Source: a virus
Taxonomy: Duplodnaviria > Caudoviricetes
Length of the DNA: 50,476 nucleotides
IMG/VR virus record: IMGVR_UViG_3300003635_000005
Span: 1-50,476 of that record
Reading direction: 5' to 3' (one strand)
Made by a program: the position numbers and the translations under genes. The notes under the pieces are model-generated. The model did not search any database. It was not told the origin of the DNA and saw only the letters and a list, made by a program, of their open reading frames with translations. Positions 1 through 50,476 of the stretch are shown here, piece after piece; position 1 is the first letter of the stretch; every line of letters starts with the position of its first letter.

Positions 1-99
1 CACGTTTGACCTCCCGGACGGATCCGAGAGCCGCGAGTATCCCGCGGGCACGTGGTTTATGGGTGTCCAATTCACGGACGAGGCGTGGGACCGTATCAA
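1..99. repeat. Exact 99-bp copy of the contig end (circularisation overlap)
   Basis: 1-99 is identical to 50378-50476 and falls inside a continuous ORF; 99 is a common assembler k-mer size. Confidence 0.95.
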
Positions 100-931
100 A
101 TCCGGTGACTTGACCGGGTTTAGCATATACGGTGAGGCCGAAAACACTCCCGTTGCGGAGATCCTCGGCCTTAGCGAGTCCGCCAAAGAGGTGGACCGCT
201 CCGGTGCCGCCGAGGTGACGCTTGCCAAAGATGACGAGGGCACCGACAAGACAAACATGGAGGACACCAGCAAGCAACTCTCCCCGGACGTGCTTGCCTC
301 GGTGGCCGCCGAGTTTGAGACCTTTCTTGAGGAGACCGGAGCCGACGAGGAGGACGCCAGCATGGCGGACTTTCTTGAGTGGGCCGAGGACTCTCAAGAG
401 GAGGACGAGGACGAGGAGGACACCGAGGAGGACGGCACGGACGAGGACGAGGACAACGAGGACGAGGAGACAAGCATGAGCGACAACGACAACGACAACG
501 AAAGCAAGGAGGAGGAGGCCAGCGAGGCCGAGACCTCCAACGAGACCGAGGACGAGAGCACGGAGGATATGCTCAAGTCCATCAAGAGCACCGTGGAGGA
601 CAACAACGAGGCCGTCAAGTCGGTCAAGAGCCGCGTGGACACTCTTGAGGAGCGCGTTGAGGATCTTGAGAGCAAGTCCGCCGACGAGACCGAGGACGGC
701 ACGGAGGAGACCGCCGAGGCCAGCGAGGCCGAGGCCGAAAAGACCGAGGAGGATCTCACCGAGGCCGCCGAGGAGGCCGTCAAGTCCATCCTCGGGCTTG
801 ATGACCTCCCCGATGACCCCGAGGAGCGGCAAGAGGTTGTCCGCAAGGGTCTCGTGGAGGCCGAGGACGGTGCGGAGGAGGTCCAGACAATCGGTTTCAC
901 CGAGGAGGACATTGAGGGGGCAATCCAATGA
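1..931 (+). CDS. 3' part of prohead protease/scaffold (continues from 49785 across the join)
   Basis: In frame with 49785-50476; W..IKSG.LTGFSI.G motif of XkdF-like phage serine proteases, then an acidic coiled-coil region; directly upstream of MCP. Confidence 0.85.
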   Translation, partial: TFDLPDGSESREYPAGTWFMGVQFTDEAWDRIKSGDLTGFSIYGEAENTPVAEILGLSESAKEVDRSGAAEVTLAKDDEGTDKTNMEDTSKQLSPDVLASVAAEFETFLEETGADEEDASMADFLEWAEDSQEEDEDEEDTEEDGTDEDEDNEDEETSMSDNDNDNESKEEEASEAETSNETEDESTEDMLKSIKSTVEDNNEAVKSVKSRVDTLEERVEDLESKSADETEDGTEETAEASEAEAEKTEEDLTEAAEEAVKSILGLDDLPDDPEERQEVVRKGLVEAEDGAEEVQTIGFTEEDIEGAIQ

Positions 932-2127
932 GCGTTGCACGCAATCACAAGAGCGGAGTTGTAAAGAGCGCCGGTGCTGGCGGAGAAATCAACAACCGTG
1001 AGGCGCAAGTGGCGCACCGCCGGTGTTTCCACAACCTCATGGACGAGGTGCAAAAGGGTGCTGGCCTCCCCGGAGACCAAGTGCCCTATTGGGATCCGAT
1101 GGGATTCCTCAACTCCCGTGGTGAGGCCCTTGACCTCAAGACGCCTCTTTTCAAGAAGTATCAAGAGGCGTTTGAGACCTTCAACCGTATGCAACGGGAG
1201 GGTCACGCGGTCAAGGACGCCGCCGAGGAGGTGAGCAAGCAAATCGGCACCACGTCCTACTCCATGCCGATTTTCTTCACCCCGGACGTTTTCATCACCG
1301 ACGAGGAGGACACTCCTCTTGCGGACATGATGGCCCGGACGGCGGTGCAAGAAAACCAAATCAAGGTGGACGAGATCACCGAGACCGGCAACGCCGCCTC
1401 GTTTGCGGAGCCGAGTGGCGGCGGTGAGACGTGGCCGGAAAATGACGACACCACGGCCAACCTCACGTATGACGTGGTGAGTTACGGACGGCAAAACTCC
1501 GTCACGGACTTTCTCCAACTCTCAGCCAGCACGCTCCGGTCTCACCGGGCACTCACCGAGGAGCAACAAGTCCGTGCAATCCGGCAATATGAGGAGGCAC
1601 AACTCATTGTCGGCAAGGGCAACGTGGACACCGGCGTGACGGCCAATGACGCCAGCGGGTTTGACGGCCTCACGGATCTTGCGGCCAGCGAGGGCAACAC
1701 CACGGACGCCTCGGGGAGCACAATCTCCATTGATGACGTGCGCCGGCAAATCGAGAGCCTCCGGCGCAACGGCACCGCACGTGACAACATCCTCCACGTG
1801 ACGGACCACAAGACTTTCCGTGACCTCCATACGGATCTCACGGACTTTACCCGGTATGAGAGTCCGGGGAGCGAGTTGGACTTTGGGTTTGAGACGCTCA
1901 TGATTGACGGCACTCCGGTCATGGAGAGCCACGGATCTCCCTACGTTGACGGGGAGCGTCTCTTTACCTCGTTTGACGCCTCGGCGCACTACATGGGTAT
2001 GTTGCAAGACGTGACCATGCACCCGCTGGCGCGTGACTCTCCGCAAGAGCAATTCGCAACGGACGCTTACGGCACGCTCGTGAGTGAAAGCCCCTCGCGT
2101 GTTGAGGTCACGCACAACCTCGCATAG
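928..2127 (+). CDS. Major capsid protein (HK97 fold)
   Basis: 399 aa, follows protease/scaffold; F.GL motif and C-terminal pattern typical of HK97-like MCPs. Confidence 0.85.
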   Translation: MSVARNHKSGVVKSAGAGGEINNREAQVAHRRCFHNLMDEVQKGAGLPGDQVPYWDPMGFLNSRGEALDLKTPLFKKYQEAFETFNRMQREGHAVKDAAEEVSKQIGTTSYSMPIFFTPDVFITDEEDTPLADMMARTAVQENQIKVDEITETGNAASFAEPSGGGETWPENDDTTANLTYDVVSYGRQNSVTDFLQLSASTLRSHRALTEEQQVRAIRQYEEAQLIVGKGNVDTGVTANDASGFDGLTDLAASEGNTTDASGSTISIDDVRRQIESLRRNGTARDNILHVTDHKTFRDLHTDLTDFTRYESPGSELDFGFETLMIDGTPVMESHGSPYVDGERLFTSFDASAHYMGMLQDVTMHPLARDSPQEQFATDAYGTLVSESPSRVEVTHNLA

Positions 2128-2139
2128 AGGATCTCACTC

Positions 2140-2403
2140 ATGACCAACGCAATCAACTCGGTGTCCGCAATCCCCAACCTTGACGCCGAGGTGTATGTGA
2201 CCACGGTGACGCTTGACGCCGGGAGCGCCACCCTCACTTACACCGACGTGGACGGGATTGACGAGGCTCTCGGCGTTGAGCCGTTTGTCTTTGTCACCGG
2301 ACCCACCGGCGGGGAGAGCGTCACCAGCAAGGGAGCGAGTCAAGCGACAATCAACGGAGACACCACCGATGACGTGGAGTGTCTCCTCGTGGTGCCGCGG
2401 TAA
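2140..2403 (+). CDS. Small beta-rich virion protein (possible head decoration)
   Basis: 87 aa directly after MCP; T/V-rich. Confidence 0.5.
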   Translation: MTNAINSVSAIPNLDAEVYVTTVTLDAGSATLTYTDVDGIDEALGVEPFVFVTGPTGGESVTSKGASQATINGDTTDDVECLLVVPR

Positions 2404-2447
2404 GGCACCCGAGGCTCTTTAGCCAACCCCGGCTTTTTCTTGCGTGC

Positions 2448-2972
2448 ATGAGCGACATTGAGGACGCACCAGCACCCCGCGAGATTGGAGACGGTCTTGA
2501 GGTGCGGTGCCCGGAGTGCGGCGGAGAGCCAAACTATCAACCGGACGAGGCGCTTGAGGTGCAAGAGCGGCTCCAATCAAACGGGTATCTCCACAACGAC
2601 ATTAACATCAAATGCACGGAGTGCGGGCACTCGTGGCCGCATGGCGTGCCTCGTGGAGAGTGGGACGGGTATGAGGATCTTGAGTGTGGAGCGTGCGGTC
2701 ACGAGACCATGTTGGTCCACCGGGTGCGGCTTTCGGATCCGCCGGGAGACGGTGAGGGTGAGGTGACGCTCCACCTCAAGTGCCCGGAGTGCTACAAGTT
2801 TGACCGGACGGCCCGCAAGATGGACCGCAACGGTGTCTCGCTGGTGGGATACCCGCAACTCACCGGAGAGATTGATTCAACGGTCAACCCGTATGGGTGG
2901 CTCCCGGATAGGCACGGGCAACCGGAGCGTGCCGAGGGTGGCCTTGAGGAGCGGCCAGCGGACGAGGGCTAA
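2448..2972 (+). CDS. Multi-CxxC zinc-finger protein
   Basis: CPEC, CTEC, CGAC, CPEC; ATG ~30 nt after a CTCTTTA TATA-like box, consistent with a leaderless transcript. Confidence 0.7.
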   Translation: MSDIEDAPAPREIGDGLEVRCPECGGEPNYQPDEALEVQERLQSNGYLHNDINIKCTECGHSWPHGVPRGEWDGYEDLECGACGHETMLVHRVRLSDPPGDGEGEVTLHLKCPECYKFDRTARKMDRNGVSLVGYPQLTGEIDSTVNPYGWLPDRHGQPERAEGGLEERPADEG

Positions 2973-2977
2973 CCGGG

Positions 2978-3052
2978 CACTATCTCACCAACCGATATAC
3001 TTATGGTCTCCCCTACTCAAGGGAGTGTATGGTGAGCCAAACCATGTCCGAC
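2978..3052 (+). repeat. Cassette promoter/leader repeat, copy 1
   Basis: CACTATCTCAC..CCGATA..TTATGGTCTCCCCTACTCAAGG...TATGGTGAGCCAAACCATGTCCGAC shared with copies at 12389, 35425 and 42575. Confidence 0.95.
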
Positions 3053-3658
3053 GAGAGCGAGACCGAGTTTAGCGTTGGAGACACCGTTGAGGTCCGATAT
3101 ACCGGCTCTTTCCGTGGCCGGGAGCACGTTGCGGAGGGCACCGTTGTTGAGGATCCATACCAGCACCGGAGCACGCCGGAGGGTGCGCTTGACCTTGAGT
3201 GCGTCAACGAGGACGGGGAGACCTACAAGGCCCGAGTCAAGGAGGACGGACGCTTTAGCGGTCTCCACCACGCCACGCAACGTCATGACCACCGCAAGGG
3301 GAGCGTGGAGGAGGTCACGCTCGTGGAGCCGGCGGAGACCGAGACCGAGTTGACCAACGAGTTTGACACCGTGGACGAGGCCGTGGAGGCCGCCGAGGAT
3401 CTCCACGAGGCCATGGACGAGGTGAGCGGCAAGCCGCACGTCCACGTCAAGCGGCTTGACGAGGACGCCGTGGAGACCGGCTTTGCCGAGGGAGCCGTCA
3501 CGCTCCGCCTCACCACCCGCAACACGCGGCTCTCCACGGAGGCCATGCGAGTGCTGGCGGACCACGAGGCCGAGGTGGAGTATATCGGGGAGAGCGAGAC
3601 GTGGATTGGTGAGGAGTGGCTCCTTTGGGTGCCCGTGGAGCGCCTCGCGGACAACTAA
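3029..3658 (+). CDS. Cassette cargo protein, hypothetical (SH3-like N-terminus; alternative start 3044)
   Basis: Acidic ORF starting inside repeat copy 1; GDTVEVRY..EGTV pattern. Confidence 0.75.
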   Translation: MVSQTMSDESETEFSVGDTVEVRYTGSFRGREHVAEGTVVEDPYQHRSTPEGALDLECVNEDGETYKARVKEDGRFSGLHHATQRHDHRKGSVEEVTLVEPAETETELTNEFDTVDEAVEAAEDLHEAMDEVSGKPHVHVKRLDEDAVETGFAEGAVTLRLTTRNTRLSTEAMRVLADHEAEVEYIGESETWIGEEWLLWVPVERLADN

Positions 3659-3682
3659 CCCGGCCAGCGGCTCCTTTTCGGT

Positions 3683-3715
3683 GCAAACCTCTATGTGAGA
3701 GCGCCGGCCACACTC
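3683..3715 (+). promoter_or_regulatory. Conserved restart (putative late) promoter L1
   Basis: GCAAACCTCTWTGTGAGAGCGCCGGCCACACTC, 32/33 identical to 13331-13363; core GTGAGAGCGCCG starts 25 nt before the ATG. Confidence 0.8.
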
Positions 3716-3719
3716 TCTC

Positions 3720-4457
3720 ATGCCCGAGACCACGCTCGTGGACACCAGCACGTATTACGGCACGGTGGACGAGGTGGAGACGTGGGTGCGTAACAAGGAG
3801 TTTAGCGGCACCACGGACCTCACCACCACCAACATAGAGGACAAACTCAAGAGAGCGAGTGACCGGATTGACCAACTCACCGGCAAGGCGTGGCGGGAGC
3901 GCAAGGTGGTCAATTGGGAGGTCTCTCCGTCAATCTCGCACGAGCAAAAACGATACTACAAGACGGCCCAACCTCGCTCCTCACCAGCGGGATTCATGGA
4001 GCCAATAGATCCGTGGACCCTAATCAACTTGCAAGGCCGCTTTATCAAGTCCATCACCTCGGGTGACGGAGACGCCATTGAGATCCTCCTCCCACGCGAG
4101 GCGGTGGACATTACCGACGAGGAGGGCCGTGCGGACGGGGAGTGGCACCTTGACGAGACGCAAGGCAAACTCTATGTGGACGTGGGCAACTTTGCGGTGG
4201 GTCCGGTGCGTGGTGGTGGCCTCGTGGCCCGGCCTCGCGTGCGGCTCACGTATCGGTATGGCCGTGACACAATCCCGGAGCGTATCAACGAGGCGGCAAG
4301 CAAGTGGGTGGCGGCGGATCTAATCAATACGGACTCTTACGGTGCCGTCCTCGGCGGCGGCCCGGACAACGTGCCGGACATGACCACCGGAGCGAGTGAG
4401 TTGTTTGCTGGTGCCATGGGAGTGCTCAATCAAGAGTCCGCAAAGCGGATCCTCTAA
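3720..4457 (+). CDS. Head-tail adaptor protein
   Basis: Y.TVDEV N-terminus, A...ID..TG motif, V.LTY.YG....P..I..A motif; position after MCP. Confidence 0.7.
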   Translation: MPETTLVDTSTYYGTVDEVETWVRNKEFSGTTDLTTTNIEDKLKRASDRIDQLTGKAWRERKVVNWEVSPSISHEQKRYYKTAQPRSSPAGFMEPIDPWTLINLQGRFIKSITSGDGDAIEILLPREAVDITDEEGRADGEWHLDETQGKLYVDVGNFAVGPVRGGGLVARPRVRLTYRYGRDTIPERINEAASKWVAADLINTDSYGAVLGGGPDNVPDMTTGASELFAGAMGVLNQESAKRIL

Positions 4458-4459
4458 CC

Positions 4460-5011
4460 ATGCCCGGTCAAGTTGAGTTTAACCACAACCGCTCCACGCA
4501 ACAAGAGATAATCGCTCAATTGGAGGCCGGCGGCGTGGTGACTTACACCACGGACTATGCTCACCACGTTGAATTTGACTCGTTTTGGGGAGCCTCTCCG
4601 CCGCCGTTTGAGCCGCTCCGTGCGTGGGTCCACCGCAAGTGGCCGGATCTTGACGGTGGCCTCAAGGACGCCGGACTCTCTCCGGGTATCAAGCCGGGGA
4701 GTGAGCGCCACAAGGACGGCGTGACGTGGGTGGTCATCAACTCAATCAAGTCCACGGGGATTGCTGGCGTTTTCTATGGCCGGCGCTCGTTGGATTATGG
4801 GAGATCTCGTGCGTCCGCGGTGGCCGGCAAGTATGAGGGCACCGATGACCCACGGGCCTCCTTTAAGATTGTGGAGGATATACTTGACCTCATGTTTGCC
4901 CGCTCTCAAGAGATTGTGGCCGAGGAGGCCAGCGATACCGGCAACCTCCTCCAATCCGGCCTCGTGGAGTTAGCCAACCAAATTGACGAGTTACCCACGG
5001 TGGACTCATGA
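4460..5011 (+). CDS. Neck/tail completion protein (HK97 gp10-like)
   Basis: YA.HVEF, PP..PL..WV.RK and DTGNL..S motifs; position. Confidence 0.55.
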   Translation: MPGQVEFNHNRSTQQEIIAQLEAGGVVTYTTDYAHHVEFDSFWGASPPPFEPLRAWVHRKWPDLDGGLKDAGLSPGIKPGSERHKDGVTWVVINSIKSTGIAGVFYGRRSLDYGRSRASAVAGKYEGTDDPRASFKIVEDILDLMFARSQEIVAEEASDTGNLLQSGLVELANQIDELPTVDS

Positions 5012-5481
5012 GCCTCTTTAACGTCACGTGGGACGTGGCTCCGCTGGTGCTCAACTACATTGACACCAATTGGGGCACCTTTGCCGAGTCCTCCGGGCCA
5101 GCAAAGCCGGAGAAAATCCGCCTCGTCACCGAGGACGAAAACGGCAACCCGGTCAAGGGGTGGGATCCGGCAAGCCATGACTATATCCTCATTAGCGAGA
5201 GCGGAGAGCGGACCATGGAGCCGATTGACGGCCCGAGGGACGCTTATGACCTCGGTGCCACGTGCAACGTCCGCATAACCACTCCCACCTCACGAGCGAG
5301 GCGCACGGATCTCTATGAGGAGTTGCTCGTGCTGGCAAAGCACGCACGCAAGCGGAGTGACGCCACGCCGGGCAATTGGGACACCGTTGACTATGAGCCT
5401 ATCAACGTGCCGGACGAGGACTTTCGGTGGTGGCACTTTGAGGGTGCGTGGGTTTTCTCCGCCGAGGCCCGGACAATATAG
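5008..5481 (+). CDS. Putative tail terminator protein
   Basis: 157 aa immediately upstream of the tail tube gene. Confidence 0.5.
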   Translation: MSLFNVTWDVAPLVLNYIDTNWGTFAESSGPAKPEKIRLVTEDENGNPVKGWDPASHDYILISESGERTMEPIDGPRDAYDLGATCNVRITTPTSRARRTDLYEELLVLAKHARKRSDATPGNWDTVDYEPINVPDEDFRWWHFEGAWVFSAEARTI

Positions 5482-5526
5482 GCTTGCCATAAAGGGGGGT
5501 GTTTTGAGTATATAAGGAGTTGCTAC

Positions 5527-5567
5527 TATCTCACCGGCCTTGAGATACCGCTTTGTGAGAGCGCCGG
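5527..5567 (+). promoter_or_regulatory. TATCTCA-N7-TGAGATA inverted site plus restart promoter core
   Basis: Inverted repeat at 5527-5547; CTTTGTGAGAGCGCCGG at 5551-5567 upstream of the tail tube ATG. Confidence 0.7.
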
Positions 5568-5584
5568 TGAGGAGAGAGTAAGCC

Positions 5585-6598
5585 ATGGCGGATCCATACA
5601 AGAGCGAGGACACACAATTGGCCGTGGGCACGGAGGACACTCAAGGCACCGCCGTTGCACCCACGCGGGTTTTCGGCAAGGTGGCGGAGGACGCCACCCC
5701 GCCGGACCCCGAGGTGGCATGGGAGCCAATTAGGGTCATCGGCGGAGACCGTGAGGTTTTCCAAATGCACGAGGGCCAGCACGAGTATCAAGGCGGAGAT
5801 ATACCCGTCATCCTCATTGACGGTGCGCCGCTGGCCTATGCGTTTGGGAGCGAGACCGTCAACGCGGACGAGGATCTTGACGGTGGGAGCGAGACGGGCA
5901 CCACCACCCACATACTCACGCCGAAAATGGACGGCAAGCCGCCGTCTCAAACGATTGAGGCGGTGTATTACGGACGTGGTGGCGGCACCGACTTTGTGAG
6001 GACTTTCCCCGGCGGCACCGTCAACGAGTGCGAGATCTCCACCAACAATGATGACGAGTTGACGGCCTCACTCTCATATTGGGCCATGGGAGTGACGCCG
6101 GGCACCTCCCCAACCGGATCCATCACGGTGCCCGACCGCAACCCGTGGCTCTTTTCGGACGCCGCAAGTCAACTCTCGCTCTTTGGCACGTCCTTTGCCC
6201 GGTTTGTCTCGTTTACCTATACGCTCTCCAACAACCTTGAGGAGGGCCGGTATATCGCACCGGATAGTGACCACCCGAGTGGAGACGCCAAAGATCCGTT
6301 TGAGATAACGTATGGCAACGCGGGCCACGAGTTGTCCGCCACCATTGCGGTGGAGGATAACGCTCTCTATACGGAGTTGGTCAACGGCACCGCTGGTGGT
6401 TTCACCGCGGTGATTGAGTTTGAGCGGCCCAACGGTGACAACCTCCGTATCACCCTCACCGGGTGCCAAATCACCTCCGCTCCTCACGACATACCGGCGG
6501 ACGCCAGCAAGATTGAGGTGGAGGTCTCAATCACCGTCGAGTCCGCGGAGATCCGCGTTGAAGATAGCAACTCCGCGGGCACGGGATACCTCGCATAA
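5585..6598 (+). CDS. Major tail tube protein
   Basis: E.T.GTAV.P N-terminus typical of siphovirus tube proteins; followed by chaperone and tape measure. Confidence 0.8.
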   Translation: MADPYKSEDTQLAVGTEDTQGTAVAPTRVFGKVAEDATPPDPEVAWEPIRVIGGDREVFQMHEGQHEYQGGDIPVILIDGAPLAYAFGSETVNADEDLDGGSETGTTTHILTPKMDGKPPSQTIEAVYYGRGGGTDFVRTFPGGTVNECEISTNNDDELTASLSYWAMGVTPGTSPTGSITVPDRNPWLFSDAASQLSLFGTSFARFVSFTYTLSNNLEEGRYIAPDSDHPSGDAKDPFEITYGNAGHELSATIAVEDNALYTELVNGTAGGFTAVIEFERPNGDNLRITLTGCQITSAPHDIPADASKIEVEVSITVESAEIRVEDSNSAGTGYLA

Positions 6599-6627
6599 AC
6601 CACATACCACTATACACAACTCTAACC

Positions 6628-7104
6628 ATGAGCGACAACCAGCAACTCCACGACACAACCGGCGCACCGGACGCAACCAACGAGGACGGCCTCCCACCCG
6701 CACTCCGTGACCGTATCACGGAGACTCTCGGTGAGGACGCCAATGCACGCATGGCCACGGCCAGCGAGGTCACGGTTGATGACAACAAGACCACGTGGGA
6801 GGTGATTGAGTGGGAGCAAGACGGAGAGACCGTTGTGTGGGGTGTTGAGTTGAGTGAGATCTCGTGGCAAGAGAAAAACCGGATTTTCAAGGACAACGTG
6901 AGTCAAGTGGGAGGCTCCGGGCAACTCCAAATTGACACCTATTACCGGGAGGTGGCCGAGGCCATGATTGAGTCCCATACGCTTGAGGACACCATGGGCC
7001 TCACCACAATCCTCACCGGCCTCAAGGTGGACGTTGGAGAAAAGTTGGAGCCGCACCTCCCGGATCCGGTGGGCCAACTTGAGGAGGAGGAGGCAAAAAA
7101 CTAA
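6628..7104 (+). CDS. Tail assembly chaperone (gpG-like)
   Basis: Between tube and tape measure; ends on a slippery heptamer. Confidence 0.75.
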   Translation: MSDNQQLHDTTGAPDATNEDGLPPALRDRITETLGEDANARMATASEVTVDDNKTTWEVIEWEQDGETVVWGVELSEISWQEKNRIFKDNVSQVGGSGQLQIDTYYREVAEAMIESHTLEDTMGLTTILTGLKVDVGEKLEPHLPDPVGQLEEEEAKN

Positions 7105-7454
7105 AAGCGGCTCTCCGCCGCTCAAAGCCGGATAGTTTGGAGGTCATCAAACACAAACCCATGGTAATTGAGACACTCCTCGTCAAAGAGGCCGGGTTGG
7201 ATCTCGCGGACCTCCGCGGTGAGACGGTCCACGAGACGCACGAGGAGCCACGCACGGGAGTGCTGGCATGGGTCCGCTCCAAACTCCCCGGCATGGACCG
7301 CGGCACCGTCACGCGGCACGTGAGCAAGGAGACGCCGGGCATGACGGAGCGGGAGGTGCTCCAACGGTGGCTCCTCCACAACGAGCATGAGCGCATGATT
7401 GAGGAGGCCGAAAAAGAGGCGGCCAACAAGGCGGAGAGCAAAGCGAGACACTAA
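7095..7454 (+). CDS. -1 frameshift extension of the tail chaperone (gpGT-like)
   Basis: A AAA AAC at 7095-7101 just before TAA; the -1 frame is open from there to 7454. Confidence 0.8.
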   Translation, partial: KKLKAALRRSKPDSLEVIKHKPMVIETLLVKEAGLDLADLRGETVHETHEEPRTGVLAWVRSKLPGMDRGTVTRHVSKETPGMTEREVLQRWLLHNEHERMIEEAEKEAANKAESKARH

Positions 7455-8617
7455 TGGTAACAATAGGATCTCTCACGTGGGTTGCAAAGGTTGAGGGTGC
7501 GAGTCAAGCCCAACGCAAGGCCGACAACGTGGCCGATAGTATGCAAGAGGCCGACGAAAAGGCCAGCGGACTCAACTCTCGGTTGGGTCAAACCGGCTCC
7601 CGGCTCAAGGCCGGCGGCAAGCGTGCCCGGAGCCTCGGCACTCGCATGACTCGGTTGACCGGGATTATGGGACTCGTCACCAGCGGTCTCTTTTTCCTCG
7701 GCTCTCAAGCCACCGCGGCGTGGGCCGCAATCGGCGGCTTGTCCGGCATAGTGGCAACACTCACCGGAGCGTTTTCCACCGCGGTTGGCCTCGTGAGCGG
7801 GTTTATCTCGTGGTTGGCCGCCGGGAGCGCCGGTGCCCTCGCGTTTGCTGGTGCCCTCGGTGCCGCCGTGGGGTTGTTTGTCGTTTGGATCCTCCACATA
7901 ACCGGGGTGATGGATTGGGTCCGCCGCCTCGGCCAAATGATAGGCTCCTCGCTCCCCGCGTGGGCACGTGATGGACTCACCGCTCTCATTGCAATCTTTG
8001 CCGGCCCGCTGGCCGTCATCGGCGGGTTTATCAACGGTTTCATTGAGGGCACCATGAAAGGTGGCCTCGTGCAAGGGATTAGGACCGGCGTGGAGCGTGC
8101 CAAACAAGTGTTTGATACGCTGGCCGGAGCCGTGGACCGCACCGTTGGACGTGCGGCGGACTTTATCACCAACGGTCTCTCCGGTGTTGGTGAGGCCGCC
8201 GCCGAGGGCCTAAGAGGCACCTTCAACTCCATAATCCCCGACCGTCTCAATATCCCGTCCATAACCATTGGCGGCGGGAGCGTGGCCGGTCAAGATCTCC
8301 CGAGTGCCACGATTGGTGGCGGCCACCTTGACATACCGCAACTCCAAACGGGTGGCATGATTGAGCGCACGGGTGTTTTCCTCGGTCACGCTGGTGAGCG
8401 CGTGCTCAACACCGCCGAGGTGAGCCGCACCGGCTCCGGCGGCGGCCCGGATCCGGTTGGGGGTGGCGGCGGCATGGACATAGAGATCTCCGTGGAGTTT
8501 GGAGACCAAACCCTTGACTTGTCCAACCTCACGCAAGCGGACAAGGAGGAGATTGCCCGCCTCGTGGCCGAGGAGACGGGCCGTGAGGTGGAGAGCACCA
8601 TTGGGGGTGGACTATGA
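7454..8617 (+). CDS. Tape measure protein (short, 387 aa)
   Basis: A/G-rich helical with hydrophobic stretches; C-terminal LQTGG....G..L.H.GE.VL motif; position. Confidence 0.8.
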   Translation: MVTIGSLTWVAKVEGASQAQRKADNVADSMQEADEKASGLNSRLGQTGSRLKAGGKRARSLGTRMTRLTGIMGLVTSGLFFLGSQATAAWAAIGGLSGIVATLTGAFSTAVGLVSGFISWLAAGSAGALAFAGALGAAVGLFVVWILHITGVMDWVRRLGQMIGSSLPAWARDGLTALIAIFAGPLAVIGGFINGFIEGTMKGGLVQGIRTGVERAKQVFDTLAGAVDRTVGRAADFITNGLSGVGEAAAEGLRGTFNSIIPDRLNIPSITIGGGSVAGQDLPSATIGGGHLDIPQLQTGGMIERTGVFLGHAGERVLNTAEVSRTGSGGGPDPVGGGGGMDIEISVEFGDQTLDLSNLTQADKEEIARLVAEETGREVESTIGGGL

Positions 8618-9069
8618 CCTCCACGGGTATCACGTTGGACAAAAATGACGGCACCGAGTCCTTTACGCTCAAGGTCAACAACGTCAAGGTCTCGGTGAGC
8701 AACTCCGTCATAATCAAGAGCATACTCTCCGCCGTGGGTGGCCTCGCTGGTGCCAACCCCGTGCTCTCAAAGGAGACTTACCAACTCTCGGTGGTCATCA
8801 AGGACATGGAGGCCGCCGATTATCCCAACTCGGGCACCTACTCCGTCACTCCCAACACCCACGCTTATGGCCAGCACAACGAGTTGCTCCGGGCCGCTCG
8901 TGAGTGGGGGCCAACCACCGCGGACGGCCTTGACACCCTCAACTATGATGGACGGAGCATTGGTGGTGTCATATCGGATCTCCAATTGAGCGAGGACCGC
9001 ACGAGCGACAACCAGCGGCAATACACCGGCACGTTGGAGTTTACTCACTTTGACGTTTACATAGGGTGA
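8614..9069 (+). CDS. Putative distal tail protein
   Basis: 151 aa directly after the tape measure gene. Confidence 0.5.
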   Translation: MTSTGITLDKNDGTESFTLKVNNVKVSVSNSVIIKSILSAVGGLAGANPVLSKETYQLSVVIKDMEAADYPNSGTYSVTPNTHAYGQHNELLRAAREWGPTTADGLDTLNYDGRSIGGVISDLQLSEDRTSDNQRQYTGTLEFTHFDVYIG

Positions 9070-9076
9070 TATTGCT

Positions 9077-10528
9077 ATGGTGACATGGGAGGTCTTAGTT
9101 GAGGGCACCGCCGTGGACGCTCTCGTTGACGTAAAGCCGAAAGGGTCCGACGAGGGCAACCTCGCACGAGCGCAAGTTGTGTGTGGCAACACTCCCGCCA
9201 ATCGGGCAATCCAATCCGCGGACGAGGTGCTTATCAACAAAAACGGCACCGAGGAGTTTGACGGATCCGTGGTGAAAAAGCCCACCACCGGAGACAAGGG
9301 AGACTTTCTTGAGTTGGTGGTGGCCGACGAGAGAGCCGAGTTATTTTATGAGGAGGTCCACCGTCCGTTTTACGATATGGACACCGGCACGCTGGTGGAG
9401 GAGGCAATCCTCCAACGTGCTCAAACCCTCAACTCCGTCACCGTCCACGCGGGTGACGAGTCCGGGAGCGAGTGGGATAGTGACGTGCCGGTGTTTGAAA
9501 AGTGCGGTTTCACCAGCAAGCGATACCGTGACCGAGGCACGGATCTAATCTTTTGCGGGTGGCGTGAGGGGGCCAGCGGGGAGTATAGCGTCACGTATGA
9601 CTCGGTGCCCGCCGCCGCAATCCCCGGTGAGGGTCAAATCTCTCGGCTCAAGACTCGGTTGCTGGCCAACAACACCGGAGACCAAATTAAGGGAGAGTTG
9701 GAGTTGACCGACAACGCGGGCAAGACGTATGTGTGGACGCTCCCGCGGCTCAACTCCAACTTTGAGACTTTCAACCTCCGGGCCGAGGACGCCACCACGT
9801 CCGCCAGCATTGGGAGCGTCAACGGATCTCCGGGCACGCTTGAGTATCGGTTTGCTCTCGGCGGTGAGTTGAGTGAGCCGCGGGCCGTGCTCATTGACTA
9901 TGCCGAGACGCTCCCGTTTAGCCTTGAGAGCCGCAACACCTCGCTCACGGCCACCGGCGTGCAAACCACGGGCCGCACTATCAACCGCCGGTATGACGCC
10001 ACTATCATGGAGTTGCTCAACGAGTTGAGCGAGGAGGACGGCTTTACCTCATACGTGGAGGAGGATGACCTCAAGTATGAGCCGAGTGGGCAAACCGTGG
10101 CTCCAAAGTCCATTGACTTTGACGGCGGCACGCCGGTGGTGGACTATTCGGTGGAGCGGGATTATGACCGGATTGTAAACAAGTTGACCGTGCAAGGGTC
10201 CGGTGATATTCAAGTCACGGTGCAAGACAACGCCAGCATTGAGTTTTACGGACTCTCACCCCGCGAGGAGCAACTCGTTGACAAGGAGATCCAAACCAGC
10301 GGGGAGGCTCAACAACGCGGTGAGCAAATCCTTGATAGTGAGGCGTGGCACGAGAGTGCGCTCTCGTTTTCGGTGGCGGACTCAACGTTTAGTGACGTGC
10401 GAGTGGGTGAGGCAATCCAAATCACGTGGCCTCCCGATGACGTGGACGGTGAATTTATCGTATCGGGCAAGGAGATTGACAACCGTGGCATAGTGACGCT
10501 CACGGCCACCGGATCCACGGAGACCTAA
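9077..10528 (+). CDS. Baseplate hub / tail tip protein
   Basis: N.LTV.G, D..SI..YG..E and ...GE.I.I motifs of hub proteins; position. Confidence 0.65.
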   Translation: MVTWEVLVEGTAVDALVDVKPKGSDEGNLARAQVVCGNTPANRAIQSADEVLINKNGTEEFDGSVVKKPTTGDKGDFLELVVADERAELFYEEVHRPFYDMDTGTLVEEAILQRAQTLNSVTVHAGDESGSEWDSDVPVFEKCGFTSKRYRDRGTDLIFCGWREGASGEYSVTYDSVPAAAIPGEGQISRLKTRLLANNTGDQIKGELELTDNAGKTYVWTLPRLNSNFETFNLRAEDATTSASIGSVNGSPGTLEYRFALGGELSEPRAVLIDYAETLPFSLESRNTSLTATGVQTTGRTINRRYDATIMELLNELSEEDGFTSYVEEDDLKYEPSGQTVAPKSIDFDGGTPVVDYSVERDYDRIVNKLTVQGSGDIQVTVQDNASIEFYGLSPREEQLVDKEIQTSGEAQQRGEQILDSEAWHESALSFSVADSTFSDVRVGEAIQITWPPDDVDGEFIVSGKEIDNRGIVTLTATGSTET

Positions 10529-10529
10529 C

Positions 10530-11384
10530 ATGGGATTTACAGACAGCACCCTCACGGAGGAGAAAAAGTTGATTTGGGCCGGTCTCAAGCGTGCTCAACA
10601 AGACTTTAACACCGGCTCCACGGAGTTGAGCAAGATTGAGTCCAATATCTCATGGGCCACCTTTCAAGGCCACCTTGACGCCTATGATATTGACGAGGAC
10701 GGCAATGACGAGGACATAACTTCATACCCGGAGTTTAAGACCTATCTCGGCCTTGAGCACGGGTTTACCACCGAGGAGCAAGACGCCTTTGTGGAGAAAA
10801 TCAAAGCCTCGTTTAGTGACGAGGACTCAAGCGGCACCTCATATGACGAGTTTGAGGACTATGTGGAAAATGAGGCCACGTCTTTCTCCCAACTCACCAA
10901 TCAGTTTAGCACCACCACCACGTTTGCCACCGAGACAAAGACCGAGGACGGTGAGCCGGTGGCCGGGATACGGGTGCATGACTCGGCGGGTGTCTCATAC
11001 GCTGGCGTGCCGGTGGAGCCGGGCACCACGGAGGTGTTTGGCCGGCGGGTGGAGTTTAGTCAACAAGCGCCACCGCGGGCCGAGGACGGCACCATATCGT
11101 ATGCCAACCTCACCACCGATGACCCCGACAACGTGGTAAACGTTTTTGCCAACGTTGAGATCTCGGCGGACGTGACCAACTCCAACACCGGAGACCGCCG
11201 CGTGACGGTCTCGCTCACCGAGGACGGGAGCGTGGTCAAGGAGAAAACGATTGAGATTAACGGCGGAGCCACCACAACCGTCTCCTTTACCGTTACCAAA
11301 GGGGAGTATGTGTGCCGTGATTACTCAATTGGTGGACTCGGGCCGGTGACGGTTTGTTGGGCACCGTCCGGGTTGCAAGTATAG
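10530..11384 (+). CDS. Tail-associated protein with C-terminal Ig-like (CARDB-like) domain
   Basis: V.ISADVTN.....V.L..DG......I..G.TTTVSF pattern. Confidence 0.5.
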   Translation: MGFTDSTLTEEKKLIWAGLKRAQQDFNTGSTELSKIESNISWATFQGHLDAYDIDEDGNDEDITSYPEFKTYLGLEHGFTTEEQDAFVEKIKASFSDEDSSGTSYDEFEDYVENEATSFSQLTNQFSTTTTFATETKTEDGEPVAGIRVHDSAGVSYAGVPVEPGTTEVFGRRVEFSQQAPPRAEDGTISYANLTTDDPDNVVNVFANVEISADVTNSNTGDRRVTVSLTEDGSVVKEKTIEINGGATTTVSFTVTKGEYVCRDYSIGGLGPVTVCWAPSGLQV

Positions 11385-11397
11385 AGGTGATTTAGGT

Positions 11398-12390
11398 ATG
11401 CCACAAATCACGGAGCAAGTTGCGAAAAATCGAGAGAGCACGCGGCGGCTTGACGGGAGGTTTGTTGACCTCCCGGAGACGGCCAACCGCAATCTCTCAT
11501 TTGCCCGCAACACCATAGAGATCTCCGTCACCATTGAGATATACAAGCGGAGCCTCAATGACTCGCTTATCTCGGGCCACCCGGATCCGTCTCACGGGAG
11601 TGGCCGAGGCGTGGCCGGAGACGTGCGTGGCTCATGGTCCGCCGTGAGCACCACCACCCAAAGCGCACTCTTTGTCCGTGCTGGCCGCAACGCCGTCCGT
11701 GACTCGCTTGATGGACAAGCGGGAGCGGTGCGTGAGGGTGCCGTGGGCACCTCGTCCACGGACGCCTCGGTTGGAGATACGGCTCTCGCGGCGGAGACCG
11801 GGAGCACGCTGGCCTATGGTGTCAAGGACGCCGGCAACGTCACGCGGGCACGCTCCAACTATCTCTTTGCCGAGGACGGCCTCGGGAGCACGGACGCCGT
11901 GGAGTTTGGTGTTAAGGACGAGGATGACCGGCTCCTCGCACGAGTCACCACGGACGCCGTGGACGTGAGCGAGAGTGAGGAGTTGCGGGTGGACATATCG
12001 TTGGAGGTCAACGGCTCCGGCGTGGGTAACTCCGTCATCACCAATGACGGTGAGGCGGCCATTGCGGACTCGCTCCGTGCGATTGGAGACGTGGTGGGTA
12101 TCAACGAGATCCGCTTTGGCACCGGCTCCACGGCGGCCAGCAAGTCGGACTCGGCCCTCGGCAACGAGGAGTATGCTCAAAACGCACTCCGCACGCTCTC
12201 CAACGAGTCCATAGCGGCGGAGGTGGTCACGGACGCCTCGCAACCGTCCACGCAACCCGTGGATCTCACGGAGATTGGCGTGTTTGACAACGCCAGCACG
12301 CCGCGGCTCTTGTGGCGGACCACCATGGATCCGTTGGAGAAAACGGACGCTTTCGGCTTTCGCACAACGGTCTCTTTCCGCATAGTGTAA
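11398..12390 (+). CDS. Tail/baseplate protein with duplicated domain
   Basis: Two copies of G..A..D.L....G.GT......DT.L..E...E.G..D....L. Confidence 0.55.
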   Translation: MPQITEQVAKNRESTRRLDGRFVDLPETANRNLSFARNTIEISVTIEIYKRSLNDSLISGHPDPSHGSGRGVAGDVRGSWSAVSTTTQSALFVRAGRNAVRDSLDGQAGAVREGAVGTSSTDASVGDTALAAETGSTLAYGVKDAGNVTRARSNYLFAEDGLGSTDAVEFGVKDEDDRLLARVTTDAVDVSESEELRVDISLEVNGSGVGNSVITNDGEAAIADSLRAIGDVVGINEIRFGTGSTAASKSDSALGNEEYAQNALRTLSNESIAAEVVTDASQPSTQPVDLTEIGVFDNASTPRLLWRTTMDPLEKTDAFGFRTTVSFRIV

Positions 12391-12470
12391 CCTCGCACTA
12401 TCTCACACTCCGGTATCTTTATGGTCTCCCCTACTCAAGGAGTAGTATGGTGAGCCAAACCATGTCCGAC
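12389..12470 (+). repeat. Cassette promoter/leader repeat, copy 2
   Basis: 12409-12469 identical over 61 bp to 35435-35495. Confidence 0.95.
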
Positions 12471-12812
12471 AAGACCGAGACCGCAACCACGCTCCCCGGA
12501 GCGTGCGCTCTCCTCAACGAGGAGCACGAGATACCCGCCGCACTCGCGGAGGCCCTTGACTCGCTTGACGTGCCCGCCGGAGCCGCCGGTTGCAACGGGT
12601 GCGTGGCCGCCAGCATGGACGAGGCGTTTGTCTATTACGTGGCCCAAAGCGAGGAGCACGTGGAGCGTCCGCGTTATATCAAATTCCACGCCGATGACGA
12701 GGCCGACAAGGCGGCCCTCGCTGGCCAACTCGTCCACGCACTCAATGACGCCGGCCTCGGGGTGGAGTGGGGTGGAGACCTCGGCACCGCCGTGAGGGTC
12801 CACTATGAGTAA
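12447..12812 (+). CDS. Cassette cargo protein, hypothetical (alternative start 12462)
   Basis: Starts MVSQTMSD within repeat copy 2; CxxC. Confidence 0.7.
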   Translation: MVSQTMSDKTETATTLPGACALLNEEHEIPAALAEALDSLDVPAGAAGCNGCVAASMDEAFVYYVAQSEEHVERPRYIKFHADDEADKAALAGQLVHALNDAGLGVEWGGDLGTAVRVHYE

Positions 12813-13173
12813 GCAAGAGCGAGTCCGTGAGGATCTCGGTGCGTGCAACGCTGGTGACGTGCTCCGCCTCACCACCGATGACGGAGAGGCATACAAGGCG
12901 CACGTTGTGGACTCGGTGGACTATATCCCCGGTGGCTCCGGTGAGGGCCACTTGTCCACCTCCCTTGAGTTGGACACCGAGGAGCACGCCGTGCCCGAGG
13001 ACTTTGATACGTGCTCCGTCTCGCTCCACGCCAGCGAGACTTACACCGAGTGGCGTGACGTGACCATTGCCGTTTGGGAGCCGGAGGTGGACGAGTCCGG
13101 CCATATCACGGAGGACCATTACCGCTCCCTCGGCACCGTCACGGACGTGGAGGTGGTGGAGCGCCATGAGTGA
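12805..13173 (+). CDS. Cassette cargo protein, hypothetical
   Basis: Acidic ORF overlapping the upstream stop; GDVLRL pattern. Confidence 0.7.
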   Translation: MSKQERVREDLGACNAGDVLRLTTDDGEAYKAHVVDSVDYIPGGSGEGHLSTSLELDTEEHAVPEDFDTCSVSLHASETYTEWRDVTIAVWEPEVDESGHITEDHYRSLGTVTDVEVVERHE

Positions 13174-13297
13174 GTGCCGCAACGGGCAAGAGCGGTGCGG
13201 CGGCCCGTGGGGTGCGGATCTCCCGTGCTTTGCGTGCTACATGGACCGTCACCGTGCGCTCGTGCCCGTCTCCTCGGCCAGCACCGAGGCCGCTTAA
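13166..13297 (+). CDS. Cys-rich microprotein
   Basis: 43 aa MSECRNGQERC..CFAC; overlapping start; T-run follows at ~13315. Confidence 0.55.
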   Translation: MSECRNGQERCGGPWGADLPCFACYMDRHRALVPVSSASTEAA

Positions 13298-13330
13298 GTA
13301 GTAACTAACCCCGTTTTTTATCGGCGTGAG

Positions 13331-13363
13331 GCAAACCTCTTTGTGAGAGCGCCGGCCACACTC
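13331..13363 (+). promoter_or_regulatory. Conserved restart (putative late) promoter L2
   Basis: 32/33 identical to 3683-3715; same spacing to the ATG. Confidence 0.8.
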
Positions 13364-13367
13364 CTCT

Positions 13368-14930
13368 ATGCCAACCGCTCCGCAATTTGAGTGGCCGCAA
13401 GGGGAGCCACTCTTTGAGACGCAATGGAGAGCCGTCACCGAGTCCCTTGCTGGCAACGGCGTGCTTGACAACGGAGACCTCGCACTCACTCCCGGCACGG
13501 CCAACCGTGAGGTGGCCTATGCCGCTGGTGACGTTTACTATGTGGCCACCACATACAACGAGACCGCCGGGAGCGTCACCGTCTCCGCTGGTGACGGCAC
13601 CAATGACCGTTGGGACACCATTGCGTATGATACGGCCACTCCCGGCGTGGAGGTCAAGGAGGGCACGCCAGCGGCCAACCCGGAGCCACCGGACGTGGAC
13701 GGCGGGGAGATCCTCCTCGGCGTGGTGTATGTGCCGCAAAACTTTGATGACGTGCTGGCCTCCTCGCAAATCCTCAATTGGCGTGGCCGAGTCTCCAACG
13801 AGGCCGGTGAGGTGCTATATCAAGACTCAACGGGAGTGTATGGTGTCAACAACGTGGACGCCGCGTTGGACGAGTTGCAAGAGGCGGCCCAAATCACCTC
13901 CTATCCGCTTGACCTTGACGTGGACACCGACATGGACGCAAGCGGCACGGACCTCACGGACTCGTCCGCCGCCGTCACGATATGGGACGCCTCGGCGGTG
14001 GAGGTGCCACAATCACAACTCGGTGGCCCGGCCTCCTCGCTTTCGGCCTATCCACTTGCTCCGGCAACGGATCTCAACGTCAACGCATATCCCTTTGCTC
14101 TCGCGGACCTTGCAAGCCCCTTTGGCCTCCCGAATATCACGGACATGGACGCCGCGGGCACGGATCTCACGGACTCAAACGTTGGAGAGACCATTTGGGA
14201 CACCTCCGCCGGCCTCGTGCCGCGTGCGGTGGTGGACCCTAAACTCCGCCAATCCACACTCTCCTCGGCCACGCTTACCACCAGCGGTGAGGAGATTGTC
14301 CACGTGGACACCGCCACGATTGCCGCCACCAGCACCGTTACAATTGCCTCCGCGGACATTGAGGCCGGGAGGGTCATACGTATTGATGACCTTACCGGAT
14401 CCGCCTATACGTATCCAATCACGGTGGCCACCGAGGGGAGCGAGACAATTGACGGATCCTCAAGCGTCACAATCAACCGTGATTATGGTGGGGTTGTCCT
14501 CACGAGTGACGGCACCAATCTCTCCATAGAGCACCAATACCCGGAGCGGGAGCCTTTACAAGAGGTCTTTAGCGGTGCCGAGACCGGCAATGTGCCAGCG
14601 GGAGAGCAAGGTGTCCTTGCCGTCACCTCGCTTGAGCCGGACGAGACCATTGAGATATACCGTGCCGTCCTCACCACGGACACCGTGGAGGCCGTTGCCA
14701 CCGGCGTGGACCTTGAGTTGGTGACGTTTAACAACGCCGGATCTTTCTCCTCACGGGCCACGCTGGCCGCCGGAGACGGTGCCACAATCTATGATGACGA
14801 GACGGGCAACCCACTCGGCTCATACACCAATCCCGGCACGTCCGCGGTTAGTGCTGGCGTGATTGTGGACAATACACTTACCACAAGTGTTGAGATTGTG
14901 AGCGAGGCCCACGGGAGGACCGGCCTATGA
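13368..14930 (+). CDS. Tail fibre protein
   Basis: 520 aa; NV..ALDELQ coiled segment, two TDMDA.GTDLTDS....IWD repeats, I.....ETIDG.....I...YG motif. Confidence 0.7.
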   Translation: MPTAPQFEWPQGEPLFETQWRAVTESLAGNGVLDNGDLALTPGTANREVAYAAGDVYYVATTYNETAGSVTVSAGDGTNDRWDTIAYDTATPGVEVKEGTPAANPEPPDVDGGEILLGVVYVPQNFDDVLASSQILNWRGRVSNEAGEVLYQDSTGVYGVNNVDAALDELQEAAQITSYPLDLDVDTDMDASGTDLTDSSAAVTIWDASAVEVPQSQLGGPASSLSAYPLAPATDLNVNAYPFALADLASPFGLPNITDMDAAGTDLTDSNVGETIWDTSAGLVPRAVVDPKLRQSTLSSATLTTSGEEIVHVDTATIAATSTVTIASADIEAGRVIRIDDLTGSAYTYPITVATEGSETIDGSSSVTINRDYGGVVLTSDGTNLSIEHQYPEREPLQEVFSGAETGNVPAGEQGVLAVTSLEPDETIEIYRAVLTTDTVEAVATGVDLELVTFNNAGSFSSRATLAAGDGATIYDDETGNPLGSYTNPGTSAVSAGVIVDNTLTTSVEIVSEAHGRTGL

Positions 14931-15967
14931 GTCCACCACTAAACCCAATTGGTGATATTGCAACACCCGGATTAAATGAAAATCTCCCTATTGAAACCGT
15001 CACGTGGGAGACCACAAGCGATTGGGATAACGCCGTGAGCGAGGAGGCCATGGAGCACCCGAGTGGCACCGTCCAACAAACTCCCACCGAGGACGGTTTT
15101 GAGGATCTCACGAGTAGTGACTCGGTGCCCTCCGGGTGGAACCCCGCCACCGGAAAAAGCATTGATGACAGCACGACAACGCCGTTTGGGAGCGTTTCAT
15201 TATATAGCAACACCGACGTGAGTGGTGCGGCATTAGAGGCAACCGGACTAAGCCATGCACCCTCACAAATCACCTTTGCTTACCGGGAGACCTCAACACA
15301 AGGCGGACATCAATATTACATAGAAAACGGGAGCGGTCAAGTAATATGTCACTTTGGCACCGGCAACCCGGAGGTTGGTGTTGAGTCCGGGAGTGGTGCG
15401 TATTGCCTTGAGTCCCTTCCTAACCCGGATTATGGTGCCTTTAGGAGATTTACGGTGACGTTTGATTGGCCCAATGACCAATTTGACATATTGTGGGAGG
15501 ACATAGAGGGATCCACGGGAGACCGCTCCCGTGCGGGCCTATCTTTTCTCAACTCCTCAAGCGAGATTGGATATGTTGCCGTGGGCAACAACTCGCTCCG
15601 GGCCTCAGACTTTTGCTCGGCAAATCCGGGTAATTGGAGTGACGGTTGGGTGGACGAATTGTATGGGGTGCCGGTCTCGGGCACTCTCACCACGGCCACA
15701 AAGTCGTTTACCGGACCCACCCAACCGGACCTCCAAAATCTCGCTTACTCCCTCAACACCGGCAATATCTCGCTGGATATAATCGGCTCTCCGGGCACCG
15801 GGAGCGAGGAGATAGTGACGCAATCCCTTGACGGAGCAACGTCATATACCCTCACGTGGTCCGCCTCGCATGAGGACTTTCGGGTAAAACTCAATCACGA
15901 GTCACCGGATAGGGAGTTGGCCAATATCCCCACGTTGAGCCGCGTGGAGTTGCAAGGTGAGGTCTAA
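14927..15967 (+). CDS. Putative adhesin/receptor-binding protein
   Basis: After fibre gene; beta-rich centre with atypical codon use. Confidence 0.55.
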   Translation: MSPPLNPIGDIATPGLNENLPIETVTWETTSDWDNAVSEEAMEHPSGTVQQTPTEDGFEDLTSSDSVPSGWNPATGKSIDDSTTTPFGSVSLYSNTDVSGAALEATGLSHAPSQITFAYRETSTQGGHQYYIENGSGQVICHFGTGNPEVGVESGSGAYCLESLPNPDYGAFRRFTVTFDWPNDQFDILWEDIEGSTGDRSRAGLSFLNSSSEIGYVAVGNNSLRASDFCSANPGNWSDGWVDELYGVPVSGTLTTATKSFTGPTQPDLQNLAYSLNTGNISLDIIGSPGTGSEEIVTQSLDGATSYTLTWSASHEDFRVKLNHESPDRELANIPTLSRVELQGEV

Positions 15968-16668
15968 TGCCGTTTGTCTTTGAGGAGGGTGAGCAAGTTG
16001 TGTCTGGTGCCGAGGGCACTAACAACTATGAGTTTATAGAGGGCACGCCACTCACGGATCTCGGTATCTCCACGCTGGTGTTTGTGAGCGGCACGGGGAT
16101 TGGTGGCTCTCAAATCACGGTCAACGGCACCGACGTTGGCTTTTTCGAGACCGCCGAGAGTCCGGCGGAGTTTATCAATTTCACCGAGTCCGCGCAAATT
16201 GGTGCTCAAGGGTTAGTTGACGCCGGGATAATTGACGATTATCAAACATCGGCGGGAGGAGACGCTCATATGTGGGTCCACCACTCCACCACTCAAGACA
16301 TATGGCACATTGGGTTTTGGTCTCCGCCGCAATCGGCCTCAATCACGACACACAACGGATCCGCTGGTGTTTACAACAACCCCGGAAACCCCGAGTTGAA
16401 AGAGGACGAGGCCAGCGGGGTGGAGTTTACCACGGACGCCGATGGAGACGCCTTGCATAATCTCATTACGGGTGGGACGGAGGGAGACCACGTTGGATAT
16501 TACTTTGACCCCTCCACGCCGGCCACTATTGAGATTGTGTCACAAGATGACCCCAATGAGCCGGAGGGCACGCCGTCCGACATTGATTTTGATGGACCGG
16601 ACGAAAAGGTGACGGTGCCGTATCCCGTGGAGTTGGGTGACTTGACCATTACGCTGGCGGTTGGCTAA
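15967..16668 (+). CDS. Hypothetical tail-region protein
   Basis: 233 aa, translationally coupled to the upstream gene. Confidence 0.6.
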   Translation: MPFVFEEGEQVVSGAEGTNNYEFIEGTPLTDLGISTLVFVSGTGIGGSQITVNGTDVGFFETAESPAEFINFTESAQIGAQGLVDAGIIDDYQTSAGGDAHMWVHHSTTQDIWHIGFWSPPQSASITTHNGSAGVYNNPGNPELKEDEASGVEFTTDADGDALHNLITGGTEGDHVGYYFDPSTPATIEIVSQDDPNEPEGTPSDIDFDGPDEKVTVPYPVELGDLTITLAVG

Positions 16669-16720
16669 TCCCGGTCTCCGTGAGCGGGATTTATCGTTGA
16701 GGGCCATTAGGTGTCACTTA

Positions 16721-17203
16721 ATGGTTGAGACGTGGCAAATTGTCGTATTGGCCGCCGGTATCCTTGTCACGGTCCTCACGGTTTACGGCGGGATTATCAA
16801 AATTGTGTATGACTCGGTGACGCAAATGCAAACCCGCTTTTTTGGGGCCGACAAGGACGGCACGGATAGTGGATTTGTGGGTGAGACACAAGAGCGCATG
16901 ACGGATCTTGAGAAAGGCCAGCAATCAATCAAGCAAGAAAACCGTATGCAATCCCGGTTGATGACCTCCATTGCATACGGTATTGAGGACTTAACGGCGG
17001 CATTGGACAAAAGTGACGAGGTGGAGGTGGACCTTGACCACGTGCGGGTGAGGGACGATTTTATGCGAGGCGGGGAGGAGGAGCGTGGGGAGACGCAACG
17101 GCGGGGTGGCGGTGGCGGTGACGGAGATCCGGCGGCGGACGGTGGACGCTCTCTTGAGGAGCCGGAGACGTGGCCGGCGGCTCCGTGGCACGGTGACGAG
17201 TAA
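16721..17203 (+). CDS. Membrane protein with coiled coil (possible lysis function)
   Basis: N-terminal hydrophobic helix; at the end of the tail module. Confidence 0.55.
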   Translation: MVETWQIVVLAAGILVTVLTVYGGIIKIVYDSVTQMQTRFFGADKDGTDSGFVGETQERMTDLEKGQQSIKQENRMQSRLMTSIAYGIEDLTAALDKSDEVEVDLDHVRVRDDFMRGGEEERGETQRRGGGGGDGDPAADGGRSLEEPETWPAAPWHGDE

Positions 17204-17232
17204 CCAGCACTTGCCATGAGTTATGGTCTCAC

Positions 17233-17283
17233 TATCTCACTCTCCGGTAACTATAAGGCCCAACAATCTCATAGGGTGAGATA
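17233..17283 (+). promoter_or_regulatory. TATCTCAC-class promoter with downstream inverted GTGAGATA
   Basis: TATCTCAC tct CCGGTA acTATAAG ... GTGAGATA (17276-17283). Confidence 0.75.
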
Positions 17284-17325
17284 AGCGAGAGCGGCGGCCC
17301 GAGACCGTCCGCCTCGTGGAGACCA

Positions 17326-18471
17326 ATGGCAAAAGGAGACCAAACGCCGTTTGCTGGCCTCGTGGCCGGTGACGGCACCGATATGCCCGAGTGGTATAGT
17401 GAGCGCCACGGCGTGACCGTGGCCGAGGATCCGCCGGACCTCCGCACCGTTGTGGAGGGCCTTGAGTCCGTGACGGACGTGACGGCGGGATACAAAGACC
17501 CCGATACGGACGAGTGGATTGAGGTGCCGCGGCGGCGTGCCGTGGTCAACCCCGAGTGGTTGGGAGACGGCCTTGAGGAGGTCAACCGCGGAGACGCCTT
17601 GTGGCAATTTGCGAGTGACCAATACACTCCCGTGACGCCGGAGGATATGTGGGGGCCGCTGGTGAGCGTGGCCCGCCGCATGGATCTCTCGGTGTATGGC
17701 GTGGTGACGGAGCGCCGTCACGGCGGTGAGGTCCACGCGGATCTCGTGCTCCCGGACTTTCGGTTTGACGTTGGTGAGGACACCTATGTGCTCACCTATG
17801 AGTCCGGGTTTAGCCATTACGGAGACCAATCCCTCTATTACTCCGTTGGAGCGGTCAACGAGCGCACCGGCTCCATGTATCGTGGCATGACGGACAAGGA
17901 GACGTGCCCGCACCGCGGCTCCGCCACGGACAAGGTGGCGGCGTGGTGGGAGGACGGCCTCAATCGTGCCGAGGAGGCCACCAGCACTCTCGGCTCCGTC
18001 ATGCGTGAGGCCATGAGATACACCGTGCCGCTCAAGGGTGAGGGTATGCCCTACAATCTCGGTGGATTCTTTGAGGCGCTCAAGTGGCCGGACGCACTCG
18101 GTGAGGCCGCCGCGGCGCACGTCAAGGAGACCAACACCGGCGGTGCGGAGCCGGAGGAGGCCACCGCACTTGCGCTCTATGAGGGCATGGCGGCGGCCAT
18201 GACCAACGAGTATGAGGGCAAGACCGGCGGGTATCACCTCAAGCGGCTCAATCGCAAGGCCAACAAGGTGCTTTTCTCCCCTCCCTCGGCGGAGGCTCAA
18301 GTCATCAACTATTGGCAAACCCAACTCGCGGAGCAAGAGACGTTGGACATGGAGGAGCGCCAGCACAAGACGGCCCTCGGTGAGAGATACGGGGATACGC
18401 AAGCCGCGGTGGAGCACTATCGTGACACCAAAGAGCAACTCAAGGAGATCCTCAACGAGGCCGGAGCATGA
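17326..18471 (+). CDS. Hypothetical protein, possibly DUF932-like
   Basis: 381 aa; R.A.V.P...SD.Y.PV pattern is reminiscent of DUF932; not verified. Confidence 0.45.
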   Translation: MAKGDQTPFAGLVAGDGTDMPEWYSERHGVTVAEDPPDLRTVVEGLESVTDVTAGYKDPDTDEWIEVPRRRAVVNPEWLGDGLEEVNRGDALWQFASDQYTPVTPEDMWGPLVSVARRMDLSVYGVVTERRHGGEVHADLVLPDFRFDVGEDTYVLTYESGFSHYGDQSLYYSVGAVNERTGSMYRGMTDKETCPHRGSATDKVAAWWEDGLNRAEEATSTLGSVMREAMRYTVPLKGEGMPYNLGGFFEALKWPDALGEAAAAHVKETNTGGAEPEEATALALYEGMAAAMTNEYEGKTGGYHLKRLNRKANKVLFSPPSAEAQVINYWQTQLAEQETLDMEERQHKTALGERYGDTQAAVEHYRDTKEQLKEILNEAGA

Positions 18472-18779
18472 CCGGACTCTCCGCCGAGACCGCACCCACG
18501 GTTGACGACATACGGCATGACCGCGTGACTAAGTTGTGGCTCAAGTGCCCGGCGTGCCGGACCACGCACGTCCGGTGGCCAAAGGACATGGAGGCCAGCG
18601 AGGGCCTCCCGGAGAATAACCTCATTGAGGAGGTGCTTGAGTGCTACTTTTCGCACGAGTGGACACCGGACTCGTGGGAGGAGGCCGACAAGGCCGGCCT
18701 CGTGCCGGACGTGGCCAGCGAGGAGGAGACGGACCCCGCACTTGCGGAGCAATACACCGATGACGGAGACAACCAATGA
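18468..18779 (+). CDS. Hypothetical CxxC protein
   Basis: ATGA overlap; CPAC. Confidence 0.65.
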   Translation: MTGLSAETAPTVDDIRHDRVTKLWLKCPACRTTHVRWPKDMEASEGLPENNLIEEVLECYFSHEWTPDSWEEADKAGLVPDVASEEETDPALAEQYTDDGDNQ

Positions 18780-19987
18780 GCGAGACCGACAACACCGACG
18801 AGACCGAGAGCACCGAGGAGGAGACACCGATTGGCACCGAGTTTGACGTGCCACCCACGGGTATGCTGGCCCTTGACCGGACGGATCTTGAGGGCAACCG
18901 TTGCGTGGTGATTGCTCACCACAACACCCGTGCCGGAGACTTTACCGTGGCCGCCACGGGCAAGACCATAGCGGAGCACCAAAGCGAGTGGGAGGACGAG
19001 GAGTGGGCCGAGGACGTTGAGCGTGCTCCCGTGGTGGACGTTGCGTATAAGGGCCGCCTTGAGGAGCGGTGGGACGAGGAGTGGCAAGAGTGGCCCGCCT
19101 CGTTGCTCACGTATCGGGTGGGCAACGAGGGCATGAGGACTTACTCTTTCCCCGTCTCGCGGCTCCTCTTTGGCCCGGAGTATGCCGAGGTCATCAAGGA
19201 GCAAGGCCGGGAGCCGGCGGACACCACCAGCGAGACGCCAGCGGATCCGGGGTTGGTGGACGTGGCGTGCAAGGAGTGCGAGTTTGAGGCCGTGGAGGGT
19301 GACACCAAAGCGGATTATGCACTCCACTTTGAGGAGTGCCCGGAGTGCGGCGGAGAGATCCACGGGAGACTCGTTGACGCCGAGGAGGGAGACCTCGTGA
19401 CGGACGGCGGACTCTATGAGGCCACCACCACCGGCATGGCGTTTGACGGGGTGGAGGTGGACCTCACCACGCGGGCCACCGAGGACGGTGCGGACGCCGA
19501 GGACAAGGCCGAAAAGGTCCATATGGATCTCAAGGCCCGCTTTCAACGCCTCGCTCAAGCGTATGAGGAGGGCCAGCACCCGGACGAGGGCACGCCTTTC
19601 ATGAGCGTGGATTGGGAAAGCGTCCTCGGCCTTGACGAGGAGGACGGTGACGAGGAGTTGATGACGGACGGCGGCACCGTGGAGAAAGCGGAGCCGGACG
19701 AGACGCTCCTCCTCACGGACGAGGGCCTCCAAATGCCCGATATGCTCCGGGGATACGTGGGCCAATTCCACGTCAAGACCGCGGACATTACGGGCCAATT
19801 CAACACCACGGACTCGGGCCTCCCGGACACCGAGTATTATGACGGCGTGATTGCGGTGTATCCCGATGACGAGGGAGATTATAACCCGCACCTCGGGCCG
19901 GGCCTCATGGAGATCTATACCACCAACCCGGACGCCAGCAAGGTGTTTGAGGTTGTGGACAAGCGCACGGAGGAGGACAATGAGTGA
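18776..19987 (+). CDS. Hypothetical multi-domain protein with zinc ribbon
   Basis: CKEC..CPECGG; two TDGG motifs. Confidence 0.7.
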   Translation: MSETDNTDETESTEEETPIGTEFDVPPTGMLALDRTDLEGNRCVVIAHHNTRAGDFTVAATGKTIAEHQSEWEDEEWAEDVERAPVVDVAYKGRLEERWDEEWQEWPASLLTYRVGNEGMRTYSFPVSRLLFGPEYAEVIKEQGREPADTTSETPADPGLVDVACKECEFEAVEGDTKADYALHFEECPECGGEIHGRLVDAEEGDLVTDGGLYEATTTGMAFDGVEVDLTTRATEDGADAEDKAEKVHMDLKARFQRLAQAYEEGQHPDEGTPFMSVDWESVLGLDEEDGDEELMTDGGTVEKAEPDETLLLTDEGLQMPDMLRGYVGQFHVKTADITGQFNTTDSGLPDTEYYDGVIAVYPDDEGDYNPHLGPGLMEIYTTNPDASKVFEVVDKRTEEDNE

Positions 19988-20261
19988 GGACATTGACGAG
20001 GAGCGCCTCGCACGTCTCGCGGACTCACCGCTCGTGGAGTTAATCCTCGCGTGCGAGGACGTGGTGGACGCCGCGGACAAGATCCGTGACAATGACTATA
20101 TGTGGGACCGGCTCACGCGAGACGTTGCCAACTCGTGCAACTCAATCTCAAGCGAGGACACCGCCGAGGAGGTCATCACCGAGGCGCTTGAGCAAATGGA
20201 GCGATACGGACGCCTCGGCGTGCGGCCCGAGGACGAGGACACCGAGGAGGGAGACCAATGA
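19980..20261 (+). CDS. Hypothetical protein
   Basis: GGAGG SD, overlapping start, acidic. Confidence 0.65.
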   Translation: MSEDIDEERLARLADSPLVELILACEDVVDAADKIRDNDYMWDRLTRDVANSCNSISSEDTAEEVITEALEQMERYGRLGVRPEDEDTEEGDQ

Positions 20262-21721
20262 GCACCAGCAAACCCGAGACCGAGAGTGCGGACGAGGAGG
20301 ATAGTGCGGAGTTTAGCATTGACGAGATCCGGCGGCGGCTCCCCGGCCACCTCACCAGCAAACAGCAACGTGCGGCCATTTGCATGGTCCGCAACCCGGA
20401 CGCCTCGCTCAAGGACATTGGAGACAACACCGCCGTCTCCTCCAACACCGTCCTTGAGGCGCTCCGTGGCCTCGCTTTCGGCGTGGGCACCGGATCCAAC
20501 CACTCAACGGACCTTGCCGAGGTCTTTGCAAGGCGTGAGGGTCACAACATGGCGGAGACGTTTGACCAACTCACCGACAAGCAAAAGGCCGTGGTGGATT
20601 GGCTTGCCCGCCGCGAGGGCACGCTCTCCAAACTCCTTGACGAGGACAACGACAACCTCACCGGACCCATGGTGGCGGACGCCGTGGCCAGCAACGAGGA
20701 GTATGACGTTGCCGTAAGCAACTCATATCCTATCCGGGTGGTGCAAGAGTATGGGAGCCTCGTGGAGGAGCGCCGGGAGCAACTCGCACTTGAGGGAGAT
20801 CTCGGTGACGAGGACGAGGAGGTGGAGACCGTCAAGGGCCGCCGGCCTCGTGAGGTGCTGGCCTCCGCTGGCGTGGATCTCCCCGAGTCCAACCTTGACT
20901 CGTTGGACCTCGGTGACGCTCTCACGGAGCAACAACGGCTTGACGCCGCATATGACCGGGCCAATAGCAAGCGGGAGACGGAGCCGGTCACGGAGGAGGA
21001 CCGTGAGCAATACACCGCACCATACGGGTGCCCGTCTTGCGGTCATCAAGAGCGTGAGGACTTTTGTAGCAAGTGCGGGCATGACAAGCGGTATGAGGAC
21101 GCAAAAGAGGACGCCAGCGGATCCGACGAGACCGAGGAGGAGACGCCGGACCACGCGGCGGACCTCACCGCTGGTGACGCCGAGGAGAGCGAGGACGAGG
21201 CGGAGCGTGACCTATCCGACGAGTTGGACCAACCGCTCGTGGACTCTCCCGAGGCGCTCACGGACGCTCTCAACGGCCTCACGGAGCGGCTTGAGGAGCA
21301 CGAGCGTGCGCTTGACACCCTCCGCGAGTCCGCGGTGACGGAGGACGAGGTGGAGAGTATCCTCAACAACTTTGAGGAGCGCATGAGGGCCGCACTTGAG
21401 ACCCACCGTGAGACCACGGTGGAGCACGTGGAGGAGGAGTTGTTGGACGAGGTGATGGACGAGGTTGACCACCGGCTCCACAACTCCGTCAAGGCGGATC
21501 TCAAGCGCGAGGAGTATATGGCGGAGCACCCCACGGACGCCGAGGCCAACGGACGCCTCGGCCTCGTGCTTGACGAGTTGACCACGCTGGCCGAGAGCGG
21601 TGCCGAGGTCTCCGGCCTTGAGGTCAACGAGCGCCGCCACTCCCGTGAGTATGTCCTCACGGTGGACACCGGAGACGCCAGCGAGTCCATGACCACCGAG
21701 GACGCCGAGGTGAGCCGATGA
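20258..21721 (+). CDS. HTH-, zinc-ribbon- and coiled-coil-containing protein
   Basis: LT.KQ..A repeated twice, PDASLKDIG....VS..TV HTH-like segment, CPSC..CSKC. Confidence 0.6.
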   Translation: MSTSKPETESADEEDSAEFSIDEIRRRLPGHLTSKQQRAAICMVRNPDASLKDIGDNTAVSSNTVLEALRGLAFGVGTGSNHSTDLAEVFARREGHNMAETFDQLTDKQKAVVDWLARREGTLSKLLDEDNDNLTGPMVADAVASNEEYDVAVSNSYPIRVVQEYGSLVEERREQLALEGDLGDEDEEVETVKGRRPREVLASAGVDLPESNLDSLDLGDALTEQQRLDAAYDRANSKRETEPVTEEDREQYTAPYGCPSCGHQEREDFCSKCGHDKRYEDAKEDASGSDETEEETPDHAADLTAGDAEESEDEAERDLSDELDQPLVDSPEALTDALNGLTERLEEHERALDTLRESAVTEDEVESILNNFEERMRAALETHRETTVEHVEEELLDEVMDEVDHRLHNSVKADLKREEYMAEHPTDAEANGRLGLVLDELTTLAESGAEVSGLEVNERRHSREYVLTVDTGDASESMTTEDAEVSR

Positions 21722-21933
21722 CCTCCGCCGCTTACGATACGGAGACGGCCCGCACGGTCAAGGACGAGTTGCGAGACCATGACGGGGAGTGGTATCCCGT
21801 GGAGGATCTCGTGGAGCGGGTGGCCCTCCTCACGGGCCGCAACGAGGACGCCGTGGAGGCCACCGTGGAGGAGTTGCGCCGGTGCGGTGAGATATACGGC
21901 CCGATGGACGAGGGCCTCAAGGTGACGCCATGA
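21718..21933 (+). CDS. Small winged-helix-like protein
   Basis: VE..VE.L...GEIY.P motif resembling MCM C-terminal wHTH. Confidence 0.5.
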   Translation: MTSAAYDTETARTVKDELRDHDGEWYPVEDLVERVALLTGRNEDAVEATVEELRRCGEIYGPMDEGLKVTP

Positions 21934-22226
21934 GCGCCGAGAGCGAGACCGTGCCCGAGGACACCGACGAGTCCGACGAGGTGCCGGCGTGCGAGACCAC
22001 GCTCATGGCAAGCGAGTGGGAGACCAAAGACGCCGCGGTTTTCCCACCGGGATACCCGCGGCTTTGCCCGCACGAGGAGTGCTTTGGCCAGCACGTGCCG
22101 GACGAGAGTTGGGCCGAGGACGGCACCGCGGCGTTTGACCACGCCGAGGTCACGGACACTCTCGTGCGGGCCAGCAAGTCAAGCACCTCCCGCCGTATGC
22201 ACCTCCCCGAGGTGGACCACTCGTGA
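21930..22226 (+). CDS. Hypothetical protein
   Basis: ATGA overlap; acidic, Cys-containing. Confidence 0.6.
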   Translation: MSAESETVPEDTDESDEVPACETTLMASEWETKDAAVFPPGYPRLCPHEECFGQHVPDESWAEDGTAAFDHAEVTDTLVRASKSSTSRRMHLPEVDHS

Positions 22227-22465
22227 GGTCACGCAAGACCGACGAGGACAAAGAGGACGAGGACCGCGGGCCTTACACCCCGCCAGCACGCCGGAGGCCG
22301 CTCTATACGGGCACGTCCACCCGATACACTCCGCCACGCCGCGGGCCGAGAGTGTGGTTGTGGATCCTCGGCCTCCTCGTGTTTGTCATCCTCGTGCTGG
22401 TGGCCATATGGATTGGCTCCATGAGAGCGGACGCATGGTGGGAGTGGCTCCGGTGGTTGGCATGA
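22223..22465 (+). CDS. Small membrane protein
   Basis: GTGA overlap; one strongly hydrophobic helix. Confidence 0.6.
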   Translation: MRSRKTDEDKEDEDRGPYTPPARRRPLYTGTSTRYTPPRRGPRVWLWILGLLVFVILVLVAIWIGSMRADAWWEWLRWLA

Positions 22466-23367
22466 GTCTTGACCACCTTGAGGAGATCTATGAGGCGTTG
22501 CCCGAGTCCGTGGCGGGCCGTATCGGCACGTTTGCCGAGGCTTACAAGTCCACGCTCGTGGACATGGAGTGGTCCGTCAAGCCGTATGGTGACGCCTCAA
22601 GCGGGCCTCCCGCTGGTGGCCTCACCCTCGGCAACCTCAATCCGTGCGTCCACCTCACGGTGACGTGGGAGGCCGAGGAGCGTGCGTTGGTCTTTGACGA
22701 GGCCGGGGAGTTTGAGGACACCCTCGGTGCAATCAATCGCACCAGCATAACGCTCAACGGCAACCCGCCACCCGAGGCGGCCCGAGACAACAACACCACC
22801 CTCACCGAGTGGGGGCCGGAGGATCCGGGAGCCGGCAACGCACGCGGCACGTTTGTGGTGCCGGTGTATGACCGGGATAAGGACTTTCGGCACGCTGGTG
22901 AGCAACTTGAGCACGCCACGCACCACGAGGTCACGGACAAGGGCAACCACAAGGGAGTGCGGTATATGCTCCTCCGCCGGTGGGTGCCCACGCCGGAGGA
23001 CTTTGACCTTGACACTCGGCTTGAGTGGTGGAGTGGATACGTGGTGATGGGCCGAGGAGACCACGAGGAGTGGACGGCTTACAACCTCCCTCCCACCGTG
23101 GGCAACCCCGGTGTCAACGTGCCCTCGCTGGCCTATCCCAACCGGGAGCACGCCGGAGACATGCGCACCCGAGAGTTTGGAGACACTCACGGGTGGATTG
23201 GGTGGGACTCGGCCAAAGGCGGAGACCTCACCCACAAGAGAGCACTCCGCAAGACGCACCTCCTTTGCACGGCGGTGCGTGAGTTGTGGGAGGATCTCGG
23301 CGTTGAGCCGAGTGAGGTGTATGCCGAGGCCAGCAAGGAGGTGCCCAAATGCCTATCCGCGACTTGA
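22462..23367 (+). CDS. Hypothetical protein
   Basis: ATGA overlap with the upstream stop; 301 aa. Confidence 0.65.
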   Translation: MSLDHLEEIYEALPESVAGRIGTFAEAYKSTLVDMEWSVKPYGDASSGPPAGGLTLGNLNPCVHLTVTWEAEERALVFDEAGEFEDTLGAINRTSITLNGNPPPEAARDNNTTLTEWGPEDPGAGNARGTFVVPVYDRDKDFRHAGEQLEHATHHEVTDKGNHKGVRYMLLRRWVPTPEDFDLDTRLEWWSGYVVMGRGDHEEWTAYNLPPTVGNPGVNVPSLAYPNREHAGDMRTREFGDTHGWIGWDSAKGGDLTHKRALRKTHLLCTAVRELWEDLGVEPSEVYAEASKEVPKCLSAT

Positions 23368-23660
23368 GCGATTGGACCACCGCGGGTGGTATCGTTGCCT
23401 CCCTCCAAAAGGGTGTCCGGCTCAAGACGGACGTGAGCAAGCCGGGTGCCGCTGGCCCGGTGTATCTTGAGGAGGGTGACGAGACGTGCTTTGAGTGCGG
23501 TTGCCTAATCACGGGAGACCACTATCCGGGAGCCGGATATGGCAACCTCCTCGGCAATCAAAAACTCAAGTATGGAGACACCGCGTGCCCGGAGCACCTT
23601 GAGGATCTCCGGGAGCAAGCGCCGGACGGCGATTGGCACGAGCGCCGAGAGCACTACTAA
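23349..23660 (+). CDS. CxxC/CxxH zinc-finger protein
   Basis: GGAGGTG SD; CFEC...CPEH; followed by a T-run. Confidence 0.65.
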   Translation: MPIRDLSDWTTAGGIVASLQKGVRLKTDVSKPGAAGPVYLEEGDETCFECGCLITGDHYPGAGYGNLLGNQKLKYGDTACPEHLEDLREQAPDGDWHERREHY

Positions 23661-23706
23661 CACCCCGAGGCTCACCCCTTTTTGTTAACGGCGGCTTACT
23701 CCACCC

Positions 23707-24168
23707 ATGAGCGCAAGCAAAGGCTCACGAGTGGAGCGCGAGTTGGTCAACCTACTCCTTGACCTCGGGTTTGAGATTATGCGGGCACCGTCCTCGGGAG
23801 CGGCCACGTCACGAGATCTCCCGGACGTGCTGGCCGGCAACGGTGACGGACTCATTGTGGCCGTGGAGTTGAAAGCGTGGAAAGACGGCACGCACTACTT
23901 TGACGAGGAGGAGGTGGCCGCTCTCCAACGGTTTGCAAACGGTTTTCACCCGGACACCGTGCCGCTCCTCGGCACCCGGTGGAATCAAGACACTCGGTTT
24001 TACGTTGCGAGGCCGGACGCCGAGGCGCTCCACCGGACGGACTCGGGCAACGTGCGTGCGAAAAAGGAGGTGGCCCGCGAGGAGTGGGAGACGTTGGAGG
24101 ACTATGTGAGCCGCAATTGGGAGGGTCTCCGTGACCACCAGCACTCTCAATCTCACTCTCCGGTATAA
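23707..24168 (+). CDS. hjc: Archaeal Holliday junction resolvase
   Basis: KG.R.ERELV..L...GF...RAPSSG....LPDVLAG.....AVELK, the Hjc PD-(D/E)xK signature. Confidence 0.92.
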   Translation: MSASKGSRVERELVNLLLDLGFEIMRAPSSGAATSRDLPDVLAGNGDGLIVAVELKAWKDGTHYFDEEEVAALQRFANGFHPDTVPLLGTRWNQDTRFYVARPDAEALHRTDSGNVRAKKEVAREEWETLEDYVSRNWEGLRDHQHSQSHSPV

Positions 24169-24173
24169 TTAAG
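24149..24173 (+). promoter_or_regulatory. TATCTCAC-class promoter of the vWA gene
   Basis: AATCTCAC tct CCGGTA TAATTAAG. Confidence 0.75.
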
Positions 24174-24210
24174 AGGCTCCTTACCCAACGTCCGGGTGAG
24201 TTGAGCCACA

Positions 24211-26391
24211 ATGCAAGAGAGTAAGGCACTCGCTCGTTGGCTCCGTGACCTCACGGCCACGTATCACAACGAGGGAGACAAGGTTGACGTTGAGTTAACG
24301 GATCCGCGGGAGGGGAGTTATGCCGCACGAGACGGCTCCCATATCGGTATCAACCCCGCGGTGGAGGAGACCTTTGGAGTTGACGTGGAGCGGCCCAACC
24401 AACTCCGGGTAATATCGGACACCACGAGTCACGAGGTGGAGCACGTCAACGAGAGCGTGCTCACCCACAAGGCCGACTTTGCGGACGAGTATCCCATGGC
24501 GGCGGACGCCGCTGGCATGGTCCAAAACGTCCTTGAGGACACCTATATTGACCGCACCCGCACGGAGCGGTTTAGGGGCCTCCGGCGTGCTCACGCTTTC
24601 AAGATTGACACAATCATGGCCAATGACGAGGCCCGGCCACCCATGGAGGAGTGCAACCGTGGGCAAGCCTTTGTGGAGGGATTCTTGCAAGTGGCGTTTG
24701 CTGGCGGCGCAAAGGGAGACGTGACCGCTCACGAGGATCTTGAGGAGTGGTTGGAGTGGGTCAAGCCCATGATTGACCGTTGCCGGCATACCGACAACCC
24801 GGCGGGCCGGTATGAGATCTCCCACAAGGTCATGGTCAAACTCCTCACGTATCTCCCCGAGGAGGAGGCCCGCAAGCAAGCCAACGAGGCGGCGGACTCG
24901 GCGGCGGACGGCAACACCACGGACAAGACCGGAGACACCAGCGGTGACGCCGAGGATTGGAGCAAGGAGGAGGTGGAGGAGCACCTCAAGAGCCTCACCA
25001 AAGAGGACGTTGAGGACATGGACGGCGGTGAGGGAGGCCAAACGATTGACCCCGACGAGTTGGACGTGGACGAGGACGAGTTGGACTTTGATTGGGAGGA
25101 TCTCCCCGAGGGTGACGGCGGCGGTGGCGGCCCGGACACCACCGAGGAGGACGAGAGTGACGAGGGAGACGGCGGAGACGCCGGTGAGGAGGACGAGGAC
25201 GGTGACGAGGGAGACGGCGGAGACGCCGGTGAGGAGGACGAGGACGGTGACGAGTCCGATGACACCACCGGCGGTGACGAGGACGGTGAGGACGGCAACG
25301 AGGACACCGAGGAGGACGGTGACGGTGAGGACACCAGCGGTGAGGAGGATGACGCCGAGGACGTGAGCAACAAGAGCGGTGACGAGACCGCTCCCGGAGA
25401 GTTGGAAAACTCCGGCGGAGACCACGGACGAGGTGACGAGTTGGACGAGGACGTGGAGTTTGCTGGCCGCTCCGGTGAGTGGCACGGCCTCACGCAAGAG
25501 GAGGACTATGAGAGTCCGGGAGAGCAATGGGAGCGGCGTGCCGAGGCCATTGACCGGGAGGCCATGGAGGGCCAAACGGATCTCGGCCAACTCAAGCACG
25601 AGCGCCACGAGCGCATGGCCGAGGCGCAAGACTTTGGCCGGCAAAACTCCCACCGAGTCCGGGAGATCCTCCGTGACGAGGACACCGCTCAAGAGTTGAT
25701 TGACGCTTTCCGCCGGCTCCGCACGCGAGACGTTAAGGTGCCCGTCACCAGCGGTGAGGAGATCCACCTCAAAAACGCAATCCAACACCTCGCGGGAGAC
25801 TATACGGTGGAGCAAGTGTATCAACGCACCCGCCGGATTGAGACGGGAGACCGTGCCCTTGCCGTGAGTTGTGACCTATCCGGCTCCATGCGGCTCATGT
25901 CCGCTCTCACGGCTCTCGGTGCGTGCTACATATGCACCCGAGAGATTGGTGATGACTTTGCCGCCGTGGGATTTCACGGAGGCAACAACACCCCACTAAT
26001 CAAGGCGTTTGACGAGACGTGGGAGTGGGAGTTGGTGGACGGCGTGACCGCTGGCGGATCCACTCCCATGCCCGCCGGGATTGACACCGCACTCAATCTC
26101 TTTGACGGCGTGCGAGGCAAGGAGCGGGTGCTCATAGTCATCACGGACGGCATGGCCAACACCTCGTTGGACGGCGGAGACCCCGCCGAGGAGAGCGCAA
26201 GCCTCGTCACCACCGCTCAACAAGAGGGTGTCAAGGTCATTGGCCTCGGCGTTGGTGGTGTCAACGAGGAGTATATGCGCCGGATCTTTGGGAGTGACGG
26301 GTATGTGCTGGCGGACTCTCACAAGTTGGCCGAGGCGCTCATTGAGATCTATTACCGCCAAATGGATCTCGTCAAGGAGGGAGTGGTCTAA
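24211..26391 (+). CDS. HEXXH metallopeptidase-like + acidic linker + vWA (MIDAS) protein, MoxR partner
   Basis: HEVEH..N..ED..I; D/E/G linker; DLSGS, GG.TP and LIVITDG MIDAS motifs. Confidence 0.85.
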   Translation: MQESKALARWLRDLTATYHNEGDKVDVELTDPREGSYAARDGSHIGINPAVEETFGVDVERPNQLRVISDTTSHEVEHVNESVLTHKADFADEYPMAADAAGMVQNVLEDTYIDRTRTERFRGLRRAHAFKIDTIMANDEARPPMEECNRGQAFVEGFLQVAFAGGAKGDVTAHEDLEEWLEWVKPMIDRCRHTDNPAGRYEISHKVMVKLLTYLPEEEARKQANEAADSAADGNTTDKTGDTSGDAEDWSKEEVEEHLKSLTKEDVEDMDGGEGGQTIDPDELDVDEDELDFDWEDLPEGDGGGGGPDTTEEDESDEGDGGDAGEEDEDGDEGDGGDAGEEDEDGDESDDTTGGDEDGEDGNEDTEEDGDGEDTSGEEDDAEDVSNKSGDETAPGELENSGGDHGRGDELDEDVEFAGRSGEWHGLTQEEDYESPGEQWERRAEAIDREAMEGQTDLGQLKHERHERMAEAQDFGRQNSHRVREILRDEDTAQELIDAFRRLRTRDVKVPVTSGEEIHLKNAIQHLAGDYTVEQVYQRTRRIETGDRALAVSCDLSGSMRLMSALTALGACYICTREIGDDFAAVGFHGGNNTPLIKAFDETWEWELVDGVTAGGSTPMPAGIDTALNLFDGVRGKERVLIVITDGMANTSLDGGDPAEESASLVTTAQQEGVKVIGLGVGGVNEEYMRRIFGSDGYVLADSHKLAEALIEIYYRQMDLVKEGVV
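25157..25254 (+). repeat. 45-bp tandem repeat (2 copies plus a partial) in the acidic linker
   Basis: GTGACGAGGGAGACGGCGGAGACGCCGGTGAGGAGGACGAGGACG x2. Confidence 0.9.
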
Positions 26392-26702
26392 TGCTCACCC
26401 GTATCAAGGAGGCTCTCGGCCTCACGCCAAAGACAAAGCCGTGCGGGTGCCCGTGGCCGTCTCGTGGTGGATACCGGAGCGTGCGGCCACCGGACGCCAG
26501 CGAGACCGGGGAGTATCTCCGTGAGGTGGACGAGAGCAAGCCGTCCACCGTGGTCACGCGGCACTTGCAAGTCACCATGTACCGTTGCCACGAGTGCGGT
26601 GAGACCTTTGAGCAAGAGGGGCCGTGCGTGGGCAAGACAATCCGGTGGGAGGACGGTGAGGTGGAGCGCACCGGCCTCATTGCGGCCATGGAGGACTCAT
26701 GA
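26391..26702 (+). CDS. Hypothetical CxxC protein
   Basis: TAATG coupling; CHECG. Confidence 0.6.
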   Translation: MLTRIKEALGLTPKTKPCGCPWPSRGGYRSVRPPDASETGEYLREVDESKPSTVVTRHLQVTMYRCHECGETFEQEGPCVGKTIRWEDGEVERTGLIAAMEDS

Positions 26703-26989
26703 ACGTTGGAGGAGATCTTATGGGTGAAAACCAGCACCTCATACCCGAGACGGAGATTGAGAGCAACAACGCGGCGTTGTCGGACGTGGAGAGCCTATGC
26801 GGAGAGCACTTTGACCACGTGGGCACCTACAATGTCCACTCGTGGGCCGGGTTTAGAGGCATGGAGGGCATGGAGGAGTATCTTGAGGAGAAAGCGGAGA
26901 CGTTGTGCCGGGAGTGCTTGCAAATAGCAACGCGGCACCACGGGTGGCCAGCAACCGCCGAGGTGCTCAAGGAGGTCCACCATGAGTGA
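26699..26989 (+). CDS. Hypothetical Cys/His protein
   Basis: H...LCG...CREC. Confidence 0.6.
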   Translation: MNVGGDLMGENQHLIPETEIESNNAALSDVESLCGEHFDHVGTYNVHSWAGFRGMEGMEEYLEEKAETLCRECLQIATRHHGWPATAEVLKEVHHE

Positions 26990-27656
26990 TGACAAGCCGG
27001 AGTGGGCAAAGCGCAATGACGAGATCCACAAGACCCTCACGGAGGCCGGCAAGGCGCTCAAAGACAAGGACACCCCTATCTCGGTGGAGGATCTCGCGGA
27101 CAACCGGATTGGAGACATAGCACGTGCCGAGGAGGAGCGGTTGGTCCGCACGCTCTTTGAGCGGATCCGGGAGGCCGAGGTGGAGGTGCATGACCCTCAA
27201 TTTGTGACGGACCCCGAGGATCTTGAGCCGGGCACCATGGACACCAGCACGGAGCGTGCTGGCCGGATTGACGCCGAGGGTGAGCCGCTCACCATTGACC
27301 ATATATATGACGCCGCCGAGATTGCCGAGAGCAACGGCTTTAGGGTGGACGCAAATGGGTGGGAGTGGTGGCTCCACCCGCGGCAACTCAACAATCTCCG
27401 TGATGACGAGGACGTAAAGCACCACCTCGCTGGTGCTGGCCCGGTCCTTGAGGCGGAGGAGGGAGAGTATGCCGCGGAGATTATCGGCACGCCAATCCGC
27501 ACTTTCCCGCAATTCCCGCGGGCCGCCGCTCTCCTCATTGACCCCGAGACGTTGGAGCCGGAGCACGCCGTGGGGAGCCGCGTGCCCAAAGCGGTGCTGG
27601 TGCGAGATCCACGCCGCGTGGTCCGTATCACCGGCCTCGGTCTCTCCCCGGACTAA
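26982..27656 (+). CDS. Hypothetical protein
   Basis: GGAGG SD; acidic, 224 aa. Confidence 0.7.
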   Translation: MSDDKPEWAKRNDEIHKTLTEAGKALKDKDTPISVEDLADNRIGDIARAEEERLVRTLFERIREAEVEVHDPQFVTDPEDLEPGTMDTSTERAGRIDAEGEPLTIDHIYDAAEIAESNGFRVDANGWEWWLHPRQLNNLRDDEDVKHHLAGAGPVLEAEEGEYAAEIIGTPIRTFPQFPRAAALLIDPETLEPEHAVGSRVPKAVLVRDPRRVVRITGLGLSPD

Positions 27657-27675
27657 CCCCGGCCTCTTTAACCCC

Positions 27676-27830
27676 GGACGGCATACGTCCGCGTGCGGTG
27701 TTGTCGGACATGACCACCGCGGCGGGCCGTGCATTGTGGCTCACCTAACAATCCTCGGCCCGCTCACCTCCGCACTAACATAGTGCGGCGGTGGCATATC
27801 GGCTCACTACTCACCACCCGAAAGCGGTGC
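27676..27830 (+). ncRNA. Candidate structured multi-guide antisense RNA (predicted 5' end ~27695)
   Basis: Follows TCTTTAACCCCGG, the same 13-mer as before the tRNA; consecutive hairpins; 14/14 and 16/17 antisense matches to viral start-codon regions. Confidence 0.65.
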
Positions 27831-27851
27831 TTAACGGCTCCCCGTCCTCCG

Positions 27852-27876
27852 TATCTCACTATCCGGTATAACTAAG
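27852..27876 (+). promoter_or_regulatory. TATCTCAC-class promoter of the AAA+ gene
   Basis: TATCTCAC tat CCGGTA TAACTAAG. Confidence 0.75.
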
Positions 27877-27913
27877 TAGGTCCGTGCTAAACAAGCGAGT
27901 GGATTGAGCCACA

Positions 27914-29265
27914 ATGCAAGCGAAAGACGCAATTGACGCCATAGAGGACGGCAACGAGACGGTCAAGGAGATTGCCGAGTATCTTGACCTCCACAAAAAC
28001 AACGTGGGCAAGCAACTCAAGCGCATAGCGGAGGATCCGGGCAACCCCGTGGACCGGGAGCCGGAGGGCCGTGGTCATCGGTATTACCTCAACGAGGATC
28101 TCACCAGCGGAGACGCCGCCGAGGCAACGCCGGTTGCTGGTGGCCGAGACTATGATTGGGAGGAGTATCTCCCGGACCCCAACCGCGTGCCCGCATATGA
28201 GCCGTTTAGGGACGAGTGGGACGGTATCAATGACGAGATTGACTTTGTGCAAGAGTGGTTGGAGGACCACCCGGACCCCGAGAGTTGGGAGGACGCCGCA
28301 TGGGAGCCGCGGCTCCCGCACTTCAAATTGGAGGGGCCAACCGGGAGCGCAAAGACCACGCTTTTCAAATCGCTGGCGTTGGAGCGTGGGTGGCCCGTCT
28401 TTACCCTACAAGTGGCCTATCAAATGGACAAGTCCGACATTGTGGGGAGTGCCCGGCTCCGTGCTGGTGAGACCGTATGGCAAGACGAGGTGCTTGTCAA
28501 AACCGGCCCGTGGTCCTAATCGTTGACGAGGCCAACCGTGCGCCGCCGAGAGCAAAGAGTGCGCTCTTTGAGTCTCTTGACTTTCGGTGCGCCATTGAGT
28601 TGAAGGGACGAGGCGGTGAGGTGATTGAGGGCAACCCCTTCAACCTCATAGTTGGTGCCACTATCAACAAGGGGCCGGGATACCACGTTGAGCCGATTGA
28701 CAAGGCCGAAAAACGCCGATACGGCAACACGTGGGAGGTTGGATACCTCGGCATGGCTCCCGAAAACGAGGACGGCGTGAGTGGCAAGGAGCGTGAGGCG
28801 GATCTCATTGCCAGCAAGTCACCGGCCAGCAAGCGCCTCGCGGAGTTAATGGTTGAGGCGGCCAACGACGTCCGTGAGCGGGCCGAGGACCCCACGAGTG
28901 ACGTGCGGAGTGGCCTCCCGGTGGACTATACAATCTCGTGGGCACAAACGGCGGCGGCACGCCACCACGCGGGCCGTGATAATCCCGTCATCAAGGCCGG
29001 GCAAGCCGCGGTCATTGACTCATACTATGACGAGAGACAAGAGGAGGCCGACGAGGTGTTTAGCGTGCTCACCTCGCACCTTGACGGCGTGCCGTTTGAG
29101 CGTGACGAGTTGAGCGAGTGGGCCGGCGGAGCCGAGGAGAGAGTCACGTGCATGAATTGCGATTATACGGACAGCGTGGACGAGGCCGAGAGTCAAGGCG
29201 TGCTTGATTGGATGGAGTGCCCGGAGTGCAACCATGACGTTAAGCGAGTGGGTGGAGGTGAGTAA
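27914..29265 (+). CDS. MoxR/CbbQ-type AAA+ ATPase with N-terminal wHTH and C-terminal zinc ribbon; frame broken at ~28500
   Basis: Walker A GPTGSAKT in 27914-28519; Walker B VLIVDEANRA, ATIN and D.A..RR in the -1 frame to 29265. Confidence 0.85.
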
Positions 29266-29744
29266 TGCCATACACCTATCACAAGGACCCACGGGAGCGC
29301 CACGGCACCCAACGCCACGTTTACCTCGGCGTGGATCTTGAGGCGGACCAAACGAGGACGTGGCCGTGCGCTTGCGGCAACAAGAAGGTCCTCACTATCG
29401 GCCTCGCTCACGTCACCGACGTGGCGGACGTGGAGGGCATGAGCGAGTGGCTTGAGCGGAGCGAGGTCAACAACCATTGCGCCGCAAAGGCCCGCCAGCA
29501 ACTCGGCCTTGCACCAGCACTCACCGAGGTGGACGGCGTGACGTTGAGCAAGTCCCTATACCTCAAGGAGGCCGGCATTGAGACGTGGTGGGATCTCGTC
29601 AACACCAGCGAGGGAGAGTTGGCCATGGTGGAGGGCATTGACAAGGAGTTGGCCGCACGTATCAAGACGGACGTGGGTGGCCACCGTGAGAGCGAGGCCG
29701 TGGCTTACAACGAGCGGCTCACCTCGTGGGGTGGAGGCCGGTGA
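29265..29744 (+). CDS. Helix-hairpin-helix protein
   Basis: LTEVDGV.....L.EAGI.T..DL......L..VEGI....A.RI. Confidence 0.7.
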   Translation: MPYTYHKDPRERHGTQRHVYLGVDLEADQTRTWPCACGNKKVLTIGLAHVTDVADVEGMSEWLERSEVNNHCAAKARQQLGLAPALTEVDGVTLSKSLYLKEAGIETWWDLVNTSEGELAMVEGIDKELAARIKTDVGGHRESEAVAYNERLTSWGGGR

Positions 29745-30211
29745 TATTCACCTCGCACCCGGACCTCACCGAGGAGGTCCACCTATGGCTTGATGACATG
29801 GCGGAGCAAGTCGCTGGAGATCTTGACGAGGACGGCACGCCGGAGAGCCGGACCTTTGAGCCAACCACCTCCGCCATGTGTGGTGAGGAGCCGGACCTCC
29901 ACGGCGGCTCCCTCACGCCAGCAAGCGAGACGTGGGCCAGCAACGTCATGGATCTCCTCGGCACCACCGGAGTGTGTGAGGAGTGCCGGACTCGCGTGGC
30001 CCTCTATTACGATATGGCCGACGAGGTGACGCTTGACGCCACCAGCGACGGGGTGCCGGTTTGCCCGGAGTGTGAGAGCATATACCGGACGGCCACCCTC
30101 CGCCGAGTCTATACGGACACCGTGGACGGCTCCACGGAGGCCATAGCCACCCGCCACCACGGTTGTGACGAGTGCGGCCACGAGTGGGAGACGGACGTGG
30201 TGATTGAGTGA
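29741..30211 (+). CDS. Zinc-finger protein
   Basis: GTGA overlap; CEEC, CPEC, CDECGH.W. Confidence 0.6.
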   Translation: MIFTSHPDLTEEVHLWLDDMAEQVAGDLDEDGTPESRTFEPTTSAMCGEEPDLHGGSLTPASETWASNVMDLLGTTGVCEECRTRVALYYDMADEVTLDATSDGVPVCPECESIYRTATLRRVYTDTVDGSTEAIATRHHGCDECGHEWETDVVIE

Positions 30212-30777
30212 CTATGGTAATGCTCAATACGGACATAGGTGAGGACGAGGACCACGATAAGGTGCACCTCTTTCTCTCCCACAAGACGGAGGACAATCTC
30301 TTGCCGGTGGCGTTGTGTGGAGATATGAGCATGGGTCACTTTCACCTTGAGCCGGCCAGCGAGGCCGTGCAAGTCCTCCCCGTGCCAACCGAAAAGGCAC
30401 GCAAGGGCTTGTGGGCCTCCCTCCGGCACCTTCAAGAGGAGTATCTCCTTTGTGAGGAGTGCACCAGCGAGTATCTTGACGCCACGAGGGAGCCACCGCA
30501 AGAGCACGAGGTGGACGTGGATCCGGTCACGGACGGCGGCGGCAACTTTTGGTGGGCCGCCAAACCCGGCGAGTTGCACATTTGGACGAGGGAGCCGCAC
30601 GTTGACACTCCCGCCTTGTGTGGAGAGTGGGCACGGGAGTGGGACACCAACCCGCTGGCGGAGCACCCTATGGTCAAGGACGGCACTAAGGAGACGTTGG
30701 AGGAGTTTATCCGCCTCGTTGCTGTTTGTGACGAGTGCCGTGAGACCGCACGAGAGCGGTATGGTTTCACCGCATGA
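30208..30777 (+). CDS. Protein with duplicated H..ALCG..C.EC zinc-binding module
   Basis: Two internal repeats separated by TDGG. Confidence 0.65.
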   Translation: MTMVMLNTDIGEDEDHDKVHLFLSHKTEDNLLPVALCGDMSMGHFHLEPASEAVQVLPVPTEKARKGLWASLRHLQEEYLLCEECTSEYLDATREPPQEHEVDVDPVTDGGGNFWWAAKPGELHIWTREPHVDTPALCGEWAREWDTNPLAEHPMVKDGTKETLEEFIRLVAVCDECRETARERYGFTA

Positions 30778-31020
30778 GTCTCCAATAATCTCCACCCGTC
30801 TCCAATTAGTCGTTGGATACCGTCTCTCTCTCTCCAATCTCTCGTGAGTAAGGAGGTCATACCCCCGGCAACCAAACCATAATCGCAAGACGTGGCGGCC
30901 CTCACGTGAGGTAAGGCAACGCCTCGTCAAGGGGCCGAGTCTCTCTATACTACTACTACTAACTAATAAAGTAGTAAGTAAGTAAGTAAGTAAGCCAAAT
31001 CTTAGAAAGAGTTTTATCAC
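30778..31020. other. Putative replication origin (AT-rich, iterated motifs)
   Basis: Non-coding; TCTCCAAT x3, palindrome CCTCACGTGAGG, (TAC)4, (TAAG)5. Confidence 0.5.
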
Positions 31021-31044
31021 GGGAGCCGAGATAGGGAGTTGTTA

Positions 31045-31779
31045 ATGTCCGACAAAACCACAATCAATCACGAGGTGGACGCCGCCACGTATGAGCGTTT
31101 CAAGGACCTCATACGGCAAAAGCACGGATCCACGCATGGCCGAGTGGCCGAGACAATCACCGAGGCGCTTGACCTATGGGTTGAGGCCCACGAAAACGGT
31201 GATTTGGACCTCCTCAACGAGGATAGCGCCGTGCTGGCCAAACTCGGCAACATAGAGGCCCGCCTTGATTCATTGGAGACGTTGGAGAGAGAGAGACAAT
31301 CTCCAACGGGTGCCGAGGCGGCCAGCGTGGGCACCGAGACGGAGCAAAAGTTGGAGCGTATGGTCAAGAATCTCCCGGACGAGGCTCAAGTGAGCGAGAC
31401 CGTGGTGGAGGCCGTCATTGAGGACGAGGGCCTATCAAGTTACAAGACGCTCAAGAAATACAAGCGGCTCATGCAACGCCGTGGCCACGTCATTGAGCAC
31501 CCGGACGAGAGTGCCACGTATTTCACCGGCGCACGCAAGTTTGCAATTTGGGCCGAGTCCTCGCCGGACGTAACGCCAAAGCGAGTGGATTATCTCGTGG
31601 GCCAGCACGAGGAGGTCCTCGGTGAGGGTTGGTATGCCGAGGCGCTCCCGTCCGACTTTCGCACGGACAAGGAGGCATGGCTCAACACAAAGTATGCTCA
31701 AGCCGTCAACGGTGGCGGGCAAGAGTTAGTGGATCTCCACGTTGAGGGAGAGCGAGGCGGCCAGCGGCACTATCAGTAA
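31045..31779 (+). CDS. N-terminal ribbon-helix-helix protein, possible replication/copy-control factor
   Basis: TTINHEVD...YERFK.......G.V.ETI.EAL..W; adjacent to the AT-rich region. Confidence 0.55.
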   Translation: MSDKTTINHEVDAATYERFKDLIRQKHGSTHGRVAETITEALDLWVEAHENGDLDLLNEDSAVLAKLGNIEARLDSLETLERERQSPTGAEAASVGTETEQKLERMVKNLPDEAQVSETVVEAVIEDEGLSSYKTLKKYKRLMQRRGHVIEHPDESATYFTGARKFAIWAESSPDVTPKRVDYLVGQHEEVLGEGWYAEALPSDFRTDKEAWLNTKYAQAVNGGGQELVDLHVEGERGGQRHYQ

Positions 31780-31799
31780 GCCGCTCACGCCTCACGGCC

Positions 31800-31847
31800 T
31801 ATCTCACCCGGCAAACTTCTTAAGACCCTATCCCAAATGGTGAGATA
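31800..31847 (+). promoter_or_regulatory. Promoter bracketed by inverted TATCTCACC / GGTGAGATA
   Basis: Perfect 9-bp inverted pair flanking CTTAAG. Confidence 0.7.
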
Positions 31848-31850
31848 CGT

Positions 31851-32243
31851 ATGCCAGCAACAACCAGCAATGAGGGTTGGGAGCCAACCGAGGCCCGCAC
31901 TATCCGGGCACGGAGCGAGACCAACCGCATAATTACTTTCACGCCGTCCACGCTTGAGGAGAGCGGGATTGCCGTGGGACTTGACATGGCAATCTATGCC
32001 CGCGAGGGAGAGATCCGCCTATACCCGTGGAGTGAGCCAATCCCCGAGGCCGTGGCCGAGTCCGACTTTCGGCCATGCGGCGTGCGGGAGGTCCATACCT
32101 CGGGCACCTCAACGGTTATCACGCTCACCGAGACGGCTCTCGGCGTGGCCGGCGTGACCAAAGGAGTGCGTATGCAACAATGGAGTGGTGACGAGGCGCT
32201 CCGTCTCACCACCGAGGGTCCCAATTTGGAGGTGGCCGCATGA
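31851..32243 (+). CDS. Tandem AbrB/SpoVT-like DNA-binding protein
   Basis: Two R.I.......IT.T...L...GI..G..M......IRL repeats. Confidence 0.6.
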   Translation: MPATTSNEGWEPTEARTIRARSETNRIITFTPSTLEESGIAVGLDMAIYAREGEIRLYPWSEPIPEAVAESDFRPCGVREVHTSGTSTVITLTETALGVAGVTKGVRMQQWSGDEALRLTTEGPNLEVAA

Positions 32244-32359
32244 CGCTCCACCGGAGGCCTTTCCACGAGCGGGCAACCCGCAAACTCGCGTGGGTCTTTA
32301 CCGCCGAGGTGCTCCTCCTCGGGTATCTCATGGTGGCGCACGCCGGAGGTGCGCTATGA
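32240..32359 (+). CDS. Hydrophobic microprotein (39 aa)
   Basis: ATGA overlaps at both ends; GGAGGTG SD. Confidence 0.5.
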   Translation: MTLHRRPFHERATRKLAWVFTAEVLLLGYLMVAHAGGAL

Positions 32360-32832
32360 CTCGCAAGACCGAGGAGATCCTCGCGGATCTCGGCCTCGGT
32401 GACGAGGTAAAGCCGGCGGACATTGGCGTGATTTGGAAAGACCTCACGCCGTCCGACTTCCCCGAGGCGTGGCGTGAGGTGGAGGACGAGGAGGGTATGG
32501 GCTTTGCCACCCTCGTGGAGGTCATGGCCGAGGACCTTGCGGACCACGAGTGGGAGCGGATCCGTGCGGCCATGCGTGAGAGCATGGACACCAGCAACGT
32601 GGAGGTCCTCCTCACCAACTACAAGGGGCACCGCCGCACGGTCAAGGGTGTCACGAGCGTCAACCTCGTGGGTGCCGAGGCCGACGAGGAGGAGGACGAG
32701 GACGTGCCGCTCCTCCCCAACCTCGCGGGCCGAGACGCCGCACGGTATCCCATGGTTGTCCTCAACAAGGTGGACGGACGGGCCTCTTTCCGCCTTGACG
32801 AGGTTGTGGGTTGGGAGGAGACCCATGAGTGA
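32356..32832 (+). CDS. Hypothetical protein
   Basis: GGAGGTG SD; acidic. Confidence 0.65.
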   Translation: MTRKTEEILADLGLGDEVKPADIGVIWKDLTPSDFPEAWREVEDEEGMGFATLVEVMAEDLADHEWERIRAAMRESMDTSNVEVLLTNYKGHRRTVKGVTSVNLVGAEADEEEDEDVPLLPNLAGRDAARYPMVVLNKVDGRASFRLDEVVGWEETHE

Positions 32833-33148
32833 CGCCGACGAGGAGCCGGAGGAGTTTGTGGTCCTCCAACTCCCCGAGTCTTACACCAGCGAGGAGGTGG
32901 CGGAGATTGCGGACCACGTGGAGGAGGGCCTCCCCGATGACCACGCAAGCCTCGTCATCGGTGACGGTATCAAGACGCTCTCCCGCGAGGAGTTGGTCAA
33001 CGTCCTTGAGGACACCGTGGCCTCCGTCAAGGGAGAGCACCGCCTCGCTGGTGCGGAGCCGGCGGAGCAACCAGCGGATCCGCCGTGGGAGGACGAGGAC
33101 GTGGAGCAATTCAAGGAGGACATGGACGAGGGCATGGAGGACGCATGA
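32825..33148 (+). CDS. Hypothetical acidic protein
   Basis: Overlapping start with SD. Confidence 0.65.
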   Translation: MSDADEEPEEFVVLQLPESYTSEEVAEIADHVEEGLPDDHASLVIGDGIKTLSREELVNVLEDTVASVKGEHRLAGAEPAEQPADPPWEDEDVEQFKEDMDEGMEDA

Positions 33149-33372
33149 GCCGTCCGCAAGTGTATAGGGACGTGGATCTCCCGGACAAGTGGGACGAGTG
33201 GCCCGAGTCCGCTAAGGTCAACTATCTCTCCTCCGCCATGGACCGTGACAACCTCCTCCGCCTCGTTGGTGAGGCGGGCAACGTGCCCGAGGACGAGATT
33301 GGAGCGCAATCAATCCACAAGGCCGGCCTCGCTCAACTAATTGTGACGCTCACGGGTGATGACGGTGAGTGA
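33145..33372 (+). CDS. Hypothetical protein
   Basis: ATGA overlap. Confidence 0.6.
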   Translation: MSRPQVYRDVDLPDKWDEWPESAKVNYLSSAMDRDNLLRLVGEAGNVPEDEIGAQSIHKAGLAQLIVTLTGDDGE

Positions 33373-33604
33373 CCGAGAGATAACGCCGCTCACGGCCACC
33401 GATGACTCGGTGACGCTTTCCGACGAGGACTTTCTCCACCTCATGCGGCTCAAGGAGAGCCTCACGCCAGCGGACGAGGCTCCCGGACGGTGGGACGAGG
33501 AGAGCACGTTTAGGGTCATCAACGGTGAGGTGTATGAGGTGCTCCATGACTCGCGTGGGCACCCATACCTCAAGCAACGCGGGGTGCTGGTGGACCATGA
33601 GTGA
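33356..33604 (+). CDS. Hypothetical protein (start uncertain)
   Basis: Fills the operon; acidic. Confidence 0.55.
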   Translation: MMTVSDREITPLTATDDSVTLSDEDFLHLMRLKESLTPADEAPGRWDEESTFRVINGEVYEVLHDSRGHPYLKQRGVLVDHE

Positions 33605-33998
33605 CGGTGAGGACGTGCGTGGTCCGTGGCCCGAGGCCGTGGACGCCGCCGCCGAGGATCTCCGTGACATGGACGAGGCCGAGGAGTTGGACCGCGTGGA
33701 CCACCACCTCCGGTCCTATGAGATCTCCCACGCCAATCACCGAGTCAACCGGGCCGGCGGCAACCTCAATTTGGATAGTGAGGAGCCGCACGCCGAGGCC
33801 AGCGTGACGCTTTCGGTGGACCACGAGCGGCTCAACGATATGCCGCCGGTGAGCCTCCACGTCAAGACCACGGACAAGGGACTCAACGAGGGCCTCACGG
33901 TGGCGGACATGACCGTGGAGGAGTTGGAGGATCTCCACGAGCGCATGGGTGAGGCACTTGAGGCCGCCAAAGACGGAGCAAGATACTATGAGCGATAA
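33597..33998 (+). CDS. Hypothetical protein
   Basis: Overlapping start; acidic. Confidence 0.65.
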   Translation: MSDGEDVRGPWPEAVDAAAEDLRDMDEAEELDRVDHHLRSYEISHANHRVNRAGGNLNLDSEEPHAEASVTLSVDHERLNDMPPVSLHVKTTDKGLNEGLTVADMTVEELEDLHERMGEALEAAKDGARYYER

Positions 33999-34311
33999 GG
34001 ACACCAGCAACGAGACGGACGAGGAGGAGAGCACCGAGGTCCGAGACCTCGCGGAGTATCATTGCGTCCTCGGCGTGCAAGAGCGTGCGTATCCGCGTGC
34101 CGGGCAAGTCACCGAGGCCGTCTTTGACATGGACGTGCTTGAGGAGTGGGTATATCGGGAGTTGTTGGACGTGATTGAGGCCGAGGGATACGAATTTGTG
34201 GCCTTTGCGTCCACCACCGAGGAGGACGTGGCCAGCATGGGCCTCCCCGAGGACGCCGTGGGCAACCCCAAAGGAGCGTGGACATACCGTGGCACCGGAG
34301 GTGGTGAGTGA
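33988..34311 (+). CDS. Hypothetical protein
   Basis: Overlapping start; acidic. Confidence 0.65.
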   Translation: MSDKDTSNETDEEESTEVRDLAEYHCVLGVQERAYPRAGQVTEAVFDMDVLEEWVYRELLDVIEAEGYEFVAFASTTEEDVASMGLPEDAVGNPKGAWTYRGTGGGE

Positions 34312-34844
34312 TGGATCTCTCCGCACTCCCACCACTCGTCATGCTGGTGCCCGCCGTTGCCGCCGGCCTACTCGGGTATGGACTCGGCAAACTCCGGGGA
34401 TTCAACGAGGGAGTGGTCCACGGACGGGCCTCACAAGGAGCGGTCAACCGGATTGCCGAGGAGTTTGATTATGTGCTTGAGGAGCCGGGTGTCATCATGG
34501 TGGACGGTGAGGAGTTTGTCAAGGCCCTCATGCAAGCACAAATCAAGGCCGAGGCGGAGCGCAAGGACGGTATCACCGTTTACCACGCCGAGAGCCACCG
34601 CAAGGGCCGCATGGCCGCTCTCCTTGACGCCGTTTGCAAGCGGTTTATGAATAGCAAGCCCACGCAAATCACGTTTGCCAACGTGGTGAGCGAGTGGACG
34701 GAGGGCCGAGATCTCCGCAACGTCCTCAAGGGATTTGAGGAGGAGACTCGGGTGGCCGAGGAGGGGCCGCACGAGGGAGACAAGTATCAAGTCCTCGTTG
34801 GCACGTGGGAGCCGGAGCAACGCCACCTTGAGGTGGACGTATGA
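34308..34844 (+). CDS. Membrane-anchored hypothetical protein
   Basis: N-terminal hydrophobic helix. Confidence 0.65.
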   Translation: MMDLSALPPLVMLVPAVAAGLLGYGLGKLRGFNEGVVHGRASQGAVNRIAEEFDYVLEEPGVIMVDGEEFVKALMQAQIKAEAERKDGITVYHAESHRKGRMAALLDAVCKRFMNSKPTQITFANVVSEWTEGRDLRNVLKGFEEETRVAEEGPHEGDKYQVLVGTWEPEQRHLEVDV

Positions 34845-34996
34845 CGCCGGAGGCAATCGGCGTGGCTTTCATCGGCACGTTGTGGGTGGTCTCCATGGCC
34901 GTCCTCGGCGTGCTGGTGCTCCGCGGTGAGGCTCCGTGGCAAGAGCGTGCCCGCGTGGCCGAGACCCCGGACGAGGATCCACGGAGGTCACGGTGA
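34841..34996 (+). CDS. Small membrane protein (51 aa)
   Basis: ATGA overlap; one TM helix. Confidence 0.55.
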   Translation: MTPEAIGVAFIGTLWVVSMAVLGVLVLRGEAPWQERARVAETPDEDPRRSR

Positions 34997-34999
34997 GCC

Positions 35000-35212
35000 A
35001 TGTCTCGCAAGTGCCTCAATTGCGGTGCTCAAGTCACCACGCAATACGCACGAGTGTTTTCTCTTGAGGGTGAGGATGACGTGCGAGTGTGCCCGGATTG
35101 CCCGGACAAGATCCGCGGCAAGGGTGGCAAGCCTCGTGACGCACGGAGCACGCGGCGGACGGACACCAGCGAGGACGTGGACCACTCCCGCGAGACAAGC
35201 AAGAGTCTTTAA
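35000..35212 (+). CDS. Small haloarchaeal-type zinc-finger protein
   Basis: C.NCG..VT..YARVF.......VCPDC. Confidence 0.75.
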   Translation: MSRKCLNCGAQVTTQYARVFSLEGEDDVRVCPDCPDKIRGKGGKPRDARSTRRTDTSEDVDHSRETSKSL

Positions 35213-35237
35213 CCCCGGCGTGAGTGCTCACGAGCGC

Positions 35238-35310
35238 ACTCCCGTGGTGTAGTGGCCAATCATACGTGCCTTTGGAGCACGTGACCCCGATTCAAATTCG
35301 GGCGGGAGGA
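35238..35310 (+). tRNA. tRNA-Gln(UUG) with non-canonical T-arm
   Basis: 73-nt cloverleaf: CTCCCG/CGGGAG acceptor, CGTGC-CTTTGGA-GCACG anticodon arm (TTG 35272-35274), CCCGA-TTCAAAT-TCGGG T-arm; TTTAAC box at 35208. Confidence 0.9.
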
Positions 35311-35424
35311 CTTTAGCACTCTCCGCCGTTTATACAAAGCCCTTGAAAGCGTGGAGCACCTCGCTCGTGCCCGCTCGTGCCGTCTCGCTTAGTTGCTCCG
35401 GTGTCCTTAGCACTATCACGCACG

Positions 35425-35495
35425 TATCTCACCGTCCGGTATCTTTATGGTCTCCCCTACTCAAGGAGTAGTATGGTGAGCCAAACCATGTCCGA
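35425..35495 (+). repeat. Cassette promoter/leader repeat, copy 3
   Basis: 61 bp identical to copy 2. Confidence 0.95.
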
Positions 35496-36546
35496 TGACC
35501 GCACCGCCGACGAGATCCGTGCCGACGTGCTCCGTGCCGCACGCAACGCACTCAAGAATCACTCAAGTGACGCCACCAGCGGAGCGAGTTACAACAAGCG
35601 CCGTGCCGCGGAGAAAGCGTTTGACGCCGCCATGGCCGCACTCCGGCCCGTGCCCGTGGACGAGAGACCGGACGGCCTCGTGGAGTGCGTTGACCAACTC
35701 ACGAGTCTTGCCCGCCACGAGAGCCGGAGCAAGGCCGAGGAGGCCCTCACGGACGCCGTGGCCGAGTGCCTCACGCGGAGCATGGAGGACGAGGACGGTG
35801 AGTGGGTCCACGTGGAGGACGCCGAGGATCTCTTTGAGCGTGGTGACGAGATAACCGTGCGATACCGAGAGCACTCCGGCGGAGCCGACGAGGAGCCGGG
35901 TGAGTGGGTCAAAGTCACCGGCACCGTCCGCAAGAACGTGCCGCGTGGTGCTGGTGGCCTATGGGTCACTATTGAGGAGGACACCCACCGCGAGTCATGG
36001 CGAAAACTCCACCGCGTGCCCGGCGGCACCGTCACCGGCACCCACCCATACGGCAACCGCAAGGTCCGCAAGGGCCTCCGGGCCAAAGTCCTCCTCCCCG
36101 AGGACGAGGACGAGAGCGAGGATGACGAGGACGCCAGCGAGGAGGAGCACAAGGCCGTCACGGACGGCGGCACCGTCACCGAGGAGAGCGAGGCCATGAG
36201 CACCGTGCCCGAGTGCGTTGTGTGCCACCGGCCTCCGTGCGGACCCACCGAGGGCCTTGAGAGCGTGGACGAGTCCGCCGTGGACCCCTCCAACCGCCAC
36301 CACAACTCCAACCTCGTGGACACCAGCGAGTCACCCGAGGGCACCGTTTGGGTTTGCTCCACGTGCCGTGACGTGCTCCACGCCGAGGGGGAGACCGTGC
36401 GAGTGTGCCACCACAAACTCTCCGTCAAGGAGGAAAACCCGGACTCTTACACCCTCGCGGGTGAGGTGGCCGGTGTCCACCAGCACGTCACCGCCACCAA
36501 ACAGCACGTCCACCAGCAACTCACGGACGCCGAGGTGGATCTATGA
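35473..36546 (+). CDS. Cassette cargo protein, multi-domain (helical + SH3-like + zinc finger)
   Basis: Starts MVSQTMSD; GDEITVRY..TGTV; CVVC..CSTC. Confidence 0.75.
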   Translation: MVSQTMSDDRTADEIRADVLRAARNALKNHSSDATSGASYNKRRAAEKAFDAAMAALRPVPVDERPDGLVECVDQLTSLARHESRSKAEEALTDAVAECLTRSMEDEDGEWVHVEDAEDLFERGDEITVRYREHSGGADEEPGEWVKVTGTVRKNVPRGAGGLWVTIEEDTHRESWRKLHRVPGGTVTGTHPYGNRKVRKGLRAKVLLPEDEDESEDDEDASEEEHKAVTDGGTVTEESEAMSTVPECVVCHRPPCGPTEGLESVDESAVDPSNRHHNSNLVDTSESPEGTVWVCSTCRDVLHAEGETVRVCHHKLSVKEENPDSYTLAGEVAGVHQHVTATKQHVHQQLTDAEVDL

Positions 36547-36632
36547 GCCGCCTCGTGGCCGTCACCGCCGGCCTATACGTCCTCAACGTGGGCCTCGGCA
36601 CGGTGGCCGTCCTCCTTGCGGCACTCGCATAG
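36543..36632 (+). CDS. Hydrophobic 29-aa peptide
   Basis: ATGA overlap; MSRLVAVTAGLYVLNVGLGTVAVLLAALA. Confidence 0.45.
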   Translation: MSRLVAVTAGLYVLNVGLGTVAVLLAALA

Positions 36633-36731
36633 AGCCACCAGCACTCTCCTCCTCCCCTCCCTTTCCCCCGCACCCCCTATCCCTCCCCTCCACCTCACGG
36701 GCCACCACCACGCCGCCAGCGGCCCGCACGT

Positions 36732-36768
36732 GGGGTTATACACCCGCTTGAGACGGGGTTATACACCC
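36732..36768. repeat. Direct repeat GGGGTTATACACCC x2
   Basis: 36732-36745 and 36755-36768, 23-bp period. Confidence 0.85.
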
Positions 36769-36898
36769 ACCCTTGAGCCGCCTCTATAACCGGGCCTCGT
36801 CAAGGCCGGGCCTCGCACGCACGCGCAATTAGCGGGCCACCTCGGCCAGCGGGCAACCTCTTTACCCTCGCGTTATCAAGGGTTATGCAAGAGCACCC

Positions 36899-37510
36899 AT
36901 GAGCCACAACAAGGGAGAGATTGACTATGCCGCCGTCAAGGTGCCGGAGGGCAAGCACCCGGAGGAGTATCATTATACGGAGCGCCGGGCCGAGATCTTG
37001 AGCAAGATCCGCAACGGCACCTCCCCGTGGGCACTCAATCAAACGGAGTTGGCCAAACGGTATGACGTGAGCCAACCGAGTATCCACAAGGATCTCAAGC
37101 GGCTCAAGACGTATCTCAAGGACCAACTCGGTGCGGACGCCGAGTTGGAGGCCAATGAGTTGTTTAGGGAGATAGTGACCACCATGCGTGAGGACGCCGC
37201 GGCGCTCCGCCAGCAAGGAGAGCGTGGGGAGGCCGCACGAGCGGAGAAAGGTGCCGCTCAAGTCCTCAACAAGTGGTATGATTGGCTCTTTGACGCCGGT
37301 ATCAAGGACCGTGCCCCGCGGCGGAGCGAGGTGGACGCCAATGTGCAAGTGGACAAGCGGGAGACCAAAGTGTATGCTGGCGTGGACGTGGGCCGGCTCC
37401 CCGGCATTGACGAGGCCCGCATGGTGGGCATGACGTTGGACGAGGACGAGAGCGAGGGTGGTGACGGATCCGCCGAGGATGACGAGGCCGTGGAGGTGGA
37501 GGTGGACTAA
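36899..37510 (+). CDS. HTH protein, candidate terminase small subunit
   Basis: LNQTELAKRYDVSQPSIHKDL HTH, helical middle and beta-strand tail; heads the block leading to TerL. Confidence 0.5.
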   Translation: MSHNKGEIDYAAVKVPEGKHPEEYHYTERRAEILSKIRNGTSPWALNQTELAKRYDVSQPSIHKDLKRLKTYLKDQLGADAELEANELFREIVTTMREDAAALRQQGERGEAARAEKGAAQVLNKWYDWLFDAGIKDRAPRRSEVDANVQVDKRETKVYAGVDVGRLPGIDEARMVGMTLDEDESEGGDGSAEDDEAVEVEVD

Positions 37511-37512
37511 AT

Positions 37513-38091
37513 GTGGCGTGGACGGATCTCCTCCCGCCGGTCTTTATCCTCGCGTGGGCCGCTTACAATTGGGTTTGCTACAAGTATCCCGAGAGAGTGC
37601 CCAACCCGTTTGGCCTCAACACTCACCGGCTTGACGCCAGCGAGGACGAGGACATGACGGCCAACGAGGAGTGGACGTGCCCGCGGTGCTTGACCACGTT
37701 TAGTGCTGGCCTTGGGGAGCCACCGCTTTGTGGGAGTTGCGAGGACGAGGCGCTCCTCACGGGCAACCCGGACCACCCTAACCCGCAACTATGGGCCAAC
37801 CGGCTTGACCCCGAGGAGCGAGACCAATTCAAGATAAAGCCGGTGTATCTCACGGTCAACGAGCGGCAAATAGTTGCCCGTGCCCTCGCGGAGTATCTTG
37901 ACAAGGCCGGGCAAATCCGTGGGTGCCCGGAGGCCGAGACGTGGGTGCGTGCGGCGTGGGCAATGCTGGTGGACATGGACGAGAGACTTGACGAGGCCGA
38001 GGAGCCGGAGCCGATTGACCACGAGGCGTGGCGTGAGGAGGTGCAAGAGCGCACCGGCACGGATCCGGTGACGGGCACCGAGGTGGAGTAA
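37513..38091 (+). CDS. Membrane-anchored zinc-finger protein
   Basis: N-terminal TM; CPRC..CGSC. Confidence 0.6.
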   Translation: MAWTDLLPPVFILAWAAYNWVCYKYPERVPNPFGLNTHRLDASEDEDMTANEEWTCPRCLTTFSAGLGEPPLCGSCEDEALLTGNPDHPNPQLWANRLDPEERDQFKIKPVYLTVNERQIVARALAEYLDKAGQIRGCPEAETWVRAAWAMLVDMDERLDEAEEPEPIDHEAWREEVQERTGTDPVTGTEVE

Positions 38092-38166
38092 CCATGCGTG
38101 GTTGCACCGTGAGACAAACCGCCGGGGAAAATCTCAAGGCGCAACCGCGGGAGGTTACATGACGTA

Positions 38167-38316
38167 ATGATGGACGCCACCGCGTTGCTGGCCGCCGGAG
38201 TTGCCGCCTTTCTCATTATCCTCAACGCTCTTGCGGTGGCCGTGGGATACGTGGTGGGCCGTCTCCACGAGCGGTGGAGCAAGATCCAAAACGAGCGTGA
38301 TGACCTCCGCGAGTGA
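38167..38316 (+). CDS. Small membrane protein (49 aa)
   Basis: One TM helix, open frame ATG 38167 to TGA 38316. Confidence 0.5.
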   Translation: MMDATALLAAGVAAFLIILNALAVAVGYVVGRLHERWSKIQNERDDLRE

Positions 38317-38380
38317 GGACAAATATCACAACAAGCGGAGAGTGCGAGGCTCTTTAACACTCGCTTACCATGGGTCTCCC

Positions 38381-38926
38381 ATGCAAGCCACCGAGGCCGA
38401 GGTGGAGGTGGACACCGGCACCATGCCCGAGACAAGGCCGGGCCTCCACGTCACAAAGGAGGGGAGACTCGTTGGCCACGCCGAGGTCAACGTGGAGTGG
38501 AGTGGTCCGGGTGACGGTGCCGCCGGGCCGGCAACCATTGACGAGATCCGCGAGGCCAGCGAGGAGTTACGTGCAAAGGGCAAGGATCTCCCGGACGTTT
38601 GGGAGGTGGACGAGGAGACCCACAAGGCGCTCAAGGCCGAGGCGGACGCAAAGGCCCGGCTCCCACCCAACGGCGTGGACGGCTCACCCGGCGCTCCCGG
38701 CGTGCCGTCTCACCCCAACGCACGGTGCGGCACCATGGAGGTGGAGGGAGTGCCCGTGGTCCAAACCGCCGTGGGTGCTGGCGGACGCAAGAGCACCACG
38801 AGCGGATCCGTGGACCTCAACATTGACGGTGACGTGACGGACGTGGACGTTGAGGAGGTGGCCCGCAAGGTGGCCGAGGAGGCCCGCCGGGCCAGCATGG
38901 GCCGGACGCCGGGAGGCCGCCGATGA
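38381..38926 (+). CDS. Hypothetical protein
   Basis: ATG ~28 nt after a CTCTTTAA box. Confidence 0.6.
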   Translation: MQATEAEVEVDTGTMPETRPGLHVTKEGRLVGHAEVNVEWSGPGDGAAGPATIDEIREASEELRAKGKDLPDVWEVDEETHKALKAEADAKARLPPNGVDGSPGAPGVPSHPNARCGTMEVEGVPVVQTAVGAGGRKSTTSGSVDLNIDGDVTDVDVEEVARKVAEEARRASMGRTPGGRR

Positions 38927-39384
38927 CGGACGAGGCGTGGGGTGAGGACGGCCCGCCGCTCCGTGCCACCGATGACGAGGAGGGCAAGGAGTGGGAGGAG
39001 CAAGAGGCCCGCGAGACGCCGGTGCCGGAGTATCGGTGCCTATGGTGCAAGATACCCATGGACGAGTGGGCCGAGGAGACCGAGAGTGTGGAGGTGGAGA
39101 CGGGTGAGGTGCTTTGTAGTGAGTGCCTCATGGATCTCCGGTATTACAAACGCTTTCTCACGGTCCAAATTGCGGCGCATGACGGGTTTGGCCCGGAGGT
39201 CCGCCGGCTCATGGGCAAGCACTTCAACAACATGGCGGAGGACATGGAGGATCTCTTTCCCGATGACAAGGACGCTTTCCTCCAACCGCCACGCAACTCC
39301 AACGCTCACGGACGGTCCTATGAGCACGGCGTGAGTGCGGACCCCGAGGACGTGGACGGTGACGAGTTTACCCGAGGCGGGTGA
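38923..39384 (+). CDS. Zinc-finger protein
   Basis: CLWC..CSEC. Confidence 0.65.
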   Translation: MTDEAWGEDGPPLRATDDEEGKEWEEQEARETPVPEYRCLWCKIPMDEWAEETESVEVETGEVLCSECLMDLRYYKRFLTVQIAAHDGFGPEVRRLMGKHFNNMAEDMEDLFPDDKDAFLQPPRNSNAHGRSYEHGVSADPEDVDGDEFTRGG

Positions 39385-39386
39385 GC

Positions 39387-39518
39387 ATGGGTGGGTATGA
39401 GTGCCCACTCCCGACTTGTGACAACGTGAGTGCGCTCTCGTGGCGTTGTGACGAGTGCGGCAAACTCTTTGAGGGCAAGGAGAGCAAGGTGAGCCGAGAC
39501 ACCAGCGTGGGCCGGTAA
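39387..39518 (+). CDS. Zinc-finger microprotein (43 aa)
   Basis: CPLPTC...CDECG. Confidence 0.55.
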   Translation: MGGYECPLPTCDNVSALSWRCDECGKLFEGKESKVSRDTSVGR

Positions 39519-39572
39519 GTCGGACCTACTCCGCGGGCAACCTCTTTAGCGGCGGGCCGTCATCACTCGTGC

Positions 39573-40067
39573 ATGGATCTCACGCATGGAGACAAGGTGG
39601 ACTCACGTTGCGGAGTGTGCCAAAAGGAGAGCAAGATAGGGCCGGAGACCATGGCCGTTGATTGGGTGACTCGCACCAACGGCACCCGGCTCTATGTGTG
39701 CCCGGACCACGCTCGTGCCCTCGGGAGGTTTGGCCGTGCGCTTGAGGATCTCCCGGAGACGCCAGCGGCGGACATATGCAACGGGTGCGGGCAACTCACG
39801 CTTGAGGATGACATGGGCAAGCCGCGAGTGTGCAACGAGTGCGCCGGGGAGAGCCTTGACGAGGCCGTGCTCACCAGCATGGGCCGTGACTCGCTCACGT
39901 TTGACGAGGCCATGGACGTGCTTGATGACCTCGTGGCCGAGGACGAGGAGGTGACGCCGGAGCAAGCCGCCGAGGCCGTGGAGCGGTGGAGCGGTATGCC
40001 CGTCACGCCAGCAATGGACGAGGATCCGGCGGACGAGGAGGACGAGGCCGAGGTCACGGAGGAGTGA
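39573..40067 (+). CDS. Double zinc-finger protein
   Basis: CGVC..CPDH, CNGC..CNEC; upstream GCGGGCAACCTCTTTA shared with 36849. Confidence 0.65.
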   Translation: MDLTHGDKVDSRCGVCQKESKIGPETMAVDWVTRTNGTRLYVCPDHARALGRFGRALEDLPETPAADICNGCGQLTLEDDMGKPRVCNECAGESLDEAVLTSMGRDSLTFDEAMDVLDDLVAEDEEVTPEQAAEAVERWSGMPVTPAMDEDPADEEDEAEVTEE

Positions 40068-40069
40068 CC

Positions 40070-40381
40070 ATGGTGGACGTATCGGATCTTACGTTTGTCG
40101 TTGAGATTGACGAGGAGCCGCTCATGGACGGGGTGGAGCATATCCGCGAGGACGTGCTCAAGAGCAAGCACAAGTGCCCGGAGTGCTCCACGGTGGCCAC
40201 GTTGGAGATTGAGACAAAGGCCAGCGTGACCGACGAGGGGAGCCGGGCCGTGGTGTTGGTGGGCACGTGCGATAATGGCGGGTGCGAGTGGGAGCACCGG
40301 CTCATGACCGGCGTGGGCATTACGATTGAGGGGCCGGTGCCGCAAGAGGATCCGGGAGAGTGGGAGTGGGGTGTAAAATGA
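40070..40381 (+). CDS. Zinc-ribbon protein
   Basis: CPEC..CDNGGC. Confidence 0.6.
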   Translation: MVDVSDLTFVVEIDEEPLMDGVEHIREDVLKSKHKCPECSTVATLEIETKASVTDEGSRAVVLVGTCDNGGCEWEHRLMTGVGITIEGPVPQEDPGEWEWGVK

Positions 40382-40614
40382 GCGAGATACCGCTTTACTC
40401 GTGGCGTGGGCACCTCGTTGAGGTGGAGATATGGGAGGGTCCGTATCAATATGATGACGGCATGGGTCACGTGACGGAGGTAAAGGAGGGAGAGACGGTG
40501 GCGCACGTCCACCTCCTCACCGTCAACCGCTCGTGGCACGTGCCATATGAGGATCTTGAGGAGCACGCGGAGCCGGTCAACCTCGCGGCGCTTGAGGAGT
40601 GTGGTGCCCGATGA
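40378..40614 (+). CDS. Hypothetical small beta-barrel protein
   Basis: ATGA overlaps; SH3-like pattern. Confidence 0.55.
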   Translation: MSEIPLYSWRGHLVEVEIWEGPYQYDDGMGHVTEVKEGETVAHVHLLTVNRSWHVPYEDLEEHAEPVNLAALEECGAR

Positions 40615-40916
40615 CCGACGAGTTGGGTGCGGAGTATCGGTATCTATGCACCACGTGCCACGAGATCCTTGACCCACGCGAGGTCCGCCAGCATACCGGG
40701 GAGTGCGCCGCCGTCTCCACGCTCTCCCGGTTGGATATGTGGCTCACGGACAACGTGGACTCGTGCCCGGAGTGCGAGGCCAGCGTGGAGGAGATCCGTC
40801 CGCCGCACCACGCTCATTGGATACCGTGGCACGAGGACGGAGCCGAGAGCGTGCTCCTCAAGCCGTGCGGGCACGAGGTGGACACCGAGGAGGTCATCAA
40901 TGAGCACGGAGAGTGA
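40611..40916 (+). CDS. Zinc-finger protein
   Basis: CTTC..H...C, CPEC..PCGH. Confidence 0.6.
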   Translation: MTDELGAEYRYLCTTCHEILDPREVRQHTGECAAVSTLSRLDMWLTDNVDSCPECEASVEEIRPPHHAHWIPWHEDGAESVLLKPCGHEVDTEEVINEHGE

Positions 40917-42571
40917 CCAACCGGAGGATAGGGGCCTCCGCAACGCCACGGTGTATGGCTTTGAGCCGCTTGAGTGGCAAGACCCCTTTATCCACACAAC
41001 GGCCCGCGAGGTGTTGGGGAGCGGCGCTTTCGGATCCGGTAAGAGCCGGGCACTCAACGAGCGTGGCGTGCTCTTGAGCATAGCCTATCCGGGCAATATC
41101 GGCCTCCTCACCCGTAACACGCTCAAGGCACTCCGCAACACCACGTTGGAAAACCTCCGCAACGAGGTGCTCCCTCGCTCGTGGATTATCCCGGAGTTGA
41201 CCAACCAGCAAAAGCAAGTCATTGCAATCCAATCCCCGCTTTACCCGGCCTCATATTGCCCGGAGTGTGGCCACGAGAGTGAGCGGCGCACGCACGAGGA
41301 GACGGTGGAGTGTCCGGCGTGCCACGAGGCGCTCCTTGAGGCGGTGCCGGCCTCACTAATCTATTATGACGGCCTCCAAACCACCGATGACGCCGACATA
41401 CCGGAGAATATCCTAAGCCTTGAGTTGGGGTGGATTGGCGTGGACGAGGCAAAGGACATTGAGGAGAGCGCGTGGAAAGCCCTCAACGGACGGCTCCGGT
41501 TGGAGCGCCTCAACAATCCGTATGTGCCGGAGTTGCCCTTTCGCACCATTTTCGGCACCACCAACCCGGCGGATCCTAACCATTGGCTCCACAAGCGATT
41601 TTATGAGGACGGCGTGGGGGAGTATTACGAAAGCGAGACCACGGACAACCTCGCAAATCTCCCCGATGACTATTTGCAAACGCTCAAGGAGCAATATGGT
41701 GAGGACACCAGCGAGGCGCTCCGGTATATCCGCGGCAAGTGGACGGGATACTCCGGCCTCGTGTTTGACGAGTTTAAGGACGAGATCCACCTCGTTGAGC
41801 CGTTGGACGTGCCGGAGATCCTCGGTGACGGGTGGACAGGAGGAGTTAGAGGCCAACGAGCAAGAGGTGAGTGAGCAAGTCGGGGTGCCCAACAAGCCGG
41901 GCCAATACACTCCGGCCCGAGTGTATCCTCCCGAGGACGCCAGCATACTCATGGCGATTGATTGGGGATATAGGCCGGACCCACTCGTGGTCCAATGGTG
42001 GGCACTCACCGAGACCCACGGCTTTGTGCTATATCGGGAGTGGTTCAAGAGCCGAGTGCTCCCCGATGACGCCGCACGGGAGTGCATGGATCTCATGGAG
42101 CCGTATGAGTGCAACAACGTGGTCCGGTGCTATGCGGACCATGATAGTGGAGACCGTGAGAGTTGGCTCAAGGGTGCCCGCGAGTATGTCAACGAGGGAG
42201 TGGAGGAGGGCCGGTGGGAGGGAGACACCAGCAAGCCGGATTGGCGGCGGGTGCAAACCACCGCCGCCGCAAAGGACCGGGAGAAAGGCGTGCAAGAGGT
42301 CAAGCGCCGCATGAGGCCGGACAAGCACAACCGGGCCGAGGTCCACCTCGTCAAGGGAGCGCGTGCTCACCAAATTGACCGGCAACTCAACTCCGCGGAC
42401 AAGCCGGGCCGCACCCTCGCGGAGATCCGCGGGTATGGGTATGAGGACGAGGATAGTGACAACCCGCAAGACGGCAATGACCACGGTGTTGACACCATGC
42501 GGTATTGCATTTACTCCCACCGTAAGAAGGGACGCACCAGCGGATCCGGCTCCTCCGTCATCAAGAGTTAG
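40900..42571 (+). CDS. terL: Terminase large subunit with zinc-ribbon insertion; frame broken at ~41835
   Basis: Walker A G.GAFGSGKS, Walker B IGVDEA and TTNP in the first frame; nuclease AIDWG and DHGVD..RY in the +1 frame. Confidence 0.9.
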
Positions 42572-42574
42572 TGC

Positions 42575-42643
42575 AACCTCGCACTATCTCACTCTCCGGT
42601 ATCTTTATGGTCTCCCCTACTCAAGGGATTGTATGGTGAGCCA
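42575..42643 (+). repeat. Cassette promoter/leader repeat, copy 4
   Basis: AACCTCGCACTATCTCAC.CTCCGGTATCTTTATGGTCTCCCCTACTCAAGG...GTATGGTGAGCCA. Confidence 0.95.
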
Positions 42644-44057
42644 CAACACCAACGCGGACGAGGAGGAGACGCTTGAGGAGCCAATCAAGATCCGGTGGAC
42701 GGGCAAGGCCCGTGACCGCCTCGGCGGGTGGGCACTTGACTTTGCCAACGCCGACGAGGACAACGGCATGGAGGCTTACGTGCGTGCGGACTCACGGCAA
42801 AAGACCAACGTGGTGCTTGAGACCGTGGAGGAGGCCGAGGCCGTTGCTGGTTTCATGAATAAGGTCATCGGTGAGGGTGGAGACTATGGCCGCACGTGGG
42901 TCAACGGAGCCGTGGACAACGCGGGCCAGCGAGTCCGCCGCGAGATTGTTGACGCCATGGCGGAGCGAGGGTTTGAGGTCTCCAACCTCACCAGCGTTTA
43001 CGGCCTCGCGTTTGAGGAGGCCGAGGAGCCGGACGTGGACGTGGAGGAGGGAGACACCGTGATTGACGAGGCCCATGACGTGACGGGCAACGTCACCGGC
43101 GTGGACGGCAACACCGTCCACGTGGAGTTTACCAACGGCGTGACCTCCGCCACCACCGTCTCGGGCCTCCTTGACGAGAGCAACCCGTGGACGCACGTGC
43201 CCGCCGAGGCGGACGAGGAGCCGGAGATCCGCACGGACGGCGGCGTGGCCACCGAGGAGGAGCGAGAGCCGGACGAGGCGGACGTGGACGTGCCGTGCGA
43301 GGAGGGAGACCGCGTGGCCGTTGAATACCACTCCGCTCACGTGGACCGCCGCAAGATCCTCGTGGGGAGCGTCAAGGAGGTGGTGCTCAAGGGAGCGCCG
43401 CGAGACGGAGAGTGGGTGGCCATGCTGGCGGAGATCTATGTCCGGCCCGAGGAGGGCCACCGCAATGACCGGAGTGAGCATTACACCGAGACCACGCGGA
43501 GCGCCATGCGCCGCGTGACGTGGGAGATTGAGGAGGACGAGGACCGCGGGTGGCACTCCGTGGAGGCCCGCAACGGCCTCCGGTGGAATAGGGTCAACGA
43601 GACCGGCACCCGGACGGAGATCTCCGTGCTGGCCGAGGACGAGGAGCCGCCGCACCCGGACAACGGCGTGGTGCTGGCGGTGGGCCTCCGGTGTCATCGG
43701 TGCAACGGCACCTCGTGCAAGGAGGTCACGGACCCCGAGACGGAGCCGCTCACGGGCACGCGGTGGGCTTGCCCTCATTGCCACGAGATTGATGACGAGA
43801 GCGGTGCCGAGATTGGCCAGCAATATGAGATCCTCGGGTGCAAGCCGGTCTCGCACGTGGACACCTCGTGGTCTCTCGCGGAGCACGAGGCGTTGGAGTG
43901 GGCCGCCTCACCAACGCGGTGGAGGGCTTTCACCGAGACGGTGCTCAAGGGCCGCAAGGCCACGGCCTATGCCGATGACGTGGACGTGACGCCGGGCACG
44001 GTTTACCGGCACGTGCATGACGCTCGTGAGGTGCTCAAGGGTGGTCTCAATGAGTGA
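42633..44057 (+). CDS. Cassette cargo protein, multi-domain (two SH3-like, zinc ribbon, C-terminal HTH)
   Basis: Starts MVSH in repeat copy 4; GDTV/GDRV modules; CHRC..CPHC; A...DV.PGTV.RHV..AR HTH-like tail. Confidence 0.75.
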   Translation: MVSHNTNADEEETLEEPIKIRWTGKARDRLGGWALDFANADEDNGMEAYVRADSRQKTNVVLETVEEAEAVAGFMNKVIGEGGDYGRTWVNGAVDNAGQRVRREIVDAMAERGFEVSNLTSVYGLAFEEAEEPDVDVEEGDTVIDEAHDVTGNVTGVDGNTVHVEFTNGVTSATTVSGLLDESNPWTHVPAEADEEPEIRTDGGVATEEEREPDEADVDVPCEEGDRVAVEYHSAHVDRRKILVGSVKEVVLKGAPRDGEWVAMLAEIYVRPEEGHRNDRSEHYTETTRSAMRRVTWEIEEDEDRGWHSVEARNGLRWNRVNETGTRTEISVLAEDEEPPHPDNGVVLAVGLRCHRCNGTSCKEVTDPETEPLTGTRWACPHCHEIDDESGAEIGQQYEILGCKPVSHVDTSWSLAEHEALEWAASPTRWRAFTETVLKGRKATAYADDVDVTPGTVYRHVHDAREVLKGGLNE

Positions 44058-44316
44058 GCACGTCACCGCGGAGGTCCGCGAGGACATTAGTGCGGCCCTC
44101 GGCCCGCTCATGGAGGAGGACGTGGAGGAGTTGCGGTTGGAGGATCTTGAGCACGCCATGGAGGCCATGGACGCCGTGCGCTCCCGCGGCGTGAGCACGG
44201 ACAATGGCCTCCTCGTCAAGGCGGCGGAGCACGTGCAAGAGCAAGTCCGCGAGGAGTTGGTGCGCCGCCAGCGTGAGCGGCACGAGCGTGACGCCGAGGC
44301 GGGCCGCCAGCGGTAA
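44050..44316 (+). CDS. Hypothetical helical protein (cassette cargo)
   Basis: Overlapping start. Confidence 0.6.
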   Translation: MSEHVTAEVREDISAALGPLMEEDVEELRLEDLEHAMEAMDAVRSRGVSTDNGLLVKAAEHVQEQVREELVRRQRERHERDAEAGRQR

Positions 44317-44330
44317 GGCCGGACTAACAC

Positions 44331-44346
44331 TTACGTGAGAGCGCCG
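44331..44346 (+). promoter_or_regulatory. Restart promoter core TTACGTGAGAGCGCCG
   Basis: Same 12-mer core as L1/L2, 26 nt before ATG 44361. Confidence 0.7.
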
Positions 44347-44360
44347 TCTCGGTGCTCTCA

Positions 44361-46034
44361 ATGAGGGTCAACGACATTGCGGAGTTTTCGGACACAATAG
44401 ACTCGGGAGGGGAGACCACGCTCACCGTGGAGACCGAGGAGCGCAACGCCACCATGGTCATGCTCTCGGTGGAGGCCGCTGGCGGCGGGAGTGCTGTTTT
44501 CCACGGCCTTGAGTGGGAGTATCGGCCCACGGACGCCGCCGGGTGGAGGTACTACAAGGCCGAGGACGCAAGTGATGACCGCACCCACATTGAGCCGGCG
44601 CTCCCGCGGCAAATGAGAGTCACCGTGACCAACGTGACGGACGCCGCCACCACGTTTGACATACGGCTCTCCTCCATGGGTCCGCAAGGCAACAACGCCG
44701 CCGGCTCCATGGGTATGCCGCCGCTGGCGGACGGGGAGGTAAAGGTGAGTGACGTGAGCGCGTTGCTCTCAACGGTGGATCTCAATGACGGCGTGCGGAC
44801 CACGCCGGTCAAGAGCGAGTTTAACCTCACGCCGGCTCCGCTCTCGGTGTTTCGGGATTGGTGGCCAGCACAAAAGGACAAGGTGGAGGGCACCACCACT
44901 CCCGGCTCCGCGAGTTACAACGGAGACACCTATGTGGTGGAGACGGACGCCGTGACCAACGGGAGATCTTTCCTTGAGACGGCCAGCACGGGCCGATACC
45001 GGAGCGGATCCGTTGGGATTGCTGGCATATATGTGGAGTTTGACGGCCCGCCGGTGGGCTTTGCGGAGTGGGGATACCTCCGGGAGACGGACACCAACGC
45101 ACTCAAGTTTAGGTATGAGAGTGACGGCTCACTCTCGTTTGTCATCACGAGGGCCGGCGTGGATCTCGTCATACCGCAATCCGCGTGGGCACCGAGTGGA
45201 GAGCAAGAGGTCACGGACGCCAATGGAGATCCGGTGGGTGTTGTCATCGGGATTGACGGCATGGACGGCAACGGCCCGAGTGGCGTGACGCTCAACCCGG
45301 ACAACGGGTATGTGTATCGGGTGGACTTTGCGTGGTATGGCGGCGGCGCAATCGCTCCTCACATTGTGGAGATTGGTCCAACGGGCCAGCAACGAGCGTG
45401 GCCAATCTTTGCCTATATGCCTCGTGGCCAAACGAGTATCTCCCAACCCAATCAACCCGTGAGTGCGGTCCTCAACAATGACGGCACGGCCACGGCGGAC
45501 TCGCTCAAGGTTGCTGGCCGGCAATTCTCCACCGCTGGTGACTTTGAGGACGAGGTGCGAGAGACCACGCACCTCCGTGAGGACTTTGACATACAAACCA
45601 CGTGGGAGCCGTGGCTTTTCGTCCGGCGCAAGGACACCATTGACGGATCCGCCACGGCGGAGGGCATATCTTTTGACCTCGGGCCGCTGGCGTGGGCCAT
45701 TGACCAAACCATTGCGTTTGAGGCACGGGTTGGAGTGGTGCCGGACGGATCTCCCGATTGGCAAGCACCCTCCCGGACCTCCCCGGACGAGACGGCGGTG
45801 GAGGTGGCGGAGACGGTGGACGGTGGCAACCCGCTGGCCGTCACGGACAACGGAGAAAAGTATGGCGGCAACCTTGCCGGCTCCGCTCAAGGCGGCAACA
45901 AGACGCTCACGGACCAAAGCCGGGAGTTTGGCGCTCCTTTCCCGAGGAGATCCGTCAACGCAATCTTTGCAAAGGCGGTTGATACGGCCACGTCCGGCTC
46001 CTCGGTCAACACGACAATCCCGGAGGGGTGGTAA
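44361..46034 (+). CDS. Large beta-rich putative virion protein
   Basis: 557 aa; RY.SG..EWGY..DG.GPSG.TL......Y..DF.WYG.G motifs; restart-class promoter. Confidence 0.55.
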   Translation: MRVNDIAEFSDTIDSGGETTLTVETEERNATMVMLSVEAAGGGSAVFHGLEWEYRPTDAAGWRYYKAEDASDDRTHIEPALPRQMRVTVTNVTDAATTFDIRLSSMGPQGNNAAGSMGMPPLADGEVKVSDVSALLSTVDLNDGVRTTPVKSEFNLTPAPLSVFRDWWPAQKDKVEGTTTPGSASYNGDTYVVETDAVTNGRSFLETASTGRYRSGSVGIAGIYVEFDGPPVGFAEWGYLRETDTNALKFRYESDGSLSFVITRAGVDLVIPQSAWAPSGEQEVTDANGDPVGVVIGIDGMDGNGPSGVTLNPDNGYVYRVDFAWYGGGAIAPHIVEIGPTGQQRAWPIFAYMPRGQTSISQPNQPVSAVLNNDGTATADSLKVAGRQFSTAGDFEDEVRETTHLREDFDIQTTWEPWLFVRRKDTIDGSATAEGISFDLGPLAWAIDQTIAFEARVGVVPDGSPDWQAPSRTSPDETAVEVAETVDGGNPLAVTDNGEKYGGNLAGSAQGGNKTLTDQSREFGAPFPRRSVNAIFAKAVDTATSGSSVNTTIPEGW

Positions 46035-46122
46035 GAGTAGGGAGAGATTGTTTAGTGTAAAGTCGGGCCTAACTCCGCGAGGCAACACTTTTGGTGAGGC
46101 GCTAAGAAAGTCGGCATAATCA

Positions 46123-48543
46123 ATGGCTCCTCGGCGCTCCCCTCTTGACCACGCACTCCATGGGCCAGCGGACGAGGACGGTGCCGATGACTCAAGCACC
46201 GTCCAAAAGGGCACCACTCCGGGCCGTGCCTCCGGCGTGAGTGCTGGTGGATCCACACAAGGCACCGGGCAAGCCGTGGTGGACACCACGAGGCCCGGCA
46301 AGTCCATGTTTGGCCAGCAATCAGTTTTCAAGCAAGAGGTGGACCGCCGTGCCACCACCTCACCGCAAGTCTCCCGCTCCGTGCGGGCCAACGGCGGCGT
46401 GACAAAGCCGTATGACCCCGCTCTCCTCCGTGACGTGGCGGATAGTGGGCCAGCACAAGCGTATATTGACACTCTCGCGCAAGACGTTGCGAGTGCCCGG
46501 TGGAGCCTCGTGGCCCGTGACGAGGACACCGATTTGGAGGACGAGGACCGTGCCGAGTTGGAGCGCAAGTTGGAGAGCATACACCCCGAAAAGTCTTTCC
46601 GGGATATTCTTGAGCAAACGGCCCGCAATCTCCTTGAGTTGGGAGACGCCGCGTGGGTCAAGCACTACTTTGAGAATAGTGACGAGTTGGCCGAGGTGGT
46701 GCCGGTGGACTCGGCCCGGATTTTCAAGCGGGTGGACAACCACGGCCTCACGCAAGCGTATCTCCAAACCGAGTTTAGCACGTTGGACATTGGAGACACT
46801 CTTGACACCAGCGAGGTGGTTTGGTTTGAGTGGGCAAGCCGGACGGACCACGTATATGGCCACGGGCCGGTGGAGAAAGGGCTTGAGACGCTCATGCTCC
46901 TTGACGAGTTGCAACAAAAGGAAAAGAAAGATCTTGAGGAGGGTATGCCGCCGGGCATAGTCTCCGCCGCCGAGGACGCCGACAACCCGTTGCCGCCGGA
47001 CGAGTTTGATACCGTCAAGGAGGAGTTTGAGTTGCACGAGGGTGAGCGGCACCGGCTCCTCGTCACCCGCGGTGAGTGGGACTTTACGGACTTTAGCGGT
47101 AACTATCAAGAGTTGCAAATCCTTGACCGCAACAAGTTTTGGATCCACGTCCTCGGTGCGGTCATGAAAGTCAACCCGCCGTATGCTGGTTTTGACTTTC
47201 AAGAGGGCAACAAGGCTCAAAACGAGAGCCAAAAGGAGGCTTACGCTCAACGTGGGTTTAGGCAAACCCTCCGGCAAGTGGAGGAGGCAATCACGCGGCA
47301 ACTTATCCACGAGGATCTCACCGAGGAGTTGGACTTTAAATTTGAGCGAGAGCAAACCGTGGCGGAGCGCAAGGAGCAAGCCACGCTCCTTGAGCAAGCG
47401 GCCAACGCCGCCGAGGCGTGGGCCAACAATGGCCGCAACGTGACGGTGGACGAGGACGGCACTATCTCCGTGGAGCCGGGTGAGGTCACTCCCGATGACG
47501 TGGACAAGCCGGACTCGGGAGGCCCGCTTTTCGGATCCGTGGACAAGGAGGGTGTCCAAAAGGCCGTGCCACTCTCGGCACCAGCGGGTAACAACCCGGT
47601 GGGTGATGACGCCATGGGTGAGTGGCGCAAATTCCTTGCCGACATAGCGGACGAGGGAGGCATGGTGATGGACCCCGAGAGTGAGCGGACGTATCCCGGT
47701 GACGAGTTGGCTCCCACGGGCAACGTGGTGGTCTTTGGCGTGGAGCCGGAGCGTCTCCGCTCCCTCATGGAGGCATATCCCGGCGTGCAATACAACGTGG
47801 AGGAGCCGACAAGCCGAGATCCGCCGGGAGGTGACGAGTTTGAGGATAGTGAGGCCGAGTCACCAGCGGACGAGGCACCACCGGGCATGGATCTCACCGA
47901 GGACGAGGTGCTCCGCATGGACGAGATCCTTGAGGGAGCGTATAAGTCCCAAATTTGGCCGGAGAGCGTTGATGACATAGAAAAGCGGGCATGGAGCGGA
48001 GACCAATCCGTGCCGGACTATGTGTTGGAGCAAATCAGCATGGCCATTGACCGTGGAGCGGTCTTTGACGACTTTGAGACCCTCCCGGAGCGCGTTGTGG
48101 AGGAGGTCAAGAGCCTCCTCAAGGACAACCTCACGCAACCGCAAGGGTGGAGCCTTGACTCGGTGGTTGATGACTTCAAGGACGTTTTCCCCGGCGTGCC
48201 CGAGGAGCAACTTGAGACGGTGGCCCGGACGGAGACCGCCAGCGTGCTCAACACCGCACGCGAGGAGGGTTATCAATCCCGCGAGGAGAGCGGACGGTTT
48301 AAATTCAAGTGGGTGGGTCCGTCCGACAACCGGACCACGGACGCTTGCACCGAGTTGAAAGAGCGGACCAACCCGGACCACGGCGGCACTCCCGTGAGCC
48401 TCCCGGATCTCAAGCGCATGGAGCAAGAGGTCCACGCGGAGCACTTTGAAAACCTTGAGTTTAGGACTCACACAATCCACCCCAACGAGCGGCATACGTT
48501 TGTCCGACTCGCGGAGAGTGGTGAGGGAGGTGACTTGACGTGA
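46123..48543 (+). CDS. Portal protein fused to a C-terminal MuF (SPP1 gp7-like) domain
   Basis: LL.LGDA, YG.GP, G..PGI portal motifs; ARTET......KW....D.RT...C...HPN.R MuF motifs. Confidence 0.88.
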   Translation: MAPRRSPLDHALHGPADEDGADDSSTVQKGTTPGRASGVSAGGSTQGTGQAVVDTTRPGKSMFGQQSVFKQEVDRRATTSPQVSRSVRANGGVTKPYDPALLRDVADSGPAQAYIDTLAQDVASARWSLVARDEDTDLEDEDRAELERKLESIHPEKSFRDILEQTARNLLELGDAAWVKHYFENSDELAEVVPVDSARIFKRVDNHGLTQAYLQTEFSTLDIGDTLDTSEVVWFEWASRTDHVYGHGPVEKGLETLMLLDELQQKEKKDLEEGMPPGIVSAAEDADNPLPPDEFDTVKEEFELHEGERHRLLVTRGEWDFTDFSGNYQELQILDRNKFWIHVLGAVMKVNPPYAGFDFQEGNKAQNESQKEAYAQRGFRQTLRQVEEAITRQLIHEDLTEELDFKFEREQTVAERKEQATLLEQAANAAEAWANNGRNVTVDEDGTISVEPGEVTPDDVDKPDSGGPLFGSVDKEGVQKAVPLSAPAGNNPVGDDAMGEWRKFLADIADEGGMVMDPESERTYPGDELAPTGNVVVFGVEPERLRSLMEAYPGVQYNVEEPTSRDPPGGDEFEDSEAESPADEAPPGMDLTEDEVLRMDEILEGAYKSQIWPESVDDIEKRAWSGDQSVPDYVLEQISMAIDRGAVFDDFETLPERVVEEVKSLLKDNLTQPQGWSLDSVVDDFKDVFPGVPEEQLETVARTETASVLNTAREEGYQSREESGRFKFKWVGPSDNRTTDACTELKERTNPDHGGTPVSLPDLKRMEQEVHAEHFENLEFRTHTIHPNERHTFVRLAESGEGGDLT

Positions 48544-48884
48544 GCCGCACGCCGCTCAAGGGCACGGACTATGTGTATGAGGAGCCGCCGTGGTGGGCCG
48601 TGGGTCCGCTCAAGGCGGTCTCCATGGACCTCACGTATGACGAGGCGCACGCGGCGCTCCTCGGCCTCGTGGGCATACCGTTGGCCCTCGCGTGGGCCGC
48701 TGGCCTCACCACCGAGGTGGCCGGCCTCGTGGTGGCGCTCGTGGCTCTCGCGTTTGGCCTCAAGCGGGCACCGGACACCGCACCGATTGCCCGGCGGATT
48801 GTCCGCAAGGAGCCGTGGTATTTCACCACGGTGCTGGTGGCCGCACTCGTGCTCTCCCTCGGCACCGTGGAGGTGCTGGCATGA
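48540..48884 (+). CDS. Multi-pass membrane protein
   Basis: About 3 hydrophobic helices; GTGA overlap. Confidence 0.65.
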   Translation: MSRTPLKGTDYVYEEPPWWAVGPLKAVSMDLTYDEAHAALLGLVGIPLALAWAAGLTTEVAGLVVALVALAFGLKRAPDTAPIARRIVRKEPWYFTTVLVAALVLSLGTVEVLA

Positions 48885-49162
48885 GCGGATCCGACGAGGA
48901 GGAGGCACCCGAGGAGGTGGTGGACGGCGGCGGCACCACCACGGCCACGTATCGGTTTAAGTATCTCTCCACCATTGTCACGGTCCTCGTCACGCTTGCT
49001 TACTCGGGCCTCGTCATCGGGCAAGCGTTTGGATACACCGCCAGCACGGTGGACGGCGGCACGTGGGCCACGTTTTCGCTGGCGTTTGTGGCCGTGATTG
49101 CTTACTCCGTGGGAGTGGACACACTCAAGGCCGCCGCGGAGGCACGTGGAGGTAACTCATGA
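48881..49162 (+). CDS. Two-helix membrane protein
   Basis: ATGA overlap; 2 TM segments. Confidence 0.65.
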   Translation: MSGSDEEEAPEEVVDGGGTTTATYRFKYLSTIVTVLVTLAYSGLVIGQAFGYTASTVDGGTWATFSLAFVAVIAYSVGVDTLKAAAEARGGNS

Positions 49163-49437
49163 AAGACACCAGCGAGATCCTCAAGGAGGCCGGCGGGTAT
49201 GAGGGCATAGTCAAGGGCATGGACGAGGATCTTGCCCGGACTAAACGGCAACGTGAGGTGGAGAGTTGCTTTGGCAAGAGCCTCCCGGCGGTGCTCCGGG
49301 AGTTGCACGGCAAGGAGGACTCAAAGGCGGCCATGCTCCGCCGTATCAACGAGGCGTTGGAGGCCAACAACTTTGACGGCTCACTCTCTCGGCCCACGCT
49401 TTACTCGTGGCTTGACACCGTGGAGTTGGACGCTTAG
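49159..49437 (+). CDS. Small HTH-like protein
   Basis: C-terminal LSRPTLYSWL recognition-helix pattern. Confidence 0.55.
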   Translation: MKDTSEILKEAGGYEGIVKGMDEDLARTKRQREVESCFGKSLPAVLRELHGKEDSKAAMLRRINEALEANNFDGSLSRPTLYSWLDTVELDA

Positions 49438-49474
49438 GCCAACCTTCTTAATGGAGTGCCGTCTTGCCTTACTT

Positions 49475-49660
49475 GCGTCTCCCACCGGAGACGTATGCCG
49501 GTCTCGGGCCGGTTGTCAGAGGCACCACGTCTCCCCACTCGGGCACGTGGTCTCCCCCACCGCCACCGACGAGGGCCAGCACGCGGGGTGCTAAAGCCGG
49601 CTTTTCTCCGGCAAACACCTCCGCACGCTCCACCCTTTCCCCTACCCACTCCCTTCATGC
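49475..49660 (+). ncRNA. Second candidate structured RNA
   Basis: CTTAAT box ~28 nt upstream; five consecutive hairpins; pyrimidine tract at the end; no credible ORF. Confidence 0.4.
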
Positions 49661-49784
49661 GATTAGTGGAGACCTCCGTGCTCCTTAGTGCGAGAGTGTT
49701 AAGCGATTGTGTAAACCGTTTAGTCACGGCCAGCGGCCCGCTTTTTACATCACATTAAGTAAGGAGGCCCTTGAGGAGGCTTGT

Positions 49785-50476
49785 GTGGCAAGCGAGACCC
49801 ACAAGGACGAGGAGGTAAGCAAGCCACTCCCCGGTGGCTCCTTTGAGGGGTGCGTCCGGCGTTTTGGACAAGATCCGGGGATTGATGACCCCGAGGCGTT
49901 TTGCGGTTGGTTGGAGCAACAAGCGAAAGAGGGCAACGAGGCCGTCCTCAATTGGGACGCCGAGGAGGATACCGTTGAGGATCTCATTGAGGCCCTCAAT
50001 GACCCCGAGGCGGAGAAAGTGCTCCAAAACCTCACGGTCACATACGTGAGCGGCGTTGAAAATCCGGCTCAAGACTCGCAATGGGTCATGGCCAAAGACG
50101 CCGATGACCGCGGAGCGGATTGGGGTGTCACCGCACCCCTTGTGGTCAAGGAGGGAGATCTCCCGATGACCGACGAGGACGGTGAGGAGGAGCAAAAGGC
50201 GTGGGCACCCGTCTTAATCCCCAACGAGACCGACAAGCAAGGTGACGTTATCCCGGTCAAGGAGATTGAGACGGCGGCCCATGACTTTCTTGCCGAGTAT
50301 CGGCAAGTGGATACGGACCATGACCTCCTCGCTGGCAAAGGCACGCCAATTGAGAGTTGGACACTCAAGACGGACACCACGTTTGACCTCCCGGACGGAT
50401 CCGAGAGCCGCGAGTATCCCGCGGGCACGTGGTTTATGGGTGTCCAATTCACGGACGAGGCGTGGGACCGTATCAA
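49785..50476 (+). CDS. 5' part of prohead protease/scaffold (XkdF-like); full ORF ~507 aa across the join
   Basis: GTG ~29 nt after TTAAGTA; VS.VE.PA, VLIP...D.QGD.....IE.AAH.F......H....ESW motifs; in frame with 59-931. Confidence 0.85.
   Translation, partial: MASETHKDEEVSKPLPGGSFEGCVRRFGQDPGIDDPEAFCGWLEQQAKEGNEAVLNWDAEEDTVEDLIEALNDPEAEKVLQNLTVTYVSGVENPAQDSQWVMAKDADDRGADWGVTAPLVVKEGDLPMTDEDGEEEQKAWAPVLIPNETDKQGDVIPVKEIETAAHDFLAEYRQVDTDHDLLAGKGTPIESWTLKTDTTFDLPDGSESREYPAGTWFMGVQFTDEAWDRI
50378..50476. repeat. End overlap identical to 1-99
   Basis: Direct comparison. Confidence 0.95.

What the first reader, a model, noticed from the sequence alone, without database searches (positions are those of the whole stretch)
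1..50377. Genome-wide motif avoidance that rewrites codon usage
Seen by manual reading: CAG/CTG occurs almost only as CCAGC/GCTGG. TCGA is rare (I noticed it near 1751, 6537, 11430 and 16145), although it is normally very common in acidic high-GC halophile genes; here CTT GAG, GTT GAC, ATT GAG and TTT GAG are used instead. I did not notice AGCT or CTAG. GTAC, GAAC/GTTC and GGCGA/TCGCC are scarce, and GATC is nearly always RGATCY. All 18 Gln codons in the MCP gene read CAA. Palindrome avoidance in haloviruses is established, but near-loss of a trinucleotide outside one context is extreme. Inference: escape from several restriction-modification, BREX or phosphorothioate-type defences in a virus with no recognisable methyltransferase. 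The avoided set is a footprint of host defence specificities.
Basis: partly seen in the sequence, partly recalled or inferred. Interest (0 to 1): 0.7.

Follow-up and report, generated by a model that had tools for sequence, protein, structure and literature searches.

The report
Halovirus genome purged of short DNA words
A complete 50-kb virus of salt-loving archaea has removed dozens of short DNA words from its genome, rewriting its codon usage to do so and carrying its own tRNA for one replacement codon, most likely to escape many host DNA-cutting defences.

Summary
TCGA occurs 4 times, at the positions named. AGCT and CTAG occur 0 times and GTAC twice. 224 of 242 CAG/CTG lie in CCAGC/GCTGG, and 185 of 186 GATC are RGATCY.

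The depletion is real:
- It survives a shuffle that keeps amino acids and codon usage.
- It holds in non-coding DNA.
- It is absent from about 110 sampled haloarchaeal chromosomes.

At least 37 words are avoided. Testable 6-mer palindromes are hit 13 of 27 times, against 28 of 1202 non-palindromes. Eight of 12 published haloarchaeal methylation motifs are missing. No methyltransferase was found.

Best reading: recognition sites of many host defence systems were purged by selection, in a virus without its own methylase. The near-loss of CAG/CTG is probably the sum of several overlapping 4-6-mers.

New points:
- 16 of 41 uncultured relatives also lack CAG/CTG.
- A sister clade lacks GAG/CTC instead of GAA/TTC.
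- Such viruses carry tRNAs for the replacement codons; here it is tRNA-Gln(UUG).

The host and the actual enzymes remain unknown.

The parts
1..50377 (.). One unit-length genome over which at least 37 short words are avoided. These are CAG/CTG outside RCCAGCR; GAAB/VTTC; AGCT, CTAG, GTAC, TCGA; YGATC/GATCR; GGGCG, GGCGA, CCAAG, ACACG, CGACC, AGATG; nine of the 6-mer palindromes; and six asymmetric 6-7-mers.
   Evidence: maximal-order Markov; codon-preserving shuffle; non-coding DNA. The 89 residual sites are spread evenly, with no island.
1..99 (+). Direct terminal repeat, first copy. The second copy is at 50378-50476.
   Evidence: One search finds an exact 99-base repeat. One search reports the record as having direct terminal repeats and 100% completeness.
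928..2127 (+). Major capsid protein gene. All 18 Gln codons are CAA, and 27 of 31 Glu codons are GAG.
   Evidence: phrog_25898, E 8e-176; 64% identity to HCTV-2 and HHTV-2; codon counts.
35238..35311 (+). tRNA-Gln with anticodon UUG, which reads CAA. CAA replaced CAG in 92% of Gln positions. The gene contains the genome's only GGGCG, at 35300.
   Evidence: ARAGORN; Rfam tRNA, 51.6 bits; fold; codon usage; GGGCG position.
1751..1754 (.). One of the four residual TCGA sites; the others are at 6537, 11430 and 16145. This one is missing from the 97%-identical contig L006, so it is probably a young mutation.
1374..1378 (+). The only GATC that is not RGATCY (GATCA). L006 has it too.
40627..41874 (+). 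Large terminase subunit, N-terminal part, in frame 1. Similarity to the HCTV-2 and HHTV-2 terminases ends near 41835-41838.
41846..42571 (+). Large terminase subunit, C-terminal part, in a different frame. The genome's only CAGG (41837) lies at the frame junction.

Best explanation
The window is the whole genome of a tailed virus of haloarchaea, related to the Saparoviridae isolates HCTV-2 and HHTV-2. It has no DNA methyltransferase of its own. Its DNA has been purged by selection of the short double-stranded words that many sequence-specific host defences recognise. These defences are mainly Type II restriction-modification systems (palindromes and interrupted palindromes). Systems with asymmetric sites (Type IIS/IIG/III, BREX-like, Type I half-sites) also contribute.

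Each site lost raises the chance that incoming unmodified DNA escapes cleavage, so even words with hundreds of copies are driven towards zero. Removal is done by synonymous and context-dependent codon choice. This rewrites codon usage: Gln CAA 92%, Leu CTG 3%, Phe TTT 78%, Tyr TAT 65%, Glu GAA 2%. A virus-encoded tRNA-Gln(UUG) partly pays the translational cost.

The near-loss of CAG/CTG and GAA/TTC is most likely the union of several overlapping 4-6-mer targets. RCCAGCR, RGATCY and GAAA/TTTC are the contexts that none of these targets covers.

Shown: the depletion itself, its action at DNA level, its independence of amino-acid and codon composition, its absence from sampled host chromosomes, signs of continuing purifying selection, and the match between tRNAs and codons. 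Inferred: that defence nucleases are the selective agent, and which ones.
For: 1. Size and robustness. 37 words are flagged by maximal-order Markov expectation; 3 of 3 simulated order-1 control sequences gave none. 33 of 34 tested words fall below all 300 codon-preserving shuffles.
2. The effect is on DNA, not on translation. CAG is depleted in all three frames, and the complementary word is lost as well. In 4150 non-coding bases CAG/CTG is 11 against 150 expected, GAA/TTC is 20 against 99, and AGCT, CTAG, TCGA and GTAC are 0 against 14.7 each.
3. Restriction signature. 13 of 27 testable 6-mer palindromes have O/E <= 0.1, against 28 of 1202 non-palindromes (odds ratio 39, p = 1e-13). Interrupted palindromes are also at zero copies against 16.7 expected from base composition alone: GACNNNGTC and CCANNNNNTGG.
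4. Eight of 12 published haloarchaeal methylated motifs are absent or nearly so: CTAG, CTCCAG, TCGACGG, HGCWGCK, GTCGAGG, GRAGAAG, CATTC and CAG(N6)TCGC.
5. It is not host background. In about 58 haloarchaeal 8-kb loci and 55 further genomes (13-20 kb each), CAG O/E is at least 0.47, GAA at least 1.22, and TCGA at least 1.85 with a median of 4.2.
6. No methyltransferase was found, whereas HCTV-2 is annotated with three.
7. Selection continues. 45% of all synonymous point changes would create an avoided word. Yet 107 differences from contig L006 have produced only 12 private avoided words.
8. The cultured relatives HCTV-2 and HHTV-2 show 30 and 21 avoided words by the same method. Hardycor1 is published with a similar interpretation (PMC7911831, passages and Tables 2-3).
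Against: - No restriction enzyme, host or methylome is linked to any avoided word. The match to published motifs rests on only 12 motifs, several of which share the avoided cores CAG, TCGA and GAAG.
- Reviews state that avoidance is common for Type II sites but usually not for Type I or III (PMC8410138, passages). About half of the words here are asymmetric.
- RCCAGCR and RGATCY are over-represented, not merely tolerated: 222 against 44.5 and 184 against 54 in shuffles, and about threefold in non-coding DNA (11 against about 3.5 each, my arithmetic). The non-coding excess is not explained.
- Six independent 4-mer specificities all centred on CAG is not parsimonious.
Confidence: 0.65

Rival explanations
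1. A single agent has a three-base core specificity: CWG here and in clade B, GAG/CTC in clade B, GAA/TTC here. It would be a frequent-cutting nuclease or nickase of the host, or a related family of them. RCCAGCR, GAAA and RGATCY would be sequence contexts that the enzyme cuts poorly.
For: - CAG/CTG O/E is at most 0.15 in the window and in 16 of 41 related loci. GAG/CTC O/E is at most 0.12 in 14 of 38.
- In L011 and L028 CAG is 0.02 in all contexts.
- Enzymes that recognise three bases exist: Nt.CviPII (CCD) and Nt.CviQII (RAG) (PMC3017599, passages).
- All six 4-mers around CAG are lost to a similar degree.
Against: - The surviving contexts differ between lineages: CCAGC here, WCAGW in clade B, WCAGY in G002.
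- GAAC, GAAG and GAAT are depleted to different degrees (0.01, 0.05, 0.19), as separate targets would be.
- No such enzyme is reported for archaea in the papers I read.
Confidence: 0.15
2. The virus, or a co-infecting element, makes frequent-cutting nucleases that shred the host chromosome. The viral genome protects itself by lacking the sites instead of methylating them.
For: - No methyltransferase was found.
- Several of the words most over-represented in haloarchaeal chromosomes are among the most depleted here: TCGA 4.2x, CGAC 2.8x, CGAA 2.2x, GAAC 2.1x.
- Archaeal tailed viruses with their own restriction enzymes, possibly used against host DNA, are discussed in PMC8651126 (passages).
Against: - No window gene is shared only by the CAG-avoiding genomes.
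- Apart from Hjc and the terminase there is no nuclease family hit, only a faint Endonuclease_7 match at E 0.09.
- Overall the correlation with host word use is weakly positive (0.19), not negative.
- The palindrome bias and the match to host methylation motifs point to host systems.
Confidence: 0.08
3. The pattern comes from context-specific mutation, such as deamination of methylated cytosines or biased repair, and not from selection.
For: The commonest replacements, CAA/TTG and TCAA/TTGA, are the C-to-T products of CAG/CTG and TCGA. They are the most enriched words: O/E 2.0 for CAA/TTG and 3.6 for TCAA/TTGA.
Against: - Counts of 0 against 112-173 expected are far beyond known mutational depletion.
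- Leu CTG was mostly replaced by CTC, a transversion: CTC 57%, TTG 16%.
- Clade B loses CAG without any gain in CAA/TTG.
- 6-mer palindromes and interrupted palindromes are lost while their sub-words stay common.
- New avoided words are about fourfold rarer than random substitution predicts.
Confidence: 0.04
4. The cause is selection on translation (the tRNA pool, or escape from anticodon nucleases) or avoidance of the CRISPR recognition trinucleotide TTC.
For: - Codon usage is strongly shifted and a matching tRNA is present.
- TTC/GAA is depleted. TTC is the type I-B CRISPR recognition motif of Haloarcula; this is recalled, not checked.
Against: - Depletion holds in all frames, on both complementary words and in non-coding DNA.
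- Codons of the same decoding class behave differently: TTC and TAC are avoided, but CAC, AAC and GAC are kept.
- TTTC/GAAA stays at O/E 0.74, and that word would still serve as a TTC recognition motif.
Confidence: 0.03
5. The pattern is an artefact of assembly, of sequencing modified DNA, or of a designed sequence.
For: Two genes (terminase and an AAA ATPase) are split between frames. Unique avoided words lie at or near the junctions, which suggests local sequence errors.
Against: - Independent contigs carry the same pattern: L006 at 97% nucleotide identity, L018 and L007.
- Proteins are intact and homologous to cultured viruses.
- The changes are synonymous and depend on context.
Confidence: 0.02

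Closest known systems
Motif avoidance in halovirus Hardycor1 and other haloviruses (PMC7911831: passages and Tables 2-3 read; PMC11431627: passages)
   Same: - AGCT and CTAG are absent.
- Many 6-mer palindromes are absent (22 in Hardycor1).
- A few non-palindromic 4-mers are strongly avoided: CAGC, CATC and CCAG in Hardycor1.
- The authors also read it as escape from restriction-modification.
   Different: - Here ten 4-mers and eleven 5-mers are lost, so whole trinucleotides nearly vanish and codon usage is inverted.
- CAGC and CCAG are the allowed contexts here, the opposite of Hardycor1.
- GATC is kept, but only as RGATCY.
- Hardycor1 carries a methylase gene; this virus has none recognisable.
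HCTV-2 and HHTV-2 (Saparoviridae), the nearest cultured relatives
   Same: - Capsid protein 64% identical, and the structural module is in the same gene order.
- They also lack AGCT, CTAG and many 6-mer palindromes: 30 and 21 avoided words.
   Different: - They have normal CAG, GAA, TCGA and GTAC, and no GATC at all.
- Their codon usage is typical of the hosts (Gln CAG 89-97%).
- HCTV-2 is annotated with three methyltransferases and HHTV-2 with a glucosyltransferase.
- They have no tRNA genes.
Restriction-site avoidance in prokaryotic viruses in general (review PMC8410138, passages; Rusinov 2018 and Gelfand & Koonin 1997 as cited there)
   Same: Synonymous removal of recognition sites, strongest for Type II palindromes and in lytic viruses.
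   Different: - Usually a handful of 4-6-mers. Here at least 37 words are avoided, and 45% of synonymous point changes are blocked.
- Many of the avoided words are asymmetric.
Codon-compensating tRNA genes of phages (PMC10264068 and PMC4032129, seen only in the search listing with the start of each abstract)
   Same: A virus-encoded tRNA reads a codon that the virus uses far more than its hosts' relatives do.
   Different: The codon mismatch here appears to be caused by avoidance of DNA words, not by a difference in base composition. Across relatives the set of tRNAs follows which trinucleotide was purged.
Chlorovirus frequent cutters Nt.CviPII (CCD) and Nt.CviQII (RAG) (PMC3017599, passages)
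   Same: They show that nucleases with three-base recognition exist in a virus-host setting.
   Different: They are eukaryotic-virus enzymes paired with methylases. No homologue was sought or found here, so this is an analogy only.

Membership tests
Restriction-site (recognition-word) avoidance by a prokaryotic virus | Words are significantly under-represented against composition, Markov and codon-preserving null models | tested here: met
   37 words flagged, and 33 of 34 tested fall below all 300 shuffles.
Restriction-site (recognition-word) avoidance by a prokaryotic virus | It acts on double-stranded DNA: both complementary words, all reading frames and non-coding DNA | tested here: met
Restriction-site (recognition-word) avoidance by a prokaryotic virus | Palindromes are over-represented among the avoided words | tested here: met
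   13 of 27 against 28 of 1202; several interrupted palindromes at zero copies.
Restriction-site (recognition-word) avoidance by a prokaryotic virus | The avoided words coincide with specificities known in the host group | tested here: inconclusive
   8 of 12 published haloarchaeal motifs are absent. The sample is small and the cores overlap. REBASE was not available.
Restriction-site (recognition-word) avoidance by a prokaryotic virus | Cognate nucleases are present in the actual host | not testable with these tools
   The host is unknown. No provirus was found. The viral tRNA matches host tRNAs at no more than 61 of 74 positions. The genome search found only low-complexity matches.
Codon-compensating viral tRNA | An intact tRNA gene whose anticodon reads a codon over-used by the virus | tested here: met
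   tRNA-Gln(UUG). CAA is 92% of Gln codons here, against 3-11% in HCTV-2 and HHTV-2.
Codon-compensating viral tRNA | The tRNA is expressed and improves translation | not testable with these tools
   No expression data were examined.
Escape from phosphorothioate (Dnd-Pbe) defence of haloarchaea | Loss of the GATC consensus that these systems modify (PMC6459918) | tested here: not met
   GATC is 185 against 173 expected; only its flanking bases are restricted. GAAC/GTTC, a bacterial Dnd motif mentioned in the same paper, is lost (4 against 357).
Escape from BREX | Loss of a 6-base asymmetric BREX motif; CTGGAG is reported for Haloterrigena | tested here: inconclusive
   CTCCAG/CTGGAG is 1 against 16-33, but it is contained in the general CTG loss.
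CRISPR recognition-motif avoidance (TTC; motif recalled, not checked) | Loss of every TTC/GAA whatever its flanks | tested here: not met
   TTTC/GAAA is kept at O/E 0.74, while GAAB is at 0.07.

The most novel reading that the evidence does not exclude
A large uncultured group of haloarchaeal tailed viruses is under pressure from DNA-targeting systems whose many specificities share tiny cores (CWG, GAG/CTC, GAA/TTC). The only durable escape is to delete the whole trinucleotide from the genome. That recoding then forces the viruses to import the matching tRNAs: Gln-UUG, Leu-UAA, Glu-UUC. The set of tRNA genes in such a virus would then record which defence cores it has fled. The hosts may hold an undescribed family of frequent-cutting or hypervariable nucleases.
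Probability: 0.3. Interest if true: 0.8.

Novelty: new variant of a known kind. Interest (0 to 1): 0.66.

Why it matters
Avoidance of restriction sites by haloviruses is already in print. This genome shows how far it can go:
- About 45% of all synonymous mutations are forbidden.
- Four amino acids have their codon preference inverted relative to sister viruses.
- Whole trinucleotides nearly disappear.

The link found here between the purged trinucleotide and the tRNA genes carried is new to me. It spans the window and six of the 17 related genomes examined. It would give a concrete, testable reason why some archaeal viruses acquire particular tRNAs. My three searches that touched on this found no paper describing CAG/CTG or GAG/CTC loss in haloviruses, or tRNA gain as its consequence.

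The avoided sets could also serve as fingerprints. They could match uncultured viruses to hosts once haloarchaeal methylomes are available.

Tried and rejected
- Host identification failed.
  - A capsid-profile scan of one genome per species found no provirus.
  - Host tRNA-Gln genes match the viral tRNA at no more than 61 of 74 ungapped positions.
  - A 20-kb DNA search of 401 Halobacteria genomes returned mostly low-complexity acidic-repeat matches (window 380-780). Only two candidates per genome were scored, so CRISPR spacers could not be seen. I did not repeat it for the rest of the genome.
Earlier findings were not open.
- I looked for a gene shared only by CAG-avoiding viruses, as a candidate self-nuclease. 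None was found among the 67 window ORFs in 17 genomes.
- An 'anti-host' word usage was rejected. Spearman correlation with host 4-mers is +0.19, low but not negative.
- An island of recently acquired DNA with normal word use was rejected. Residual sites are evenly spread.
- The idea that RCCAGCR is positively selected in coding DNA is largely explained away. Ser AGY is 61% where unconstrained and 72% (all AGC) in the RCC_R context. The roughly threefold excess in non-coding DNA stays unexplained.
- ESM Atlas on ORF 22084-23367 gave only scores below 0.9. I ran no structure predictions.
- I did not build sequences constrained to avoid the words as a null model. Only plain permutations were used.

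Full report
WHAT THE WINDOW IS. The window is a whole IMG/VR virus record of 50,476 bases with an exact 99-base direct terminal repeat. G+C is 61.5%. A mechanical set of 67 open reading frames, all on the + strand, covers 92% of it. PHROGs and Pfam were run on 62 of the 67 ORFs; the five shorter than 50 residues were left out. They identify a siphovirus structural module: capsid protease, major capsid protein, tail tube, chaperones, tape measure, baseplate, portal and terminase. They also identify an archaeal Hjc resolvase and an AAA/vWA pair. The capsid protein is 64% identical to those of Haloarcula viruses HCTV-2 and HHTV-2, family Saparoviridae, and most structural genes have homologues in both.

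THE OBSERVATION.
- TCGA occurs four times, at the positions named.
- AGCT and CTAG are absent. GTAC occurs twice.
- GAAC+GTTC occur four times and GGCGA+TCGCC five times.
- 134 of 149 CAG and 90 of 93 CTG lie in CCAGC/GCTGG.
- 185 of 186 GATC are RGATCY.

The context is tighter than reported. All 134 + strand CCAGC are RCCAGCR, and over both strands 222 of 224 are, with S preferred one base further out. GAA/TTC is also depleted as a trinucleotide (239 against 1184) and survives mainly as GAAA/TTTC.

A stepwise maximal-order Markov screen flags 37 avoided words:
- ten 4-mers;
- eleven 5-mers: GGGCG, GGCGA, CCAAG, ACACG, CGACC, AGATG, CGATC, TGATC and three CAG contexts;
- fifteen 6-mers, nine of them palindromes;
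- one 7-mer.

Three simulated order-1 control sequences gave none. Degenerate and interrupted palindromes are also missing: GRGCYC 0 against 32, CGRYCG 2 against 60. GACNNNGTC and CCANNNNNTGG are each 0 against 16.7 expected from base composition.

Neither is met.

First, I controlled for amino acids and codons. In 300 permutations of synonymous codons, which keep every protein and the already skewed codon usage, 33 of 34 tested words lie below the minimum of all shuffles. The exception is GGGATC. Examples: CAG/CTG 242 against 816, GAAB 63 against 544, TCGA 4 against 269, AGCT 0 against 123, GGCGA 5 against 195.

Second, I compared host background. About 58 haloarchaeal 8-kb loci and 13-20 kb from each of 55 further Halobacteria genomes never fall below O/E 0.47 for CAG, 1.22 for GAA, 1.85 for TCGA (median 4.2), 0.60 for GTAC, 1.17 for GAAC or 1.22 for GGCGA. 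Only CTAG (median 0.09) and CCAAG (0.30) are clearly depleted in chromosomes too, with AGCT weakly so (0.55). These are samples of the class. The true host is unknown.

DNA LEVEL, NOT TRANSLATION. CAG is depleted in all three frames, and its complement CTG, a different codon, is lost with it. The same holds for GAA and TTC. In the 4150 bases outside my ORFs:
- CAG/CTG is 11 against 150 expected, and all 11 are in RCCAGCR;
- GAA/TTC is 20 against 99;
- AGCT, CTAG, TCGA and GTAC are 0 against 14.7 each;
- all 11 GATC are RGATCY.

Codon choice depends on context. NTY codons before a GA-codon end in T in 340 of 343 cases, but in 460 of 1671 cases elsewhere. Ser AGC is used in 73 of 102 RCC_R contexts, in 4 of 326 cases after other C-ending codons, and in 218 of 560 cases after other codons.

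Global codon usage is inverted relative to HCTV-2:

| Codon | Window | HCTV-2 |
|---|---|---|
| Gln CAA | 92% | 3% |
| Leu CTG | 3% | 73% |
| Phe TTT | 78% | 2% |
| Tyr TAT | 65% | 3% |
| Glu GAA | 2% | 21% |

SIGNATURE OF RESTRICTION. I took 6-mers that contain no shorter avoided word and have a Markov expectation of at least 6. Of these, 13 of 27 palindromes but only 28 of 1202 non-palindromes have O/E at most 0.1 (odds ratio 39, p = 1e-13).

I collected twelve methylated motifs published for haloarchaea from four papers. I read passages of PMC10609329, PMC11001535 and PMC6606915, and the whole text of PMC8388548. Eight are absent or nearly absent here:
- CTAG: 0
- CTCCAG/CTGGAG: 1 against 16-33
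- TCGACGG: 1 against 10-20
- HGCWGCK: 0 against 36-119
- GTCGAGG: 0 against 10-34
- GRAGAAG: 0 against 12
- CATTC: 0 against 35-68
- CAG(N6)TCGC: 0 against 5-10

Four are not depleted: GATC, CCTTG, GDGCHC and CTCA(N6)TCG. Several of the eight share the cores CAG, TCGA or GAAG, so they are not independent.

No methyltransferase family matches any ORF. This covers Pfam and PHROGs on 62 ORFs, NCBIfam on 48 of 67 (14 more with clear structural hits were left out), and Pfam at E up to 0.5 on 18 unknown ORFs. HCTV-2 is annotated with three methyltransferases and HHTV-2 with a glucosyltransferase.

CONTINUING SELECTION. 45% of all 32,529 possible synonymous single-base changes would create one of the avoided words. 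Contig L006 is 96-97% identical over 3.9 kb and differs at 107 positions. Only 4 avoided words are private to it and 8 are private to the window, where about 45 would be expected from random synonymous change. The TCGA at 1751 is one of the private ones. The 89 residual sites are spread evenly, with no island. The only GGGCG lies inside the tRNA gene, where it cannot be removed synonymously.

RELATIVES. A capsid-based scan found 41 related IMG/VR loci. CAG/CTG O/E is at most 0.15 in 16 of them. The capsid tree has three groups.
- The window sits with L006, L018 and L007. All four are CAG-poor and GAA-poor.
- These four branch next to 13 loci that include HCTV-2 and HHTV-2 and have normal words.
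- A second group of 16 loci is almost free of CAG/CTG and, instead of GAA/TTC, of GAG/CTC (O/E 0.00-0.12 in 14 of them).

By the same Markov method, cultured HCTV-2 and HHTV-2 avoid 30 and 21 words, mostly 6-mer palindromes plus AGCT, CTAG and GATC. Extensive avoidance is therefore a family trait and is published for Hardycor1: three absent palindromic 4-mers, CAGC/CATC/CCAG strongly avoided, and 22 absent palindromic 6-mers (PMC7911831).

The surviving contexts of CAG differ by lineage: CCAGC here, WCAGW in the second group, WCAGY in G002. CAGC and CCAG are the avoided words in Hardycor1. For this reason I read the trinucleotide loss as the union of several overlapping 4-6-mer targets rather than one three-base target. 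I give the single-core alternative 0.15.

tRNAs. The window carries tRNA-Gln(UUG) at 35238-35311 (ARAGORN; Rfam 51.6 bits). It reads the CAA codon that replaced CAG. I fetched 15 related records in full and added both cultured genomes, giving 18 genomes with the window. Seven carry tRNAs for replacement codons:

| Genome | tRNAs for replacement codons |
|---|---|
| G008 | Glu(UUC), Leu(UAA), Gln(UUG) |
| G015 | Leu(UAA), Gln(UUG) |
| G002, G013, G014, G018 | Leu(UAA) |
| Window | Gln(UUG) |

All seven have CAG/CTG or GAG/CTC O/E at most 0.5. Their codon usage agrees: in the second group Glu GAA is 92-99%, Gln CAA 83-99% and Leu TTA 15-30%. The five other avoiders without such a tRNA are fragments, at most 62% complete. 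None of the six non-avoiders has one: G004, G005, G006, G021, HCTV-2 and HHTV-2. G006 has an unrelated tRNA-Arg(UCU). Seven of 12 against 0 of 6 gives a one-sided Fisher p of about 0.025 (my arithmetic). That figure ignores shared ancestry within the second group. The window's own case is phylogenetically separate from that group.

WHAT REMAINS UNEXPLAINED.
- The allowed contexts are over-represented: RCCAGCR 222 against 44.5 and RGATCY 184 against 54 in shuffles, or 5.2x and 4.3x by composition, against 1.3x and 1.1x in hosts. In non-coding DNA, 11 copies of each against about 3.5 expected is not explained. It leaves room for protective modification or a positive function of these sites.
- It is unclear why six 4-mers around CAG should all be targets.
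- It is unclear why sister clades purge GAA or GAG in a mutually exclusive way.
- No gene is shared only by CAG-avoiders. This argues against an inherited viral nuclease as the cause.

LITERATURE. I found halovirus motif avoidance described at the level of 4-mers and 6-mers. I found no description of CAG/CTG, GAG/CTC or GAA/TTC loss, nor of tRNA gain tied to it. Supplementary tables, such as the Hardycor1 restriction gene list and the methyltransferase table of PMC8651126, were closed and may bear on this.

VERDICT. The defence-escape interpretation is the best-supported one, though the agents are inferred and not identified. The phenomenon is a known kind in an unusually extreme form. It comes with a newly noticed translational consequence, the matching tRNA genes.

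Noticed in passing
window 40627-42571: The large terminase subunit is read in two frames. Similarity to the HCTV-2 and HHTV-2 terminases runs in frame 1 to about 41835 and continues in frame 2 from 41846 to 42568. The genome's only CAGG (41837) lies exactly at the junction. This could be an assembly error, a recent frameshift or programmed frameshifting.
   Followed up: partly
window 27914-29265: The AAA ATPase, a homologue of HHTV-2 gp10, is also split between two overlapping frames: 27914-28501 and 28399-29241. The genome's only AGACGA (28483) lies in the overlap.
   Followed up: partly
G008:C1:35158-35404 (record behind L027): Three adjacent tRNA genes, Glu(UUC), Leu(UAA) and Gln(UUG), in a relative that has lost GAG/CTC and CAG/CTG (O/E 0.02 and 0.03). 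Each reads a replacement codon.
   Followed up: yes
L046:4318-4399 (minus strand): ARAGORN reports a tRNA with anticodon CUA and labels it tRNA-Pyl. It may be an amber-suppressor-like tRNA in a related viral contig.
   Followed up: no
G002:C1:35678-35718: A 41-base stretch is 88% identical to the 5' half of the window's tRNA-Gln. It lies about 160 bases from a tRNA-Leu(UAA) gene, and ARAGORN calls no tRNA there. It may be a decayed or interrupted tRNA-Gln.
   Followed up: no
L042 / G018 (whole record, 45172 bases): This relative keeps CAG (O/E 0.70) but has lost GAG/CTC (0.01), GGCC (0 against 106) and AGCT, and AGC/GCT is at 0.15. The pattern resembles avoidance of RGCY as a class. 34 avoided words were flagged in 21 kb.
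   Followed up: partly
window 380-780: An acidic low-complexity coding stretch in the capsid-protease/scaffold gene gave weak DNA matches in 256 of 401 Halobacteria genomes. These swamped the search for host matches.
   Followed up: no
window 42572-46034: About 3.5 kb lies between the terminase and portal genes, which are adjacent in HCTV-2 and HHTV-2. It holds an ORF of unknown function (42363-44057 as called; its start overlaps the terminase end). It also holds a 560-residue homologue of a gene that follows the portal in the relatives.
   Followed up: no

Follow-up and report, generated by a model that had tools for sequence, protein, structure and literature searches.

The window, meaning the whole 50,476-bp stretch of DNA analyzed here, is a complete haloarchaeal tailed-virus genome. 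Its nearest named relatives are HCTV-2 and HHTV-2, and the virus is a siphovirus near Saparoviridae. A Pfam scan of 71 ORFs yielded no integrase and a prophage state is not evident, while the sole Rfam match is a tRNA-Gln gene at 35238-35311. Four unrelated groups of accessory genes in this genome are each preceded by a copy of a header block of ~70 to 95 bases, called R here, in which a promoter-like part is joined to the start of a gene. The four copies (R1 to R4), the genes behind them (the R cargo), and one nearby accessory gene are as follows:

2448..2972, + strand: g04, a four-CxxC zinc-ribbon accessory gene, header-less in this genome
2970..3065, + strand: R1 header, with ATCTCAC at 2982, CCGATA, and the TATA-like ACTTATGG, followed by the first codons of g05
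3029..3658, + strand: g05, the R1 cargo, 209 aa, with a C-terminal part resembling a gene in the HCTV-2 variable block
12388..12483, + strand: R2 header, ATG at 12447, with the 5' flank AACCTCGCACT common to R4
12447..13297, + strand: R2 cargo, comprising g17 (12447-12812, DUF6891 tail), g18 (12805-13173), and a 43-aa CxxC ORF (13166-13297)
13298..13320, + strand: stops in several frames (TAAGTAGTAACTAA) behind the R2 cargo, then CCCCG and a run of six T
35414..35509, + strand: R3 header, ATG at 35473, in the non-structural region ~100 nt 3' of the tRNA-Gln gene
35473..36632, + strand: R3 cargo, comprising g53 (35473-36546, 357 aa, CxxC pairs) and an overlapping 29-aa hydrophobic ORF (36543-36632)
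42574..42669, + strand: R4 header, ATG at 42633, directly 3' of the TerL stop and without a second in-frame ATG
42633..44316, + strand: R4 cargo, comprising g67 (42633-44057, 474 aa, CxxC pairs) and g68 (44017-44316, 99 aa)

A repeat search recovered R as one family of four 96-nt copies, with 73-85% identity to copy 1. The 21-mer TATGGTCTCCCCTACTCAAGG occurs four times, always on the + strand (3002, 12420, 35446, and 42606), against an expectation of 0.00 and with none of 100 shuffles reaching four, and all four copies enter ATGGTGAGCCA. In R2, the TTTAT motif starts at 12418, ahead of the ATG at 12447. The likeness between copies extends 23-40 nt into coding sequence that is otherwise unrelated, and the cargo proteins show no mutual relatedness beyond residues 1-12, that is, apart from the header. 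R2 and R3 share an unbroken identical run of 61 nt that covers positions differing in R1 and R4. The copies are mosaic: besides this run, R2 has the 5' flank of R4 and the 12 initial codons of R1. Only R2 and R3 preserve the inverted repeat CTACTC-AAG-GAGTAG, which R1 and R4 have in broken form; its arms would pair in a 6-bp stem located 3' of the TATA box and 5' of the start. A preliminary description of this sequence had reported the ~70-bp element at four places, the 61-bp identity of copies 2 and 3, the restriction of the inverted repeat to those copies, and cargo of one to three mostly unrelated genes, all of which we recovered, with R2 having three genes when the 43-aa CxxC ORF is counted. 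Three cassettes (R1, R2, and R4) do interrupt the structural module, as that description has it; R3 lies outside the module and follows the tRNA-Gln gene.

Neighboring R copies are 7-23 kb apart with essential genes between them, and each cassette has R on its left only, the right side being a class II header (see below) or other DNA. No terminator-like feature was found upstream of R at any of the four copies. Behind the cargo, a terminator-like run of six T follows only the R2 genes; a run of four follows g05 and none follows g68. Third-position GC content (GC3) is 0.79-0.87 in the six larger R-cargo genes and 0.70-0.75 in the seven structural genes measured, with a value of 0.667 for the 43-aa ORF (g18b).

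Two classes of intergenic header

The four R copies are a sub-family of seven + strand intergenic sites, class I, that share ATCTCAC-N3-CCGGTA and a TATA-like box; the upstream half of R thus also occurs at 17234, 24150, and 27853. The class I word has eight matches in the window where 0.95 are expected, a count reached in 0 of 100 shuffles, with seven on the + strand, all intergenic, and one with two mismatches on the - strand at 5546. The AT-rich box keeps a fixed distance from CCGGTA in 7/7 class I sites, and 3' of it lies a conserved GGTGAG/TGAGCCA region, in which start sites were predicted from spacing only. The motif TGAGCCAMAM has nine matches (0.29 expected), seven of them on the + strand and each of these at a gene start; its distance to the ATG varies by gene, and it is always near the predicted message start. 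The second minus-strand copy of this 10-mer sits inside a gene at 18534. The other intergenic headers of the genome are:

17227..17325, + strand: class I site without the R tail, reading ATCTCACTCTCCGGTA, then ACTATAAGG, then GTGAGATAAGCGAGAGCGGCGG; heads g23 (17326-18471)
24143..24210, + strand: class I site heading a VWA-domain gene (24211-26391), leader GGTGAGTTGAGCCACA
27846..27913, + strand: class I site heading an AAA ATPase gene (from 27914), leader end TTGAGCCACA
3680..3719, + strand: class II header before g06, reading GCAAACCTCTAT, GTGAGAGCGCCG, GCCACACTCTCTC, then ATG
5555..5566, + strand: class II 12-mer of the tail-tube gene, with ATCTCAC and a canonical TATATAAG box (5509) upstream of it
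13328..13367, + strand: class II header of the baseplate gene, differing little over ~40 nt from the copy at 3680
44335..44346, + strand: class II 12-mer before g69 (virion-protein homolog), with the same 5' flank, GACTAACACTTA, as in the related locus L011

Class II is defined by GTGAGAGCGCCG, which is present in exactly four copies, all on the + strand (3695, 5555, 13343, and 44335); at up to one mismatch 0.52 are expected, and four or more were found in 1 of 100 shuffles. Three copies follow the R1, R2, and R4 cassettes, as the preliminary description had noted in proposing that cassettes end directly before this element. The copy at 5555 follows no cassette. GTGAGAGCGCCG is nevertheless ruled out as a cassette end, because the cassette-less locus L011 has the close form TTGAGAGGGCCG ahead of its g06 homolog and because one copy heads the tube gene. 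It makes up a second class of repeat, one belonging to the structural genes.

Cargo sites in relatives and metagenome variants

Among the related loci covering the three structural-module sites, the R cargo is missing in all. No g05 homolog was found at the R1 site (0 of 10 loci), nor g17 and g18 at the R2 site (0 of the 4 loci covering it), and TerL and portal are adjacent in 2/2 loci (HCTV-2 and HHTV-2). Two of the ten related loci covering its site contain g04, and in L011 the g06 homolog lies 55 nt 3' of the g04 homolog. In L010, the g16 homolog and the baseplate gene are adjacent with 67 nt between them, and HCTV-2 and HHTV-2 have 11 and 8 minus-strand genes, respectively, at the R2 site. 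The absence of these genes at the same sites in every related locus covering them bears out the earlier view of the cassettes as inserts. Both header motifs are absent from HCTV-2 and HHTV-2, and the header motifs are likewise absent from the IMG/VR relatives L003-L011 and present in near-identical metagenome variants with changed cargo; across the virus group, as compared in HCTV-2, HHTV-2, and L003-L011, neither the repeats nor their positions are conserved. The 21-mer TATGGTCTCCCCTACTCAAGG was absent from IMG/VR, JGI metagenome contigs, and genome contigs.

The near-identical variants differ from the window where the repeats lie, with a single contig for each case. A contig of metagenome X3 has an empty R1 site, in which 2967 is joined to 3673, 705 nt are skipped, and R1 and g05 are missing. 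The depth at this joint (54.5) is close to that of neighboring contigs (55.3 and 56.9), and the g05-bearing X3 contig has a depth of 11.3. As both breakpoints are outside R, a unit inserted or lost as a whole seems a better description of the difference than a crossover within R. The R1 unit is bordered by short TAACC(C)GG words, at 2969 and 3655. Record 10 of X12 matches 2241-3056 and 3644-4126, with 395 unmatched nt between where the window has 587, and records 26 and 27 of X8 stop and start at the same two places. The 395-nt stretch is 192 nt short of the window, a multiple of three; a shorter, divergent allele of g05, instead of different cargo, may account for it.

The points at which variant contigs diverge from the window (3051, 3056, and 3068) fall on the 3' edge of the repeat. 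The reading frame is kept in a joint from 3051 to 12853 (34 nt between) and in joints from 3068 to 2505 or 2499 (23 or 17 nt between), although each joint comes from one contig with short sides (21-30 nt where given) at an 85% threshold, and such joints may stem from other organisms or repeats. The metagenome joints suggest that header-fused forms of g04 exist elsewhere; the protein collection, with 11 relatives of g04 and 3 of g18, yielded no header-fused g04 or g18 protein. Six homologs of g05 resemble it from right 3' of the header onward, and of these one starts with MVSQTMSDES, two with MVNHN as in R4, two with MHATHKTD, and one otherwise. Different cargo behind the same repeat and empty sites in relatives, both anticipated in the preliminary description, are thus seen in the in-frame joints, the X3 empty site, and the other headers of g05 homologs. 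With the header in frame on other gene bodies and g05 homologs under other headers, the cargo is not fixed and syntenic, as it would be if the preliminary proposal were wrong. The wider proposal of a plug-in accessory system gains partial support, from the inserts and the header exchange, and loses its GTGAGAGCGCCG cassette end.

Readings of the header

We consider it probable that R represents the long version of an archaeal promoter class specific to the virus, and that it has been spread and homogenized by recombination, with cargo lost, replaced, or re-headed. Class I, with its seven members, would drive early or middle genes. Its upstream word, ATCTCAC-N3-CCGGTA, is probably a factor-binding site beside the BRE, and would be followed by the TATA-like box and, 24-27 nt on, by a start region built on GGTGAGCCA. 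For the four R copies the predicted transcript start is on the ATG or at most 7 nt before it, which would make the message leaderless, so that the start region of the promoter and the first 8-12 codons (MVSQTMSD... or MVSHN...) would be the same DNA. Both the promoter role claimed earlier for the repeat, with which the archaeal geometry agrees, and the claim that it carries first codons, which this TATA-to-ATG spacing would fix, fit such an arrangement. Predicted leaders of ~15-50 nt at the three non-R sites indicate that the class is not uniformly leaderless. R would give accessory genes their own expression, with three of the gene groups standing, moron-like, at transcription-unit boundaries within an otherwise late structural module. 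Copying and gene conversion, among the copies or among co-infecting relatives, may spread the block and keep it uniform, and its recombination would allow cargo to be lost, replaced, or re-headed in frame. The header itself would then be the place of crossover, and new cargo would automatically join the regulon. Promoter activity, start site, and timing of class I are here predictions from sequence, and the sequencing runs listed include no RNA dataset. The restriction of the T-run to the R2 cargo counts against this explanation, as does the finding that BRE-like purines are not evident.

Less probable, though the strongest of the alternatives, is that R is a regulon signal only, read by one factor and the transcription machinery, and that cassettes move by illegitimate recombination at operon boundaries, which tolerate inserts, with the repeat taking no part in gene movement. 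Both ends of the empty-site joint (2967 and 3673) lie outside R, the TAACC(C)GG words at 2969 and 3655 fit insertion by microhomology, and the same three sites vary in distant relatives wholly without R. The repeats of the halovirus HF2 are also conserved in place among relatives and are discussed as regulatory (PMC8707807). However, selection on a signal alone sits poorly with the 61-nt R2/R3 identity and the mosaic flanks, which point to recent copying or conversion, with a likeness reaching 23-40 nt into unrelated coding sequence, and with variants whose divergence from the window starts at the repeat's 3' edge (3051, 3056, and 3068) and preserves the frame.

Two further readings involve an additional feature of the genome:

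27696..27755, - strand: inverted, partly deleted header copy, reading GGATTGTTAGGTGAGCCACAATGCAC ... CATGTCCGACAACACCG

This copy matches R4 at 22/24 nt, the 24150 leader at 19/20, and R2 at 16/17. Its inversion makes the + strand here complementary to the starts of class I messages, TTGTGGCTCACC being the complement of GGTGAGCCACAA in R4 and TTGTCGGACATG that of CATGTCCGACAA in R2. Predicted duplexes with the seven class I starts average 7.3 kcal/mol stronger than those with 52 other gene starts, a difference unmatched by any of 300 random 71-nt windows. The region also folds better than shuffles, with z = -3.6 on the + strand and -3.3 on the - strand.

In the bolder of the two readings, which we regard as doubtful, the header is an active in-frame re-heading module, and antisense RNA from the inverted 27.7-kb copy pairs with all these message starts and switches the whole regulon off late in infection. 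Since promoter start and first codons coincide in leaderless archaeal messages, any gene joined to the ~70 to 95-bp block by recombination within it would enter the class I regulon and acquire the same N-terminal residues. If true, an archaeal virus would possess a regulon that extends itself and has its own off switch.

More unlikely still, the conserved part may act mainly as RNA, as an antisense target, or as peptide, as an N-terminal functional tag. In the RNA version, the message 5' end GGUGAGCCA(C/A)A(A/C) would be targeted by antisense RNA from 27.7 kb that jointly shuts off class I messages, a possibility in keeping with the complementarity to the header, the stronger class I duplexes (equaled by 0 of 300 random windows), the better-than-shuffled fold, and a motif that stays near the predicted message start even as its distance to the ATG varies. 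Against this, an inverted header copy with a partial deletion accounts for the complementarity in full; the two strands fold equally well; Rfam matches only the tRNA; the 10-mer's other minus-strand copy sits inside a gene (18534); and the upstream ATCTCAC-CCGGTA and TATA part is left unexplained. The sRNA target site proposed in the preliminary description is therefore real as complementarity, and the header copy accounts for it.

It is very improbable that repeats caused false short-read joins and that the cassette positions are an assembly artifact: contigs of the best-matching run do break at repeats, and none among the matches listed spans the whole 20 kb, but g04 is contiguous with R1 and the header in X12 record 10 and X8 record 26, a g18 protein is on record on a 50,545-nt contig, junction reading frames are all intact, and the TerL and g16 stops abut R4 and R2 cleanly.

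Comparison with known systems and significance

The layout favored here, of promoter-like repeats heading accessory genes, is already known in kind, and the closest systems are the HF2 promoter repeats, the PeSL-like motifs of HGTV-1, and morons. Morons of lambdoid phages are extra genes between structural genes, with their own promoter and terminator and deviant base composition. The R cassettes are similar in that structural genes adjacent in relatives are separated by one to three additional genes, with their own promoter-like signal, in one case a terminator-like T-run, and a GC3 unlike that of their neighbors. They differ from morons in that no prophage state is evident, all inserts have the same header, and the host is archaeal.

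In HF2, class I repeats have a TATA box that begins at -26 from mapped start sites, and 9/9 intergenic repeats tested drove a reporter (PMC8707807). HF2 and the window virus each have multi-copy intergenic repeats of two classes that are confined to a single virus group; one class lies among genes that are early or middle (a predicted timing in the window), the other among those for morphogenesis. Both have an AT-rich TATA box ~26 nt before the start (predicted in the window), a conserved start region, an upstream conserved word thought to bind a regulator, and seven class I copies. No sequence homology is established between the two, HF2 belonging to Hafunaviridae. The HF2 repeats, as described there, are conserved in place among relatives, whereas the R-headed cargo varies between near relatives of the window virus; R also reaches 8-12 codons into genes, and three R copies are inside the structural module. 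The HF2 promoters were assayed and their starts mapped, whereas those of the window are predicted from sequence.

PeSLs are promoter-early stem-loops of T4-type phages (Arbiol et al, 2010; PMC2839356), and PeSL-like motifs are reported before most ORFs of one arm of the halovirus HGTV-1 (PMC3950731). PeSLs resemble R as repeated blocks of ~100 bp with a strong early-type promoter (predicted for R) right before ORFans, tied to genes that differ between close relatives, with a few copies also inside virion modules, and proposed as preferred recombination sites that bring their own expression signals. The two differ in several respects: the PeSL promoter is of sigma-70 type and that of R of predicted archaeal TATA type; the stem-loop of R is intact in 2/4 copies, with a 6-bp stem and no evident terminator function; R has four long copies (seven in the wider class) against ~50 in PeSL phages; and a PeSL ends at the start codon, whereas R continues into coding sequence. 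Because R is on one side of the cassettes only, PeSL-type excision as mini-circles between neighboring copies is not expected.

The seven class I and four class II headers should define the transcription units of the window virus, and the motifs point to the likely true starts of at least eight genes, which is of use in annotation. To our knowledge, little is known about gene timing, or about the gain and loss of accessory genes, in haloarchaeal tailed viruses. Three accessory inserts of the window virus occupy hot spots in the structural module that also vary in HCTV-2 and HHTV-2, and public metagenomes contain natural variants in which the cargo appears to be missing, replaced, or re-headed. 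If the headers are both promoters and crossover sites, modular shuffling of the kind proposed for T4-type phages and HGTV-1 would also operate in archaeal siphoviruses, where leaderless expression would drag a few codons along with the promoter.

Genome and gene content

The window's 50,476 bases make up the whole genome of the record, with a GC content of 0.615, credible genes all on the plus strand, and very acidic encoded proteins. Among named viruses, HCTV-2 and HHTV-2, two Haloarcula viruses of the Saparoviridae, are the closest, at 64% capsid identity. Together with the gene content, these nearest named relatives identify the window as a circularly permuted haloarchaeal siphovirus genome.

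Genes assigned with Pfam and PHROGs (plus strand)
49707 to 931, across the window ends: head protease gene
928-2127: major capsid protein
5585-6598: tail tube
Tail chaperones and tape measure protein
13368-14930: baseplate protein
23707-24168: Hjc
VWA protein, AAA ATPase, and TerL
46123-48543: portal

TerL (40951-42568) aligns in two frames, with residues 11-309 of HCTV-2 TerL matching 40951-41835 and residues 320-554 matching 41846-42568, and therefore has an apparent frameshift at ~41835-41846, whether genuine or caused by an indel in the assembly. The block from g23 to Hjc (17326-24168) is flanked here by two class I promoter-like sites (17234 and 24150); in HCTV-2 (L001, 38835-46611) and HHTV-2 (L002, 40200-49864), the entire block is encoded on the strand opposite to that of the structural genes. 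The 261 nt at 30778-31038 contain no genes, combine an AT-rich near-palindrome with short tandem units (CTACTACTACTAACTAATAAAGTAGTAAGTAAGTAAGTAAGTAAG), and could be an origin, packaging site, or control site. The sole RNA family match in the genome is a tRNA-Gln gene (anticodon TTG) at 35238-35311, ~100 nt 5' of header copy R3. The g03 slot (2140-2403) holds a different gene in the two closest capsid relatives, loci L003 and L011 (98% and 80% identity), where the small post-capsid genes (L003 3820-4145, L011 926-1269) gave no tblastn match to g03. A 255-aa minus-strand ORF (26967-27734) was dropped as a candidate because its GC by codon position is the mirror image of that in g37, a gene with homologues.

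Class I and class II repeats at gene starts

The class I header is built from ATCTCAC, CCGGTA, an AT box, and GGTGAGCCA, and in its four long copies, R1 to R4, a promoter-like block runs on into the first codons of a gene.

Class I sites (plus strand)
2970: R1, heading g05
12388: R2, heading g17, g18, and g18b, a 43-aa CxxC ORF
35414: R3, heading g53
42574: R4, heading g67 and g68
17234: site heading g23
24150: site heading the VWA gene
27853: site heading the AAA ATPase gene

A preliminary description had placed a repeat at four positions, and all four copies are present: the R family is 96 nt long, and the 21-mer TATGGTCTCCCCTACTCAAGG occurs four times in the window versus 0 expected. R2 and R3 share the identical run of 61 nt that had been claimed for them, and the small inverted repeat attributed to this pair is intact in R2 and R3 only. 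As a terminator, the CTACTC/GAGTAG hairpin was dropped because it is not conserved. The upstream half of the header (ATCTCAC-N3-CCGGTA, then an AT-rich box at a fixed distance) is also found at 17234, 24150, and 27853, and the class I word has eight matches versus 0.95 expected, seven of them intergenic on the plus strand and one a weak minus-strand match. TGAGCCA(A/C)A(A/C) occurs nine times (0.29 expected), and its seven plus-strand copies are all at gene starts, namely those of the four R genes and those at 24211, 27914, and 36899. The gene at 36899, which encodes an HTH domain, starts ATGAGCCACAAC, a form of the header motif that lacks the upstream class I word. Between this gene and the R3 cargo, a long region devoid of genes (36633-36898) has a C/T-rich run and GGGGTTATACACCC in two direct copies. 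Searches of IMG/VR, JGI metagenome contigs, and GTDB genome contigs found no exact copy of the 21-mer. Twenty single matches to TATCTCACNNNCCGGTAT in IMG/VR were taken as chance because none continue like the header and their GC ranges from 0.33 to 0.59, and CTAACC, with nine occurrences at about chance level, was dropped as an enriched boundary word.

In archaeal promoters, the TATA box lies ~26 nt upstream of the start site. R2 has its TTTAT motif from 12418 onward and its ATG at 12447, a spacing that predicts a start at 12440-12447, on the ATG or a few bases before it. Near its ATG, R4 has no further in-frame start codon, and translation therefore probably begins at the first ATG. With the predicted start on or near the ATG, the same DNA would serve as the promoter's start region and as the first codons, which would explain why otherwise unrelated proteins have MVSQTMSD or MVSHN in common. 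The class I header is thus a predicted promoter with a leaderless start at the R copies, while the three short class I sites have predicted leaders of ~15-50 nt. For the halovirus HF2, the TATA-to-start distance has been mapped, and nine of nine tested intergenic repeats gave reporter activity (PMC8707807).

Structural genes are headed by a different element, the class II 12-mer GTGAGAGCGCCG, which occurs exactly four times in the window, 25 nt upstream of the ATG of g06 and of the baseplate gene, 26 nt upstream of that of g69, and 30 nt upstream of that of the tube gene. The g06 and baseplate copies have ~40 nt in common. Cassette-free L011 has TTGAGAGGGCCG at the equivalent place before its g06 homologue, where the 5' flank matches that of the copy at 44335, and therefore the class II element belongs to the structural genes. 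Three of the cassettes had been described as ending directly before a restart promoter; they do lie directly 5' of GTGAGAGCGCCG, at unit boundaries, but the element itself is part of the structural genes' own equipment. GTGAGAGCGCCG is the putative core element of a group of late promoters; a weak TATA-like word, CTCTWT, lies just 5' of it. Before the tail-tube gene (5509-5584), a strong canonical TATA box is followed ~12 nt on by ATCTCACCG, an arrangement conserved in L011 (4290-4352) and L004 (4470-4540); ATCTCAC thus lies downstream of the TATA box there and upstream of it at class I sites.

The plus strand of 27696-27755 is complementary to the class I header and the predicted message starts. 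Pairing is predicted to be 7.3 kcal/mol stronger with the seven class I starts than with 52 other gene starts, a difference reached by 0 of 300 random windows, and 27690-27830 folds better than shuffled sequence on both strands (z -3.6 and -3.3). The complementarity behind the proposal that the headers carry an sRNA target is real, but the minus strand of this segment reads as a header copy that has lost an internal part and gained an insertion, and it matches R4 at 22 of 24 nt, the 24150 leader at 19 of 20, and R2 at 16 of 17. The segment may be a rearrangement relic, may give rise to antisense RNA against g37, or may encode a trans-acting RNA.

Cassette sites, header swaps, and metagenome variants

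The preliminary description had proposed looking in related genomes for other cargo or empty sites, and in every related locus that spans one of the three sites the cargo is missing. Site A is bounded by the capsid gene and g06; a g05 homologue is found there in 0 of 10 related loci that cover the site. The neighbouring zinc-ribbon gene g04 (2448-2972) has a homologue there in two of the 10 (HHTV-2 and L011), and in L011 the g06 homologue follows 55 nt on. Site B is bounded by g16 and the baseplate gene, and g17 and g18 are found there in 0 of 4 covering loci: the flanking genes are 67 nt apart in L010, ~1 kb of other DNA separates them in L009, and HCTV-2 and HHTV-2 have 11 and 8 small minus-strand genes, respectively. 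The sole g05-like sequence of HCTV-2 is inside this block (42% identity, 88 residues). Both named relatives have TerL directly next to portal at site C; the g69 homologue follows the portal gene in three of three loci and precedes it in the window. GC3 is 0.79-0.87 in the six larger R-cargo genes versus 0.70-0.75 in seven measured structural genes, and 0.667 in the 43-aa g18b. On these sequence comparisons, the cassettes are insertions, and the sites that contain them are variable. In IMG/VR, the baseplate and portal proteins retrieved no related loci, and a major capsid protein query of metagenome contigs returned one 2-kb locus that ends short of the cassette sites. Searches of Pfam, PHROGs, PADLOC, and NCBIfam yielded no usable cargo function apart from zinc-ribbon/CxxC hints, a DUF6891 tail in g17, and a PHROG without assigned function for g05, and a protein atlas gave no usable match to g67 or g53.

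A protein search found six g05 relatives. MVSQTMSDES opens one of them (95% identical), MHATHKTDGGED opens two (77% and 71%), and MVNHN, resembling the MVSHN of R4, opens another two (62% and 61%); the sixth begins differently. In every relative, likeness to g05 sets in directly after the header. Judged by these protein starts, headers appear to swap on the same cargo.

A 10-kb stretch or part of it is present in 20 public runs from 12 studies, none of those listed being an RNA run, with at least half of the sampled words in seven; contigs from four of these seven (X1, X3, X8, and X12) were placed on 1-20000 at ≥85% likeness. An empty site, as had been sought, is seen in one X3 contig, which joins 2967 to 3673 with 15 other letters between and skips R1 and g05. 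Its depth is 54.5 (neighbours 55.3 and 56.9), versus 11.3 for the contig that holds g05. Record 10 of X12 matches 2241-3056 and 3644-4126 and has 395 unmatched letters versus 587 in the window, and records 26 and 27 of X8 stop and start at the same two breakpoints. Because the 192-nt length difference is a multiple of three, what replaces g05 in X12 may be an allele of it that has diverged and become shorter. Joints from a header to other genes, also anticipated earlier, were found in X1 (3051 to 12853, 34 letters between) and X12 (3068 to 2505 and 2499, with 23 and 17 letters between). Computed from coordinates, the reading frame is kept in all three kinds of joint, giving the header plus g18 from codon 17 or plus g04 from codon 20 or 18. 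However, each joint is supported by a single contig with short sides, and header-fused proteins were absent among 11 g04 and three g18 relatives from the protein search. Contig depths at 12438 add up to 652.8 for X1 and 403.1 for X3 versus ~50-110 elsewhere, a figure that is not copy number. Public metagenome contigs thus appear to show cargo loss, replacement, and in-frame re-heading.

Almost no contigs from X3, X8, and X12 cover 14675-16675 (g20 and g21, after the baseplate gene), with the rest of 1-20000 covered. The g20 and g21 products are likely fibre or receptor-binding proteins, and this looks like a swapped host-recognition region.

Relation to known systems

The closest system is that of HF1 and HF2, which have a pair of promoter-carrying intergenic repeat classes (PMC8707807). 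The idea that such repeats also shuffle genes comes from T4-type PeSLs (PMC2839356) and, according to PMC3950731, has already been extended to halovirus HGTV-1. PeSLs are defined by a terminator stem-loop and by repeats flanking a cassette on either side; in contrast, the R copies have no evident terminator stem-loop and the cassettes here lack the second repeat. The cassettes share with morons their insertion between neighbouring genes and unlike base composition. The original observation of repeat-headed cassettes is confirmed, and its interpretation is partly supported. The interest of the system lies in a header that extends into coding sequence and in contigs in which cargo has apparently been lost, replaced, or re-headed in frame.

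Follow-up and report, generated by a model that had tools for sequence, protein, structure and literature searches.

A candidate small structured RNA gene with inverted leader copies in a haloarchaeal siphovirus and its relatives

Trans-acting base-pairing small RNAs of archaea and bacteria mask the translation start regions of several messages through short, imperfect pairing. Among phages, the loop sequences of the c4 RNA pair with sites over the ribosome-binding site, and the CI RNA of satellite phage P4 is similar to c4. The c4 immunity RNA of phages P1 and P7 is described, in the relevant passages of one source, as a small structured antisense RNA with its own promoter, located just upstream of the operon that it represses (PMC8198154). 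For the Halobacterium virus phiH (phiH1), passages in three sources describe Tant, an antisense RNA directed against the 5′ portion of one viral message (PMC4284463, PMC6210493, PMC8707807); according to two of these, pairing with Tant makes that message untranslatable because a host RNase specific for RNA duplexes cleaves it (PMC4284463, PMC8707807). Repeated promoter sequences also appear in such accounts: the class I and class II intergenic repeats of HF2 carry promoters, as the passages on that virus relate (PMC8707807), and the Hardycor1 repeats lie upstream of six ORFs, overlap their start codons and are associated with identical N-termini, as stated in the corresponding part of the Hardycor1 description (PMC7911831).

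Gene regulation in archaeal viruses is almost unknown, and in the parts of the literature that we covered the only antisense RNA named is the phiH cis counter-transcript of 1993. Those same parts describe no trans-acting antisense RNA of a haloarchaeal virus and no inverted leader copy, which is not proof of absence. Here we describe a non-coding locus of a haloarchaeal siphovirus in which hairpins carry inverted copies of the virus’s own repeated leaders. A cis counter-transcript would lie on the opposite strand of its target, in place, and share long perfect complementarity with it; this locus does neither. On an evenly balanced judgement, we take it to be the gene for a small structured non-coding RNA belonging to a family of trans-acting anti-leader RNAs.

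The window (the whole stretch of DNA analysed, 50,476 bp, an IMG/VR record) is a complete haloarchaeal siphovirus genome with 99-bp direct terminal repeats. Gene calling by codon usage assigned 71 genes to the + strand and a single doubtful one to the - strand, with a tail tube protein (gene 5585) and a portal/MuF protein among the products. A vWA protein gene occupies 24211-26391, and an AAA_5 (MoxR-like) ATPase gene is split into overlapping frames at 27914-28519 and 28477-29265. This ATPase shares 37-47% identity with its counterparts in HHTV-2, HCTV-2 and Hardycor1, all of them haloarchaeal siphoviruses, and a blastn search of phage records found no nucleotide-level relative of the window. 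The locus falls in the non-coding interval 27657-27913, between gene 26982-27656 and the AAA ATPase gene; a - strand ORF at 26967-27734 with a leader-like ATG was considered and rejected, as it was outscored by the overlapping + strand gene 26982-27656.

Parts of the region 24000-32000 were present in 20 sequencing runs from 12 studies, and the contigs of four of these runs were compared with the window. Among them a single RNA library yielded contigs over the vWA gene and none over 27536-27939, which is uninformative on transcription either way, and a DNA contig from one run spans 27604-28258 with 12 substitutions and nine gap positions relative to the window. Within gene 26982-27656, 12 of the 25 listed variant places fall at third codon positions of the + frame, which is weak evidence. 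The features of the locus, with the tRNA gene that served as reference for the promoter call, are as follows.

27665 to 27677, + strand: predicted promoter, the 13-mer TCTTTAACCCCGG, identical to the promoter 13-mer of tRNA-Gln
27667 to 27674, + strand: promoter core TTTAACCC, within the 13-mer
27676 to 27690, no strand assigned: palindrome GGACG-GCATA-CGTCC, read from the sequence as lying between the TATA box and the predicted start
27693, + strand: predicted transcription start at G, 26 nt past the first T of TTTAAC, from promoter geometry
27695 to 27720, + strand: hairpin A of the minimum-energy fold, its top (27696-27712) being the antisense segment
27721 to 27764, + strand: hairpin B of the minimum-energy fold, with an 8-bp GC stem and an antisense upper part (27730-27754)
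27765 to 27793, + strand: hairpin C of the minimum-energy fold, CACC-CCGCACTA/TAGTGCGG-GGTG, without a convincing target
27794 to 27835, + strand: weakly structured, pyrimidine-rich stretch in the fold, the putative tail
35206 to 35311, + strand: tRNA-Gln(TTG) with the same 13-mer promoter

As a model reading the sequence alone had noticed, the 13-mer is shared with the tRNA: it occurs in the window only at 27665 and 35206 (0/100 shuffles gave two matches), and the second copy begins 32 nt upstream of tRNA-Gln at 35238. The core TTTAACCC likewise occurs only twice, at the anti-leader locus and at the tRNA. Primer extension in HF2, as reported in the passage concerned, located a TCTTTAAG-type TATA motif (within TCTTTAAGTC) 26 nt upstream of a transcript that begins with G (PMC8707807). 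Because the TATA-to-G spacing at our locus agrees with that mapping, promoter geometry favours transcription of the + strand, as a prediction, from a G two bases ahead of hairpin A. In two of the relatives considered below, HCTV-2 and the IMG/VR record G001, the corresponding hairpins are also preceded by TTTAACCC, 18 nt and GTG. To judge by where it sits with respect to the promoter, the palindrome at 27676-27690 is probably not part of the RNA, and it may bind a protein; as a guide arm it was discarded, its matches being at background. By eye, palindromes occur in the same promoter spacer at the tRNA and at the HCTV-2, G001 and Hardycor1 loci.

The stretch 27693-27794 consists of three adjacent strong hairpins (-57.9 kcal/mol, z -6.24, with 0/200 shuffles folding as well), and the longer stretch 27695-27835 also folds stably (z -4.72). 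The sequence-only reading had proposed a longer series of hairpins; three of these, built on GCGGTG/CACCGC, GCGGGCCG/CGGCCCGC and CCGCACTA/TAGTGCGG, are present in the minimum-energy fold, from which its GGTGG/CCACC and GAAA hairpins are absent. Its GGACG/CGTCC ‘first hairpin’ is a genuine palindrome that lies upstream of the predicted transcription start, and the five CAT trinucleotides at 27682, 27709, 27732, 27779 and 27795 are all where it placed them. The opposite strand of 27693-27794 folds equally well (z -6.47), so folding cannot tell the strand of the locus, and the same holds in five of the six viruses, where folding energy does not separate the strands. A scan of the window against Rfam 15 returned tRNA as the sole family match; compared with Rfam families, c4 included, the locus reached at best 20.7 bits against a gathering threshold of 52.5, so that none matches.

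The targets of the locus are the repeated promoter-leader cassettes of the virus: repeats of 32-96 nt with a TATA-like motif that lie upstream of dispersed genes and overlap their start codons. They are candidate promoters. The class A unit is 96 nt long and present in four copies of 73-85% identity, and the remaining cassettes with matches are of class B.

2970 to 3065, + strand: class A cassette, copy 1 (repeat family D7), a target
12388 to 12483, + strand: class A cassette, copy 2 (D7), the best target
35414 to 35509, + strand: class A cassette, copy 3 (D7), a target
42574 to 42669, + strand: class A cassette, copy 4 (D7), the target of hairpin B
24143 to 24215, + strand: class B cassette of the vWA gene (repeat family D16), with the variant AATCTCAC and its ATG at 24211
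27846 to 27918, + strand: class B cassette of the AAA ATPase gene (D16), with TATCTCAC at 27852 and its ATG at 27914

The target genes start at 3029, 12447, 24211, 27914, 31045, 35473 and 42633, all on the same strand as the locus. The AAA ATPase cassette adjoins the locus directly downstream. Six sites have in common a 32-nt promoter core (family D16) composed of TATCTCAC, 3 nt, CCGGTAT and an AT-rich box. The motif TATCTCAC is enriched in the window, with 12 sites against 0.79 expected, and in some cassettes it and its complement flank the TATA box. As the AT-rich box lies about 30 nt upstream of the ATG, the cassette messages probably have very short leaders or none. On its - strand, the locus reads as a class A leader in which a 24-nt insert replaces 3 nt, so its two arms are colinear with one target.

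In class A cassette genes, the second ATG and the codons at the start of the frame are what the top of hairpin A complements: segment 27696-27712 is complementary to 12461-12477 at 16/17 positions and to 31045-31062 at 16/18, with perfect runs of 10 nt at 3043-3052 and 9 nt at 35487-35495. The upper part of hairpin B is complementary to the class B leader with its ATG and, in addition, to the beginning of class A messages. Its segment 27730-27743 matches the vWA start (24202-24215) and the AAA start (27905-27918) at 14/14 positions each, extending to 18/20 over 24196-24215; the match to 42635-42646 (12/12) extends to 19/21 over 42626-42646, and a 9-nt run of this hairpin is complementary to three class A leaders. 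Across the locus the longest perfect run is 14 nt and the longest segment 19/21. The complementarities first noticed from the sequence alone at 12461, 24202, 27905, 31045 and 42635 thus hold, some of them over greater lengths, and those of 9-10 nt at 17378, 21710, 31847 and 36900 are at background level. Five guide arms had been envisaged, of which two exceed background. Hairpin C was dropped as an arm, its 9-11-nt matches being at background, as was the tail segment 27801-27815, whose pairing with the vWA leader has to span a 2-nt bulge. The estimate that six of the eight TATCTCAC genes are matched was an overcount: perfect runs reaching 9 nt or more that overlap or adjoin the start were found for five of the eight on the + strand (3029, 12447, 27914, 35473 and 42633).

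Because long shared words are common in this genome, the mere length of a match says little here: a 155-nt window has on average 0.67 14-mers in common with the rest of the genome in antisense and 1.58 in sense. Counts of matched starts are more telling. Perfect runs of at least 10 nt covering a start codon were found at five starts for the locus and at no more than three for any of the 1998 other 155-nt windows taken from the + strand; with runs of 12 nt, these figures fell to three starts and at most one. The - strand windows with such counts are mainly the opposite strand of the cassettes themselves. An ungapped score summed over the eight best starts was reached by 0/1000 dinucleotide shuffles and 6/999 + strand windows, and by 137/999 - strand windows, which are antisense to coding sequence and from which this loose score does not separate the locus. 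Shuffles of the locus reached three starts at ≥12 nt in 0/200 cases. Against shuffled controls and other + strand windows, then, the start-window matches stand above chance.

When binding energies were calculated by cofolding, charging for the opening of self-structure, class A starts ranked 1, 2, 4 and 7 of 71; the vWA start came 10th of 71 and the AAA start fell outside the top 14. These low ranks arise because hairpin B stays closed: part of its antisense segment is tied up in the stem, and the cofolds open only hairpin A and the tail. Only two independent arms underlie all the matches, and the targets are paralogous leaders.

We compared five relatives—HCTV-2, HHTV-2, Hardycor1 and the IMG/VR records G001 (complete, 51,342 bp) and G002 (92% complete). 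Every one of them has a cassette family of its own whose leader differs, plus one orphan inverted copy of that leader, which lies on the strand of the neighbouring genes in non-coding or dubiously annotated DNA.

HCTV-2, 3383 to 3396: inverted copy, 14/14 complementary to three ATGGCGCAGCAGAC-type starts and over 12-13 nt to two more
HCTV-2, 3438 to 3453: second arm in the same non-coding region, complementary at 16/16 positions to a gene start on the opposite strand at a distance of 43 kb
G001, locus homologous to that of HCTV-2, with the same arrangement: 18/18 to its own leader, including the whole ATG
HHTV-2, 5665 to 5681: complementary to this virus’s leaders at 16/17 and 14/14 positions, on top of an 11-bp-stem hairpin
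G002, position as in HHTV-2: same 14-nt loop segment as HHTV-2, on an unrelated 13-bp stem
Hardycor1, 45026 to 45044: 17/17, at the apex of a long hairpin that follows a TTTTTACC box

A hairpin bears the copy at its top in every one of the six viruses (z -3.0 to -6.3). That of HCTV-2 tops a hairpin with a 10-bp stem (3367-3424), 18 nt after TTTAACCC, and the HHTV-2 hairpin lies directly upstream of that virus’s own ATPase gene. The annotated HCTV-2 ‘gene 10’ and HHTV-2 ‘gene 9’ overlie the loci; their would-be products are basic, non-acidic proteins. The HHTV-2 match is weak, and that of the G002 copy to its own leaders includes a perfect run of only 9 nt.

The relatives’ loci were picked after a match had been seen, so an unbiased scan is a fairer test than shuffling. 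For this, every 150-nt window on both strands was scored by the number of starts to which it held a 12-nt perfect complement, excluding positions less than 60 nt from any called start. The locus came first in HCTV-2 (seven starts; next best three), G001 (four; next two) and Hardycor1 (eight; next six), and in the window it tied for first place (four starts) with a low-complexity acidic-repeat region, so that it was first or tied first in four of the six genomes. The HHTV-2 and G002 loci were unranked, because their matches are shorter or interrupted and because the HHTV-2 site is also masked by the called start of ‘gene 9’. Shuffles reached the observed maximum in 0/200 cases for HCTV-2, 0/200 for Hardycor1, 3/200 for the window and 7/200 for HHTV-2 (a 13-nt run).

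The proposal of one structured RNA antisense to start regions gains support from these five relatives, its transcription being predicted. Covariation between guides and leaders had been suggested as a check. At the level of whole copies it is seen across the six viruses, each copy matching the leaders of its own virus; stem covariation at the level of single base pairs, judged from two pairs of sequences, is not significant by count. In a 2-kb alignment of HCTV-2 with G001, the flanking genes have 15-26 identical positions per 30 columns and the non-coding DNA 5-17/30, with the exception of a block made up of the 5′ stem and antisense segment, at 23/30. Close up, the TATA motif, this block and the 3′ stem are kept, and the spacer and remaining loop are not. 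One stem pair is changed on both sides (A-U versus G-C) and one on a single side, but with two sequences this compensatory count is not significant (247/500 shuffles were as high). HHTV-2 and G002 share the loop segment, but their perfect stems (11 and 13 bp) are unrelated. The alignment register of the stems is ambiguous, so no compensatory pairs were counted there. In G002, G-U pairs favour the + strand (-56.4 versus -46.0 kcal/mol).

Searches for further members added none. Close relatives of the window’s locus were sought among viral contigs, by protein and by DNA, with nothing or 16-18-nt chance matches returned, and by a protein scan of metagenome contigs, with none found. One search for more members of the relatives’ lineages gave nine stretches, six due to chance and three in HCTV-2 or G001 (two being the locus itself and one the opposite strand of a G001 cassette gene); a second recovered only HHTV-2 and G002. 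Four matches from a third were all chance, a fourth returned 41 bacterial MoxR-like loci and no haloarchaeal provirus, and blastn of the three isolates’ loci found only those isolates themselves.

The mechanism that we propose is as follows. The RNA would be transcribed from the + strand by its own TTTAACCC promoter, starting near 27693 and extending for at least ~100 nt. Two of its three hairpin tops would present the reverse complement of the first 10-20 nt of the cassette messages, start codon included, and would pair in trans with the 5′ ends of the targeted messages. These come from the vWA gene, the AAA gene, gene 31045 and all four class A genes. The pairing would have to be in trans, because hairpin A cannot act on the adjacent AAA gene and because the target of the second HCTV-2 arm is not adjacent to its locus. 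Pairing may block initiation on these short-leader or leaderless messages, expose the duplex to cutting by a host RNase, or both. Repression is the likely outcome; activation through the opening of a leader hairpin is a less likely one. The sequence-only reading had gone further in naming a block of translation as the action, a surmise for which we found no support, and in calling the targets early genes, which is unsupported given that the TATCTCAC set includes the tail tube gene 5585. The RNA gene could have originated as an inverted duplication of a piece of a cassette, with the same RNA family present in related haloarchaeal siphoviruses.

Taken as a class, the loci of the HHTV-2, HCTV-2 and Hardycor1 groups and of this virus may represent an undescribed kind of regulator, and we hold this view tentatively, at a little below even confidence. 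It would consist of an inverted-cassette small RNA with a tRNA-type promoter that exerts post-transcriptional control over a whole cassette regulon, the vWA/AAA-ATPase operons included, through the extreme 5′ ends of the messages.

The best placed of the alternatives, although we consider it unlikely, is that the leader DNA binds a viral regulator and that the inverted copies are extra operators past the TTTAACCC promoter, with no pairing of RNA. Orientation is irrelevant for a site in double-stranded DNA; conserved cassette motifs, the enriched TATCTCAC among them, lie at the TATA box or start site, and the bracketing of the TATA box by TATCTCAC and its complement in some cassettes would suit such a site. 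The HF2 authors, in the passage concerned, likewise deem intergenic repeats likely binding sites for viral regulators (PMC8707807). Operators do not explain, however, why each copy tops a long perfect stem while the stem sequences of the relatives differ, nor the G-U pairs that favour the + strand in G002, and the matches carry on into the opening codons of the target genes. The idea that proteins bind an array of GTGAGCC or CTCAC sites was considered and dropped, since neither motif is enriched overall.

Second among the alternatives, and also unlikely, is action in cis: the hairpins would belong to a long 5′ UTR or inter-operon spacer of the AAA message and pair with 27905-27918, such that long transcripts are translationally silent and short ones from the TATCTCAC promoter active. 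On the + strand no T-run terminator follows the hairpins ahead of the AAA gene (as judged by a bacterial-type rule, a crude guide in archaea), and the RNA may thus be no more than that gene’s long 5′ leader. The loci of the window, HHTV-2 and G002 all lie directly upstream of an AAA gene with a complementary leader, the gene downstream of the G001 and Hardycor1 loci also begins with cassette-like sequence, and in a 266-nt fold the tail at 27793-27815 pairs with the AAA leader. That same long fold, however, keeps the three hairpins closed and leaves the 14/14 segment unused in cis. Hairpin A matches class A starts that are not present in the AAA message, the HCTV-2 and G001 loci do not adjoin an AAA gene, and the second HCTV-2 arm targets a gene on the other strand, 43 kb off.

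A third possibility, again improbable and placed below the other two, is that these are decaying cassette copies inverted by recombination, and that the hairpins are unrelated structures of operon boundaries without function. The - strand of each locus does align with a cassette over 20-45 nt, without the TATA box; cassettes are prone to recombination and occur on both strands in Hardycor1, HCTV-2 and HHTV-2, and 14-mers are not rare in this genome. In the window, however, all 71 well-scoring genes are on the + strand, leaving no obvious source of an inverted cassette. Perfect runs of 12-18 nt persist although cassette copies are only 73-85% alike, conservation between HCTV-2 and G001 is restricted to the TATA box, stem and antisense segment, and the arrangement is found again in three lineages besides the window.

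Chance, in the form of a GC-rich structured spacer sharing k-mers with gene starts, is very improbable: long shared k-mers are common here, many - strand windows reach the loose score and the sequence-only reading scanned the whole window before picking the locus, but the start-hit counts, shuffle tests and unbiased scan, the shared tRNA promoter and the recurrence in relatives all speak against it.

If the preferred reading of a trans-acting anti-leader RNA is true, no earlier antisense RNA of an archaeal virus would have acted in trans on several targets, and a conserved RNA directed in trans against a virus’s own repeated leaders would amount to a new layer of control. Regulatory RNA genes that began as inverted copies of the sequences they target would gain a prokaryotic counterpart, the puzzling Hardycor1 repeats that overlap start codons would acquire a function, and HHTV-2 ‘gene 9’ and HCTV-2 ‘gene 10’ would have to be reannotated. 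Such an RNA would also supply a natural system for studying the effect of 5′-end pairing on the translation of leaderless messages. Three carriers (HHTV-2, HCTV-2 and Hardycor1) are cultured isolates with known hosts, so the proposal is directly testable.

How, then, does the locus compare with known systems? The window’s cassettes are of the same kind as the promoter repeats of HF2 and Hardycor1, but the available passages on those viruses treat direct repeats as promoters and mention neither an orphan inverted leader copy nor an RNA made from one (PMC8707807, PMC7911831). The likeness to Tant, as described in the passages cited above, lies in a halovirus-encoded RNA directed against the 5′ part of a viral message, here proposed from the sequence. 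Tant is a counter-transcript from the opposite strand of a single target to which it is fully complementary, whereas the present locus is encoded on the strand of its targets at distances of 3.5-25 kb, shares only 12-21 nt with them, would address several messages and bears its antisense segments on hairpins. Cellular trans-acting small RNAs share the proposed action; the RNA considered here would be encoded by a virus, act on that virus’s own regulon and be derived from its target by inversion. Closest in logic, on the parts of the c4 account cited above, is the c4 RNA of P1 and P7, with its own promoter, its position upstream of a repressed operon and its short complementarity, all of which are predicted features of this locus; c4 is bacterial and acts on one operon, whereas the RNA proposed here would act on dispersed paralogous leaders and has no relation to c4 in sequence or structure.

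Both predicted TTTAACCC promoters, that of the candidate anti-leader RNA locus and that preceding the tRNA-Gln gene, have a palindrome in the spacer that separates the TATA box from the predicted start, and two further sites in the window combine TATCTCAC with its own reverse complement:

27676-27690: palindrome GGACG..CGTCC, between TATA box and predicted start of the locus TTTAACCC promoter
35219-35232: palindrome CGTGAG..CTCACG, between TATA box and predicted start of the second TTTAACCC promoter
17233-17283: TATCTCAC and its own reverse complement, ~40 nt apart, flanking an AT-rich box
31800-31847: TATCTCAC and its own reverse complement, ~40 nt apart, flanking an AT-rich box

Small palindromes occupy the corresponding position, from TATA box to predicted start, at the loci of HCTV-2, Hardycor1 and the IMG/VR relative G001, and this element may be a regulator site. 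The two TATCTCAC arrangements look like symmetrical promoters, possibly bidirectional or operator-flanked.

A contig from X20, an RNA-library sequencing run, shows no difference from the window over the promoter, leader and start of the vWA gene (24094-24244). It begins upstream of the predicted vWA promoter and therefore reflects read-through transcription or DNA carry-over. Within the locus, the 5′ flank of hairpin C contains CTCACCTCC (27761-27771), which is similar to the 3′ end of 16S rRNA and could pair with Shine-Dalgarno-like GGAGGTG sequences.

The AAA_5/MoxR-like ATPase downstream of the locus (27914-29265) lies in two overlapping frames, 27914-28519 and 28477-29265, which match phrog_29395 over its N-terminal half and its C-terminal half, respectively; the same ATPase is a single frame in HHTV-2, HCTV-2, Hardycor1, G001 and G002. 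A frameshift, recoding or an error in the assembly could account for the split. The ATPase gene also holds a 16-nt perfect complement (28874-28889) of the hairpin B 3′ stem region (27752-27767), and the stretch 44085-44114 repeats one 14-mer and one 9-mer from the locus; these matches are probably due to chance, because 14-mers are common in this genome. Elsewhere, a 33-nt inverted repeat (85% complementarity) links a CT-rich segment (30811-30843), within the 267-nt spacer 5′ of gene 31045, with a segment inside that gene (31276-31308).

Among the isolate relatives, annotated genes overlap the anti-leader hairpin in HHTV-2 (‘gene 9’, L014 5648-5941) and HCTV-2 (‘gene 10’, L015 3367-3609). Both are probably not protein-coding; their predicted products are basic and Ser/Arg-rich, unlike the acidic proteins of haloarchaea.
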